From the NCBI GenBank assembly GCA_963816185.1, contig CAWFJJ010000030.1, positions 480,001-544,000 of the forward strand: a DNA stretch of 64,000 bases. Direction: 5' to 3'. Source of the DNA: Thermoanaerobaculia bacterium (lineage in GTDB: Bacteria; Acidobacteriota; Thermoanaerobaculia; UBA5066). Numbering within the stretch: position 1 is the stretch's first letter; each line of letters begins with the position of its first letter. The notes under the pieces are model-generated. The model was not told the origin of the DNA, did no database searches, and saw only the letters and a program-made list of their open reading frames with translations. This document shows positions 1 to 64,000 of the stretch, piece after piece. Made by a program: the position numbers and the translations under genes.

Positions 1-311
1 ACACGTGCTTCAGGTGCGGAACCAAGTTCTACGACCTCAGGAAGACGCCCGTTCAGTGCCCGAAGTGCGGCGCCGATCAGAAGGACGCGCCCCCGCAGCC
101 GACGTCTCCCGTCGTCCTCCACGCTGCTCGCCGCGCCAAGCGTGACGAGTTCGCGGACCCGGACGTCTTCGACCGCAACCGCGAGGACGAAGACGTCGCG
201 ACCGGTGAGCCCGAGGACCCCGCCGCCAAGCGCGTCGACGACGACGAGGAGCTCCCCCTCGGCGAGGCCAAGACGCTCGAGGGCGCCGGGGACTCGGACG
301 ACGAATACTGA
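1..311 (+). CDS. FYDLN acid-domain (TIGR02300-like) zinc-ribbon protein, 5' partial
   Basis: Frame from nt 3 reads TCFRCGTKFYDLRKTPVQCPKCG then an acidic D/E tail to TGA at 309-311; not in the ORF track because the start is outside the window. Confidence 0.8.
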   Translation, partial: TCFRCGTKFYDLRKTPVQCPKCGADQKDAPPQPTSPVVLHAARRAKRDEFADPDVFDRNREDEDVATGEPEDPAAKRVDDDEELPLGEAKTLEGAGDSDDEY

Positions 312-371
312 GCCGCTTCCACGCGCGTCGAGTTACGCTTCGGCACTCTGCTCGGGAGATTTTCTTAGAAG

Positions 372-959
372 GTGAAAGAAGCGGTGGCGCGCCCCAGGCC
401 CGTCTTCGTGGCGATCGGAATGGGCGCGAACATCGGCTCCCCCCGCCGCGCCTTTCGCCACGCCGCACAAACTCTCTTTCCCTTTCTAAGAAATCCGAAA
501 ATTTCCCCCATCTACCGCACATCCCCGGTCGGAGGCCCATCCGATCAGCCCGATTACCTCAATGCCGTCATCGCCGGAACGACCTCGCTTCCTGCGAACG
601 CCCTTCTTACCCTTCTCAGAAAATCCGAAATCTCCGCGGGTCGAAAGCCAGGCGGGCGGAGGAACGCGCCGCGCTCCCTGGACCTCGATCTCCTCCTCTA
701 CGGAAACGAGCGGATCGCGACGCAGCGCCTGACGGTGCCGCATCCGCGCATGACGAGCCGATTGTTCGTCCTCGTCCCGCTCGCGGACGTCGCGCCGCGG
801 CGCGTGGTGCCGGGAACCGGAAAGACGGTCGTGCGCCTTCTCGCCGAGACCCGGCGGCGCTCCACGGAGAGAGTCAGGCGGGCGCGGAAAGCGGGCGTGG
901 CGCGGCCGGGCGCTCGACGAGCCGCGCGAGCGCGAACAGGAGAAGGGTCATCCGGTTGA
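372..959 (+). CDS. folK: 2-amino-4-hydroxy-6-hydroxymethyldihydropteridine pyrophosphokinase
   Basis: IGMGANIG, DYLNAV, PRSLDLDLLLYG, VPHPRM..RLFVLVPL motifs; start uncertain (GTG lies inside a motif copy). Confidence 0.93.
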   Translation: MKEAVARPRPVFVAIGMGANIGSPRRAFRHAAQTLFPFLRNPKISPIYRTSPVGGPSDQPDYLNAVIAGTTSLPANALLTLLRKSEISAGRKPGGRRNAPRSLDLDLLLYGNERIATQRLTVPHPRMTSRLFVLVPLADVAPRRVVPGTGKTVVRLLAETRRRSTERVRRARKAGVARPGARRAARARTGEGSSG

Positions 960-2142
960 AGAAGCGGACGGCCAGCGCGGGCTTCTCCACGTCGCCCGCG
1001 AGCACCGAGGTGACGGCCGCCCGTAGCGCGTCGAGCGGGGCCTTCTCGCAGAACAGGCGCGTGAAGACCGGATCGTAGTAGCCGTACACGAACGGGCGAA
1101 ATCGATTCACCATTCGGCACGTGGTCTTCGCGTACTCCGAGAAGTCCGCCGCGTCCACCCGGCCCTTTTTTGCGAGCGCCGCGTCGACGACTCTCGCCGC
1201 GCGGATGCCCGCCGACATCCCGAGGAACACGCCGGTGGAAAAGACCGGGTCGAGGAACGTCGCCGCGTCACCCACGAGCGCCCATCCGTTGCCCGCGTAC
1301 CGCTCCGACGTGAAGGAATAGTCCGAGACCGCCGAGACTCCGGTGATTCTTCGCGCCGACGCAAGGTACTCGCGCATCTTCGCGGACCTTCCGAGGATTT
1401 CGTCGAGCCGTTCCTCGTGCGTCTTTCCAGAAAGCGTCTCGAGGACCTTGGGGTCGAAGACGGCACCCACGGATGCCGAGCCGTCCGAGAAGGGAATCAC
1501 CCAGTACCAGATGTCCGCCACGAACGGCAGCAGGATGTCGCCGGCGCGCTCGCCTTCGCCGCGAAAGGCGCCGTCGAAGTGCGCGTACAGGGCGGCCTTC
1601 CGGAGATTCGAGTCCGGGCGCCTCAACTTGAGGCGAGAGGCGAGAAGGGCCGCCTGTCCCGTCGCGTCGAGGATCACCTTCGCGCGGATGTCCTCGGGCC
1701 CGCCGGGAGACGAAAGGTGGACCCCCACGGCGCGTTCGCCTTGGAAGATCACCCCCTCGGCCTTCAAGCCGCGGCGAACCTGTGCTCCCGACTTCCGCGC
1801 ATGGTCGGCGAGAAGGCCGTCGAAGTCCCTTCGCTTCACGTGAAAAGCAGACGGGTGCTCGGCGTTCCAAGCCTCGCGGAAGATCACCTGGCGCGTGCCG
1901 CCCGTCGTCTCGTTCGTGAAGAGGGCGCCGTATTTCGGCTGAAACCCGGCGGCCCGGATCCTGGGAAGGACCCCCAGCTCTTCGAAGAGGGGCATGTTCC
2001 ATGGGAGAAGCGACTCCCCGATCTTGAACCGGGGCTCGGGATCGCGGTCGACCAGGAGCACCGACCGTCCGGCCCGCGCGAGAGCCGTCGCCGCGGCGCA
2101 GCCGGAAGGTCCGGCCCCGAGGACGAGGGCGTCGACCGTCAT
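874..2142 (-). CDS. FAD-dependent oxidoreductase, flavin-dependent halogenase-like
   Basis: GAGPSG Rossmann motif, FKIGESLLP, GFQPKYGA, WYWVIP, GDAATFLDPVFSTG; ATG at 2142 overlaps the cysE stop (ATGA). Confidence 0.85.
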   Translation of the reverse strand: MTVDALVLGAGPSGCAAATALARAGRSVLLVDRDPEPRFKIGESLLPWNMPLFEELGVLPRIRAAGFQPKYGALFTNETTGGTRQVIFREAWNAEHPSAFHVKRRDFDGLLADHARKSGAQVRRGLKAEGVIFQGERAVGVHLSSPGGPEDIRAKVILDATGQAALLASRLKLRRPDSNLRKAALYAHFDGAFRGEGERAGDILLPFVADIWYWVIPFSDGSASVGAVFDPKVLETLSGKTHEERLDEILGRSAKMREYLASARRITGVSAVSDYSFTSERYAGNGWALVGDAATFLDPVFSTGVFLGMSAGIRAARVVDAALAKKGRVDAADFSEYAKTTCRMVNRFRPFVYGYYDPVFTRLFCEKAPLDALRAAVTSVLAGDVEKPALAVRFFNRMTLLLFALARLVERPAAPRPLSAPA

Positions 2143-3056
2143 CTCGAAGAGCGGACGGAGGCTGGAAAAACGGCGCGCGTCTCGATCCGGAGCTGGTCGT
2201 TCGGAAGCGTCACGCGCGTGCCCGGCGGCACGGAGGACGTCAGCCACACGCTGCCGCCGATGACGCAGCCTTTCCCGATCACCGTCTCGCCTCCGAGGAT
2301 CGTCGCGCCCGCGTAGATGACGACGTCGTCCATGACGGTCGGATGGCGCTTCGTGCCCCGGATGAGCTCGCCGCGCTCGTTCTTCGGAAACGAGAGTGCG
2401 CCGAGCGTCACGCCCTGGTAGAGCTTCACGCGGTCGCCGATGTCCGTGGTCTCGCCGATGACGGTCCCGGTCCCGTGGTCGATGAAGAACGAGCGGCCGA
2501 TGCGCGCTCCGGGGTGAATGTCGACGCCGGTCTCGAGGTGGGCGAACTCGGTCATGATGCGCGGGATCAGCGGCACGCCGAGATCGTAGAGCGCGTGGGC
2601 GAGACGATAGGTGAAGACGGCCTTCACCCCTGGATACGCGAGCACGATCTCGTCGAAGCCGGTCGCCGCGGGGTCGCCGTCGAAGGCGGCCCGCACGTCC
2701 TCGGCGAGGAGGTCGGCGATTCCGGGCAGGGTCTCGAAGAAGCGCGTCGTGAGATCGTCCGCGCTCGAGCTCGGGCCTCCTTCGAGAGGAAGCGCCTTCT
2801 CGATCTCTTTCACGAGCCTCAGGTGAATGTGGAAGAGAACGTCCCCGAGGTGGTCGTGCAGGTTCGCGCGATAGAGCACCGCGTCTCCGTAAAAACCGGG
2901 GTAAATGACCTCCTGCAGCAGCCGAAGGATCTCGATGATCTCCTTCTTCTGGGGCCTCGGCGCCGCGTCGATGGCGGACAGCAAGGGGCGGTTCTCGGCC
3001 TCCGTCACGATGCGGTCGATCGCCGTGCGCAGGCGGTTGTCGCTCACCGGACTCAT
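2139..3056 (-). CDS. cysE: Serine O-acetyltransferase (EpsC/CysE type)
   Basis: GDPAA, DIHPGARIG..FFIDHGTGTVIGET, YQGVTLG, KRHPT hexapeptide region. Confidence 0.93.
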   Translation of the reverse strand: MSPVSDNRLRTAIDRIVTEAENRPLLSAIDAAPRPQKKEIIEILRLLQEVIYPGFYGDAVLYRANLHDHLGDVLFHIHLRLVKEIEKALPLEGGPSSSADDLTTRFFETLPGIADLLAEDVRAAFDGDPAATGFDEIVLAYPGVKAVFTYRLAHALYDLGVPLIPRIMTEFAHLETGVDIHPGARIGRSFFIDHGTGTVIGETTDIGDRVKLYQGVTLGALSFPKNERGELIRGTKRHPTVMDDVVIYAGATILGGETVIGKGCVIGGSVWLTSSVPPGTRVTLPNDQLRIETRAVFPASVRSSR

Positions 3057-3060
3057 TCTC

Positions 3061-3924
3061 TCACCGGCCGGCCCAGTTCTTCAGAAGCTGCGCCGATTCC
3101 TCCTGGGTCTTTCGGTTCTCCACGAGATAGTCCGGATCCGGGGTCTCGGTGAGGATCTTCTCGAGCATCGCGCGCGCCTCGGCCCGGTGGGCGGGCTCGT
3201 AGTCCCACATCGCTTCGGCGAGAAACTGGCGGCCCACGAGGTTTCGCGGCCCGACCTCCACGGCGAGCCGGAGATTCTTCAGCGCGAGAGCGCGCGACGC
3301 CCAGCCCGTGAAGAACGGGATGGCCGGCGTCTGGTGATGAAGCCGGCCCAGAACGCGGTATCCGCCGCCTCCGTCGTACCGTGGGTCGAGCAGGATGACG
3401 GCCTGAGCGTAATCGCGAATCTTCGAGGCAGCCCCCTGTCTCACCGCCGCGGTCTTCCCGAAGGCGAGAGCCCATTTGCCCCAGTCGACCGCGGCCCAGA
3501 GGAACGAGGGGCAGGCTGCGGCGTTTCCCTTGACGTAGGGGACGAGCTCAACGGGGGTCGCACTCGTCAGGTCCCGGCGCGCCTCTCGGCCGGCCTCTCC
3601 CCTCAGGATGATGAGGGTCTGCTCGGCGACCGTCCGCCCTTCGTCGAAGATCGTCCGCTTTTGGGCGACGTCGTTCGTCGTGTGCTCGCCCTTGAAATAC
3701 AGGGCGCGCATGAGGCGCCAACGTACCTCGAGCGAATCCGGTTTTGCGGCGAGAGCGGCACGACAGGCGTCGATCACGAGATCGATCGGGCCGGAAAGAG
3801 CGTGGCCGCCCGTGGAGCCCTCGGCGCGAAGCGCCCAGAGCCGGTCCATGTCGGCGGGCTTCGGAGTCGGCTCGGAAGCACCGAGGAGACCCGGGAGGAC
3901 GAACAGCCAGGCAAGGGAGCGCAT
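3061..3924 (-). CDS. Exported TPR-like helical protein (TatT-component-like)
   Basis: Signal-like N-terminus MRSLAWLFVLPGLLGA; helical repeats such as EVRWRLMRALYFKG and YDGGGGYRVLGRLHHQTP; GGAGG upstream. Confidence 0.6.
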   Translation of the reverse strand: MRSLAWLFVLPGLLGASEPTPKPADMDRLWALRAEGSTGGHALSGPIDLVIDACRAALAAKPDSLEVRWRLMRALYFKGEHTTNDVAQKRTIFDEGRTVAEQTLIILRGEAGREARRDLTSATPVELVPYVKGNAAACPSFLWAAVDWGKWALAFGKTAAVRQGAASKIRDYAQAVILLDPRYDGGGGYRVLGRLHHQTPAIPFFTGWASRALALKNLRLAVEVGPRNLVGRQFLAEAMWDYEPAHRAEARAMLEKILTETPDPDYLVENRKTQEESAQLLKNWAGR

Positions 3925-3937
3925 GGCCTCCACTATA

Positions 3938-3954
3938 CTGGCGCGCCTCTTGCG
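3938..3954 (+). promoter_or_regulatory. sigma54-type -24/-12 promoter for the DUF3467 gene
   Basis: CTGGCGCGCCTCTTGC matches TGGCRCG-N4-TTGC with GG and GC 12 nt apart. Confidence 0.55.
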
Positions 3955-3987
3955 AGGAGGCGCACGCACGAAACACGAGGTGCCGCC

Positions 3988-4311
3988 GTGGCTGACCAGC
4001 CTTCCAAGCCCGAATCCCAGCCTCCGTCCCTCCAGTTCTCGATCGACGACTCGGTTGCGAACGGCATCTACGTAAATTTCGCGAACATCATTCACAACCC
4101 CGCGGAGTTCGTCCTCGACTTCGGGCGCATCGTGCCCGGCCGCAGCGACGTCCGCGTCCTGTCGCGCATCCTCACGACCCCGGTCCACGCCAAGCAGCTC
4201 CTCAACGCCCTTGCCCAGAACGTAACTCTCTACGAAAAGACCTTCGGCACCATCCGCACCGACTTCGAGGCGCCGCGATCAGGCGGCACGGAGTCCTTTC
4301 GGCCCAACTGA
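3988..4311 (+). CDS. DUF3467 domain protein
   Basis: GIYVNFANIIHNPAEFVLDFG...SRILTTPVHAKQLLNALAQNVTLYEKTFG is typical of DUF3467; GAGG before GTG 3988. Confidence 0.85.
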   Translation: MADQPSKPESQPPSLQFSIDDSVANGIYVNFANIIHNPAEFVLDFGRIVPGRSDVRVLSRILTTPVHAKQLLNALAQNVTLYEKTFGTIRTDFEAPRSGGTESFRPN

Positions 4312-4333
4312 CCCAGCAAGGAAATCACGAGCG

Positions 4334-4864
4334 ATGAATCCACGAGCTCTCTCCGCCTGTCTCCTCGGCCTCACCTTTTCCTTCTCGATCGGCGGCCCCG
4401 CGTCGGCGGGCCCGGCCACACAAGAGAAGTCCGGGGCGTCCGCGCCGACGCCCGCCCCTCCCGAGGCCCCCATCTTCGATTCGGAGGCGATCGGAGAAAA
4501 GCAGATCGCCGAGTACCAGAAGGTGTGCCTGGACTCGGGCCGCCGGCTCCTGATCGTCTTCGGCACGAACGACTGCGCCGCGTGCCGCGCGTTCAACCAC
4601 GCGCTCCACAAGGACAAGTTCTTCGAGCCTTTCATCAACCAGTTCGTCCCCGTCTTCGTCGACGTCTCGAGCGGAACGAACGCCCAGCTTCTCGCCCAGT
4701 ACAACATCAATACGCACGCCGAGCAGCCCGGCATCGTGATCCTGATGCCCGACGGGCGCATCATCGAGGTCCTCGCACAAGGCGAGATGGCCGCTCTGAC
4801 TCGAAAAGGAGATGCCGCGGTGCAGGAGTTCTTCCTGGCACGATTCCTCAAGACCGAGAAGTAG
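4334..4864 (+). CDS. Exported thioredoxin-fold protein
   Basis: Signal peptide, FGTNDCAAC (CxxC), FVPVFVDV. Confidence 0.75.
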   Translation: MNPRALSACLLGLTFSFSIGGPASAGPATQEKSGASAPTPAPPEAPIFDSEAIGEKQIAEYQKVCLDSGRRLLIVFGTNDCAACRAFNHALHKDKFFEPFINQFVPVFVDVSSGTNAQLLAQYNINTHAEQPGIVILMPDGRIIEVLAQGEMAALTRKGDAAVQEFFLARFLKTEK

Positions 4865-4900
4865 TCCCGCGGCGCCCCTTCCTCTGGCAAAATCGAGACG

Positions 4901-5512
4901 GTGGCACTCTCCAGGAGCGGAGTCCAGCCCGCGCCAGACCCGGGTGATCTGCTGCTCGTCGCGGCGGGGGACGACGCGGCCCTCACGCGTCTCGTCACGA
5001 GATGGCGCCAGCCGGTCTACGCTCTTTTCGAGCGTACACGAGAACCTTCCGCGGCGGCCGAGGCCACGATCCTGACCTTCGAACGCCTGGTCCTGACGGC
5101 GGAGGACTATGCGCCGGGGTCGCCCTTCCATGCGTTTCTGTGGGGCCTCGTCGCGAAAGTCCTGCAGGACGCGAAAATCGGCGACGTTCTCGAGATTCCG
5201 GCGCTGAAGCTCGCGGACTCCCCTTCCGCGCGGACGGCCCTCGTGCGCTCGGCGATCGCCGCGCTGCCGGCTGGCGAGCGGAGCGCGTTCCTGCTCACAC
5301 GCGTCGCCCGGCTTTCCGTCGCCGCCGCCGCGGAGGCGCTCGGCGTCTCCGAAACGGAAGTACGGCGACGCCTCGTACGCGCCCTCGAGAGTCTTCGGGT
5401 TTTTCTTCGTCCTCTTCTCGAGACCTCGGGGTCTTCGCCGACACGGACCGGCCCCGACGACGCGGATCGAGATGCGACCGGTTCCGACAAGCCGAAGATG
5501 GCAGCGTCGTGA
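4901..5512 (+). CDS. ECF-type RNA polymerase sigma factor (divergent region 2)
   Basis: GDDAALTRLVTRW (region 2 start); LPAGERSAFLL...AAAEALGVSETEVRRRLVRA (region 4 HTH). Confidence 0.7.
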   Translation: MALSRSGVQPAPDPGDLLLVAAGDDAALTRLVTRWRQPVYALFERTREPSAAAEATILTFERLVLTAEDYAPGSPFHAFLWGLVAKVLQDAKIGDVLEIPALKLADSPSARTALVRSAIAALPAGERSAFLLTRVARLSVAAAAEALGVSETEVRRRLVRALESLRVFLRPLLETSGSSPTRTGPDDADRDATGSDKPKMAAS

Positions 5513-6486
5513 CCTGCGACGAGCTGCGCGAACGAATCGTGGACCCGGCGTCGGCCGCGCAGGGCGGGCACGCGCCTGTCGTCGCCCATCTCGAGGAGTG
5601 CTCGGCCTGCCGGTCCGCGGCCCGCGACTACGCCGCGCTCGATCGGCTCATTCGCCCCGCGACGCCCTCAGAACCGCCGTCCGATCTCGAAGTGCGCCTG
5701 AGGCAGAGGCTGACGGTAAGACCCGGGTCGGCGAGGCGAAGCGCCTGGCTTCTCGCGGGCGCCGTGGCCGTGCTCGCGCTCGTGGCGTTCGCGGCTCCGC
5801 GCCTTCTGCGCGGGCGAAGCGCACCCTCGACCGCGGTCGGGGCGGTTTCAGCCCTGCCGGCCTCCGCGGTGCCGGCCGGCGCGCGTTCCGAGGTTCGTGA
5901 GGCTCCTCCGCCGGACATCGTCGCCGTCCACTCGACGCCGATCTCGTTCCAGGAGCCTCCGCTGACGGCGCAGGAAAAGTCCGAGGCGAGGGAGCTCCAC
6001 GAGTTCGATTTTCTCAGCTCGTTCCAGACGCTCGCGCGCCTCGACGCGTTCTTTCCCGAGCCCGTCGGACCGCGCGCGCCGGTTCCGATTCCGGCAGGCG
6101 GGTTCTCGTCGCGCCCTCCCGACTCGCCGGACGCGCTCACGGGTCGCTTCCTGGACTGGCAGCGCACTCCGAAGAAAGAGCGCGAGCGGCTCTTCGCGCT
6201 CGAACAGGCGTTCCGGAACCGCCCCGACGAGGAACGCGCGCTTCTCGAGGACCGATGGACGCTCGTGCGCGATTTCACCGAAGACCAGCGAGCGGGGCTC
6301 CGTCGCCTCGCGAGCCGCCTGGACGACCTCGACGCGCGCGCCCAAGAGCGCCTCGCGGCCGACATCCGGCTCATCGGCCGGCTTCCCAGGGAGGAGCGCG
6401 CGGCGCGCTGGCGGGCGCTCTCGTTTGCGAAGCCGCTCACCGGGCAGGAGCTCGCGAGCGCCGAGAGGCTTCTCCTCTCGCGATGA
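5509..6486 (+). CDS. Putative anti-sigma factor: zf-HC2, TM helix, DUF3106-like C-terminus
   Basis: GTGA overlap with sigma stop; HLEECSAC motif; TM WLLAGAVAVLALVAFA; helical W..L...ER repeats. Confidence 0.7.
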   Translation: MTCDELRERIVDPASAAQGGHAPVVAHLEECSACRSAARDYAALDRLIRPATPSEPPSDLEVRLRQRLTVRPGSARRSAWLLAGAVAVLALVAFAAPRLLRGRSAPSTAVGAVSALPASAVPAGARSEVREAPPPDIVAVHSTPISFQEPPLTAQEKSEARELHEFDFLSSFQTLARLDAFFPEPVGPRAPVPIPAGGFSSRPPDSPDALTGRFLDWQRTPKKERERLFALEQAFRNRPDEERALLEDRWTLVRDFTEDQRAGLRRLASRLDDLDARAQERLAADIRLIGRLPREERAARWRALSFAKPLTGQELASAERLLLSR

Positions 6487-6508
6487 CGGTCCCGTAGACT
6501 CGCGCGCG

Positions 6509-8656
6509 ATGGCTGGACCCGCCTCGAAATCCGAAGCCGTGTTCCAGCCATGGGTGCCGGCCTCGGAAGCACCCGCCGAGCTCACGTTCCGGGCCGTCGC
6601 ACTCGGGTCGATTCTCGGGATCATCTTCGGCGCGGCGAGTGTCTACCTCGGACTCAAGGTCGGCCTGACGACGTCCGCGTCGATTCCGATCGCCGTCATG
6701 GCGATCACGATTCTCAAGAAGCTGGGGAACTCGACGATCCTCGAGAACAACGTCGTGCAGACGGCGGGATCCGCGGGCGAGTCCGTGGCGGCCGCGGTCG
6801 TCTTCACGATCCCCGCGCTCATCTTCCTCGGCTTTCCGATGAGGATTCCCGTGACGTTCCTGATCGCCCTCACCGGCGGCGTCCTCGGCGTCCTCATGAT
6901 GATCCCGCTCCGGCGGTACCTGATCGTGAAGGAGCACGCCGCTCTGCGCTTCCCCGAAGGCACGGCGTGCGCGGAGATCCTCATCGCCGGCGAGCAGGGC
7001 GGGACCTCCGCGCGGAAGATCTTCTTCGGGATCGGCCTCGGTGCTCTCTTCAAGGTGTCCACGAAGCTTCTGGGCCTCTTCAAGGACAACGTCGGACGCT
7101 CGTTCTCTTTCTATCCGGGCTCGCGCCTCGAGTGCGAGACGTCACCCGAGCTCCTCGCCGTGGGGTACATCATCGGCTACGAGACGAGCGTCGTCATGGT
7201 GGCGGGGGGACTCCTCGCCGCTCTCATCCTCGGACCGATGGTCGTCCTGTTCGGCGGCCACCTCACGGAGCCTCTTGCCCCGGCGACGACGCTCATCCGC
7301 GACATGGACTATGCCGGCCTCAAGGACAAGTACCTGAGGTACATCGGCGCGGGGGCGGTCGCGATGGGCGGCATCCTCGGGCTCGTGCGCGCGGCTCCGG
7401 CGATTTGGGACTCGCTCACCGCCTCCGTGAAGCAGCTCCGGGGCGGGTTCGCCGGAGGCGCTTCCGTCGCCCGGACGGAACGCGACACTCCGCTCACGTG
7501 GGTGGTCGGCGGCTCGCTCGCGATCGTCGCCTTCATCACGGTCGTGCCCGTCTTCCGGATGAACGTCCTCGGGGCCGCGCTCATCGTCGTCTTCGGGTTC
7601 CTGTTTTCCGTCGTGTCGGCCCGGATCACGGGCCTCGTCGGCTCGTCGTCGTGCCCGATCTCCGGAATGACGATCGCGGTCGTGATCGGGAGCTGCCTCA
7701 TCTTCCTCGCCGTGGGCTGGACCGGGGCGAGCTATTCCTATCTCGCGCTCATCGTGGCCGCGGTCGTCTGCATCGCGATCTCGAATGCGGGCACCACGGC
7801 GCAGGACCTCAAGACGGGTTACCTCGTCGGCTCGACGCCGCGCTCGCAGCAGGCCGCGATCCTCGCGGGCGTCCTGACGTCCGTGCTGGCGATCGGCTGG
7901 ACGACCTGGGCGCTGAACGCCTCGGAGACGAAGATCACGAGGCTCGCCGCTCCCGTGCCGGTCCCCGCGGCCTCGATCAAGGCCGCCGAGGACGCCAAGG
8001 GCCCCGACGGGAGGGCGTACGCGTTCGTGAAGGTCAACGCGGGGGACGCCGCCTCGCTCGAAACCGGCAACTATCTCGTGGACCGCGCAGCCGGCGCGGC
8101 CGTATTCCGGCGCGTAGACGGCATCGGAAACCGGAACTTCCCCGCTCCGCAGGCGAACCTGATGGCGGTGCTCATCTCCGGGCTTCTCGACCAGAAGCTG
8201 CCGTGGGGTCTCGTTCTCATCGGCGCCGCGATCGCCGTCTTCATCGAGCTCCTGACCGGACACTCGCTCACGTTCGCGGTCGGCCTCTACCTGCCTTTGT
8301 CCACGACGATGCCGATCTTCATCGGCGGCCTCGTGCGGAAGTTCGCGGACAAAAAGTACGGCCGCGTACCCGACGACGCGAGCGAAAGTGAAGGGACGCT
8401 CCTCTCGTCCGGCCTCATCGCGGGCGGCGCGCTCGTAGGCGTTCTCGCCGCGTTCCTGCACTTTCCCGTGTTCGGGCTCGGGTTCGACGAGGACTTCGAC
8501 CTGCCGATGAAGATCGCTCTCGGCCCGAGATTCTGGCCGGGGCTCTTCGGATCGGACGTCCTCCCGATCGTCGCCTTCGCGGGGCTGGCCTATCTGCTGT
8601 TTCGGGGAGCGAAAGCGGAGGGCGTCATCTCTCGGCCGCGGCGAGAGGAGCCGTGA
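6509..8656 (+). CDS. OPT family oligopeptide transporter
   Basis: ELTFRAVALG, YLGLKVGLTTSASIP, ENNVVQTAGSAGES, FPEGTAC, QDLKTGYLVG, PAPQANLMA. Confidence 0.93.
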   Translation: MAGPASKSEAVFQPWVPASEAPAELTFRAVALGSILGIIFGAASVYLGLKVGLTTSASIPIAVMAITILKKLGNSTILENNVVQTAGSAGESVAAAVVFTIPALIFLGFPMRIPVTFLIALTGGVLGVLMMIPLRRYLIVKEHAALRFPEGTACAEILIAGEQGGTSARKIFFGIGLGALFKVSTKLLGLFKDNVGRSFSFYPGSRLECETSPELLAVGYIIGYETSVVMVAGGLLAALILGPMVVLFGGHLTEPLAPATTLIRDMDYAGLKDKYLRYIGAGAVAMGGILGLVRAAPAIWDSLTASVKQLRGGFAGGASVARTERDTPLTWVVGGSLAIVAFITVVPVFRMNVLGAALIVVFGFLFSVVSARITGLVGSSSCPISGMTIAVVIGSCLIFLAVGWTGASYSYLALIVAAVVCIAISNAGTTAQDLKTGYLVGSTPRSQQAAILAGVLTSVLAIGWTTWALNASETKITRLAAPVPVPAASIKAAEDAKGPDGRAYAFVKVNAGDAASLETGNYLVDRAAGAAVFRRVDGIGNRNFPAPQANLMAVLISGLLDQKLPWGLVLIGAAIAVFIELLTGHSLTFAVGLYLPLSTTMPIFIGGLVRKFADKKYGRVPDDASESEGTLLSSGLIAGGALVGVLAAFLHFPVFGLGFDEDFDLPMKIALGPRFWPGLFGSDVLPIVAFAGLAYLLFRGAKAEGVISRPRREEP

Positions 8657-9401
8657 GCGCAGCCTGAGCCTCGAGCTTCGCGATGAGCGCGGCGCGGCGC
8701 GCGGCATCGAGGTTCTCGGAGCCGGCGCGGAGGATGTCCGGGTTGCCGTCGATCGAGCGGCGGAACAGGAAGTCCTGTACCGCCTTCGCGTCGACCCGCG
8801 TCGTCTCGCGTAGCAGCCTTGCCACGGCCCCAACCATCAGCGGATTCTCCTCATCGAGGAGCATCTCGGCGAGGTTCAGCACGGCCGCGGCCTCGCGGTA
8901 GCCGTCCATCACGAGTCCGGTCGCGGCGAGCACGGCAAGATGACGTTTGCCCAGACTCTTGAGCTTCGCCCACTTTTTCACGACGCTCAGCTTCGCGGGC
9001 TCGAGCCTGAGAGCCGGCGCCGCGATGCCGGTCCCGAGAACCTCGGCGACGTCGACATCGTCCGCCACCGCGCTCCATTTCTCGACTCTCGCGAAAAGCC
9101 CGGAAGCGAAATTCTTCTCGTGATGCCCGAGGATCTCGAGCGCCACGAGAATCTCCTCGCGCACCTTGCGAGCCACCGCCGCGTCGACGAGCGCGACCGC
9201 CGCCGAGTATTCCACCGAGGGCCGCGTCTTCCCCTCGATTTCGCGCGCGATCGCCCTCACCAACGTCGGGCGCGCGCCGAGCGCCTTGAGCGGACTCTTT
9301 GAGGCGACGCTCTTCTTGTCCGCTCGTCCGTCCAGACGGGAATCCAAAGCAGACCGAATGTCCTTGAGAATCAGAGCGGCGGAGAGTGCGGGTTTGCCCA
9401 T
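8625..9401 (-). CDS. DNA alkylation repair protein (AlkD-like HEAT-repeat family), divergent
   Basis: LGARPTLVRAIARE, VREEILVALEIL, KKWAKLKS, DEENPLMVGAVARLLRE pattern resembles the DNA_alkylation family. Confidence 0.6.
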   Translation of the reverse strand: MGKPALSAALILKDIRSALDSRLDGRADKKSVASKSPLKALGARPTLVRAIAREIEGKTRPSVEYSAAVALVDAAVARKVREEILVALEILGHHEKNFASGLFARVEKWSAVADDVDVAEVLGTGIAAPALRLEPAKLSVVKKWAKLKSLGKRHLAVLAATGLVMDGYREAAAVLNLAEMLLDEENPLMVGAVARLLRETTRVDAKAVQDFLFRRSIDGNPDILRAGSENLDAARRAALIAKLEAQAALTAPLAAAER

Positions 9402-9462
9402 ACGCAATTCGCAATTCTAGCATATAGGTTGACCAATTTCGGCTCGTGAGACGCCGGCTGTT

Positions 9463-10797
9463 TCACCGAAACGTCCCGGGGCTGAACTCGTAAATATCTC
9501 CAGAGGAAGCATTTACGAAGAGAGGAGTCTGGATGGAGCGCCTGCCGATCAGGCGTCCGCGCAAGGTGACGAAACCCCCGGCCCGGCCGACCTGAACGCC
9601 GAGCCGCTTGAGATCTGCGGGGTCCCTCAGGGACTCGTTGGCTCTCGTTTCAAGGATGCGTTCGACGGCACGGGGACCGAGGCCGGGTACCCGCCGGAGC
9701 TCCTCGCGGCTGGCCGTCGTGAGCTCGACGGGAAACCGACCCGGATTCGCCAGCGCCCACGTGAGCTTCGGATCGTGGTCGAGCGGGAGCTGGCCGTCCT
9801 GGCCGTACACGAGCTCCTCCGCGGAGAAACCGTATTCGCGTATCAGGTGATCCGCCTGATAGAGCCGCCGCTCACGGAGCGGGGGCGTTTCAGGGACATT
9901 CTCCAAAGGCGTGTTACGGATCGGACGGAAGGCCGCGAACTGCGGATGATGGATCAGGCGCTTCTTCTCGAGCCCTTCCGCGAACGACAGCAGCTCGCGA
10001 TCCGACTCCTTTCCGAGCCCCACGACGAACTGCGTCGTGGCCCCGGCTCTCATGCCGCCAGGCGGAAGGAGAGAGAGAGAAGCCGGAAGAGGCGCGGGGG
10101 CCTGGCGAGCCGACGCACGCCGCGCCTCGCGCACCGCAAGCGCCGCATCCCGCGCCGTCTCGAGAAGCGAAAGGCCGCTCCTCACGCTCTTGCCGGGAGC
10201 GTGCTCGTCGAGCGCGCGCTGGCAAGGCGCCTCGAGGTTGTAAGAGACGCGGTCCACGAGGCGTACGAGGCGTTCGATCTGTCCCGGCTCCGCGCCGGCG
10301 AGAGCCTTCGCGTGGAGATAGCCGCGGTAGCCGTGCGTGAAGCGGAGGCTCTCGACGAGCTGAAGCATCCTCTCCATCGCAAAGACCGAATCCTTCGGAA
10401 TGCCGCTCGTCACGAAAAGGCCGTCGCACCATCCACGGCGGAAGGCGGTCATGAAAAGGCGCGCGAGGCTGGCGGGCTCGAGCGCGTGACGGGGCAGGTC
10501 TCGCTCGGCGCGCATAGGGCAGTAGTCGCAAGAGAAGCGGCACGCGTTCGTCAGAAGGATGCGGAAGATGCGGCGATTTCCGACCCCGGGCACGATGAGA
10601 TCCCTGATGTTGATCGCATCCAGCGCGCTGCGGCGTGCAGGGCTGCGAACGGGACGCCTCGCGCGCGAGAGGGATTCCTCCCTTGCGCCTCCTCCTCGTT
10701 CGCCGCCCGCTCCTCTCGCCTCGCGGTCGTCTCGCGCCTCGGCCATCAGCACCCGGACCTGCTCCTCGATTTCCACGGCCCTCTTGATCGCAACCAT
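9463..10797 (-). CDS. Putative DNA modification/repair radical SAM protein with C-terminal HhH (TIGR03916-like)
   Basis: LLTNACRFSCDYC, GLFVTSG, GYLHAK, DRVSYNLE, TTQFVVG, RERRLYQADHLIREYGF, ELRRVPGLG. Confidence 0.9.
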   Translation of the reverse strand: MVAIKRAVEIEEQVRVLMAEARDDREARGAGGERGGGAREESLSRARRPVRSPARRSALDAINIRDLIVPGVGNRRIFRILLTNACRFSCDYCPMRAERDLPRHALEPASLARLFMTAFRRGWCDGLFVTSGIPKDSVFAMERMLQLVESLRFTHGYRGYLHAKALAGAEPGQIERLVRLVDRVSYNLEAPCQRALDEHAPGKSVRSGLSLLETARDAALAVREARRASARQAPAPLPASLSLLPPGGMRAGATTQFVVGLGKESDRELLSFAEGLEKKRLIHHPQFAAFRPIRNTPLENVPETPPLRERRLYQADHLIREYGFSAEELVYGQDGQLPLDHDPKLTWALANPGRFPVELTTASREELRRVPGLGPRAVERILETRANESLRDPADLKRLGVQVGRAGGFVTLRGRLIGRRSIQTPLFVNASSGDIYEFSPGTFR

Positions 10798-10817
10798 CGA
10801 TTCACCCCACTCAGCGC

Positions 10818-10846
10818 AAGTTAGGCGTAAGTAGAGCGAAAGTCAA
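10818..10846 (-). promoter_or_regulatory. sigma70 promoter of the radical SAM gene with a direct repeat in the spacer
   Basis: Minus strand TTGACT-17 nt-TAACTT; spacer TTCGCTCTACTTACGCC contains T(T/A)CGC twice, 11 nt apart. Confidence 0.6.
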
Positions 10847-10876
10847 GTCCAGCGCTAAAAAAAGGGTCTTGTCGCC

Positions 10877-11998
10877 TCAGGCCACGGGCCGCGCGATGAC
10901 GCCGCCGCCGAGGACGACTTCCGGCCGGACGACGTCGTAGAACACGGCCGACTGGCCGGGGGCAGCGGCACGCACCGGTTCCTCGAATTCCAGCCGTCCG
11001 CGGCCTTCCTCCTCGAGCGTGAGGCGGGCGGCCTGCTCGGCGTGGCGCGAGCGGATTCGGGCGAGCACGGGCACGGGCGACCTTACGCCTCCAGTCATGC
11101 GCACACTCACGCTTTCCAGGAAGACTTTCTTGGAAAGGAGAGAGGGGGCCGGCCCCACGACGACACGCGACTCTTCGGGAGAGGTCGAAATTACGTAGAG
11201 CGGCTCTTTCGAGGCGACGCGAAGTCCCCTTCTCTGTCCGATCGTGTAACCGAAGGTTCCCTCGTGCGCTCCGAGTCTCTCTCCACCTTCTAAGAGAATC
11301 TCCCCCGCCCGTGCCCCGCCGATTGCCGGAAGGTCGAGGCCGAGCCGTGGAGCCTCCTTCCGGATGAAGTCCGCCGGCGTCGACCCGGTCGGCACGAAAC
11401 AGATCTCCTGCGAGTCGGGCTTGTCCCAGTTCGGCAACCCTGCCTCGCGAGCGATCTCGCGCACCTCGGGCTTCGTCAGCTCGCCGAGCGGGAATCGTGC
11501 GAGGGCGAGCTGCTCTTCCGTGAGGTCGTAGAGGAAGTAAGACTGGTCGCGCGAGCGGTCGCGGGCTCTGAGGAGGCGCGGCGCGCCCGTGGACTCGTCG
11601 GCCCCGATACGCGCGTAGTGCCCCGTCGCGACGGCCTCGCAGCCGAGCGCCGCAGCGTTCTGGAGCAGCGTCTTGAACTTCACCTCGGTGTTGCACACCG
11701 TGCACGGGATGGGCGTCCTTCCCTCGAGATAGTCCGCGATGAACGGCTTCACGACCGCCTCGGTGAAACGCTGCTCAAGGTTCAGGACGAAGTGCGGCAC
11801 GCCGATCGCCGCCGCCGCGCGCCGCGCCACCGAGAGGTCGTCGAGCGTGCAGCAGCGGCCGGCGTCCGCCCCGGACCCGTCGCGGTCGTGGTTCCAGAGG
11901 TGCATCGACAGCCCCACCACGTCCGCGCCTTCGCGCTTGAGGAGGAGGGCCGCGACCGACGAGTCCACGCCCCCTGACATCGCGACCGCGATTCGCAT
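10877..11998 (-). CDS. mnmA: tRNA-specific 2-thiouridylase
   Basis: [58 protein letters not shown]. Confidence 0.96.
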
Positions 11999-12031
11999 CG
12001 AGGGGATTCTACGAGCGAGAGGGCGAGGACG

Positions 12032-13300
12032 TCAGTTAGAGGAGAAGAGAAGGGGAAGGGGTTTTACGTCCGGCGGGTAGGGGGACGCCAACTCGCGGCT
12101 GAAGGCAATCGACATTCGGGCACTGTCGGGCGAAGCCTCGTAGCGCCAGGACGCGCCCGGAAAGCGTGACGTCTCGATTCCGGGAATGGCGGCGGGCCAG
12201 CGCCCGCCGTTCTCCCTTCGAAGGCGCTTCGCCTCGAGGATCTTCGACGTCAGCTCGGCGTCGACGACGAGTCGGTCGGCGCGAAGGGAGGGGTTGCGGG
12301 TGTAGACATATTTGGGGGCTGGAGGCTCCGGGAAGTGATCTGAGAGAGGAGCATCTCGGAGGTGTGAGAGCTCGTCACGCATCAGGTCGGAGTACTCGAC
12401 GTTCGCGACACGATGCGCTGGCTCTTCGAGGACCTGCCACGCCCGTCTTAACCACGAGGCTTCCCCATGTTCTTCCAAGACGTATCTCCACCACGTTCTC
12501 GCGAACTTCGGCCGAACGCCGAGGGCATCCGCGTCCAGAAATGCGGTCCGGCCATCGAGTGTTTCCAGTCGCTTTCCCCAGACACTCTCTTCGACATTCA
12601 CCTTTCTGAGGATTCCGACCTGGAAACGGGCGATGGCGATCGAGAGCAGCGCCGGGATGATTTCAGGACGCTTTCGAAGCGACTCGTTGAGATTCCACGA
12701 AGCCTCGAGAGTGCGCGCAGCGGCCTCGTCGTGGCCACCTTGTGCAGCGGCGAGCGCCCGTGCCGTCAGAATTCTTTGAAGGCGAATCTGCCTGAGGACG
12801 TTCGGCTTCCGGCGATCACCCTCTGGAACGGAAAGATCGAGCGCCCATTCGGGTGGCGGTCCCGCAATGAGAACCGACTCGATTGCATCGACCGCGACGC
12901 GTCTTTCTTCCAGGAAGCGGATGGCCTCCTCGGGCGGCGGATCGATCGACGCCTCGGGCTTCGCGATCTGAGCCAAGAGATAGTCGACCGTGCCCTGGCT
13001 TCGCTTCCATTCGGTGGACCGGCGCATTTCTTCCGGCTCAATGGATCCGACAACTGGCGTCAGGTCGAAGACGGTCCCCCGCGTGAGCTCCTCCAGCTTC
13101 TTCGCGGTCTCGTTCGTCTCGTGCTTCGGATATTTCTTCTTCAGGTCGTCGAGACTGCCGAACGTCGCGGTCCAGGCGCGGTCGCACTGCTCTTCCCTGC
13201 GCGCCGCCCAGGCGTTTCCGCCGACGATCCACAGGACCGCCAGCAGAACCAGTGCCGCGAGAGAAAAGACGACAACGCGACGGAGCTTCATGCCTTTCAT
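12032..13300 (-). CDS. Hypothetical membrane-anchored helical protein (paralog B)
   Basis: ATG 13300 overlaps the upstream stop (ATGA); N-terminal TM; aligns by eye with 13297..14430. Confidence 0.65.
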   Translation of the reverse strand: MKGMKLRRVVVFSLAALVLLAVLWIVGGNAWAARREEQCDRAWTATFGSLDDLKKKYPKHETNETAKKLEELTRGTVFDLTPVVGSIEPEEMRRSTEWKRSQGTVDYLLAQIAKPEASIDPPPEEAIRFLEERRVAVDAIESVLIAGPPPEWALDLSVPEGDRRKPNVLRQIRLQRILTARALAAAQGGHDEAAARTLEASWNLNESLRKRPEIIPALLSIAIARFQVGILRKVNVEESVWGKRLETLDGRTAFLDADALGVRPKFARTWWRYVLEEHGEASWLRRAWQVLEEPAHRVANVEYSDLMRDELSHLRDAPLSDHFPEPPAPKYVYTRNPSLRADRLVVDAELTSKILEAKRLRRENGGRWPAAIPGIETSRFPGASWRYEASPDSARMSIAFSRELASPYPPDVKPLPLLFSSN

Positions 13301-14430
13301 TTCTCCAAGGGCTTCTTCTCCCTCGCTGCCAGAACCTCGTCCGTCTTTCGGATCTCGAGGACCGCGATGTTCGCGCGGCGCCAGGACTCGATGAGATTCG
13401 GGACTGCAGGCTTCTGCTTGACGCCGTTCTCCGCGAGGGCCTTCTGGAAGGTCTCGCCGAGAAAGCGCGGCTCGGCGTCCGAGACCGGGCTCTTGGCGGC
13501 GGCGTCGATCGTGGCCCGCCACGCGTCGAGATATCCGGCGGCCTCGATCCGCTCGCGCCAGGCGCCGACGAGCGCCGAGAGCCGTTTGGAGAGCGGGCCC
13601 GCGCTGACCTTCGCTTTGCGAAGATCTCTCGCCACCTCGTAATCGAGCCACGCGCCACGGCGTAGGGCCATGAGCAGGCTCCCGCGCGGGTCGAGCCTCT
13701 TCAGGCGCTCGCGCCAGGCGGCGGAATCGACCGGGATCCGCCGGACGGCGCCGAGCTCGAGGCGCGTCGCGGCGATCGAGACCATCTGGCTCGCGACCTC
13801 GGGACGGCCGCGCAGGGCGCCCGTGAGCGCGAACGCGGCGCGAAGAGAGTCGTCCGCGCGTTTGTCCTTCGCCGCCGCTCTCGCCTCGGCTCGTCCGACG
13901 AGGACCCGCGCGAGCTGCATGTGTCCGAGGACGTTCGGTTCCGGCGCGGCAAAGAGCTTCCCGAGATCCACGGCCCAGTCCGGGGCGGGGCCCGCGAGAA
14001 GGCTCTTCTCGATCGCGTCGAGATCAGCGGCGTGCGAAGCGAAATACGCCGTCACTGCCGCGGGCGGGGCATCCGGCAGGCCCTCGGCTTTGGCGGCCTC
14101 GTGGTCCACCCATTTCTCGAGCGGCACGCGGACCTCGTCCTCCGCCGTCTTCTTCGGGCGGCCCGGCTCGTCCTCCACGGGCAGCTCGCTCCGCGGGCGA
14201 AGCTCGATGCCGAGACTCCGGGCGTTCTCCTCGAGGGCGCGCGCCGCCGCGTTCGTGGGGTGCGCCGGGAACTTCGCCGTGATCTCCGCGAGCGGGCCGA
14301 ACGCCTGGGCCCAGGCGGCCTCCGCGGCCCGCTCGCGTTGCGCGGCCCGGAGCGTGCCCACGCCGAACCAGACGATCGCGGCACCCGCGAGGGCGAGAAC
14401 GAGAAAACCGATCGCTCGTAGGGTGCGCAT
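13297..14430 (-). CDS. Hypothetical membrane-anchored helical protein (paralog A)
   Basis: N-terminal TM; shares W...FG....K.P...N..A..LEE, AIE..L.AGP.P.WA.DL and PNVL....L.R.L..RA with paralog B. Confidence 0.7.
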
Positions 14431-14478
14431 TCAGATCCTCCAGGGCCGGCCCCGCATGATACGGGGCAGAATGCGCCC

Positions 14479-14772
14479 ATGAAGCGCCCCGCGAAACTCG
14501 CCGCCGCCGCTGCGGACGCGCGCCTTTCCGGCCTTCCCGGCTGGACGCGCGAGGGAGAAACACTTCACAGGACGTTCACGTTTCGCGACTTCTCCGAAGC
14601 GTTCGGTTTCATGGCGCGCGTCGCGCTCGTGGCCGAGAAGATGGACCACCATCCGGATTGGGCGAACGTCTGGAACCGCGTCACGGTCGATCTGACGACG
14701 CACGACGCCGGCGGCCTCACGGAGCTCGACTTCCGCCTCGCGGCGGAAATGAACCGCCTCGCGGACGAATAG
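14479..14772 (+). CDS. phhB: Pterin-4-alpha-carbinolamine dehydratase
   Basis: [37 protein letters not shown]. Confidence 0.93.
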
Positions 14773-14775
14773 ACA

Positions 14776-14914
14776 GGGAAGGATTTTTTGCTGATATTCG
14801 GGGCTGCAGATGCAGCCCCGATATTAGAAATCTCTTTCCCGGATATCCGGAGTCAAGGGCGCGCGTCGCGCGCCGCGTAGCGGTCGAAGACCCTTGACAC
14901 CGGACATCCGGGAA
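14776..14914. repeat. Two adjacent inverted-repeat structures
   Basis: Hairpin 14776-14840 with perfect core CGGGGCTGCA-ga-TGCAGCCCCG; 24-bp IR 14836-14859 / 14891-14914 with 22/24 matches. Confidence 0.85.
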
Positions 14915-15124
14915 GTATCCGAACCGCCGGATATGAGAAGAATCTCCGGCGCATTCCCTCAAGGTGTCGATTAATCAACAACAACCAGGGGTCGTGGCTC
15001 TTGCCTTGCCCCGGCAACTCCCCCGCCTAAATCACCTTCTAAGAAATACTTCCTTGCTCTCTGAACAAAAGTCCACATCCACTGGCACGGCACGTGAAGA
15101 GCGCGGGCGGGAGATCTGGCCGCC

Positions 15125-15391
15125 ATGTCCCAGAAATGCGTGGAATTGATATTCGGGAGACTCGCGACGGACGAGGAGCTTCGCCGGGAATTTCGCCGGG
15201 ACCCCCTGGGGACGCTCGGCAAGCTGGCCGCTTGCGGCGTCGAGCTGACGAAGGCCGAGCGCGACGCGCTCCTCGCGACGAAGAGCGCCCTGTTCGAGCG
15301 CCTCGCCGAGACGATCGATCCCCGCCTCCAGAAGGCCAGCCTCCGTTCGAGCGCGGAGCTGCGCCCCGACGACGAAAGGAGGCCTTCGTGA
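15125..15391 (+). CDS. Small Os1348-family (NHLP-clan, nitrile-hydratase-leader-like) protein
   Basis: MSQKCVELIFGRLATDEELRREFRRDP...GVELTKAERDAL pattern; GGGAG SD; stop overlaps the TolC start (GTGA). Confidence 0.75.
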   Translation: MSQKCVELIFGRLATDEELRREFRRDPLGTLGKLAACGVELTKAERDALLATKSALFERLAETIDPRLQKASLRSSAELRPDDERRPS

Positions 15392-17019
15392 TCGGCAAGG
15401 CCCTCACCCTCGCTCTGCTCTTCCTCGCGTTCCCGCTTCCCGCCCAGGAGCCGCCTGCTCCCAACGTGCCTGCCCCCGCGGCTCCGGCCGGCGTGCCGCT
15501 CACGCTCGGCGACGCGACGGCGCGCGCGCTTGCGAACAACAACGTCATCGCCATCGAGCGCGAGTCGTTCCACATCGTGGACGCATCGCTCCTCAGGACG
15601 GACGCACCCTACGACCCCGCGTTCCGGCTGGACGCGCAGTACCGCAACCACACGGACCCCGTGAACTCCCTGCTTTCGGGCGCGCCGCCCGGCGAACTGG
15701 CGCCGACCAGCGAGGGTTACGCGGGAACCGCCTCCCTCGGCGTTCTCCTGCCCACGGGAGGCTCGGTGAGCCTCTCGGCATCGGCCGCGCGAGACCGCAC
15801 GAACGCCTTCTTCGCCCTGCTTTCGCCCGCATACAGCTCTTCGTTGGGCATCGACGTGCGCCAGCCGCTCCTTCAGAACCTCTCGGTCGATCCGGCCCGC
15901 CGCGCGATCCAGATCGCCCGCCTCGACAAGGAGCGCAGCGTCGCCTCTCTGAAGCGCACGGTCGCGGACACCGTCGCGAATGTGGAGCGGGCGTACTGGA
16001 CCCTCGTCGCGGCGCGCCGCGACGTCCAGGCGCGAGCCGCGAGCGTGGGCCTCGCCGCGGAACAGCGGGACGACACGAAGTCGAAGATCGAAGTCGGCAC
16101 CCTTCCGGAGACCGACATCGCGCAGCCTCTCGCCGAGCTCGAGCGGCGGAAGGGCGACCTGTACGCCTCCGAGGAGCAGATGCGCCGCGCCGAGCTCGCT
16201 CTCAAGCTCCTTCTCCTGAAGGACAGCGACGATCCTCTGTGGAACGAGACGATCGAGCCGGTCGACGCGCCCGAGACGGCCATCGTCCAGGTGGACCTCG
16301 CCGAGGCGATCCGCCGGGCCGAGAACAACCGGCCCGAGCTCGCCGAAGCAAAGTCCGTGCTCGCCGAGCGCGACGTGGATGTCGGCTTCGCGAGGGACCG
16401 CCTGAAGCCGCAGCTTGACCTCGTCGCGGGCTACGCGCGCCGCGGCCTCGCGGGCGGCCTCAACCCGACCGCCCCCGAAGCGGGGGCCCTCCTCGGCGTG
16501 CCGATCGCCGTGCCGGACGCGCTGTCCGGCGGATTCGGGCGTTCGTTCGGCACGATCAGCGAGGGCCGCTTTCCCGACGCGTCGGTCGGGCTCTCCCTGT
16601 CTGTACCCGTCTTCAACACAGGCGCGAAGGGGGATGTCGCGATCGCGAAGGCGCAGCGAAGCCAGGCCGAGATCCTCGTCGCACAGCAGCGGCAGAGCGT
16701 CGCGGTCGAGGTGCGCAACGCGGTCCTCACGCTCGACACGGCCGCCCAGCGCATCGACGCGGCGAAGGCCGGACGCGCCGCGGCGGAGACGCAGCTCGGC
16801 GCCGAGAAGGAACGCTACGGTGTCGGGCTCTCGACGAACTTCTTCGTCCTCACGCGCCAGAACGATCTCTCCCAGGCCATCCTTACCGAGACGGCCGCTC
16901 TAACCGACTACCGCAAAGCCTTGACCGACTTCGCGCGCGCGTCCGGCACTCTTCTCGACGAGCGGCGCATCGAGATCCGGGACGACGCACCGGCCGTGAA
17001 GGCCGAAGGGGGAAAGTGA
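15388..17019 (+). CDS. TolC family outer membrane efflux protein
   Basis: Signal peptide, RQPLLQN, NRPEL, PQLDLVAGY, GLSTNFFVL. Confidence 0.9.
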   Translation: MIGKALTLALLFLAFPLPAQEPPAPNVPAPAAPAGVPLTLGDATARALANNNVIAIERESFHIVDASLLRTDAPYDPAFRLDAQYRNHTDPVNSLLSGAPPGELAPTSEGYAGTASLGVLLPTGGSVSLSASAARDRTNAFFALLSPAYSSSLGIDVRQPLLQNLSVDPARRAIQIARLDKERSVASLKRTVADTVANVERAYWTLVAARRDVQARAASVGLAAEQRDDTKSKIEVGTLPETDIAQPLAELERRKGDLYASEEQMRRAELALKLLLLKDSDDPLWNETIEPVDAPETAIVQVDLAEAIRRAENNRPELAEAKSVLAERDVDVGFARDRLKPQLDLVAGYARRGLAGGLNPTAPEAGALLGVPIAVPDALSGGFGRSFGTISEGRFPDASVGLSLSVPVFNTGAKGDVAIAKAQRSQAEILVAQQRQSVAVEVRNAVLTLDTAAQRIDAAKAGRAAAETQLGAEKERYGVGLSTNFFVLTRQNDLSQAILTETAALTDYRKALTDFARASGTLLDERRIEIRDDAPAVKAEGGK

Positions 17020-18071
17020 ACGCGACCCGACCGAGGCTCACCGCTTTTTTCGCGGCCGCGCTGGCTGCGCTCGCCGCCTCCGGTTGCTCGCGCGGTGCGG
17101 GTGCGCACGCCGCCGCGGCGGGACCGACGCCGGCGCCCATCCTCGTGAACGGCGCGGCCGTCGAGAGCCGGGTCTTGCCGCGTGTCCTCGAGGTGACGGG
17201 CGCCCTCACCGCGGACGAGGCCGCCGACGTCGCGTCCGAACGCGACGGGCAGGTCGCGAGCGTACGCGTCGAGCGGGGGAGCTACGCCGAGAAAGGCGCC
17301 GTCCTCGCGACGATCGACGACCGCGAGGCGAAAGCGCAGCTCGACCAGGCGCGAGCGAACCTCGCGTGGGCGAAGGCCGAGGTCGAGCGCTACGCCGAGC
17401 TTCGCCGGAGGCAGGTCGTCGCCCGCGCCGAGGACCAGCGCAAGGCGACGGACCTCGACCTCGCCGCCGCGTCCCTCGCGCTCGCCGAAAAAGGCTATAC
17501 CGACTGCACGATTCGCGCGCCGTTCTCGGGCGTCGTCACCGAGAAGAAGATCTCGGCGGGCGCCTACATCAAGAAGGGCTCGGCGATCTGCGGCCTCGTG
17601 AAGATCGATCCTCTCCGGGCCGAGCTGGACATTCCCGAGTCGGCCGTGTCCGCCGTCCAGGTCGGCCAGAAAGCGGCGCTCGCCGCCCAGTCCTTTCCCG
17701 ACCGCACGTTCGACGCGACCGTCCGCTACATCGGCCCGTCTCTGCGCTCGGAAGCTCGTACGCTCGTCGTCGAGGCGATGGTCCCGAATCCCCGGCACAT
17801 CCTGAAGCCCGGCCTCTTCGTGACGGCGCGCGTCTCCCTCCCCAGGAGCGAGGAGACCCTGCTCGTCCCGGCGGCTGCCGTGGTCACGGATTCGGGGGTC
17901 TCGCACGTCTTCGTCCTCGGGCCCTCGCGCGTCGTCGAGCGCATCGTCTCGATCGGGGACCGCCACGGCGACTCCCTCGAGGTGCGATCCGGCGTCGCGG
18001 CGGGAGAACGCGTCGTCGTAGGCCCCGACCGCCGCCTCGTGGACGGCCTCGAGATCCAGCGCGCCGACTGA
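17016..18071 (+). CDS. RND efflux periplasmic adaptor (MFP), lipoprotein
   Basis: Lipobox LAASGC, TIRAPFSGVV, LKPGLFV. Confidence 0.9.
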   Translation: MNATRPRLTAFFAAALAALAASGCSRGAGAHAAAAGPTPAPILVNGAAVESRVLPRVLEVTGALTADEAADVASERDGQVASVRVERGSYAEKGAVLATIDDREAKAQLDQARANLAWAKAEVERYAELRRRQVVARAEDQRKATDLDLAAASLALAEKGYTDCTIRAPFSGVVTEKKISAGAYIKKGSAICGLVKIDPLRAELDIPESAVSAVQVGQKAALAAQSFPDRTFDATVRYIGPSLRSEARTLVVEAMVPNPRHILKPGLFVTARVSLPRSEETLLVPAAAVVTDSGVSHVFVLGPSRVVERIVSIGDRHGDSLEVRSGVAAGERVVVGPDRRLVDGLEIQRAD

Positions 18072-18092
18072 CCGGCAGAAGGAGACCAATCC

Positions 18093-21308
<3,216 letters not shown>

Positions 21309-21321
21309 GCAGGCGGCCCAC

Positions 21322-22317
21322 ATGCGCAAAGCCCCCCGCTCTCTCCCGGCATTCGCGATCGCCGCGCTCGCGACCGCGGCAATCGCCTCCGCCGCCTGCC
21401 GGCAAAAACAGGACCCGAACATCGTCACCCTGAACGGGCGTCTCGAGGCGCCCACCGTGGATCTCGCGCCCAAGGTCGCCGGGCGCGTCGTCGAGGTGAA
21501 GGTCAAGGAAGGAGACCGCGTGAAAGCCGGCGACCTCCTCGTGACGCTCGACCTCGGCGAGACCGCTCTCGCCGTCGAGCGCGACCGCCGCGGGCTGGAA
21601 TCCAGCCAGGCGCGCTACCAGGACCTCGAGGCGGGAAGCCGGACGGCGGAAATCGCGCAAGCTCAAGCTGATCTCGCTGACAAAAAGGCCGCCGTCGAGC
21701 TCGCACGACGAGAGCTGGAGCGCCAGGAAGCCCTCCTTTCCAAGAAAGTAGGAACGCAGCGAGACACGGACACCGCCCGCACGACGATGGAACGGGCGGT
21801 GGCGAGCGAGAAAATGGCCAGTGATCGGTTGCAGCTTCTCCGCGAAGGCACGCGCTCGTGGCAGAAGGAGCAGGCGCGGCGGGACGTCGACCGTGCGCGC
21901 ACGGTCCTCAAGCAGTCCGAGACGACCGCCGGCGAGGCCGAGATCCATGCGCCCGCCGACGGCGTGATCCTCCACCGCATCGCCGAGCCGGGTCTCCTGC
22001 TCTCGCCCTCCCAGCCCGCGCTGACGATGGCGTTCTTGGGACGCCTCTACGTGCGGACGTTCATCCCCGAGACGAAGCTCGGTAAGGTGAGGACCTCGCA
22101 GGCCGCGACCGTCACAGTGGATTCGCTGCCGGGCCAGTCCTTTCCGGCACACGTCACGGAGATCTCCCCGGACGCCGAGTTCACGCCGAAGCCGGTCGAG
22201 ACGCGCGAAGAGCGCGTCAACCAGGTCTACGCCGCGAAGGTGGACCTCGATGCCGGGTGGAATGCGCCTCTCGTCCCGGGGCAGCCCGCGGAAGTGAGCG
22301 TCAAGGTCGGACCGTGA
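21322..22317 (+). CDS. HlyD/YbhG-type membrane fusion protein
   Basis: Lipoprotein signal, VKEGDRVKAGD, AEFTPKPVETREER. Confidence 0.9.
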   Translation: MRKAPRSLPAFAIAALATAAIASAACRQKQDPNIVTLNGRLEAPTVDLAPKVAGRVVEVKVKEGDRVKAGDLLVTLDLGETALAVERDRRGLESSQARYQDLEAGSRTAEIAQAQADLADKKAAVELARRELERQEALLSKKVGTQRDTDTARTTMERAVASEKMASDRLQLLREGTRSWQKEQARRDVDRARTVLKQSETTAGEAEIHAPADGVILHRIAEPGLLLSPSQPALTMAFLGRLYVRTFIPETKLGKVRTSQAATVTVDSLPGQSFPAHVTEISPDAEFTPKPVETREERVNQVYAAKVDLDAGWNAPLVPGQPAEVSVKVGP

Positions 22318-23246
22318 TCGAGACCCGGGGCCTCACCCGGAAGTTCGAGAGAGTCGAGGCCCTGAAGGGAATCGACCTGTCGATCGACAAGGGCGAGCTC
22401 TTCGCGCTCATCGGACCCGACGGCGCCGGCAAGACGACGTTGTTCCGAATAATCGCCGGCCTTCTCGCACCAACCGCGGGCATCGTGCGCATGGCGGAAA
22501 ACATCGCGTTTGGCTTCGTCCCGCAGCGCTTCAGCCTCTACGAAGACCTTTCGATCGACGAGAACCTCTCGCTCAGGGCGCGGCTCTACGACATCCCCGA
22601 CGACGTGGCGGCGAATCGCGCGAAGGACCTCCTGGCACGCGTCGGCCTCGACCGCTTTGGGCGTCGTCTCGCGGGGGCGCTCTCGGGGGGCATGAAGCAG
22701 AAGCTCGCGCTCGTCTCGGCGCTGATGACGCAGCCGCCGCTCCTTCTTCTCGACGAGCCGACGACAGGCGTCGATCCGGTCTCGCGCCGCGAGTTCTGGC
22801 TGCTCCTCAACCGGCTGCATCACGAGGGCCTGACGATCGTCGTCTCGACGCCGTACATGGACGAGGCGGAGTACGCCACTCATCTCGCGTTCCTCGACCG
22901 GGGACGCCTGTCCGCTTTCGGCACACGCGGAGAGATCCTCGCCTCGTATCCGCGGCCGCTCGTCGAGGTTCGGTCGTCGAAGAGGTTCGAGGTCAAGAAG
23001 AGACTCGAAAGCGTGGAAGAGGTCGACGACGTCTCGCTTTTCGGGACGAGGCTGCACGTTCGCGGAAGAGAAAAGAAGGAGAAGGCGGGGGATTTCTTAG
23101 AAGGTAGATTGCGCGATGCGCTGGCGGGGCTCGTCCCGGCGGACGACATCCGGCGGGTGCAACCCAGCCTCGAAGACGCATTCGTGCTATTCAGCGAGGC
23201 TGAAGAGCCGGAGGAAAAAGGCGCGGAAAAGGGAGAGGCCGCATGA
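22314..23246 (+). CDS. ABC transporter ATP-binding protein (YbhF-like, first)
   Basis: GPDGAGKTT, LSGGMKQK, LLLDEPTTGVDP; GTGA overlap with the MFP stop. Confidence 0.92.
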   Translation: MIETRGLTRKFERVEALKGIDLSIDKGELFALIGPDGAGKTTLFRIIAGLLAPTAGIVRMAENIAFGFVPQRFSLYEDLSIDENLSLRARLYDIPDDVAANRAKDLLARVGLDRFGRRLAGALSGGMKQKLALVSALMTQPPLLLLDEPTTGVDPVSRREFWLLLNRLHHEGLTIVVSTPYMDEAEYATHLAFLDRGRLSAFGTRGEILASYPRPLVEVRSSKRFEVKKRLESVEEVDDVSLFGTRLHVRGREKKEKAGDFLEGRLRDALAGLVPADDIRRVQPSLEDAFVLFSEAEEPEEKGAEKGEAA

Positions 23247-24322
23247 GCGACCAGCCCCCAGGCCGCGCGCCGGCCTCCCCCCCGCCGCCTTCTAAGAAGT
23301 CTTCCTCTTCGCCCTCGTCTTCCTCCTCTCCGAATTCCTCTTCCCCTTCTAAGAGATCTCTCTCTTCCTCTTCTTCGTCCTCCTTCCTGAGCTGTGAGAA
23401 CCTGACGCGGAAGTTCGGCACGTTCGTCGCCGTCGACCACGTCTCGTTCGACGTTCCCCGCGGCAAGGTCTTCGGCTTTCTCGGCCCGAACGGCTCGGGG
23501 AAGTCCACGACGATCCGGATGTTGACGGGGCTCCTCGCACCCTCCGACGGGAGCGCGCACATGCAGCCGGATGGCCGGACGCTCGACGTCGCGCGCGACA
23601 CCGACGCGTGGAAGACGCATCTCGGGTACATGAGCCAGAAGTTCTCTCTCTATCTCGACCTGACGGTGGAGGAGAACCTGTCGTTCTTCGGATCCATTTA
23701 CGGCCTTCCAAAAGAGCGCCTTGCCGGCCGCATCAAGGAGCTGTCCGGGCGCCTGCACTTCACGAAGCTCCTGCCGGCGCTCACGGAAGGGCTCTCGACG
23801 GGCTATCGCCAGCGCGTCGCGCTCGCGGCCGCGCTCCTCCACGAGCCGGAGCTCCTGTTCCTGGACGAGCCGACCGGCGGGGTCGATCCGAGAGGACGGC
23901 GCCTCTTCTGGGATCTCATCTACGAGCTCGCGGCCGACAAGGGAATGACCGTCCTCGTCACCACGCATTACATGGACGAGGCCGAGCAATGCGACCGGCT
24001 CGCGTTCATCCTCGACGGAGCGCTCATCGCCGAAGGGGCGCCGCCCGACCTCAAGCGCGACCTCGCCGACCGCATCGTGCAGGTCACGCCACCCTCCGAC
24101 CCGTTCCTGGCGCTCGAGGAGGTCCAGCGGGATTCCGCGCTCGAGGACGCGTATCTCTTCGGGGCACGGCTTCGCGCGGTCGCGAAGCCCGGCACGGTCG
24201 AGGCCGCCCGGAGCCTGCTCGCCCGCTTCGCCCCGCCGGAGCCCGCCGAGCCCTCGCTCGAGGACGTGTTCGTCTCGCTCGCGCGCAAGCAGAAGAGGTC
24301 ACGGGAGGAGGTCGCGGCATGA
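23243..24322 (+). CDS. ABC transporter ATP-binding protein (second) with Ser-rich N-terminal extension
   Basis: GPNGSGKST, LFLDEPTGGVDP, TTHYMDEAE. Confidence 0.92.
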   Translation: MSDQPPGRAPASPPPPSKKSSSSPSSSSSPNSSSPSKRSLSSSSSSSFLSCENLTRKFGTFVAVDHVSFDVPRGKVFGFLGPNGSGKSTTIRMLTGLLAPSDGSAHMQPDGRTLDVARDTDAWKTHLGYMSQKFSLYLDLTVEENLSFFGSIYGLPKERLAGRIKELSGRLHFTKLLPALTEGLSTGYRQRVALAAALLHEPELLFLDEPTGGVDPRGRRLFWDLIYELAADKGMTVLVTTHYMDEAEQCDRLAFILDGALIAEGAPPDLKRDLADRIVQVTPPSDPFLALEEVQRDSALEDAYLFGARLRAVAKPGTVEAARSLLARFAPPEPAEPSLEDVFVSLARKQKRSREEVAA

Positions 24323-25434
24323 AACGATTCCTGGCCCTCGCCCGCAAGGAGTTCCTGCAGCTCAAGAGGGACCCCCTGACGCTGCGCATGATCGTCATGG
24401 TCCCGCTCCTGCAGACGATGATCTTCGGCTACGCGATCAACTTCGACGTCAAGCACCTGACAACGGCGGTCCTCGACGAATCGCGCTCGTACGAGAGCCG
24501 CGAGCTCGTTGCGAAGATGACCGCGAGCGAGTACTTCGACGTCGTGAGGTATGTCGAGTCGCAGGCGGAGCTCCGGCGCGAGATCGACTCGGCGCACGCG
24601 TCCGTCGGCCTCGTGATCGATGCGAACTTCGGGAAGGACATCCACCGCAGCGCGCCGGCGCACGCGCTCCTCATCGTGAACGCGTCGGACACGACGACCT
24701 CGTCGCAGGCGATGGCGATCGCGAGCGGGATCGCGAACGGCCTGTCGATCAACCTTCTCGCTCAGCGCGCGGGCTGGAAGAGCTCCTCGCTGCCGGTCGA
24801 CGTGCGCGTCAGGCCCTGGTACAACCCGGATCTCCGCACGGCGACGTTCATCATCCCCGGCCTCATCGCGATCATCCTGACGTTCACGCTCATCCAGTTC
24901 ACGGCGATGGCGATCGTCCGCGAGAGGGAACGCGGCACGCTCGAGCAGCTCCAGGTCACGCCGGTGACGCGCATCGAGCTCATCCTCGGCAAGATCGCGC
25001 CTTTCGTCGTGATCGGATTCTTCCAGCTCACGCTCATCATCGTTCTGATGCGGTTCCTGTTCCAGGTGCCGATCGCGGGCAGCGTCCTCGAGCTCTATGC
25101 CGCCGGGCTCATGTTCATCGCGGCCGTGCTCGGACTCGGAATGCTCCTGTCCACGCTCGCGAAAACGCAGATGCAGGCGATGCAGATGTCGTTCTTCTTC
25201 CTCCTGCCGTTCGTGTTCCTGTCGGGCTACGTCTTCCCGATCGACGGGATGCCGAAGTTCTTCCAGTTCATCACGTACCTGATCCCGGCGAAGTACTTCA
25301 TCCAGATCGTGCGCGGCATCGTGCTGAGGGGCGCGAACCTGTCCGAGCTTCTCGAGCCGATCGCGTGGCTCACCGGTTTCACGATCTTCATCATCGTCCT
25401 GGCGATCGCGCGGTTCCGGAAGACAACGGCGTAG
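24319..25434 (+). CDS. ABC-2 type permease (YbhR/YbhS-like)
   Basis: KEFLQLKRD, YNPDL, IVRERERGTLEQL, FLSGYVFP; ATGA overlap. Confidence 0.92.
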   Translation: MKRFLALARKEFLQLKRDPLTLRMIVMVPLLQTMIFGYAINFDVKHLTTAVLDESRSYESRELVAKMTASEYFDVVRYVESQAELRREIDSAHASVGLVIDANFGKDIHRSAPAHALLIVNASDTTTSSQAMAIASGIANGLSINLLAQRAGWKSSSLPVDVRVRPWYNPDLRTATFIIPGLIAIILTFTLIQFTAMAIVRERERGTLEQLQVTPVTRIELILGKIAPFVVIGFFQLTLIIVLMRFLFQVPIAGSVLELYAAGLMFIAAVLGLGMLLSTLAKTQMQAMQMSFFFLLPFVFLSGYVFPIDGMPKFFQFITYLIPAKYFIQIVRGIVLRGANLSELLEPIAWLTGFTIFIIVLAIARFRKTTA

Positions 25435-25444
25435 GCGCGGGCGC

Positions 25445-26110
25445 ATGATGGACGGGGCCATGGAAGCCGAAGACGAACAGCCCGCGAAACCGGTCCTGAG
25501 GGGCGTCCTCCACGAGGTCGCCGCGTTTGCGGCGGCGGTCGCCGGGGGCGTCCTCGTCCTCAACGCCTCCGGGCCGCGCGCACGCGCCGGGGCGATCGTC
25601 TACGGGGTCTCCCTCGTCGCGCTCTTCGCCGTGAGCGCCATCTACCACCGGCCCACGTGGTCCGAGCGCGTCCGCCGGGTTCTCAGGCGCGTCGACCATT
25701 CCGCGATCTTCCTGCTCATCGCCGGGACGTACACGCCGTTCGCTTTCCTTCTCGAGAACCGCGCGGGATGGGTTCTGCTCGGCGTCGTGTGGGCTGGCGC
25801 GCTCGTCGGGATCGTCCTGTCCATCGCATGGGTGGGGGCGCCGAAGGTCCTCGTCGCCGCCGTGTGCGTCCTCCTCGGCTGGGCGGCCCTTCCGATCCTG
25901 CCGGCGCTGAAAGCGGCGCTCGGAACGGGAGCCGTCGTCCTGCTCGCCGCGGGCGGCGTCGTGTACAGCCTGGGCGCGATCGTTTACGCCGTCCGGCGTC
26001 CGAATCCCTTTCCCAGGGTCTTCGGGTACCACGAGGTCTTCCACGCGCTCGTGATCATCGCGGCCGCCTGCCATTTCGCGGTCGTGGCGGAAGCGATCCG
26101 GGCGCTCTGA
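25445..26110 (+). CDS. Hemolysin III / PAQR (TrhA) family membrane protein
   Basis: SAIYHR, DHSAIFLLIAGTYTP, GYHEVFH; start may be 25460. Confidence 0.92.
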   Translation: MMDGAMEAEDEQPAKPVLRGVLHEVAAFAAAVAGGVLVLNASGPRARAGAIVYGVSLVALFAVSAIYHRPTWSERVRRVLRRVDHSAIFLLIAGTYTPFAFLLENRAGWVLLGVVWAGALVGIVLSIAWVGAPKVLVAAVCVLLGWAALPILPALKAALGTGAVVLLAAGGVVYSLGAIVYAVRRPNPFPRVFGYHEVFHALVIIAAACHFAVVAEAIRAL

Positions 26111-26149
26111 CGACAGCCCCGGCGCGCGGGCGGTCCGGCGGCCGTATCG

Positions 26150-26413
26150 TCAGTGGCCGGAGCAAACGGGCACGGACCCGAGGGAGACCTCGTCCCCGCG
26201 ATGCTCGAGCTTGCCGTGCGACGCGAGGAAAGCGAGCACCTCGTGGAACGAGAAGCGGTCGCCATGGCAGTTCCCGTACACCGCGTCGACGCCGAACGCG
26301 CCGGACGCCGCGTTTCGGAGAGCTTCGACGCTCGCTTTCCCTCCCATCTGCTGGAGAAGGGAAAGCAGGTCGTGACCGAAAACGGGCGCACGCGCCGGGA
26401 CGAGACTGTTCAT
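26150..26413 (-). CDS. YecH (DUF2492)-like small metal-binding protein
   Basis: GHDLL...FG.DA.Y..C...E...FLA..GK...C..H matches the YecH pattern. Confidence 0.65.
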   Translation of the reverse strand: MNSLVPARAPVFGHDLLSLLQQMGGKASVEALRNAASGAFGVDAVYGNCHGDRFSFHEVLAFLASHGKLEHRGDEVSLGSVPVCSGH

Positions 26414-26993
26414 TCGAAAAGGCTAGCACGCAAAGGACGACGCCTCCCTGGCATTCCGCGTGATTCAGATGCTTCAAGGGCACTCTTGGGGCCGCCCGGA
26501 GGCTCAACCCGAAGCGTGACGAGCAACCGTCCCACGCGTCCGTTCCCATCCAGGAAAGGATGGATCGTCTCGAACTGCACGTGAGCCATGGCGGCTTTCT
26601 CGAGCGGAGGCGTGCGCACGGGATCGTCGTGGAGAAAGCGTTCGAGCGCCGCCATGCACTCTTCGACGCGATCCGGAGGCGGCGGAACAAAGTGCGCGTT
26701 TCCCGGACGCGTGCCCCCGATCCAGATCTGGGTGCGCCGAAACTCGCCAGGCGTCCTGTCGGCACCGCGCCCCTTCGCCAGAAGAACTTCGTGAATCTCG
26801 CGCAGGAGGCGGTTCGAGAGCGGGAAGTCCGCTCGCAGTCGCTTGAGGCCGTGTTCGAGCGCCGCGACGTAGCGGGATACCTCCGTGACGTCGTCGAGCG
26901 GTACCCCCGAAATCTCCTCGAGTTCGAAGAGAAGCAGGTCGGAAAGGGACGACTGCGTCCCCTCTATTTGCGACGAGAGGACAGCCGTTTCAT
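26410..26993 (-). pseudogene. Fic family protein remnant
   Basis: AVLSSQIEGTQSSLSDL...PGEFRRTQIWIGG...HVQFETIHPFLDGNGRVGR; SD plus ATG-AAA-CGG at 26993 is out of frame with this body; homology stops just after the Fic motif. Confidence 0.85.
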
Positions 26994-27016
26994 GGATTCC
27001 TTCCCTTGAAACGAAC

Positions 27017-27063
27017 CTTTAATAGCAACCCACGCTATTAAAGCGGCCGTATCCTTTAATAGC
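27017..27063. promoter_or_regulatory. Triple 10-bp box (operator-like) upstream of the fic remnant
   Basis: CTTTAATAGC 27017-26, GCTATTAAAG 27034-43 (perfect inverse), CTTTAATAGC 27054-63. Confidence 0.7.
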
Positions 27064-27112
27064 GTCTCGCGGGGCGAAAGGAGCCAAGCGACGAGCGAGG
27101 TCGCAGCGGCGG

Positions 27113-27364
27113 TTAGTTCTCCTCGAACCCGCGTCCGGCGCCGCAGACTTCCGGCATGCGGCAGGCGCCGCCGCCGCAGGCGGTCGAAGGATCGAAGGCG
27201 CCCCTGGACGGCGACGCCGGCGGCGCTGCGAACGTCGAGAGCAGGCGCGAGACCTTCTTCGAACCGCACGACGAGCATTTCGGCGGCCGCGCCGTGTCGC
27301 CCGCAAGGACGAGGTCCTCGGTCTTCTTACCGCAATCCGAACACCGATATTCCAGAAGAGGCAT
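27113..27364 (-). CDS. FmdB family zinc-ribbon protein
   Basis: MPLLEYRCSDCG...CSSCGS...RLLSTFA, C-terminal CGGGAC. Confidence 0.88.
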   Translation of the reverse strand: MPLLEYRCSDCGKKTEDLVLAGDTARPPKCSSCGSKKVSRLLSTFAAPPASPSRGAFDPSTACGGGACRMPEVCGAGRGFEEN

Positions 27365-27521
27365 GAAACGCTCCCACCGCCCATTCTACGGCCTCACGAG
27401 GCGTGGGACGACGCCTACCCTCGCGCGGCGGCGTGCGGCTGATTCAAATGCTCCATGCGGACGCCCTCCGCCGGGCCCACGTTTCGAACGGAGGCTCGAA
27501 AGGGCCTCTCGAGGAGGATTC

Positions 27522-27980
27522 ATGCGCGTCCAGGACGTGATGACCCGCCATGTGGAGACGATCGACGGTCAGGAGAACGCGCAGGTCGCGTTCGATTCCA
27601 TGAAGCTCAAGGGGATCCGGCATCTTGTCGTCAAGAGAGACTCGGAGCTCGTGGGCGTGCTCTCGAAGCGCGACCTGGGTGTGCCCGATCAGTACGACTT
27701 CCGCGAGAAGCACCGCGTCGCCGAGCTGATGACGCCGCAGGTCGTGACGGCCAGCCCGGACATGTCGGTCAGGCAGGCCGCGAACCTGATGCGCGGCCGC
27801 GCGATCGGATGCCTGCCCGTCGTGGAGGAGGGGCGCCGGAGCCGGCTCGTCGGCATCGTCACCGTGTCCGATCTCCTCGAGCTGCTCGGGCGCGGCGTCG
27901 ACCGCCCGGCGCAGGGCAGGCGCCTGACACTCAAGACACGGGCTCCGCGCGTCGACTCCAAGGCGAAGCGAATGCGCTAG
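27522..27980 (+). CDS. CBS domain pair protein
   Basis: VQDVMT, IRHLVV, VAELMT, IGCLPVV, GIVTVSDLL; GAGGAGG SD. Confidence 0.9.
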   Translation: MRVQDVMTRHVETIDGQENAQVAFDSMKLKGIRHLVVKRDSELVGVLSKRDLGVPDQYDFREKHRVAELMTPQVVTASPDMSVRQAANLMRGRAIGCLPVVEEGRRSRLVGIVTVSDLLELLGRGVDRPAQGRRLTLKTRAPRVDSKAKRMR

Positions 27981-27984
27981 GGGC

Positions 27985-30444
27985 TCAGAGCGCGACCCGG
28001 CGGAGCCGGAGCGCATTCGAGATCACGGACACCGAGCTCATCGTCATCGCGGCGCTCGCGATCACGGGCGAAAGGAGGAGCCCGAAGAACGGGTAGAGCA
28101 CGCCGGCCGCGATCGGGATGCCGATCACGTTGTACACGAACGCGAACGCGAGGTTCTGCCGGATATTTCTCATCGTCGCCTTCGAGAGGCGGCGTGCGCG
28201 CACGAGGCCCGAGAGGTCTCCTTTGAGAAGCGTCACATCCGCGCTCTCGATCGCGATATCGGTCCCGGTTCCCATCGCGATGCCCACGTCTGCAGCGGCG
28301 AGCGCCGGCGCGTCGTTCACACCGTCTCCCGCCATCGCGACGATCCGGCCCTCTCTTTTGAGGCGCGCCACGGCCTCGGCCTTGGCCGTCGGCAGCACTC
28401 CCGCGACGATCTCGTCGATCCCGAGCTCCATACCCACATTTTCGGCGGTCGCCTTCGCGTCGCCCGTGAGCATCACGACGCGAATTCCCAGGCCGTGCAT
28501 CTCGGCGATGGCGGCCGCTGCGGGGCCCTTGATCGGATCGGCCGCCGAGAGAAAGCCCGCCGGCTTGCCGTCCACGGCTACGAAGAGGACCGTGTGACCT
28601 TTCGCGCGCTCGGCGTCCGCTTCGGCGAGGAGGTCGTTCGGAAAGGGAGAAGAAGAGGAAGAGGAAGAGGAAGAGGAAAAGGAAGATTTTTCTTCGAATA
28701 GAGGAAGGGAACCGAGCACGACGGATCGGCCGTCCACCTTGCCCGCGATGCCCTTTCCGGGGATTGAAGAGAATTCCTTCGAAGGTGAAAGAGTCAGGCC
28801 CGCCGCCTCGGCGGCGGCGGCGACCGCAGCCGCCAAAGGGTGCTCGCTCGCGCGCTCGAGCGAGGCGGCCAGGCGCAGCAATTCCTTTTCATCGAACGCG
28901 CCGAAGGCGCGAATCTTCTCGACCTTCGGCTTCCCCTCCGTCAGCGTGCCCGTCTTGTCTACGACGAGCGTGTCCACTTTCTCGAGCTTCTCGAGCGCCT
29001 CGGCGTTCTTCACGAGGATGCCGGCCTGCGCGCCCCGCCCCGTGCCGACCATGATCGACATCGGCGTCGCGAGGCCGAGCGCACAGGGACACGCGATGAT
29101 GAGGACGGCGACGGCGTTCACGAGCGCGTGCGCGAGGCGCGGCTCCGGGCCGAACACCGCCCAGGCGGCGAACGTCAGGACCGAGACCAGAACGACCGCG
29201 GGCACGAACCACGACGCGACCACGTCCGCGAGGCGCTGGATGGGCGCGCGGCTGCGCTGGGCTTGGCCGACCAGGCGCACGATCTGGGCAAGGAGCGTGT
29301 CTCGTCCCACGCGCTCGGCCTTTACCACGATGCCGCCGACGCTGTTGAGCGTGCCGCCCGTCACCGTGCTCCCCCTCGTCTTCTCCACCGGCACCGGCTC
29401 GCCCGTCAGCATCGATTCGTCCACCGCGCTCGCGCCTTCGACGACGAGCCCGTCCACAGGCACTCTCTCGCCCGGCCTCACGCGCAGCCGGTCTCCGACG
29501 CGCACGTCCTCGAGTGGGACGTCCGCTTCGACGCCCGAGGCCTCGATCCGGCGCGCCGTCTTCGGCGCGAGGCCCAGGAGCGCCCGGATCGCCCCCGAGG
29601 TTCGCGCGCGCGCCCTCAGCTCGAGCACCTGCCCGAGGAGGACGAGAGTCGTGATGCCCGCCGCGGCCTCGAAGTAGACGTCGTGTACCGCTCCTGCGCC
29701 AGTGGTGCCGTGGCTCGGGAGATGGTCTGCAAAGTTTCTTTGAAGGCTCAGAAAGACTTCCGCGGTCCTGTAAAGGCTGTACAAGAAAGCCGCGCCCGTT
29801 CCGAGCGCGATGAGGGTGAACATGTTGAGATTCCGCGTTCTCAGCGAGGCCCAGCCTCTCTCGAAGAACGGCCATCCGCACCACAGGACGACCGGCGTCG
29901 CGAGGAGCAGCTGGACGATGAGGTTGAGGCGCGGTGGGAACGAGTCCCTCAGCGCGGGCACCAGCATCGCGCCCATCTCGAAGAGAAACAGCGGAAGCGT
30001 CAGACCCAGGCTCACCCAGAACCGCCGGGACATGTCCCGAAGCTCCGGGTTCTCCTCCTCCGCGGCTGTCGGCATCATCGGCTCGAGCGCCATGCCGCAG
30101 ATCGGGCAGGCTCCGGGCTTGTCCCTGATGATCTCGGGGTCCATGGGGCAGGTCCAGAGAGAGGGACCGGGGGACTTCTTAGAAGGTGAAGAGGGGATGG
30201 GCGCGGCAGGCTGCGACGGCGAGGCTGCTGCGGTGGCGGAAGGGCCTCCAGCGGTGTCCGTCTTTCTATTCGAAGAAAATCTTTCTGGCTCTTTCTTGAA
30301 TTTCTCCGCGCAACCCTTCGCGCAGAAATACCAGGTCTTCCCCCCGTACTCGACCTTCGCCGCGGCGCGCGCGGGATCCACGGTCATTCCGCAGACGGGA
30401 TCGATCTCGCCTGCGGGCGGCGGGGAGTGAACCGGCAGCTGCAA
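27985..30444 (-). CDS. copA: Cu(I)-translocating P1B-type ATPase with YHS and metal-binding domains
   Basis: DPVCGM/FCAKGC (YHS), [45 protein letters not shown]. Confidence 0.93.
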
Positions 30445-30466
30445 GGAACCCTGTCCGAATCCCGCC

Positions 30467-32530
30467 TCAGCCCCGGATTTCCGAGAAGCGCGCGATGCGC
30501 ACGAACTGGTCGCGGATCGAGCGGAGGAGCGCGATGCGGTTCGCCCTCACCTCGGGATCTTCGGCCATGACGAGGACCTCCGTGAAGAAGAGGTCGAGGC
30601 TCGGGCCGAGGGACGCCATGATGGAAAGTGCGTCGCCGTATCGTCTGTTCGCCACGAGGTCGTCGAGCATGCCGCGCGCCTGCAGGTAGTCGAGCGCGAG
30701 CGCCTTCTCGGCGTCGTCGGTCATCTTCGCCGGGTCGGGTTCGGCGCCCTCGTCTTCGGCCTTCTCGAGGATGTTCTGCATCCTCTTGAACGCGGTCGCG
30801 AGAGGCGCGAAGTCCTGCTCCTTGCGGAGCGCCTCGACGGCCTCCACGCGCTCGGCGGCGTCCACGAGATCCGGGCATGCGGTCGTGAGGACGGCTTCGA
30901 CGGTGTCGGGCTCGTGTCCCTTGCTCTCGAGGAGGAACCGCAAACGCTCGAGGAAGAACGCCGACAGCTCCGGGAGCAGCTCCTCCTTCGTGCGCGGCAG
31001 GCCGCCGTGCAGCGCCGCGGCGTCGGCGCACGCGGCCGGCAGGTCGAGCCGCCACTTCTTGTCGAGAAGGATCCTCACGACGCCGAGAGCCGCGCGCCGG
31101 AGTGCATACGGGTCTCTCGAGCCGGTCGGCGCGAGGCCGAGGCCGAAGAGGCCCGTGAGCGTATCGAGGCGATCGGCGAGCGCCACGGCGCCGCCCACAT
31201 CTCCGCGCGGCACGCCGTCGCCGGGAGAAGCCGGCCGGTAGTGGTCGTACAGCGCCTGCCAGACTTCCTCGCGCTCGCCGTCGCGCCGCGCGTAGAGGCC
31301 GCCCACGACGCCCTGCAGGTCGGGGAACTCGCGCACCATGTCGGTCACGAGGTCCGCCTTCACGAGCCTTGCCGCACGCACGAGCATCCCGTCGAGGTGC
31401 GAGAGGCCGAGGCGCGCGGCGAGCTTCTCGGTGAGATCCTGAATGCGGCCCGTCTTCTTCAGGTAGTCCCCGAGCGACTCCTGGAACTGGAGGTTGCCGA
31501 GCCTCGGGAGGCGATCCTCGAGCCTCGTTTTCCCGTCGTCGTCCCAGAAAAAGCGCGCATCCGAGAAGCGTGCGGCGGTAACCCACTCGTTACCCTGCGC
31601 GATCAGGCCCTTCGGGTCGCCCGTCTGGTCGCAGACGGCGAGGAAGTGCGCGGCGAGCCGGCCGCCCGCGCGCACGGGCAGCATCTTCTGGTGCTCGCGC
31701 ATGGAGGTGACGAGAATCTCCTCGGGCAGCTCGAGGAACGCGGGGTCGAACGACCCGCGGACGACACCAGGCGACTCGACGAGATGCGCCCACGTGTCGA
31801 GGAGGGCGGCATCGTCGGCGGGCTCGCCTCCGACCTCGGCCGCAAGGGCGCGCGAGAGCTCTTCGAAGCGGGTCCTCCGGACGGCGAGATCCATCTCCAC
31901 GTGCGCCGCGCGCAGCTTCTGGAGCCAGTCGGAGACGCCCATCGTGACGATGCGCCCGGGAGCGAGCGTGCGGTGGCCGTACGTCGTGCGCCCGCTTTCG
32001 ACGCCGAAGAGCGCCATCGGGATCACGAGCCCGTCCAGGAGCGCGAGCACGGAGTGAACCGGCCGGACCCACTGCGGCGTGCCGTCGCCCCAGCGCATCA
32101 TGCGCGGAAACGTCATCTTCTCGACGATCGGCGGGAGGATCTCGGCGATCACCTCGTTCGCCGGACGTCCGGGCGTCACCTTGCGCGCGACGAGGTAAGC
32201 GCCCTTCGGCAGCGTCGCGACGCGAAGGTCTTCCACGGCCACGCCCTGGGCCTTCGCGAAGCCCGCCGCCGCCTTCGTCGGGTTGCCGTCCGCGTCGTAG
32301 CCGACCGAGGCCGGCGGGCCGGTGACTTCGGTCTCGGTGTCTCGCTGCTGGTCGGCCACGTCCTGGCCGACGAGGGCGAGCCGGCGCGAGGTCGAATGCA
32401 CCGCGAACGTGCCCCCGAGCCTCGCCTCCGCGAACGCGGCCGTTACGCGCGCGAGAAGCTCCTCGCGAGCCGCCGGCAGGACTCCGGCGGGAATCTCCTC
32501 GGCGAGGATCTCGAACAGCAGCTCAGCCAT
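30467..32530 (-). CDS. glyS: Glycine--tRNA ligase beta subunit
   Basis: [51 protein letters not shown]. Confidence 0.96.
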
Positions 32531-33431
32531 TCCCGGCCTCGTCGTGCGCCGGCGGCGACGCCGGCTTCGGAAGGAGCGGGAAGCCCAGGGCCTCTCGCGA
32601 CGCCACGTAGGCGTTTGCGCAGCCCACGGCGAGGTCGCGCACGCGTCGGATGACGCCGACGCGATCCGTTGCCGAGACGGCGCCGCGCGCGTCGAGGATG
32701 TTGAACGCGTGCGAGCACTTCAGCGCGAGGTCGTACGCCGGAAGCACGAGGCCCGCCTCGAGGCAACGCGCCGCCTCGGCCTCGAAGCGCTCGAACAGCG
32801 TTTGCCAGAGAGCCGTATCGGCCACCTCGAACCCGTATTTCGAGACCTCGTATTCTTCCTGCCTGCGCGCCTCGCCGTACGTGACGCCGGGCGCCCATTC
32901 GATGTCGTACACGCTCTCTCGCTTTGCGAGAAACATCGTGATCCGCTCGAGCCCGTACGTGATCTCGGCCGTGATCGGCGCAAGGTCGATGCCGCCGGCC
33001 TGCTGGAAGTACGTGAACTGCGTGATCTCCATCCCGTCGAGGAGCACCTGCCAGCCGACCCCCCATGCCCCGAGCGTCGGCGACTCCCAGTTGTCCTCCT
33101 CGAAGCGCAGGTCGTGCTCCTTCGGGTCGATGCCGAGGGCGACGAGGCTCTCGACGTAAAGATCCTGCACGTCGGCCGGCGCGGGCTTCAAAACGACCTG
33201 GTATTGCAGGTGCTTCACGAGGCGGAACGGATTCGCGCCATATCGCCCGTCCGCCGGGCGCCTCGAGGGCTGCACGTACGCCGCGCGCCACGGCTCCGGC
33301 CCAAGGACGCGCAGAAACGTGGCCGGATGCATCGTCCCGGCCCCCACCTCGACGTCCCACGGCTGCTCGAGCAGACAGCCCTTCGACGCCCAGTAGGCCG
33401 ACAACCTGAGGATGAGAGTCTGCAGATCCAT
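32523..33431 (-). CDS. glyQ: Glycine--tRNA ligase alpha subunit
   Basis: [47 protein letters not shown]. Confidence 0.97.
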
Positions 33432-33476
33432 TTTGCGAGCCCGTCGTGGGGGTGCCAAGTGTACCGAATCGGGCGT

Positions 33477-34112
33477 TCATGAGAGCGTGCCGAGGAACCG
33501 GTAGCTCTTCAGCTCGTGTCCGAGGAAGGTCCGGCGCGCGTCCCGGGTCAAGTTCTCGAGATCGACGAGCGCCGTGGGCACCGGCGGCTTTCGCGAAAGC
33601 TCGACGAGCGGAAGCTTCCTGATCACCCGGATGAGGGCGCGGATCCCCTCCGGCGCCTCGTCCTCGGGCAGGACGCCCGCAAAGCGCAGGAGCCACACCT
33701 CGAAGTACCGCGCCGCGAGCGGGGCCGGGACACCCGCCTCGAGGGCGTCGAGGACGTGTCTCACGAGGCGGAAGACTTCACCTCCCAGCTCGGACTCGGG
33801 GACGAACGTGAGCGCGCTCTCGGCGAGATACGGGAGGAGCATCGCCGTCTCGGCCCGCGACGCGAGGTCGAACGCGCTCGCGACGATCTCGAGGGCGTCG
33901 ACGCGCGCGAGATCGGCGCCTTCGCGCCGGAAGTACGTGAGCGAGACCTCCGTGAGGAGCTGCAGCGCGGCGGCCCGTTTCGACCTTCCGCGGGCGCCGC
34001 GGACGGCCGCGCGCACGACGCCGTGGTCTTTTGTGAGAAGCGCGACGACGAGATCTTTCTCCGAGAGCGGGTCGAGCTTCAGAATGAAGGCCGTGGTGGA
34101 GACGAGCGACAT
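33477..34112 (-). CDS. recO: DNA repair protein RecO (short form)
   Basis: EKDLVVALLTKDHG...VRGAR, YFEVWLLRFAG; directly upstream of glyQS, a common arrangement. Confidence 0.85.
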   Translation of the reverse strand: MSLVSTTAFILKLDPLSEKDLVVALLTKDHGVVRAAVRGARGRSKRAAALQLLTEVSLTYFRREGADLARVDALEIVASAFDLASRAETAMLLPYLAESALTFVPESELGGEVFRLVRHVLDALEAGVPAPLAARYFEVWLLRFAGVLPEDEAPEGIRALIRVIRKLPLVELSRKPPVPTALVDLENLTRDARRTFLGHELKSYRFLGTLS

Positions 34113-35394
34113 GCGGGGCGATTCTGCTCCGCCGGGGGAGGGACGTCTCCCCCGCGTCGTCGTGAGGCTGGGATGGGTCTCGTTCCTGACGGACGCCTCG
34201 TCCGAGATGATCGTCCCGCTCCTGCCGGCGTTCGTCGCGACGCTGTCGGGCGTGCCCGCGATGGCGCTCGGCTGGATCGAAGGTGTCGCGGAGACGACGG
34301 CGTCGTTCGCGAAGATCCTCTCGGGCCGGCTGACGGACCGGGCGAAGGCGAAAAAACCGCTCGTCTTCATCGGCTACGCCCTCTCGTCACTCTCCAAGCC
34401 CCTGATCGGCTTCGCGCCGACCTGGCCCGTCATCGTCTTCATCCGTTTCGTCGACCGCATCGGCAAGGGCGTCCGCACGGCGCCGCGCGACACGATGATC
34501 GCGGCCGTCGCCTCGCGGCATCGGCGCGGCGCGGTTTACGGCCTCCACCGCGCGTTCGACAACGCGGGCGCCGTCCTGGGTCCGCTCCTCGCGGCGGGAC
34601 TGGTGGGTTGGGTCGGGTTGAGCCTGCGGAGTGTCTTCCTGCTGGCGGCAGTTCCGGCCGCCCTGTCGCTGCTGGTGATGGCGTTCGGGGTAAAGGAATC
34701 GTCGGAGAACACGCGCTCCTCGCCGAGCTCGTCGCGCCCTGGCGATGCCGCCGCTCCGGGCCCATTACCATTCGAAGAAAAATTCACCGCCTCCCCAGCC
34801 CCACCAGAACCTGAAATGCTCGCGTCCGAACGCAATCTTCCTCCGATCTTCTGGCGCGCGGCGTGGCTCATCGCGTTCTTCACGCTTTCCGCGTCGTCCG
34901 ACACGTTCCTGCTCCTCAAGGCGAAGGAGATCGGGATCGCCGCCGCCTGGCTGCCAGTCCTCTGGGCGTTCTCCAACGCCGTCAGGTCGGCGCTGTCGAT
35001 ATGGGGCGGCGGCCTCTCGGACCGCTTCGGGCGCAGGCGGCTCCTGCTCGCGGCGTGGTCTCTCTACGCTCTGTGCTACGCCGGCTTCGCGTTCGTGTCG
35101 TCGCCGTGGCCTCTCGTCGGGCTCGTCGGCGTGTACTCGGTCTACTACGCCCTTTCCGAAGGCACCGAGCGCGCGCTCGTCGCGGACCTCGTGCCCGCCG
35201 CTTCGCGCGGGCGCGCATTCGGCTGGATGAACGGCCTCATGGGGTTCGCCGCCCTGCCCGCGAGCGTCGGCTTCGGGCTCATCTGGGAGCACGCGGACTC
35301 GAAGACCGCGTTCCTGACGGGAGCCGCGATCGCCACAATCGCCGTGGCGGTCCTCCTCGCTCTTCGCTTTCCCCGCCCGCGCCCCGCCGGGTAA
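34111..35394 (+). CDS. MFS transporter
   Basis: GWVSFLTDASSEM, SGRLTDR, DRIGKGVRTAPRD, GLHRAFDNAG, SDRFGRR. Confidence 0.92.
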   Translation: MRGDSAPPGEGRLPRVVVRLGWVSFLTDASSEMIVPLLPAFVATLSGVPAMALGWIEGVAETTASFAKILSGRLTDRAKAKKPLVFIGYALSSLSKPLIGFAPTWPVIVFIRFVDRIGKGVRTAPRDTMIAAVASRHRRGAVYGLHRAFDNAGAVLGPLLAAGLVGWVGLSLRSVFLLAAVPAALSLLVMAFGVKESSENTRSSPSSSRPGDAAAPGPLPFEEKFTASPAPPEPEMLASERNLPPIFWRAAWLIAFFTLSASSDTFLLLKAKEIGIAAAWLPVLWAFSNAVRSALSIWGGGLSDRFGRRRLLLAAWSLYALCYAGFAFVSSPWPLVGLVGVYSVYYALSEGTERALVADLVPAASRGRAFGWMNGLMGFAALPASVGFGLIWEHADSKTAFLTGAAIATIAVAVLLALRFPRPRPAG

Positions 35395-35404
35395 GATCCC
35401 CGTC

Positions 35405-35653
35405 ATGTCAGGACCCGTCTGGAAACGCCTCCGCATCAAGGGAACCTGCGACGCGTGCGGCGACACGTGCGACGAGCTTCTCGCCTCGGGCACCGTGGTC
35501 GACTTCAAGTTCACGCCAGACTCGCGCTACTGTGCGTCCTGCTACGCCCGCTACGCGGGCCGGTACGACGAGCTGAACCCGAAGGCGGTCGCCGAGCAGC
35601 AGAACCCGCCCGCTCTCTCGCGCCCCATCGCCAAGGGTGACATGCCGGATTGA
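35405..35653 (+). CDS. Small hypothetical CxxC/CxxC zinc-finger-like protein
   Basis: CDACGDTC...YCASCY; GC-rich third codon positions; stop overlaps the mqnE TTG start. Confidence 0.7.
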   Translation: MSGPVWKRLRIKGTCDACGDTCDELLASGTVVDFKFTPDSRYCASCYARYAGRYDELNPKAVAEQQNPPALSRPIAKGDMPD

Positions 35654-36885
35654 GCGTCCTCCTGGAGCGTTTCGCCGGCACGCCGCTCCTTCCGATCGCC
35701 GAAAAGGTCGCGGAAGGCCGCCGTCTCTCGTTCGACGACGGCGTCGCCCTGTCCACGTCTCCCGACGTCCTCGGCGTCGGTACGCTCGCGAACTTCGTGC
35801 GCGAGAAAAGGCACGGCAACACCGGCTACTACAACGTGAATCGCTACCTGAACCCCACGAACCTCTGCTGGGTGGACTGCGCGCTCTGCGCCTGGGCGCG
35901 CAAGCCCGGCGTGGACGGCGGCTACACGATGTCCATCGAGGAGGCGGTCGCAGAGTCGGCCGCCGGATGGCACGACGGGATCACCGAGCTCCACATCGTG
36001 GGCGGCCTCCACCCGTCGCTCCCCTACTCCTGGTACCTCGATCTCCTCCGGGCGCTCAAGTCCCGCTTCCCGGGCGTCCACCTCAAGGCCTGGACGATGG
36101 TGGAGCTCGACTGGATCGCGCGTGTCGGAAAGCGCGACGTCGTCGACGTCATCCGCGACCTGAAGGCCGCCGGCATGGACTCGTGTCCCGGCGGAGGCGC
36201 CGAGATCTTCGCGAAGAGGGTCCGCGACGTCATCTGCCGCGACAAGATCTCCGGAGAGCGCTGGCTCGAGGTCGCGCGCCTCTGCCACGAGAACGGCGTG
36301 AGGACGAACGTCACGATGCTCTACGGCAGCATCGAGACCGTCGAGGAGCGCGTGGACCACCTCGTGCGCATCCGCGAGCTGCAGGACGAGACGGGGGGCT
36401 TCCTCGGCTTCATTCCGCTCGCGTTCCATCCCGAGGAAACGCAGCTCCCCCATCTGCCCGCGGCGACGGGCCTCACGGACCTCAAGGTCATCGCCGTCGC
36501 GCGCCTCATGCTCGACAACGTCGACCACGTCAAGGCGTACTGGGTGCAGATCGGCGAGAAGCTCGCGCCCGTCGCGCTCCACTTCGGCGCAGACGACCTC
36601 GTGGGCACGGTGACGGAGGAGACGATCACGCACGCGGCGGGCGCCAAGACCGAGGCCGGCCTTTCGCGCGCCGAGATGGAGCGCATGATCCGGGGCGCCG
36701 GCCGGGAGCCCTTCGAGCGCGACGCGTACTACGAACGCGTTGTGCGGGATGAGGCCGGTCACGTGCTACGAGCCAACCGGCGGGATTTCGAGAATAGGAA
36801 AAGAGAAGATTCTTCGAAGGTGGGGGGAAAAAACCCCGACCTCGTTTCGCCGGCGCGTCTCGACGCCTCGATCGCCTCGAGCTAA
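35650..36885 (+). CDS. mqnE: Aminodeoxyfutalosine synthase (radical SAM, MqnE/CofH family)
   Basis: NPTNLCWVDCALC, ELHIVGG, PGGGAEIF, TMLYG, FIPLAFHPE, HVKAYW. Confidence 0.9.
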   Translation: MSVLLERFAGTPLLPIAEKVAEGRRLSFDDGVALSTSPDVLGVGTLANFVREKRHGNTGYYNVNRYLNPTNLCWVDCALCAWARKPGVDGGYTMSIEEAVAESAAGWHDGITELHIVGGLHPSLPYSWYLDLLRALKSRFPGVHLKAWTMVELDWIARVGKRDVVDVIRDLKAAGMDSCPGGGAEIFAKRVRDVICRDKISGERWLEVARLCHENGVRTNVTMLYGSIETVEERVDHLVRIRELQDETGGFLGFIPLAFHPEETQLPHLPAATGLTDLKVIAVARLMLDNVDHVKAYWVQIGEKLAPVALHFGADDLVGTVTEETITHAAGAKTEAGLSRAEMERMIRGAGREPFERDAYYERVVRDEAGHVLRANRRDFENRKREDSSKVGGKNPDLVSPARLDASIASS

Positions 36886-37044
36886 CGGACCCGGCCTCTC
36901 CGCCCCGCCGGCACGCCGGCACGCCGGCCGCGGCTGAAGTGTTTGCACCATTTATTTGTCTCGACTCATTGCCGAGAGTCGTTGCGTGAATGACAATCGG
37001 GGCGCTCCTAACGCCGCCTCAGGGTTTCGGGGGAATGACCGATC

Positions 37045-37632
37045 GTGGTGATCTCGTGCATTCTCGCTTTGACGCTTGTGTCCCGTCCGATTTCGACCTC
37101 TCCGGTGGTCGCGCTGCAGCCGCTCGGCGAGGTGAACGAGAGCGTCGTCGAGAACCTCGCGCGGAACCTGGGCTCACTTTTCGGGCTGAACGTCACCGTT
37201 CTTCCGAAGGAGCCCTTGCCCGAATCCGCTTACTACGCACGGCGAGACCGGTACCGTGCCGAAGATCTCGTGGCGTTCCTCGACCGCACCACCGCGGCCG
37301 CGATTCCTCACGTCCTCGGCGTCACGTCCCGGGACATCTCGGCGCCGAAGGGAGACGTCGCGGACTGGGGCGTTCTCGGAGTCGCTAGGCTCGGCGGACG
37401 GCCCGGCGTCGTCTCGACGTACAGGCTGCACGCGGGCGAGGCGTCTGAGGCGATGTTCTCGCAGAGGCTCGACCGCGTCGCCGCGCACGAGCTCGGCCAC
37501 GCGCTCGGCCTTTCGCACTGCCCGAATCCGCACTGCCTCATGCACGACGCGGAAGGCACCATCCGCACCGTCGACTTCGCGACCGGATTCTGCGAGAAGT
37601 GCATCCGGGCCCTCGCGGAGAAGCTCCGCTAG
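37045..37632 (+). CDS. Archaemetzincin-like Zn metalloprotease (M54), probably exported
   Basis: HELGHALGLSHC...CLM...FCEKC. Confidence 0.85.
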   Translation: MVISCILALTLVSRPISTSPVVALQPLGEVNESVVENLARNLGSLFGLNVTVLPKEPLPESAYYARRDRYRAEDLVAFLDRTTAAAIPHVLGVTSRDISAPKGDVADWGVLGVARLGGRPGVVSTYRLHAGEASEAMFSQRLDRVAAHELGHALGLSHCPNPHCLMHDAEGTIRTVDFATGFCEKCIRALAEKLR

Positions 37633-37639
37633 GTGCGCG

Positions 37640-39202
37640 TCACTCGGGCTTGATGGCCGCGAGGAACTTCAGAGCCTGTCCCCGCCCGCCGCCGCGCTCG
37701 ATGTAGAAGCGGATGTACTTGCCCTTCGGCGCTTTCCGGATCTGCGCCTGCAGCTCCTCCACCGTCCCCACGGGCGTGCCATTCACCTCGAGGATGACGT
37801 CGCCTTCCTGGAGGTTCGCGTCGCCCGCGGGCGAGACCGGCCTGACGTGGGTGATGATGACGCCCTTCTGGATATCCCGGTCCAGGCCGTAGGCCCGGCG
37901 CGCCTGCGGCGTCAGCTCGTCGAGCTCGAGGCCGAGCATCTTCTGCTTGCCGGCCTTCGAATCCTCTTCTTCCCTGGCCGGCTTCTCGCCGATATCCGGC
38001 CTCTCCTCGAGGGTCGCGACCGCGGTCTTCTCCTTGCCGTCGCGGAGGTACGCGATCGAAATCTTGGAGCCGGGTGCCTTGCCCGAAACGTAATCGATGA
38101 GATCGCGGTTGTTCTTCACCGTGACGTCGTCGACCTTCGTGATGATGTCTTCGTGCTTCAGGCCGGCTTTCTCGGCGGGTTTGCCGGGCTCGACCGAGTT
38201 CACGAGGGCGCCTTCGGGCTTCTTCAGGTCGTAGGTCTCCTGCAGCTTCTTGTCGATCGACTCGATGCTCACGCCGAGGAATCCGCGCACGACCTTGCCC
38301 TTCTTGAGCTGGGGCAGGAGGCGCTTGGCCATGTTCACGGGCACCGCGAAGCCGATGTTCTGCGCGAAGTTGTTCTGCCCGCGCGCCATCGCGGTGTTGA
38401 TTCCGATCACCTCTCCGGCCACGTTCACGAGCGGGCCGCCCGAGTTGCCGAAGTTGATCGCGGCGTCGGTCTGCAGGAGGCTCTCGAAATTCGCGGTCGC
38501 GCGCGAGAGGCCCGCGTACCGGCCCTTGCCGGAGATAACGCCCACGGTGACGGACTTGTCGAAGTTGAGAGGGTCGCCGATCGCCATGACCCATTCACCG
38601 ACGCGGATCCGGTCCGAATCTCCAAGCCTCACGATGGGAAACGGCCGGGGGCCGTCGATCTTCAGGAGCGCGAGATCCGAGGCCGGATCGCGGCCCACGA
38701 CCTTCGCCGCGTAATCGTCCGTGTCGCCGACCTTGACCTCGATCTTGTCGGCGCCGTCGATGACGTGGTTGTTCGTGAGGATGTAGCCGTCACTCTCGAT
38801 GATGAAGCCCGTGCCTCCCGAAAGCTGCTTCTGGTCCTCATCGTTGTCCGAGCCCCTGCGTCTCGGACCCTCCGGGCCGAAGAAGAACTCGAACGGGTCG
38901 GAGCCGTCCGGGTTTCCGAAGTTATGGAAGCTCCGGCCGCGCAGCTGGTCGGCCTTGATGATGTCCGTCGCCGTCACCGAGACGATGGCCGGCGTGACCT
39001 GCTCGACGATGTCGGCGAACGACGGCAGCGCGACCATCTGAGGAGCGCGGGCGGCTGCGGCCGTCACGGCGGCGGGGGCGGCAGCCCTCTTCTGAGCGGA
39101 AGCGAGCTTCGTGAAGTCCAGGCTTCCGGCCAGGATCATCCCGAAGACGACCGAGCCGGCGAGGAGAGCGGCGAGAGACAGAACCTTCGTTTTCGTACGC
39201 AT
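37640..39202 (-). CDS. HtrA/DegQ serine protease with two PDZ domains
   Basis: LTNNHV, DLALLKI, QTDAAINFGNSGGPL, two PDZ domains. Confidence 0.95.
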   Translation of the reverse strand: MRTKTKVLSLAALLAGSVVFGMILAGSLDFTKLASAQKRAAAPAAVTAAAARAPQMVALPSFADIVEQVTPAIVSVTATDIIKADQLRGRSFHNFGNPDGSDPFEFFFGPEGPRRRGSDNDEDQKQLSGGTGFIIESDGYILTNNHVIDGADKIEVKVGDTDDYAAKVVGRDPASDLALLKIDGPRPFPIVRLGDSDRIRVGEWVMAIGDPLNFDKSVTVGVISGKGRYAGLSRATANFESLLQTDAAINFGNSGGPLVNVAGEVIGINTAMARGQNNFAQNIGFAVPVNMAKRLLPQLKKGKVVRGFLGVSIESIDKKLQETYDLKKPEGALVNSVEPGKPAEKAGLKHEDIITKVDDVTVKNNRDLIDYVSGKAPGSKISIAYLRDGKEKTAVATLEERPDIGEKPAREEEDSKAGKQKMLGLELDELTPQARRAYGLDRDIQKGVIITHVRPVSPAGDANLQEGDVILEVNGTPVGTVEELQAQIRKAPKGKYIRFYIERGGGRGQALKFLAAIKPE

Positions 39203-39265
39203 ACCGTCCATAGATGATAGATCCTCGTCGAGGACGGCCTCTGCCGTCTTCCTTTCACGTTACGG

Positions 39266-39281
39266 GCAAAGATCGTGCCGG
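39266..39281 (-). promoter_or_regulatory. sigma54 -24/-12 promoter upstream of the HtrA gene
   Basis: Minus strand CCGGCACGATCTTTGC matches GGCACG-N4-TTGC. Confidence 0.6.
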
Positions 39282-39291
39282 GCCTGTAGTG

Positions 39292-39720
39292 TCAAAGCGA
39301 CATCCGTCCAAGAGCGGCATGGTCGCGGAAGATGCAGCGGTCCATCGCCACGGGAATGCCAGCGGCCGCGAGGCGGCGGGCCGCCTCCTCGTCCACCACG
39401 CCGTCCTGCATCCAGAAGAATCCCGCTCCGCGCTCGAGAGCTGCGTCGGCGATCGAGGACACGAACTCCGAGCGCCGGAAGACGTCCACGACGTCGAGGC
39501 GCACGTCCCTCGGAATGGAGGCGAGATCCGGATAGCACCTTTTTCCCAGAATCTCGGCATGGCCGGGGTTCACGGGAATCACGTCGAATCCCGCGCTCAG
39601 GAGATAGCTCGCGATCGCGTGCGACGGGCGGCTTTCTTCGGGCGAGCAGCCCACGACCGCGATCGTCCTGGCGGTTCTCAGGGCGCGAGCGATTTCCGCG
39701 GGGTCGTTGATGCCTGCCAC
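39292..39720 (-). CDS. CoA-binding protein (YccU-like)
   Basis: IAVVGCS...RPS, VIPVNP, DVVDVFR, WMQDG, MDRCI. Confidence 0.92.
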   Translation of the reverse strand: MAGINDPAEIARALRTARTIAVVGCSPEESRPSHAIASYLLSAGFDVIPVNPGHAEILGKRCYPDLASIPRDVRLDVVDVFRRSEFVSSIADAALERGAGFFWMQDGVVDEEAARRLAAAGIPVAMDRCIFRDHAALGRMSL

Positions 39721-39728
39721 CCCGCCTC

Positions 39729-40859
39729 CTATCGCGGCCGGCCCCTGTCGGCGTACTCGTCTTCGGGGCGCATGTTGTAGAAGAACGTCACCGTCACACC
39801 CTCCCTGTCGTGCCCGAGGTCGCTCGGCAGCGGGCGAAACGCGCTCGAGCGCGCGATGGCCTGGAAAGCGGCGTTGTCGAAAGGGGGACGCCCGGAGGGC
39901 GAAAGCACGGTCTCACCTTCGACGCGGCCGTCCTTCAGGATGTAGAAGCGGATCGTGATCCGGCCCTTCATGCCGTAGCGCGCGAGTGCCGGCACGTCCC
40001 AGTTCCGCTTGATCTTCCGGATCATTTCCGCCGCGTACGCTCCCCAGTCGTACCCGACGGTGTCGAACGAGAGCGGCCCCGAGTCGACGAATCCCCCTTC
40101 ACGATCGAAGCCGCCTCCCTCCTCTCCGCCGCCGCCGGACTGGGCGGCTTTGCGGGCCGCGTCGGCGGTGATCGCGCCGAGGTCGGGACCGGGTATGCCG
40201 AGCAGCCTCCGCCGGGCGGCCCGCTCTTCGGCCGTCGGTGGATCGTGCAGCGGGCCGGCGGTCGCGAGGTCCGTGAGCTTCCGCCTCTCACCCGAAGGGC
40301 TTCCAAGGGGCGCTTGCGCGGCCGGCGCCGGGGCGATCCTCGGTCCCGCTCTCCCGGCCTCGAGGTCGCGAATGCCCGCCTGTGGAACTGCCTTCGGCAC
40401 GGGCAGCACCGGGAGGGTGCGGTCCCCCCCGTGCGCCTGCCGGTTCATGTCCGACGGCAGAGAGGTCTTCGGCGCCTCCTTCGCGCGCGCACCCGGCGCC
40501 GGAAAAAACTGAATCGGGATCGCCGGATCGGGCGGTGTCGAGCTCATGAGGCTCTGGATTCCGAGCGGATCCAGCGCGTTCTGCGCGGCGGTGCGCGCGG
40601 GAAGCTTCACGGTCAGGAGGGCGATGACCAGGAGGAGGTGCAGGATGACCGAGACCGCGAACGCGCGTTCGGTGTTGATGCGCCGCGAGTCGCGCTGGAC
40701 GACCGCGCCCGCCGGGAGGAACTCCGGCGCGGGCAGGATCGCCTTCTCGTCGAACGGATCCTCTCCGGGGGGCAGGCCCTTCTCGGGGGGCCAGGCCTCG
40801 ACGGTTTCCGCGCCCTCGACAAATTCGTCGTTCAGGGAGATGACGATGAGATCGCTGAT
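39729..40859 (-). CDS. TonB family protein (TonB_C / TolA-like)
   Basis: TM AVSVILHLLLVIALL lies upstream of the track ORF; C-terminal SG..PFDNAA..AI....FRPLP; no ATG/GTG/TTG in frame upstream of the TM, so ATC at 40859 after GAGGA is proposed as start. Confidence 0.75.
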   Translation of the reverse strand: MSDLIVISLNDEFVEGAETVEAWPPEKGLPPGEDPFDEKAILPAPEFLPAGAVVQRDSRRINTERAFAVSVILHLLLVIALLTVKLPARTAAQNALDPLGIQSLMSSTPPDPAIPIQFFPAPGARAKEAPKTSLPSDMNRQAHGGDRTLPVLPVPKAVPQAGIRDLEAGRAGPRIAPAPAAQAPLGSPSGERRKLTDLATAGPLHDPPTAEERAARRRLLGIPGPDLGAITADAARKAAQSGGGGEEGGGFDREGGFVDSGPLSFDTVGYDWGAYAAEMIRKIKRNWDVPALARYGMKGRITIRFYILKDGRVEGETVLSPSGRPPFDNAAFQAIARSSAFRPLPSDLGHDREGVTVTFFYNMRPEDEYADRGRPR

Positions 40860-40974
40860 GTGCTTCCTCGGGAGGGCGATTCGTGGCGCGCCGGACCACC
40901 CCCATGGGAAGTCCGTGCCAGATCGGTCCGTTGCGCATGTTACGCGGTCTCAGGCCTTTTCAGGCGCTCGACCC

Positions 40975-41003
40975 TTGCCCCGGGACGCCTCACGGCCTAT
41001 AAT
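40975..41003 (+). promoter_or_regulatory. sigma70 promoter of the rimP-nusA-infB operon
   Basis: TTGCCC-17 nt-TATAAT. Confidence 0.75.
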
Positions 41004-41029
41004 TCGCCAGCGGACTTTCAAGGGGCTTG

Positions 41030-41056
41030 AAAGGGGGCACACGCCCTCTTTTTTTT
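41030..41056 (+). terminator. rimP leader attenuator (intrinsic terminator)
   Basis: AAAGGGGGC-acac-GCCCTCTTT plus U-run between the promoter and rimP; matches the known GGGc...gCCC rimP-leader motif. Confidence 0.75.
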
Positions 41057-41093
41057 GCCCCAAACGGGCTCAAGAAAGGTACGAAACGGTTTC

Positions 41094-41564
41094 ATGGATC
41101 AGGCGGTGCTCCCCTTCGACGACGTCACGGTGGACCTTCTTCGGACGCGCATCGGCGCGCTCTCTCTGGAGCTCTGCCACGTCGAATGGAAGAGAGGATC
41201 ACGCGCCACGCTGACGCTCACCGTGGACAAGCCCGCCGGTGTGACACTGGAGGACTGCGAGGCCGCGTCGCACGCAGCGTCGGAAATTCTCGACCCCCTC
41301 GAGGAGCAGCTTCCGAAGTACGCGCTCGAGGTTTCCTCCCCCGGCCTCGATCGGCCCCTGTGGACTCTCGCGGACTTCACACGCTTTCGCGGCCGGCGCA
41401 TCACCGTGCGACTCGCCGGGAAGGTAGAGGGCGCCGCGCGCCTGAAGGGCGTCCTGGAAGAAGTCCGGGGGGATTCCCTGACCGTCCTTGATGAGGATCA
41501 GCGCCGACGATACACTGTGCGATTCGGCGACGTCCGGCTCGCACGCCTCGTCCCCGAGCTCTGA
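41094..41564 (+). CDS. rimP: Ribosome maturation factor RimP
   Basis: VTLEDCEAAS, YALEVSSPGLDRPL. Confidence 0.95.
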   Translation: MDQAVLPFDDVTVDLLRTRIGALSLELCHVEWKRGSRATLTLTVDKPAGVTLEDCEAASHAASEILDPLEEQLPKYALEVSSPGLDRPLWTLADFTRFRGRRITVRLAGKVEGAARLKGVLEEVRGDSLTVLDEDQRRRYTVRFGDVRLARLVPEL

Positions 41565-41595
41565 ACAGAATGCGGCCCACGGAGAACACGACACG

Positions 41596-43371
41596 ATGAG
41601 TGCGACTCAACCCCCGACGGACAGCGGCGCGGCGCCGGAAAAGCCGGAGAAGAAGACGGGCAAGGGCTCGCGCGGCGGCGCCAAGGCGCGCGCCGCGAAG
41701 GCGGCAAAAGCGGCCCAGGCTCCGCCCGCGACGCGCGCTGACGAGATCATCGAGGCCCTGCGCGCGGCCTCGCGCGACAAGGAGATCGATTTCGAGCGGC
41801 TCGTCGCCGCGCTCGAGGAAGCCATCGCGACGGCCGCTCGCAAGGTCTACAAAGTCCGCGAAATGGCGGCCCGGTTCGACCAGAAAACCGGAACGCTGAC
41901 GGCGTGGACTCCCTATCGGATCGTGGCCGAAAAGACGATCAAGCCGGAGGAGCCCGCGCCGACGGCCGCGATCGATCCGGAAGACGTGCCGCTCGGGCAG
42001 ACCGTCGCGCCCGCGCCCGCTCCGGCCGTGCCGATCGACCCGGAGAAAGAGATCCGCCTGCCCTACATCGAGGTTCTTCCCGAGGAGGCGCACGCGCTTC
42101 TTCAGGGCGAGCTCGCGAGCCAGAGCTGGGAAGTCGTGCGGAATCCGAAGGGCGAGGGATCGGTGGGCGAGGAATCGGTCATCGAGCCGGCCTCGATGGG
42201 GCTCGGCGACGAGATCCGTCTCTATCGCTCGACCGAGGGCCTCGGCCGCATCGCCGCGCAGAGCGCCAAGCAGGTCCTCTATCAGAAGGTCCGTGAGGCC
42301 GAGCGCGACAACATCTACAACGAGTTCTTCCCGAAGCTCGGCGAGCTCATCACGGGCACGGTCAAGCGGTTCGAGCGCGGCGACATGATCGTGGACCTCG
42401 GCCGCACGGAAGCGGCGATCCCGCGCGAGCACCAGTCACGCGCGGAGCGTTACACGCAGGGCGAGCGCGTACGCGGCGTCCTCGCGGACGTCCACAAGAA
42501 CCCGAAGGGCTCGCAGATCATCCTTTCTCGAACCGCCCCCGAGCTCCTCATGCGCCTCATGGAGATGGAGGTCCCCGAGATCTACGACGGCACGGTCGTC
42601 ATCCGGGGCTGCGTGCGGCAGCCCGGCGATCGCGCGAAGGTGGCCGTTTCGTCCCGCGAGAGGGACGTCGACCCCGTCGGAGCGTGCGTGGGCATGCGCG
42701 GCTCGCGCGTGCAGGCGATCATGCGCGAGCTTCGCGGCGAGCGCATCGACATCATCCAGTATTCCGACGACCTCATCACGTACGCGCAGAACGCGCTCTC
42801 CCCGGCGAAGATCACGCGCGTCTCGGCCATGCCGGCCGACGACGAGGCCACGCAGGAGATCGGCCCGGACGGCCAGCCCGTGGAGCCCGTCCCCACCCTC
42901 GAGTGCATCGTCGAGGAGGACCAGCTTTCGCTCGCCATCGGAAAGCGCGGGCAGAACGTCCGCCTCGCCGCAGCCCTGATCGGCGCCCGCATCGAGATCA
43001 AGAGCGAACAGGCCGTCAAGGCCGAGGTCGCGCAGGCTCTCCAGCGGATGCTGCTCGTCTCGCAGCGCCGCGCAACGCCGCTCGCGGAGGTCCCGGGCTT
43101 CGACGAGGCGGCCACCGCCGCCTTCACGGCCGCGGGGTTCGCGACCGTCGGCGATCTCCTCGAGGCGGAAAGCGGAGCCGAGGGCAAAGAGGGCGACGAT
43201 CCGCTCTCCTCGGTCACGCTCGACAAACCCGCGCGCGACGCGGCCCTGGAAGCGGCGCATGCCTTCGAAGAGGCGCCCGAAGAAGAGGAGGCTGCCGACG
43301 AGGGCCTCGAGTTCCAGGAAGTGTCCGAGACCGAGGGCGAGAAAGGCCCCGAGGGAGACCCGCAGACTTGA
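41596..43371 (+). CDS. nusA: Transcription termination/antitermination factor NusA
   Basis: GRIAAQSAKQV, EVPEIYDG, DPVGACVGMRGSRV, SLAIGKRGQNVRLA. Confidence 0.96.
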   Translation: MSATQPPTDSGAAPEKPEKKTGKGSRGGAKARAAKAAKAAQAPPATRADEIIEALRAASRDKEIDFERLVAALEEAIATAARKVYKVREMAARFDQKTGTLTAWTPYRIVAEKTIKPEEPAPTAAIDPEDVPLGQTVAPAPAPAVPIDPEKEIRLPYIEVLPEEAHALLQGELASQSWEVVRNPKGEGSVGEESVIEPASMGLGDEIRLYRSTEGLGRIAAQSAKQVLYQKVREAERDNIYNEFFPKLGELITGTVKRFERGDMIVDLGRTEAAIPREHQSRAERYTQGERVRGVLADVHKNPKGSQIILSRTAPELLMRLMEMEVPEIYDGTVVIRGCVRQPGDRAKVAVSSRERDVDPVGACVGMRGSRVQAIMRELRGERIDIIQYSDDLITYAQNALSPAKITRVSAMPADDEATQEIGPDGQPVEPVPTLECIVEEDQLSLAIGKRGQNVRLAAALIGARIEIKSEQAVKAEVAQALQRMLLVSQRRATPLAEVPGFDEAATAAFTAAGFATVGDLLEAESGAEGKEGDDPLSSVTLDKPARDAALEAAHAFEEAPEEEEAADEGLEFQEVSETEGEKGPEGDPQT

Positions 43372-46300
43372 AGACGACAGCGGCCAAATTCACCGTCGCC
43401 CAGCTCGCCAAGATGATGGGCAAGCCTGCGAAGGAAGTCCTCTTTCTTCTGCAGGGCATCGGCGTCGACGTCAAGACCGCCGAGTCCGTTCTCGATCCTG
43501 CGACTGCTCAGGCTCTTCTCATGGGCAAGACGCAGGCGCCCAAATCGCTGATCGTGAGGCAGGCCCCTTCAGCCGCGGCCGCGGCCGCGGCCGCGAGCGC
43601 CTCGGCGGCCAAAGCACGGACCGAGCGCGCGGCGTTGAAGCGCATCAAGATCGTCGAGCGTTCCCTCGACGCCGAAGAGGGCGAGGCGGGCGAACCAACG
43701 GCGACTCTCGAGCCGGAAGTGCCCGCGCTCTCGACCGCGGCCGAGGAGCCGCCCGCTCCGCCGAAGGTCGAAGCCGCGGCGCCCCCCGCATCCGCATCCG
43801 AAGTTCCCGTCGAGCCTGCGCCGCCCGCACCCGCAAGTCCTCCTCCGGCCGCGCCTCCCGTCGCGTTCATTCCCTTCACCCCGCCTCCTCAGGCTGCGGC
43901 GGCCGCCGCTCGCCCGCGCCCCGCCGAGACGCCGGCCCTGGCCCCCCGGCGCCCGATTGCAGCTCCGCCTGCCCGCGTCAGCCCTCCGCCCGTCGCGTCG
44001 AAGACCCCGCCGCCGCCCCCGGCTCCCACGCCTCCTGCGGGAGCTCTCGGCCGCATCCTGAAGCGGGCGGGCGATCTTCCGCCGGGTCCCTCAGCCGCTC
44101 CCGTCCCGGCCGCGCCCGCTCCGCGTCCCGAGGCGATGATGTCCCACGGCGCGAGCGCCGGTCCTCATTCACCGGGCGTCACGCACGTCCGGGCCGCTTC
44201 CCCTCCCACGCAGGCCGGCGCGACGGCCGCTCTGCCGCTCCGCGGCGCGGGAGGTCTCGGCCGCGCAGTCATTGCACCTCCGAGCGCCGCCACCCTCCGG
44301 CCGTACCGCGCCGCCCAGCCGGCCATCGGCACGAGTTTCCCGCGTCCCGGCATGCCGCCGCGCCCCGGCATGCCGCCCAGGCCCGGATTCGCGCCGCGCC
44401 CCGGCTTCTCCCCGCGCCCCGGCGGCCCTTCGGGCCCCGGATTTGGACCGCGTCCCCCCTTCGGCCGGCCGCCGCTCGGGGGCGTCGCCCCCCCTGTGCT
44501 GCCCGATACGGCCGAGCGCAGGAAGAAGGACGCGACGAAGCCGGGCCTCGGCGTCAAGAAGGGCGACGCGAAGAAGACGGAGTCGAAGAAGCCGCGCACG
44601 AAGGAGGTCTCGGCGCTCGAAGAGGACGTGCGCGAGTACCTCGGCACGTACAAGCAGGATACGTACGAGGACATTCCGACGCCCTCGGCTGAAGGGACGG
44701 ACGAGGCGCTCGCCGCCAAGCCGCTCTCCAAGTCCGCGCAGCGCCGCGCCGGCAAGAAGACGATGGCGACGGAGACCGGCGAGGTCGTCGAGGTCAAGAA
44801 GAAGGCAGAGGGGCCCGTCTTCCTGTCGGAAGGCGTCACGATCAAGGAGCTCTCCGAGAAGCTCGGGGTCCTGGCGAAAGACCTCATGAAGGCGTTCCTG
44901 TCGCGCGGCGTCTTCGCGACGATCAACCAGCCGCTCGACCCCAAAGTGGCCGTGGAGATCGCACGGGAGTTCGGCGTCGAGGCGGCCGTCGTCTCCTTCG
45001 AGGAGGAGCTCGAGCTCTCGCGCCAGCAGACCGCGAACGACCAGGCGGCGGCGACCGCTCTCGCGCCGGAGGCCGGCCTCGGCGTCCCCTCGGGAGAGCG
45101 CGTACCCCGCGCGCCCGTCGTGACCGTCATGGGACACGTCGACCACGGCAAGACGTCGCTCCTCGACGCGATCCGTAAGGAGCACGTCGCCGAGGGCGAG
45201 GCCGGCGGCATCACGCAGCACATCGGCGCTTACCGAGTCGTCGCGAAGGGCAAGCCCATCGTCTTCCTCGATACGCCGGGCCACGAGGCGTTCACCCTGA
45301 TGCGCTCGCGCGGCGCGAAGGCCACGGACATCGTCGTCCTCGTGGTCGCAGCCGACGACGGCGTCATGCCGCAGACGCAGGAGGCGATCGACCACGCGCG
45401 CGCCGCGAAAGTCCCGATCGTCGTGGCCATCAACAAGATCGACAAGCCCGACGCGAACCCGCAGCGTGTCAAGCAGGAGCTCGCCGAGAAGGGCGTCCTC
45501 GTCGAGGAATTCGGAGGCGACGTCGTCGCCTGCGAGATCTCCGCGAAGAAGAAGATCGGAATCGACCAGCTCCTCGAGATGATCCTGCTCCAGGCCGACC
45601 TCCTCGAGCTGAAGGCCGTGGCGACGGGGCCCGCCCGCGGCGTCGTGCTGGAGGCGCGCCGCGAGGCGGGCAAGGGCACGCTCGCGACGGTGCTCGTGCA
45701 GCAGGGCACGCTTCACGTCGGCGACGTCTTCTTCGCCGGCACGGCCGTGGGTCGCGTCCGCGCGATGCTCGACGACCACGCCGCGCGCGTCACCGAGGCG
45801 CCTCCCGCGACGCCGGTCGAGGTCATGGGCTTCGAGGACATCCCGAACGCCGGCGACACGCTCCAGGTCGTCGAGGACGAAGGCAAGGCGCGCCAGGTCT
45901 CGCAGTTCCGCTCGCTCAAGGAGCGCGAGGAATCGCTCACGAAGTCCTCGCGCATGTCGCTCGACTCGCTCTTCAACCGGATGAAGGAAGGCGAGATGAA
46001 GGATCTCGCCCTCATCGTGAAAGCCGACGTGCACGGCTCCGAGGAGGTCCTCGTCCAGACGCTCGGCAAGCTCTCCACCGAGAAGGTCAAGGTCAGCGTT
46101 CTGCACTCCGGAGTCGGGGCCATCTCGGTGAACGACGTCCTCCTCGCGTCGGCGTCCGACGCCATCGTCATCGGTTTCAACGTCAAGCCCGAGAAGAAGG
46201 CGCAGGAGCTCGCCGACCACGAGGGCATCGACATTCGCCTCTACTCCGTCATCTACACGCTCACGGACGAGATCAAGAAAGCCATGACGGGCCTTCTCGA

Positions 46301-46613
46301 CACGGTCAAGAAGGAAGTCACGCGCGGGCACGCCGAGGTGCGCGAGACGTTCAAGGTGCCGAAGATCGGGACGATCGGCGGATGCATGGTCACGGACGGC
46401 GTCATCCCGCGCTCGGCTTCCGTGCGCCTCATCCGCGACAGCCGCGTCATCTACGAGGGCAAGGTCGGCTCTCTTCGCCGCTTCAAGGACGACGCGTCCG
46501 AGGTGAAGCAGGGCTTCGAGTGCGGCATCGGCATCGCGGGCTATCAGGACGTGAAGGTCGGAGACGTCATCGAGGCATTCGTCGTCGAGGAGCTCGCGGG
46601 ATCGCTGACCTGA
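43368..46613 (+). CDS. infB: Translation initiation factor IF-2
   Basis: GHVDHGKT, GGITQHIGAY, DTPGHEAF, NKID; TTG start overlapping the nusA stop. Confidence 0.97.
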   Translation: MKTTAAKFTVAQLAKMMGKPAKEVLFLLQGIGVDVKTAESVLDPATAQALLMGKTQAPKSLIVRQAPSAAAAAAAASASAAKARTERAALKRIKIVERSLDAEEGEAGEPTATLEPEVPALSTAAEEPPAPPKVEAAAPPASASEVPVEPAPPAPASPPPAAPPVAFIPFTPPPQAAAAAARPRPAETPALAPRRPIAAPPARVSPPPVASKTPPPPPAPTPPAGALGRILKRAGDLPPGPSAAPVPAAPAPRPEAMMSHGASAGPHSPGVTHVRAASPPTQAGATAALPLRGAGGLGRAVIAPPSAATLRPYRAAQPAIGTSFPRPGMPPRPGMPPRPGFAPRPGFSPRPGGPSGPGFGPRPPFGRPPLGGVAPPVLPDTAERRKKDATKPGLGVKKGDAKKTESKKPRTKEVSALEEDVREYLGTYKQDTYEDIPTPSAEGTDEALAAKPLSKSAQRRAGKKTMATETGEVVEVKKKAEGPVFLSEGVTIKELSEKLGVLAKDLMKAFLSRGVFATINQPLDPKVAVEIAREFGVEAAVVSFEEELELSRQQTANDQAAATALAPEAGLGVPSGERVPRAPVVTVMGHVDHGKTSLLDAIRKEHVAEGEAGGITQHIGAYRVVAKGKPIVFLDTPGHEAFTLMRSRGAKATDIVVLVVAADDGVMPQTQEAIDHARAAKVPIVVAINKIDKPDANPQRVKQELAEKGVLVEEFGGDVVACEISAKKKIGIDQLLEMILLQADLLELKAVATGPARGVVLEARREAGKGTLATVLVQQGTLHVGDVFFAGTAVGRVRAMLDDHAARVTEAPPATPVEVMGFEDIPNAGDTLQVVEDEGKARQVSQFRSLKEREESLTKSSRMSLDSLFNRMKEGEMKDLALIVKADVHGSEEVLVQTLGKLSTEKVKVSVLHSGVGAISVNDVLLASASDAIVIGFNVKPEKKAQELADHEGIDIRLYSVIYTLTDEIKKAMTGLLDTVKKEVTRGHAEVRETFKVPKIGTIGGCMVTDGVIPRSASVRLIRDSRVIYEGKVGSLRRFKDDASEVKQGFECGIGIAGYQDVKVGDVIEAFVVEELAGSLT
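44341..44430 (+). repeat. Five degenerate 18-bp tandem units in infB encoding (PRPGxx)n
   Basis: CGCGTCCCGGCATGCCGC-like units; peptide PRPGMPPRPGMPPRPGFAPRPGFSPRPGG. Confidence 0.75.
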
Positions 46614-46620
46614 GGCGTTC

Positions 46621-46953
46621 GTGGTCGTTGCTCTCACGGTTTTCGAATTTCATCTTCCCGGGTGCCGGGGCCTCAAGGAGAAGCGCTCGTTCCTGAGGCC
46701 GCTGAAGACCCGGCTCCGCGGAGACTTCGAGATCTCGGCCGCCGAAGTCGCGCATCAGGATCTCCTTCAACGCGCGACCCTCGGAATCGCAGCAGTGGGA
46801 CCCGATCCGGAGGCTCTGGAGCCGCTGCTGCAGAGGATCCGCCGTTTCATCGAAGGCTATGCGGAGGAGAACGGAGCCGAGATCGCGAGCGAGCGGCACG
46901 AGCTCGTGGGGTTCGGGGATGTCGGCGCGCCGGGCAGCTCCTTCGGGACTTGA
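46621..46953 (+). CDS. DUF503 (YlxP-like) protein
   Basis: LKEKRS, SAAEVAHQDLLQRATLG; conserved position after infB. Confidence 0.88.
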   Translation: MVVALTVFEFHLPGCRGLKEKRSFLRPLKTRLRGDFEISAAEVAHQDLLQRATLGIAAVGPDPEALEPLLQRIRRFIEGYAEENGAEIASERHELVGFGDVGAPGSSFGT

Positions 46954-46979
46954 ACGATCCGCTGAAAGCAGGTGACGAC

Positions 46980-47372
46980 ATGGCGACACAGAGACGCTCC
47001 GCGGGGGCCACGGGCAGGCGCCCGAAGCAGGTCGGAGACGTCGTGCGGGCGGAACTGGCGCGCCTCTTGAGAGAGGACCTGCGCGATCCGGCGATCGGCT
47101 TCGCGACGATCACGGACGTCGTCATGGCCGACGACCTGCGCTCGGCGCGCGTCTTCGTGTCGGTTTTCGGCCCGAAGGAGCAATTCAAGAAGACCGTCGA
47201 CGCCCTGAACCACGCGCGGGGACACCTGCGCTCTCTCGTGGGAAAGAACTGCAGCCTGCGTTACGCGCCGGAGCTGACGTTCGCCGAGGACCACACGCTC
47301 GAGCGCGGCGCCCGCGTCGAGGAGCTCCTGCGCTCGATTCCGAAGCTGCCGGGCGAGCCGGACGCCTCATGA
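46980..47372 (+). CDS. rbfA: Ribosome-binding factor A
   Basis: LRDPAIG..TITDV, DLRSARVF, LRYAPELTF. Confidence 0.95.
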   Translation: MATQRRSAGATGRRPKQVGDVVRAELARLLREDLRDPAIGFATITDVVMADDLRSARVFVSVFGPKEQFKKTVDALNHARGHLRSLVGKNCSLRYAPELTFAEDHTLERGARVEELLRSIPKLPGEPDAS

Positions 47373-48394
47373 CGCCGCGCGACGCCGAGATCGACGCCGC
47401 CTACGAAGACATCGCGAGGCTGCTCGCGACGGGGAAGCGGTTCCTCCTCACGGGCCACCGCAACCCGGACGGCGACGCCCTCGGCTCGGCGCTCGGTCTC
47501 GCGCTCGCGCTCGAGGCGCAGGGCAAGGAAGCACGCGTCGTGATGCGCGATGCGTGGCCTTCCGCCTACGCGAAGATGCCCGGGATCTTCCGCGTTCTCG
47601 TGGCGGACTCGTTGCCCGACGACTGGCCCTCGGGCTGGGACGCGCTCTTCACGATGGAGTGCCCCGACGCGGATCGAGCCGGGTGGCCGAATCTCCTCGC
47701 GGGGAAGGTCGTGAACGTCGATCACCATCCCGGCAACACGCGCTACGGCGCGCTGAACCTCGTGGATCTCCCGGCCGCCGCCGTGGGCGAAATCGTGGTC
47801 GACCTCCTCGACCTCCTCGGATGGCCGCTCACCAAAGATATCGCGACGAATCTCTGGGTGTCGCTCGTGACCGACACGGGCTCGTTCCGCTACTCGAACA
47901 CGACGTCGAAGGCGCTCGCGCTCGGGGCGCGCCTCGTGGCCGACGGCGCGCAGCCCGGGCCGGTGAACGAGTTCCTCTTCGAGGCCGCGCCGCTCTCCAC
48001 TCTGAAGCTCGAGGCGCTCGTCCTCGGGACGCTCGAGCTCCATGCCGGCGGTTCGGTTGCGACGGTCGAGCTGCCCCGCCGCTTCTTCGACGAGAGCGGC
48101 GCGAAGGATTCGGACACGGAGGGGCTCGTGAACCGAGCGCGCGGCATCGAAGGCGTGCGCGCCGCAATGCTCCTTCGGGAAGGCGAGAGCGGGGAGATCC
48201 GCTGCTCGCTGCGGAGCAAGGGCGTCGTGGACATCCGGAGCGTCGCCGCGCGACACGCCGGCGGCGGGCACCGAAACGCCTCGGGCTGCCGCGTGGCGGG
48301 CACGCTCGCGTCGGCGAAGGTGACGCTGGTTCCGGAGGTCGCCGCCGCCGTGGAAGCCGCCGGAGCGGAAGAACCCGTGCCGGGGCCCGAGTGA
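47369..48394 (+). CDS. nrnA: DHH/DHHA1 phosphoesterase (NrnA-like)
   Basis: HRNPDGDALGS, VDHH, DTGSF, GGGHRNASG. Confidence 0.9.
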   Translation: MTPRDAEIDAAYEDIARLLATGKRFLLTGHRNPDGDALGSALGLALALEAQGKEARVVMRDAWPSAYAKMPGIFRVLVADSLPDDWPSGWDALFTMECPDADRAGWPNLLAGKVVNVDHHPGNTRYGALNLVDLPAAAVGEIVVDLLDLLGWPLTKDIATNLWVSLVTDTGSFRYSNTTSKALALGARLVADGAQPGPVNEFLFEAAPLSTLKLEALVLGTLELHAGGSVATVELPRRFFDESGAKDSDTEGLVNRARGIEGVRAAMLLREGESGEIRCSLRSKGVVDIRSVAARHAGGGHRNASGCRVAGTLASAKVTLVPEVAAAVEAAGAEEPVPGPE

Positions 48395-49323
48395 CGGGAC
48401 CTCCGCGCCCCGAGGGCCCGTCCGGCATCCTCCTCGTCGATAAACCCGCGAAGCTCACGTCCCACGACGTCGTGGACGTCGGGCGCCGGCTGCTCGGGAC
48501 GCGCCGCATCGGGCACACGGGAACGCTCGATCCCGCCGCGACCGGGCTTCTCGTCTTGTGCGTGGGTCGCGCCGGGCGGCTCCAGTCGTTCCTCACGGGC
48601 TGGGAGAAGACGTACGAGGGCACGATGCGCTTCGGGATCGTGACCGACACGTACGACACCGAGGGGACTCCCGTCGGAGAGCCGCACCCCGACCCCCGCC
48701 CGGAGCGCGCGCGCCTCGAGGAAGTCTGCCGCTCGTTCACGGGGGAGATCCGGCAGTCGCCGCCGCCCTTCTCGGCAAAGAAGTTCGAGGGCCGGAAGTT
48801 CTACGACCTGGCGCGGAAGGGTGAGGCCGTGCCCGATCTCCCCAAGACGGTCACGGTTCACGAGTTCGCGATCCTCGCGCTCGACGGCGATGTCGCGCGG
48901 TTCCGAATCTCGTGCACGTCGGGCACGTACATCCGCTCTCTCGCCCACGACGTCGGAAAAGCGCTCGGCTTCGGCGCCCATCTCGCGTCGCTCCGCCGCA
49001 CCTCGATCGGACCTTTCCGCCTCGAAGACGCGAGCACGCTGCCCGAGCTCGAGGCCCTCGCGCCCGGCGAAAGGCTTTCGAAGCCGTTCTGGCTCGGGCT
49101 TTCGGAAATTCCTCTGCCGTTCCCCGCAGTCCCGCTCGCTCCCGCCGAAGCCGTGAAGGTGAAGAGCGGGCACGGCGTGCCCGTGCGGGTCCCGCCCGAG
49201 GCCGCCGGCGCCCCGATGGTGCGCCTCACGGCCGGCGGAGACCTCCTCGCCCTCGGCATTCTCGAGCCGCTCGGCAGGGGTGTCCTCGCGCTCGCCCGCC
49301 CGAAGATCGTCCTCGGAGAGTGA
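48391..49323 (+). CDS. truB: tRNA pseudouridine(55) synthase
   Basis: DKPAKLTSHDVV, GHTGTLDPAATG, GTYIRSLAHD. Confidence 0.96.
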   Translation: MTGPPRPEGPSGILLVDKPAKLTSHDVVDVGRRLLGTRRIGHTGTLDPAATGLLVLCVGRAGRLQSFLTGWEKTYEGTMRFGIVTDTYDTEGTPVGEPHPDPRPERARLEEVCRSFTGEIRQSPPPFSAKKFEGRKFYDLARKGEAVPDLPKTVTVHEFAILALDGDVARFRISCTSGTYIRSLAHDVGKALGFGAHLASLRRTSIGPFRLEDASTLPELEALAPGERLSKPFWLGLSEIPLPFPAVPLAPAEAVKVKSGHGVPVRVPPEAAGAPMVRLTAGGDLLALGILEPLGRGVLALARPKIVLGE

Positions 49324-49326
49324 CGT

Positions 49327-49355
49327 TTGACGCCCGGAGGGCGTCCCGGTAAACT
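49327..49355 (+). promoter_or_regulatory. sigma70 promoter of rpsO
   Basis: TTGACG-17 nt-TAAACT. Confidence 0.75.
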
Positions 49356-49397
49356 TCCCCGGCTGAAAAATTAGAGACGTCTAAGGAAAAAACGAAA

Positions 49398-49667
49398 TTG
49401 GCCCAGCTCACCACGAAGAAGGCGGAAACGATCACCAGCTACCGGCGCCACGAGAGCGATACCGGGTCCCCCGAGGTCCAGGTCGCCCTCCTCTCCAAGC
49501 GCATCTCCGAGCTGACCGAGCACTTCAAGGCCCACGCCAAGGACCATCACTCGAGGAGGGGGCTCCTCCAGATGGTCGGCCGGCGGCGCCGCCTGCTCGA
49601 TTACGTGAAGAGGCGCGACGCGGAGCGGTACCGGGCCCTGATCGAACGCCTCGGACTGCGCAAGTAG
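49398..49667 (+). CDS. rpsO: 30S ribosomal protein S15
   Basis: [22 protein letters not shown]; TTG start. Confidence 0.97.
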
Positions 49668-49764
49668 TCCTTCTTCCCTCACGTTCGGCGGCACCCCCCG
49701 GCCCGCATTCCGCGGTCTCGGGGTCTTTTGCCCGCCGGGCAGGGCCACGCGAAAGGAATTGCCC

Positions 49765-52013
<2,249 letters not shown>

Positions 52014-52017
<4 letters not shown>

Positions 52018-53726
52018 TTTTCTTTCTTCCGCACGCGCCGCTCCGGCGGCGCGACCCCTTCGGGGGCGATGCCCGTGTTCGACCTGTCGCCGGAGTCGAG
52101 CCAGTAGCGGGCGGAAGCCACGCCCGCGTCACGATCGTGATCGTCGCCGCCCTCGGCGAGATAACGCTCGATCTCCGCCGCCCCTGCCTCCGGCGAGACT
52201 TTCGCCTCGACGAGCGTCGCGTAGACGAGTGCGTCGGCGAAGCGGTGCCTGCCGGCGGGGATCGTGGACGGCAGGAGCGGCACGAGAGACAGCGCACCCG
52301 CCGTCACGACCAAAAGGCCCGCGGCCCGAAATCTGCGATCCTGCATTTCTTTGAAGATGAAGAGAAGGAAGAAGCCCGCGCCGAGGGCCAGCGGGCCGGC
52401 CATCGCGGCGCGGTAGCGGGATGTGGTCTGGACCAGCAAACAGGCCGCGAGCGGCACGAGAATCGCGACGAGCGCCAGCAACCCCTCTTCCTTTCTCAGC
52501 ACGCGGCGCGACAGCGCCGCGCAAAGGCCGACTCCCCCTATTCCGAGCAGACAGGAAAAGACCGGGAGAATTCTCAGAATCGTCAATCGGTCCCGGAAAA
52601 AATAGAAACTCGCGTTGTCCGGAATCTCGAACGCATTGAAGAACGTCGCGAGCTTCTTCAGGAAGAGCTTCGGCAGCTCGAGCGGCGCGCCTCTGTAGCT
52701 CTCGAGGACGAGACGCGCGGTGCGCAACGTGGAGCCCCGTGCCTTCTCGAGCATCTCGTCCATCCCCGGCGGCGACATCGTCGTCGCGTTCGCGCCGCGC
52801 GCGTTGCCCCAGACGAGGCCGATGGCCTGCCGCGTGTCGAAGGTCAACGGCGGTACGCCGGCGGAGATGTTGCGGGCGGCGAGAACGGCGAGCGGGATCG
52901 CGAGGCCCAGGGTGCCGAGGAGAAGAACGCCGCCGCGCTTCGCGCCGCCCGGGGATTTCTTAGAAGGTGAATAAAGAGAATAAAGGCAATAGAGAGACGC
53001 GAGCGCCAAGGGTGCGATCGTCTGCTTCAGCAGGATCGCCAGGCCGCCGAGGAGGCCGAGAAGGAAAGGAGAAGACCTTTTCCGCGCGATCAGCGGCCAG
53101 GCCAGCAGCAGCGTCGAAAGGTGCGCGACGGGTCCGTCGCGCAGCAGGAAACCGTCGTGGAAAACGAGCGGGCCGTAGAGCCCGTAAAAGACCCCCCCCA
53201 GTGTGGCCGCGACCGCGGCGGCGGTGCTGCGCTCCTGCGCCTCGGGCGAAGCTCCGCCGGCGCCGTCCCCCTCCCCTCTTCCCCTTCTAAGAAATTCTTC
53301 TCTCCTCCTCCCTAACTCGAAGACCGCCAGGGCGAGTACCGCGCTTGCGAGACACGCGAGAAGGAGCTGCAGGACTCTCGCCGGCCAGACGGGCGAACCG
53401 AAGGCGAGGCGGAGGACCGCGAGGCCGTACGGATAGAGCGGACCCGAAAAGTACGCGTTCTTCTGATACCAGCCTTCCCAGTCCTCCGGACTCCCGTAAG
53501 CCTCCTGCCACGCGAAGTAGGAACGCCACGCGGGCACGTCGCGCCAGTTGCCCGCGGCGAGGTGTGCAGACCAGTCGACATATCCCCATTCGTCCGTCTG
53601 TGTCCAGAGATGCCACAGCGAAAGCGGCGTTCTGGAGAGCGACACGAGATATGCCCCCCTCACGACGAAGACCGCGAGAAAGACCGTGACGAAGACGGCG
53701 CGACCGCGTCGGGCTCGTGAAGACAC
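52014..53726 (-). CDS. Polytopic membrane glycosyltransferase (GT-C, ArnT/PMT-like)
   Basis: TDEWGY after TM1, PLYPY, multiple TMs, RYRA. Confidence 0.65.
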
Positions 53727-53870
53727 GCAGGGATTCTAGGAGACTCGTTCGCGGTGCTCGTTCTCACGCCGCCCTCGGCACGATCCCATCCGCGGCCGGC
53801 GGTTCTGGCGCTATCTGGTAAATTCCCCGCGTTTGCGCCGGGGCGGAGAGAGACTCAAGAACAACACGAG

Positions 53871-54523
53871 ATGTCACAGATCTTCAATCGAAGTACGAAC
53901 GCCATCTCGCGCCTCTCGATCTGGGGCGCGGCGTTCATCCTCGGTGGCGTCGGATGGGCGGCGTCAATCCTGAACCGCTCCGCCTACAACACGAACCAGG
54001 GCGTCACGGTGAAGCAGCCCGTGCCTTTCGGCCACGAGCACCACGTGGCCGGCCTCGGCATCGACTGCCGCTACTGCCATTCCTTCGTCGAGAAGAGCGC
54101 CTCGGCCGGCATCCCGCCGACGGCGACCTGCATGAACTGCCACAAGATCATCTGGAACGACAGCCCGATGCTCGAGCCCGTCCGCGAGAGCTTCCGGACC
54201 GGAAAGCCGCTGAACTGGAGGAAGGTCTACGACCTGCCCGACTTCGTGTACTTCGACCACAGCATCCACGTGGCGAAGGGAGTCGGGTGCGTCACGTGCC
54301 ACGGCCGCATCGACAAGATGCACCTCACCGCACAGTTCCCGTCTCTCCAGATGGAGTGGTGCATCGCCTGCCACCGCAACCCGGAGAAATCCCTGCGTCC
54401 GAAGGAGAAGATCTTCGACCTGACCTGGACCGCGGCCGACCAGGAGACGCTCGGACGAGAGCTCGCGAAGAAGAACCACCTCCGATCGACGATCGCGCTC
54501 ACGAACTGCAGCACGTGCCATCG

Positions 54524-54527
<4 letters not shown>
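53871..54527 (+). CDS. actA: Alternative complex III pentaheme cytochrome c
   Basis: Five CxxCH motifs (CRYCH, CMNCH, CVTCH, CIACH, CSTCH); QPVPF.HEHH. Confidence 0.92.
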
Positions 54528-57430
<2,903 letters not shown>

Positions 57431-57435
57431 GGCGA

Positions 57436-58814
<1,379 letters not shown>

Positions 58815-58818
<4 letters not shown>

Positions 58819-59432
58819 GGACCTTTCTCGCGAGGCTCTTCGCCCGCCACGTCAGGCCTGAATTCGGCAAGCCGGGCCCGCGCCAGGAAGGCGGGGACCT
58901 GCCGCCGCACCTTTACGGCGTCATCGCCGAGTTCGCGAAGCCCGAGTCGCTCGTTCACGCGGTTCACGCGGTCCGCCAGGAGGGGTACCAGGTGATCGAG
59001 GCCTATACGCCCTATCCGATCGAGGAGCTGCACGACGCCATCGGCCACGGCCCTTCGCGCGTGCCGCTCCTCGCCCTGATCGGCGGGATTCTGGGCGGCC
59101 TCTTCGGATTCTTCCTCCAATACTGGACCTCCGCGGTCGATTTCCCGCTGAACATCGGCGGGCGCCCGTACAACAGCTGGGTCTCCTTCATCCCGATCAC
59201 GTTCGAGTGCACGATCCTCTTCGCGGGCATCGCGACCGTGCTCGGCATGCTCGTGCTGAACGGCCTGCCGATGCCGTACCACCCGGTCTTCTCCGTGCCG
59301 CGCTTCCAGCTCGCTTCGCGCGACCGGTACTTCCTGATGATCCTCGCGCGCGACCCTCGCTTCCGTGCCGGCGACACGTTCCGCTTCATGGAGACGCTCG
59401 GCGCGAGCCACGTCTCGGACGTGGAGGACTGA
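58815..59432 (+). CDS. actD: ACIII subunit D (DUF3341)
   Basis: AYTPYPIE, LNIGGRP, FIPITFE. Confidence 0.9.
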
Positions 59433-60154
59433 TGCGCCGGGATCTCTTCCAGGCCGGCGTGCCCTTTCTCGTGCTCCTCGTCGGCGGCTGCCGGAACGAC
59501 ATGCATCACCAGGCCAAGATCAAGCCGTTCCGCGAAAGCACGTTCTTTGCGGACGGCACCTCGGCCCGCCCATTGCCGGAGGGCACCGTCGCACGCGGCT
59601 TTCTCCGCGCCGACGCCGCGCTCTGGCGCGGCCAGGGGCCGGACGGCAAGTTCGTCGAGCAGATCCCCGTGCCCCTCACACGCGAGCTCCTTCTGCGCGG
59701 CCAGGAGCGCTTCAACATCTTTTGCTCGCCGTGCCACGGCCGGACGGGCGAGGGTCAGGGCATGATCGTGCAGCGCGGCTTCAAGCGCCCGAATTCCTTC
59801 CACGTCGACCGCCTGCGAGCCGAGCGCGCGGGCTACTTCTTCGACGTCATCACGAACGGCTTCGGCCAGATGTCGAGCTACGCCGTGCAGGTGACGCCCG
59901 AGGACCGCTGGGCGATCGTCGCGTGGATCCGAACCCTCCAGGCCTCCCAGCACATGCCCGGGAGATTTCTTAGAAAGGGGACCGAGAAGAATTGGACCGT
60001 GTTCCCGAATGAGCGATGTCAAGGGTCAAAGACCGCAGCGCGGCGCGCAAAGCGCGCGCTCTCGGGGGCTTACTTCGGGAGCCCCCGGACCCCCGTGTCG
60101 CCGCATATCAGAAGAACTCTCTTCCCCGGGTGCACATCCAGTTCCCGCAGCTGA
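59432..60154 (+). CDS. actE: ACIII subunit E, monoheme cytochrome c lipoprotein; C-terminus atypical
   Basis: Lipobox LVGGC, PEGTVARG, CSPCH, DRWAIVAW; the tail after about 59960 is not ActE-like. Confidence 0.88.
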   Translation: MRRDLFQAGVPFLVLLVGGCRNDMHHQAKIKPFRESTFFADGTSARPLPEGTVARGFLRADAALWRGQGPDGKFVEQIPVPLTRELLLRGQERFNIFCSPCHGRTGEGQGMIVQRGFKRPNSFHVDRLRAERAGYFFDVITNGFGQMSSYAVQVTPEDRWAIVAWIRTLQASQHMPGRFLRKGTEKNWTVFPNERCQGSKTAARRAKRALSGAYFGSPRTPVSPHIRRTLFPGCTSSSRS

Positions 60155-60160
60155 CATTGC
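60013..60160. repeat. About 150-bp structured, REP/MITE-like element between actE and actF
   Basis: Terminal GCGATGTCA / TGACATTGC near-inverted ends; internal hairpins GCGC-GCAAA-GCGC and CGGGGGCT-N9-AGCCCCCG. Confidence 0.5.
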
Positions 60161-60213
60161 CTCGCCCTCTTAACTTCTAAGAAATCTTCCTCTTCGTCTT
60201 CTTCCGAAACAAA

Positions 60214-61401
60214 ATGACCGAATCCCGCTGGGCCCCACCCCTCGCCGATCTCGCCGCCCTCGGGCGGCGCGGCCTCGTCATTGGGACGCTTGCCGCCCTC
60301 GTCTCGGCGGCCGGCCTCGTCGCGAACCCCGTCCAGTTCTACCGCTCGTACCTCGTGGCCTTCGTCTTCGTCCTCGGCGTCACACTGGGCAGCCTCGCGA
60401 TCTCGATGCTCCATCACATGTCGGGCGGCGCGTGGGGGCTCGTCATCCGCCGCATCCTCGAAGCGTCGACGCGCACGCTGCCGCTCGTCGCGCTCTTCGC
60501 GGTCCCGCTCCTTTTCGGGCTCAGGTACCTCTACCCGTGGGCCGACGCGGCCCGGGTCGCGGGGGACGAGATCCTGCGGCACCGCGCGCCCTACATGAAC
60601 CCGACCTTCTTCACCGTCCGGCTCGCGTTCTGCCTGCTCCTGTGGACGGTCTTCGCGCGGGCGCTGAGCCGCCTTTCCAGGAAGCAGGATGACGCGCCCG
60701 TGCCGGGCCTCGAGCGCCGGATGCAGCTCGTCGCGGCGCCCGGGCTCGTCGTCTACTGCCTCCTCGTCACGATCGCCTCGGTCGACCTCCTCATGTCGCT
60801 CGACCCGCACTGGTACTCGGCGATCTACGGCATGTACGTGGTCGGCGGTCAGGCCATCTCGGGCATGGCGTTCACGCTCCTCGTCAGCCTGTTCCTCGTG
60901 CGGAAGGGGCCGATGCGGGGGGTCCTCCAGCCCCGCCACGTGCACGACCATGGAAACCTCCTCCTTGCCTTCACGATGCTCTGGGCGTACTTCGCGGTTT
61001 CGCAGCTCATCATCATCTGGTCGGGAAACCTGCCCGAGGAGATCGGCTTCTTCCACGACCGGCTCAACGGCGGATGGGGCGCCCTTTCGTTGTTCCTCGC
61101 CCTCTTTCAATTCGCCGTTCCCTTCGTTTTTCTCCTGTCTCGAGACTTCAAGCGCGACATCGGGAAGCTGGCCTGGGCCGCGGGGCTCCTTCTCTTCATG
61201 CGGTGGGTGGATCTCTTCTGGCTCGCCTCTCCCGCCTTTCACCCTGGCGGGCCGCACCTCCACTGGCTGGACCTCACGACGCCCGTGGCTCTCTCCGGCC
61301 TCTGGCTCGCAGCGTTCGCACGCGAGTTGGGAACGCGCTCGCTCCTCCCGGCGAACGATCCGAACCTCGCGGTCGCCCTGGAGGTGGCCGCCCATGGCTG
61401 A
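60214..61401 (+). CDS. actF: ACIII subunit F
   Basis: GGAWG..IRR..EA, MSLDPHWYSAIYG, DHGNLLLAF...WAYF..SQ..IIW.GNLPEE. Confidence 0.92.
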   Translation: MTESRWAPPLADLAALGRRGLVIGTLAALVSAAGLVANPVQFYRSYLVAFVFVLGVTLGSLAISMLHHMSGGAWGLVIRRILEASTRTLPLVALFAVPLLFGLRYLYPWADAARVAGDEILRHRAPYMNPTFFTVRLAFCLLLWTVFARALSRLSRKQDDAPVPGLERRMQLVAAPGLVVYCLLVTIASVDLLMSLDPHWYSAIYGMYVVGGQAISGMAFTLLVSLFLVRKGPMRGVLQPRHVHDHGNLLLAFTMLWAYFAVSQLIIIWSGNLPEEIGFFHDRLNGGWGALSLFLALFQFAVPFVFLLSRDFKRDIGKLAWAAGLLLFMRWVDLFWLASPAFHPGGPHLHWLDLTTPVALSGLWLAAFARELGTRSLLPANDPNLAVALEVAAHG

Positions 61402-61828
61402 GCGGCAGGCTTCCCGCGCTCCCGCAGCCGGCGGAGGGCCGATCGACCACGAGCTGAATTTCCGCGGGATTCTCGGGTTCGTCGGCGGACTCACGGCCAT
61501 AACGCTCGTCGTCATGGGCCTCATGTGGGGCATCGCGGTCCTCCTCAAGGGCTCGCTTGCGCGAAAGGATCCCGCGCCGCCCGCGCTCGCCGAGGCCCGG
61601 GAGGCGCGCGTTCCCCCCGCGCCGAACCTGCAGCGGAATCCCACGGCCGACTTCGCGGCTTTCCGTGCCGCCGAGGACGCCGAGCTCGAGGCGTGGGCCT
61701 GGGTCGACAAGGAGAAGTCCGTCGCGCGCGTGCCGGTCGAACGCGCTCTCGAGATCGTCGCCGCGCGCGGCCTGCCCCCGCCGCCGCCCATGCCGCCGCC
61801 CGCGCCGGCCACAGAGTCAGCGAAATGA
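61394..61828 (+). CDS. ACIII subunit G-like single-TM protein
   Basis: One TM, PPAPNLQ, WVDKEK..ARVPVERA; position between actF and SCO. Confidence 0.75.
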   Translation: MAERQASRAPAAGGGPIDHELNFRGILGFVGGLTAITLVVMGLMWGIAVLLKGSLARKDPAPPALAEAREARVPPAPNLQRNPTADFAAFRAAEDAELEAWAWVDKEKSVARVPVERALEIVAARGLPPPPPMPPPAPATESAK

Positions 61829-62676
61829 AGCGCATTTCTTTCGTCTCCTATCTCACGTTCGTCGCGCTGTTGCTCGTTCCTGCCGCGCGCCTCGGCGCCT
61901 CGGGAGCTCCGGGCTCTCCGCCGCCGGACGCTCCGCTGCCGCCGCCTCCCGTCAAGGACGTCGGCTTCGATCAGAAGCTCGGGGAAGAGATCCCGCTCGA
62001 CCTCGTCTTCCGCGACGAGGCGGGCGCGAGCGTCCGCCTTTCGACGTACTTCGGGAAGCGCCCCGTCGTCCTGTCCCTCGTCTACTTCACCTGCCCGATG
62101 CTCTGCGGCATGACGACCGACGGCCTCGTGCGCAGCGTGCGCGCCCTGAAATTCGAGCCGGGGACCGACTACGAGATCCTTTCGGTGAGCTTCGACCCCC
62201 GCGACACCCCCGAGGCGGCATCCGAGAAGAAGCGCACGGTCATGGCGCAATACGGGCGGAAGAGCGGACCCGGAGGCTGGCATTTCCTGACGGGCGACGC
62301 CGCCTCGATCGCCGCCCTCACGAAGGCCGTCGGATTCCGGTACGTGTGGGACGCGGAGCAGAAGCAGTTTGCCCACGCGACCGGTATCACGGTCCTCACC
62401 CCGCAGGGTCGCATCGCGAAGGTCCTCTTCGGGATCGAATACCCGGCGAAGGACCTTCGCCTCGCGCTCATCGAGGCGTCGGAGGAGAAGATCGGCAACG
62501 TCGTCGACCAGCTCCTGCTCCTGTGCTTCCATTACGACCCAAAGGCGGGTCGGTACACGACGACGGTGCAGAACTTCGTCCGGGCCGGCGGGGTGATCAC
62601 GTTCGTTCTCCTCGCGGGTTTCGTGACGATCATGCTGCGGAAAGAGCGCGCGAACGCCGGGAAAGCGCCGCGATGA
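61825..62676 (+). CDS. SCO1/SenC family copper chaperone
   Basis: [23 protein letters not shown]. Confidence 0.92.
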
Positions 62677-63644
62677 TCCCGAGCTCTCCCCTTCTCCCCG
62701 ATCAGGCCTCGGACGTCGCCCGGTCCGTCGACCACCTCATGCTCTTCGCCCTCTCCGGACTCGTCTTCTTCTCGGCGCTCATCGCGATTCTCGTCCTCGT
62801 CTTCATGGTGAAGTACCGCCGCCGGGCCGACGACCAGGTCGGAATCGACATCTACGAGACGAATCCGAAGTCCCACGTCCTCGAGATCGTGTGGTCCGTC
62901 ATCCCGCTCACCCTCCTGCTGATCCTTTTCGGCTGGGGCACGAAGGTCTTCTTCGACGAGAACCGACCGCCCGCCGGCGCCGAGCAGTACTGGGTCACGG
63001 GCCGACAGTGGATGTGGAAGATCCAGCATCCCGACGGGCGCCGCGAGATCAACGAGCTTCACGTCCCGCTCGGCAAGGCCATTCAGCTCCGGATGATCTC
63101 CGAGGACGTCATTCACGACTTCTTCGTGCCCGCGTTCCGCATCCACGTGGACGTCCTTCCCTCGCGATACACGACGTACTGGTTCAAGGCGAATCGCACC
63201 GGCACGTTCCACCTCTTCTGCGGCCAGTACTGCGGCACCGAGCACTCGAAGATGGTCGGCCACGTCGTCGTGATGGAGCCGCGCGCTTACGAGGCGTGGC
63301 TCGCGGGCGAGAAGACGGGCCCGTCGGCCGTCGCATCCGGCGCGGATCTTTTCATCGCGAAGTCGTGCAACACCTGCCACCGGCCCGACAGCTCGGCGCG
63401 CGCGCCGATCCTGAACGGGGTCTTCGGAACACAGGCATCCCTGAACGACGGCACGAAGGTCCTCGTGAACGAGGATTACGTCCGCGAGTCGATCCTGAAC
63501 CCCGCTGCGAAGGTCGTGGCCGGCTACCAGCCCGTTATGCCCACGTTCAAGGGGCAGGTTTCGGAGGAGGAGCTCATCCAGCTCGTCAACTACGTCAAGT
63601 CGCTCAAAGGCGCATCGACCTCGACCGCGGAGGCGGGGAGATGA
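62673..63644 (+). CDS. coxB: Cytochrome c oxidase subunit II with fused cytochrome c (caa3-type)
   Basis: [29 protein letters not shown] (CuA), CNTCH. Confidence 0.95.
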
Positions 63645-64000
63645 CCCCGGGCGCGGCCGCAACTCCCGTGCTGCGGGGGACGAACGCCGACGGCAGCCCG
63701 CGCGTCCATTACCTCAACGCCGCCTACGGCCTGAAGTCGTGGCTGCTGACGAGAGACCACAAGCGGATCGCGCTTCTCTATCTCTTCTCGGTCACGTTCT
63801 TCTTCGCGCTCGGCGGCCTCATGGCGGTGCTGATCCGCATGGAGCTCGTGACGCCGGCGGGCGACCTCTTCCAGCCGGACATCTACAACCGGCTGTTCAC
63901 GATGCACGGCGTGCTGATGATCTTCTTCTTCCTGATTCCCGGGGTTCCGGCCGTCCTCGGGAACTTCCTGATCCCGCTCATGATCGGCGCGAAGGACCTC
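63641..64000 (+). CDS. coxA: Cytochrome c oxidase subunit I, 3' partial
   Basis: [41 protein letters not shown]. Confidence 0.93.

Follow-up and report, generated by a model that had tools for sequence, protein, structure and literature searches.

An AT-rich DNA motif arranged in facing pairs and kept at the nucleotide level in two sister genera of Thermoanaerobaculia

The window analysed here, a stretch of 64,000 nucleotides from a Thermoanaerobaculia genome, raises the question why GC-rich DNA should carry the same AT-rich word over and over again, even within genes for conserved enzymes. This word, TTCTTAGAA, occurs exactly 11 times in the window, while dinucleotide shuffling, repeated 100 times, produced 0.02 copies on average and never more than one, and a 14-mer form with at most two mismatches is matched 12 times against 0.07 expected. 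A sequence-only reading of the window had listed these 11 exact cores and four one-mismatch cores, all of which were recovered (Table 1), whereas its GC figure of 69% has to be lowered to a measured 67%. In the whole genome of 5.09 Mb, 337 exact copies are found where an order-3 Markov model predicts 5.6, a 60-fold excess corresponding to 66 exact cores per Mb. The signal is thus genome-wide and, as the genomes of relatives show, lineage-wide, and an artefact of a single contig is ruled out. Sites are over-dispersed along the genome (variance/mean of 1.9 per 50 kb). Small, probably accessory contigs (347 kb in total) hold two copies against about 23 expected.

The motif had initially been described as a lone 14-mer, but it is actually one arm of a two-arm unit. 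Its near-palindromic 9-mer forms the centre of an asymmetric arm of about 30 nt, composed, according to the logo of all 337 copies, of a purine-rich tract of about 20 nt, R-W-T, the core, GG, (T/G)GAA and a G-rich stretch; hence, the asymmetric flanks and purine tract first seen in the window hold throughout the genome. About 500 arms are present in the 5.1-Mb genome, mostly in facing pairs with their purine tracts outward and with a preferred spacing of 74-76 nt. Exact neighbours less than 600 nt apart are in '+-' order in 63 cases, compared to 4 in '-+', 11 in '++' and 5 in '--' order; 16 of the 63 '+-' neighbours are spaced 74-76 nt apart, the minimum spacing among exact-core pairs is 46 nt, and within single predicted coding sequences '+-' again exceeds '-+' (54 vs 7). 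Pairing is the rule at DNA level, and eight of the 11 exact copies in the window make up four facing pairs, an arrangement absent from the sequence-only reading. The spacers between paired arms are unique, GC-rich and unstructured (folding z of -0.04), and tandem and nested arrays of arms (++-, +--, ++--) exist as well. Relative to genes, no strand bias is apparent (87 same, 79 opposite). A strand or orientation bias along contigs was also looked for and none was seen, which speaks against a site polarised between ori and ter.

Table 1 Motif arms and a nested repeat in the 64-kb window
Feature	Position	Strand	Context
'+' arm core	362..370	+	Just upstream of folK start; left arm of facing pair with 484; present in a subset of the genus
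'-' arm core	484..492	-	folK HPPK domain, about residues 32-35; one clade only; outgroup FolK proteins align without indels
'-' arm core, variant TTCTCAGAA	613..621	-	Inside folK; orthologous site across the genus
Arm core, variant CTCTTAGAA	11288..11296	-	mnmA PRC-barrel domain; site in 12/12 aligned rows, exact core in 4
Arm core	15037..15045	-	Intergenic
Arm core and purine tract	19588..19596	+	RND permease, around residue 498; codes for a charged stretch
'+' arm core	23094..23102	+	Near end of first ABC ATPase gene; left arm of pair with 23290
'-' arm core	23290..23298	-	Ser/Pro-rich N-terminal extension of second ABC ATPase ORF; ABC_tran starts only at residue 65
Second '-' arm core (variant)	23347..23355	-	Tandem with 23290
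Arm core	30176..30184	+	copA-like ATPase, YHS-HMBD linker; degenerate facing arm near 30255-30275
'+' arm core	52957..52965	+	In 570-aa minus-strand ORF 52014-53726; pairs with 53285; 8/9 positions in 3/3 relatives that could be anchored
'-' arm core	53285..53293	-	Partner of 52957; kept in 1/5 relatives, lost by indel in 4/5
Arm core, variant TGCTTAGAA	57414..57422	+	actB/actC junction; of 5 relatives, identical in 4, 7/9 in 1
'+' arm core	59967..59975	+	Forms ActE C-terminal tail; site in 11/11 aligned rows, exact core in 4/11
Different, truly multi-copy repeat	59994..60106	.	Nested inside 59967/60175 unit
'-' arm core	60175..60183	-	30 nt upstream of next gene start; present in 7/11 rows, deleted in 4

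Regarding the position of the arms, the earlier description as scattered through genes covers about half of the copies (166-167 in predicted coding sequences), while 171 of the 337 lie between genes, in the roughly 13% of the genome that consists of spacers, a split that derives from a crude, purpose-made gene finder. When codons were shuffled synonymously with every protein kept, as the sequence-only reading had proposed, 20 shuffles yielded 4.2 +/- 2.2 copies (maximum 9) compared to the 167 real ones, a 40-fold enrichment, and shuffles of codon order within coding sequences yielded 1.4; the lack of enrichment named there as refuting was not observed. All four stop-free frames on both strands are used (47, 40, 22 and 57 copies), and so are codons that are rare in this genome, with TTA and CTA accounting for 0.3 and 0.7% of Leu and AGA for 3.1% of Arg codons; 47 of the 522 TTA codons fall in an in-frame TTC-TTA-GAA. 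This places the signal at the nucleotide and not at the protein level, in agreement with the earlier interpretation. The regions between co-directional genes have the highest arm density (0.29-0.33 per kb vs 0.19-0.22). Arms also lie close to gene ends: 28 of 35 single '+' arms are located at most 65 nt from the upstream stop codon and 29 of 44 single '-' arms at most 120 nt from the downstream start codon. The gene names assigned earlier are backed by Pfam for folK, mnmA, the RND permease, the two ABC ATPases and the copA-like ATPase, while a Pfam search with the 'GT-C' ORF gave nothing at E<=1e-5, and for actB and actE the names have the support of domain content only (4Fe-4S plus molybdopterin-binding domains in one case, a cytochrome c domain in the other).

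Alignments of conserved genes indicate how such arms may have come about. The folK gene carries three arms. In comparisons with FolK from four motif-free genera, none of the three calls for an indel in the alignment, and TTCNNNGAA is entirely absent from folK there (this set includes G053 and G057 of the sister genus g18, with folK likewise devoid of the arm). At the 613 site, 24 of 28 aligned rows are within one mismatch of TTCTAAGAA and 13 are exact, and its third codon positions vary less than those outside it (uniformity of 0.86 vs 0.68). Arm positions in folK turn over between two clades, while the '+ ... -' arrangement is always kept at the locus. In mnmA, variation of the site within the genus is by substitution only, and in a yciH/SUI1-like gene, genome G000 gained a '+' arm by substitutions beside a conserved '-' arm. 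Judging from these alignments, arms in conserved genes arise by point substitution, without indels and against strong codon bias. Some gene-borne arms occupy orthologous places across one or two genera, the arm site in alr being common to both.

The motif has a sharp phylogenetic boundary. Each of 24 other genomes from the same genus contains a 12-mer version (21-210 copies, compared to 0-3 for a reversed-pattern control), as opposed to none of 16 genomes from two other families. An 11-mer version occurs in all 26 sampled genomes of the genus with 37-267 copies and in all eight genomes of g18 with 1-31 copies, two of the latter holding a single one; arms in g18 look identical in form to those of the source genus. 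Elsewhere in the family (seven other genera, 26 genomes), five genomes hold a single 11-mer (2/17 of g10, 2/2 of g11 and 1/2 of g17) and the other 21 none. Hence, the motif belongs to two sister genera, uncultured and from soil, and is essentially missing elsewhere in family and order. Within the genus, copy number varies about tenfold, a range more readily reconciled with drive or a selfish element than with an essential function, the first two not being told apart by it.

Whether the units move, or once moved, is the obvious question for an inverted repeat of this kind. Whole units do appear and vanish between species as blocks of about 100-130 nt at gene junctions: block gain or loss was found in 40 of 112 resolved site-by-genome comparisons, while the identical core was kept in only 24 of 112 (five close relatives). 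Intergenic units are often lost by deletion. One of them (C1:278197) is present in both G000 and G003, across the deepest split of the 6-taxon tree, but three relatives lack it, each with an empty site of its own, which points to independent deletions. At two filled/empty junctions no target duplication was found, boundaries being fuzzy and at least one case being a deletion. Among 127 units compared, no two of canonical size share a spacer, whereas a second, different repeat nested in six of the 127 exists in copies of 84-100% identity and thus serves as positive control for spacer sharing; a copying MITE was rejected on this basis. For a G000-only insert of 118 nt, a full-length paralogue was sought and none was found, and a search for a longer element with the same arms returned, in G000, 13 '+-' pairs 400-5000 nt apart that enclose ordinary, unrelated genes. 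No match to the arms was obtained in 72,556 plasmids. The PF01797 profile (Y1_Tnp) had no match in G000 (94.9% complete), and of 29 genomes from the genus, every one with the motif, 4 encode this RAYT transposase; as the core is moreover AT-rich and the logo lacks a GTAG or CGTC tag, a RAYT/REPIN system was rejected. The motif is not being copied as a transposon and is not tied to a RAYT transposase. An old MITE- or REPIN-like element could nevertheless have spread once in the common ancestor of the two genera and now be decaying by deletion, with its arms homogenised by ectopic gene conversion that would also have converted look-alike gene stretches. The inverted arms with their fixed orientation, modal unit length and tandem or nested arrays are as expected from such a past, as are the block indels, the history of C1:278197 and a spacer similarity slightly above that of shuffled sequences (global score of 2.65 vs 0.83, sd of about 3.3). 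We consider it rather improbable, however, as insertion cannot account for 30-nt arms in conserved enzymes of unaltered length, conversion at such short and imperfect homology would itself have to be assumed, and neither a transposase partner nor a longer arm-bearing element, a plasmid match, a target duplication or a paralogue of the insert came to light in the searches above.

Other explanations start from what the arms might do. If they paired in RNA into a long-range stem read by RNase III or another factor, they could set the stability of neighbouring cistrons or couple translation. Whole units fold far better than shuffles (z of -5.4), the missing gene-strand bias would be explained because an inverted repeat reads alike on either strand, and the density peak between co-directional genes, with arms abutting stop and start codons, would suit this function. 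Yet, there is no mark of selection for RNA base pairing: in register, just 36% of pairings between partner flanks are Watson-Crick, flank complementarity between partners is no higher than that with arms of other units (all permutation p>0.27), core variants show no excess of covariation (154 partner vs 158 non-partner), and sense-strand G.U does not exceed A.C (392 vs 415). A selected RNA hairpin was rejected for want of covariation and G.U excess, a known Rfam RNA because covariance models at gathering score had no match in the window plus L169 (84 kb), and '+' arms as ribosome-binding sites because a gene start follows 8 of 336 compared to 5.4% at random places. Since '-+' pairs would fold as well, their scarcity would lack a reason, as would a loop of at least 37 nt, and an RNA-level role seems highly unlikely. 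Least probable of all is a hotspot of the HIP1 or very-short-patch kind, in which a methyltransferase and a repair nuclease acting on the core would bias mismatch repair towards the motif; the near-palindromic core, the in-situ spread in all frames against codon bias and the confinement to one lineage agree with it, but conservation over about 30 asymmetric nucleotides reaches far beyond a methylase site and the paired geometry is left unexplained. Paired sites selected without any drive, for an abundant nucleoid-associated or chromosome-organising protein of the two genera whose binding is useful while exact places are free to shift, are rather improbable too, on a par with the old mobile element. 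Here, the 9-bp core would suit a dimer, the facing pairs with their minimum distance and mode of about 76 bp a DNA-bridging or -wrapping protein, and the shifting folK arms with retained '+ ... -' order as well as the absent strand bias fit in. A range from 37-267 copies in the genus down to a single 11-mer in two g18 genomes would, however, be odd for a core chromosome function, identical cores are retained in few of the resolved comparisons, the flanks beside the core are not symmetric, and no candidate protein was found.

Our preferred reading, held tentatively and at somewhat less than even odds, is that of a paired site in double-stranded DNA maintained either by weak selection or by a drive similar to the one behind DNA uptake signals. 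Each arm would be recognised by a protein or machine that is specific to the lineage and reads two sites facing each other, and abundance would be kept up by recombination-coupled molecular drive, alleles with the better motif having an advantage in transmission; weak selection for such binding would leave the same picture. The more specific version, in which the arms act as a two-part 'self' signal in DNA uptake or recombination, read as two facing sites about seven helical turns apart, is possible but doubtful. Genes for ComEC, DprA and an HHH_3 (ComEA-like) protein are present, so uptake is possible; in control genomes, such genes are also common in bacteria not known to be transformable. 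Competence genes are necessary but not sufficient for motif-biased uptake, and the search for a protein reading the arms identified no candidate. Under the drive reading, a two-site reader has to be assumed in addition to explain why arms face each other, keep a minimum of 46 nt and have their mode at 76 nt, and known uptake signals are not reported to require a second copy at a set distance. Gain and loss of blocks looks like the behaviour of an element and counts against drive. So do the over-dispersion of sites, the presence of three arms in folK and the density, which is low for an uptake signal, signals in Haemophilus and Neisseria numbering roughly 700-1000 per Mb. Still, the candidates put forward in the sequence-only reading, drive of the uptake-signal or HIP1 kind and a site for an abundant DNA-binding protein, remain leading.

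No description of the motif was found in the literature, just as the earlier reading had recognised no described element, but several known systems come close. Uptake sequences of Pasteurellaceae (USS) and Neisseriaceae (DUS) share with it a short core within a longer asymmetric consensus, an even distribution over the two strands, occurrence in related species but not in neighbouring taxa, depletion in probably accessory DNA, gene copies arising by point substitution at tolerant residues (here in folK, mnmA and the yciH-like gene) and many intergenic copies in inverted pairs. In contrast to USS and DUS, the density here is about tenfold lower, pairs lie 74-76 nt apart around an unstructured spacer instead of forming tight terminator stems, one arm order is almost obligatory, whole units come and go as indels, and the lineage is uncultured. 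HIP1 of cyanobacteria, a perfect GC-rich palindrome of 8 bp, lacks long asymmetric flanks and paired units, and its mechanism is, to our knowledge, still open after decades. It is likewise a lineage-specific palindromic motif kept at nucleotide level in coding and non-coding DNA and in all frames, while the core described here is AT-rich in a genome of 67% GC and is set in arms of about 30 nt. REPINs are described as inverted doublets with preferred spacing, a less conserved middle and hundreds of copies (PMC3337134), and REP tags as GTAG or CGTC (PMC3733652). The doublets with preferred spacing, the less conserved middle and the hundreds of copies have their counterpart here, but a cognate RAYT is missing, the core is no GC-rich tagged hairpin and half of the copies reside in predicted genes. 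Correia/NEMIS and ERIC elements resemble the present units in size (about 100-150 nt), inverted ends, transcribed spacers at gene junctions and presence or absence between relatives. They keep a recognisable internal sequence and a TA target duplication, whereas spacers here are unique and no duplication was seen. Rickettsia palindromic elements (RPEs), too, are palindromic units placed in frame in linkers and tails of protein genes; comparable placements here are the copA-like YHS-HMBD linker, the ActE tail, the N-terminus of an ABC ATPase and a loop of the RND permease. RPEs are insertions that add residues, while the folK arms replace residues without length change and the mnmA site varies within the genus by substitution.

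Iterated genome motifs are few (USS/DUS, HIP1, REP, Chi), and each has opened up a piece of DNA biology. Some DNA-level force keeps the present motif in place, and the case joins three traits, namely a spread within genes like that of uptake signals, despite a codon used at 0.3%, a strict geometry of two sites and a phylogenetic boundary drawn cleanly around two genera with copy numbers from 1 to 267, which in combination make the question testable. Comparison of copy number with gene content over about 35 genomes could reveal the reader protein, and strain-level data could separate drive from selection. If the two-part uptake signal proved true, no molecular drive of the uptake type would have preceded it outside the Proteobacteria, nor any with paired geometry; residues of housekeeping enzymes would have been remodelled by it, and linkers, tails and gene spacers would owe it their existence. 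In annotation, the units obscure where genes begin and stop, equip proteins with Ser/Pro-rich or charged tails and lead ORF callers astray in this lineage.

The 11 copies of the core 9-mer TTCTTAGAA that the sequence-only reading had located in the window, counting either strand, were all found in place, whereas dinucleotide shuffles (100 runs) averaged 0.02 copies and never exceeded 1; a 14-mer form with up to two mismatches matched 12 times against 0.07 expected. Throughout the source genome (5,088,052 bases in 30 contigs, 67.2% GC), 337 exact cores stand against 5.6 by an order-3 Markov estimate, and TTCTTAGAA is the top over-represented 9-mer once a homopolymer artefact is set aside: poly-A/T 9-mers head the k-mer table because of a run on contig C10, which looks like an assembly artefact. 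The codon-preserving shuffle, named beforehand as the refuting test, left the excess intact. Twenty shuffles that exchanged synonymous codons inside single genes, and so left every protein intact, gave 4.2 ± 2.2 cores, at most 9, compared with 167 in the real predicted genes, while shuffling their codon order gave 1.4. The codons used by the motif are indeed rare in this genome, TTA and CTA making up 0.3% and 0.7% of leucine and AGA 3.1% of arginine codons, and in-frame TTC-TTA-GAA holds 47 of the 522 TTA codons in predicted genes. Gene names assigned from sequence stood in part. Pfam supports folK (HPPK) and mnmA, both ABC ATPases, the AcrB-type permease and a P-type ATPase of copA-like type. 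In actB it shows 4Fe-4S and molybdopterin-binding domains and in actE a cytochrome c domain, which confirms domain content only, and the ORF named 'GT-C' has no Pfam match. ActC has its best named relatives in Acidobacteriota MAGs, none above 76% identity. A search of sequencing runs kept as contigs found none with half of the words, RNA runs reaching at most 0.07.

A logo of the 337 copies yields an asymmetric consensus of about 30 nt, the arm, in which a purine-rich tract of about 20 nt is followed by R-W-T, the core, GG (G at +10 in 92%), (T/G)GAA and a G-rich stretch. At 20 bits or more, a weight matrix found 606 sites in the source genome and 62 in the reversed genome; removal of 175 TTCTTCGAA sites as probable coding background left 499. 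The preferred arrangement is a unit of two facing arms with a spacer between them. Among exact-core neighbours less than 600 nt apart, 63 are '+-' pairs with their purine tracts outward, against 4 '-+', 11 '++' and 5 '--' (signs denote arm orientation), and within single predicted coding sequences '+-' outnumbers '-+' by 54 to 7. Spacing is far from uniform, since 16 of the 63 pairs lie at 74-76 nt, six at 151-156 nt and none below 46 nt. Larger clusters are nearly all ++-, +-- or ++--, some being local tandem duplications with a unit of about 78 nt. Spacers are GC-rich, differ in each unit and fold as their shuffles do (mean z -0.04; none of 34 below -2). Facing TTCTTCGAA-type sites at eight loci of the source genome, exactly 93 nt apart and with near-identical flanks, probably stem from a gene or domain family present in several copies rather than from the paired-arm element.

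Coordinates of arms, units and associated features (window positions, or contig of the source genome and position)
Feature	Location	Remark
Facing pair	window 362/484	
Facing pair	window 23094/23290	
Facing pair	window 52957/53285	
Facing pair	window 59967/60175	
Arm	window 30176	decayed partner near 30262
Unit common to two genomes	C1:278197	
Second repeat copies	window 59994-60106; C25:499826-499925; C24:130021-130114; C28:441364-441430; others	
TTCTTCGAA loci, 93 nt	C23:2634, C23:5303; C24:605665, 616380, 620203; C29:240389; C30:311521; C8:329057	
'GT-C' ORF	window 52014-53726 (-)	without Pfam family at E<=1e-5
Long ORF after actE	window 60214-61401 (+)	without Pfam family at E<=1e-5
Homopolymer runs	C10:1146-2240	1028 + 65 bases; 15.6-kb contig of odd composition (tetranucleotide correlation 0.70)
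Small contigs nearly without motif	C2-C4, C6, C9, C12, C13, C15, C16, C18-C20, C22, C23, C26	
Unit near ComEA-like gene	C29:11903-11992	about 300 nt upstream
Arms near ComEC	C28:244848-246298	within 2.6 kb upstream
Tracts read as ORF extensions	window 23243-23440; C24:137011 onward	
16S 3' end and first spacer bases	C1:445545-445575	resembles '-' arm

In conserved genes, arms have arisen in place. Three arm sites lie in folK, of which the one at window position 613 occupies the same place in 28 of 28 rows. Thirteen rows keep the exact core and 24 differ from it by one base at most; its central base, which ends a leucine codon, is A in 16, C in 8 and G in 4. Uniformity at the third positions of folK codons is higher within the arm (0.86, n=10) than outside it (0.68, n=37). 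One clade carries a '-' arm at 484, another instead a '+' arm about 15 codons into the gene. Because FolK of five genomes from four genera (g10, g12, g14 and g18; G053 and G057 included) aligns without gaps over the three sites, and TTCNNNGAA was found in none of these five outgroup genes, the folK arms, including their purine or pyrimidine tracts, must have been made by substitutions that changed tolerant residues. Likewise, the mnmA site is orthologous in all 12 aligned rows, an alignment for which only 11 of 27 loci passed the anchor step, and varies by substitution only (TTA, TTG, TCA, TTT). In a yciH/SUI1-like gene, substitutions created a '+' arm in the source genome alone among five aligned rows, 116 nt from a '-' arm kept in all five (the source genome and four relatives). 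An arm in the alanine racemase gene alr is common to the source genome and one genome of the sister genus g18.

Entire units, too, have been gained or lost in one piece. The left arm, where actE ends, encodes the conserved ActE tail in aligned relatives keeping the frame, the right arm survives in 7 of 11 rows while the other 4 have a deletion there, and in some species ActE runs through the whole unit, its stop overlapping the next start (10 of 29 loci passed the anchor step). The unit on contig C1, shared with the related genome G003 with a spacer about 85% identical, is absent from G007, G011 and G042, where three different empty sites occur at the stop/start junction. In a 2.7-kb tree, G017 and G042 fall on the side of the source genome, G007 and G011 on that of G003, which indicates that this unit is ancestral and was deleted several times. 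Conversely, a 118-nt block with two tandem '+' arms occurs in the source genome only, among six genomes; a search for a full-length paralogue found none, only its arms matching elsewhere. When 31 sites were followed through five relatives (155 comparisons, 43 of them without an anchored orthologue), the 112 resolved comparisons showed the core identical in 24, retaining 7-8 of 9 bases in 32, substituted in 16 and absent with a length change, typically of 90-130 nt, in 40, of which at least two (window 59967 and 60175 versus G011) reflect a nested second repeat and not arm loss.

Gene calls came from a purpose-made, crude finder (4277 genes, 87% coding) that missed folK and read through some units, so that the split of 171 intergenic and 166 coding cores among the 337 is approximate. 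The coding cores are spread over the four stop-free frames, with 47 and 40 in those of the gene strand and 22 and 57 in those of the opposite strand. Core density per kb is 0.29-0.33 in co-directional spacers, 0.22 in convergent and 0.19 in divergent ones, and 0.037 in coding sequence; the small difference among divergent, convergent and tandem spacers speaks against a promoter or terminator link. Co-directional spacers have their arms close to the flanking genes: of 35 lone '+' arms, 28 lie within 65 nt past the upstream stop, and of 44 lone '-' arms, 29 lie within 120 nt ahead of the next start. Arms near a ComEA-like gene and ComEC may be chance, given about 500 arms genome-wide. Orientation showed no trend with contig position or GC skew, hence no ori/ter polarity. 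Per 50 kb there are 3.3 loci on average with a variance of 6.1, an over-dispersed distribution, and 16 small contigs (347 kb in total, GC slightly lower) hold 2 cores against about 23 predicted from the genome average. Contig C29 (467 kb), of normal composition, has 2.4 per 100 kb, a third of the genome-wide mean. Both scarcities could stem from regional history, contamination or accessory DNA.

Samples, not censuses, of the genus, family and order delimit the range. Every one of the 24 further genomes sampled from the genus has the 12-mer TTTCTTAGAAGG, in 21-210 copies (reversed-pattern control 0-3), and none of 16 genomes from two other families of the order has it. An 11-mer form was found in all 26 genomes examined within the genus, at 37-267 copies with G006 the highest, and in 8 of 8 of g18, at 1-31 copies with a single one in G053 and in G059, units from three g18 genomes having the same arms and spacings; in seven other genera of the family it was found as a single copy in 5 of 26 genomes (g10 2/17, g11 2/2, g17 1/2) and not in the other 21. 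Given this near-lack in the rest of family and order, the motif is a real feature of two sister genera.

Such a motif calls for a force acting on the double-stranded DNA sequence. This force would have to be indifferent to gene strand and replication strand, create and keep a pattern of about 30 nt against codon bias, and favour a second arm facing the first from 46 nt or more, ideally about 76 nt. A protein or machine that reads DNA at two sites fits all three demands. DNA uptake signals are the best match to the mode of spread, which involves in-place substitution, clade-wide sharing, depletion in probably accessory DNA, a tenfold copy-number range and high turnover. Uptake genes are present, although many bacteria that are not known to be transformable have them as well. 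A paired recognition site maintained by an uptake-signal-like drive, a kind of drive already raised in the sequence-only reading, is tentatively ranked first, at somewhat less than an even chance. Its weak points are the low density, the paired geometry and the block indels. Nucleoid or chromosome sites under selection, suggested there as well, are rather unlikely; a methylation or repair hotspot is very improbable. An old MITE-like family whose copies are kept alike by gene conversion would agree with block gain and loss and is about as unlikely as the nucleoid sites, folK arms having been made by substitution. An active MITE was rejected, as no canonical-size unit among 127 shares its spacer with another; in the high-copy genomes G006 and G044, with 29 and 32 exact canonical units, spacers are again diverse, which speaks against recent bursts there. 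Global spacer scores are only slightly above shuffled ones (2.65 vs 0.83, sd about 3.3), in a comparison that drew on 16 of the 61 canonical units of G006 and G044. RAYT/REPIN was dismissed because Y1 transposase is absent from the source genome and present in only 4 of 29 genomes of the genus. No longer element with arm ends, as expected of an autonomous IS, was found in the source genome, where three pairs about 1270 nt apart enclose unrelated genes, and a plasmid collection gave no match.

At the RNA level, the whole unit folds well (z -5.4) because its arms are complementary, and one relative's actE unit holds a possible compensatory pair, TTGGAA with TTCCAA, without genome-wide support. 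A selected stem is nevertheless improbable, only slightly less so than the methylation or repair hotspot: partner arms are no more complementary than arms of other units (all permutation p >0.27), non-consensus bases common to partners number 154 against 158 expected, and in 110 units whose direction of transcription is known, the sense strand has no excess of G.U (392) over A.C (415). In 84 kb that included the window, no Rfam family matched at gathering score. A small ORF inside the unit can be argued away, since a spacing of 75 occurs about as often as one of 76 and no frame is thus kept. A start-site role was rejected for want of start-codon enrichment on either side of arms, and a ribosome-binding role on pairing of the '+' arm with the mature 16S tail at -8.4 kcal/mol, random 22-mers giving -7.4.

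In the parts of the full-text literature accessible to searches, the core and 12-15-nt arm forms returned no bacterial description: the 9-mer text matches, among those listed, were eukaryotic or primer strings, longer arm forms gave unrelated matches only, and Acidobacteria combined with REP, MITE or uptake sequences gave general papers only.

The second repeat, about 65-100 nt long, is nested in 6 of the 127 TTCTTAGAA units, the window copy among them, and occupies 50-74 genomic places; it contains the over-represented 9-mer TGTCAAGGG (69 copies) and ends in a GC hairpin. Its copies are 84-100% identical within the source genome, in contrast to the unshared spacers of the canonical-size units, and it occurs in many genomes of the genus; in G007, one copy lies in the spacer upstream of folK. 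Pyrimidine tracts of units translate as Ser/Pro/Leu/Phe-rich N-terminal ORF extensions and purine tracts as Glu/Lys/Arg-rich stretches, which makes start-codon calls beside units unreliable. Finally, the '-' arm is similar to the 3' end of 16S rRNA together with the opening bases of the spacer, sharing TCACC and, after a gap of 4 nt, TTCTAAG, then two mismatches and ATCT. In a post-hoc comparison, 0.2% of shuffles and, among random genomic 36-mers, 1.1% reached this local score; the consensus '+' arm pairs with the 16S tail plus spacer at -21 kcal/mol, and with the mature tail alone like random sequence.
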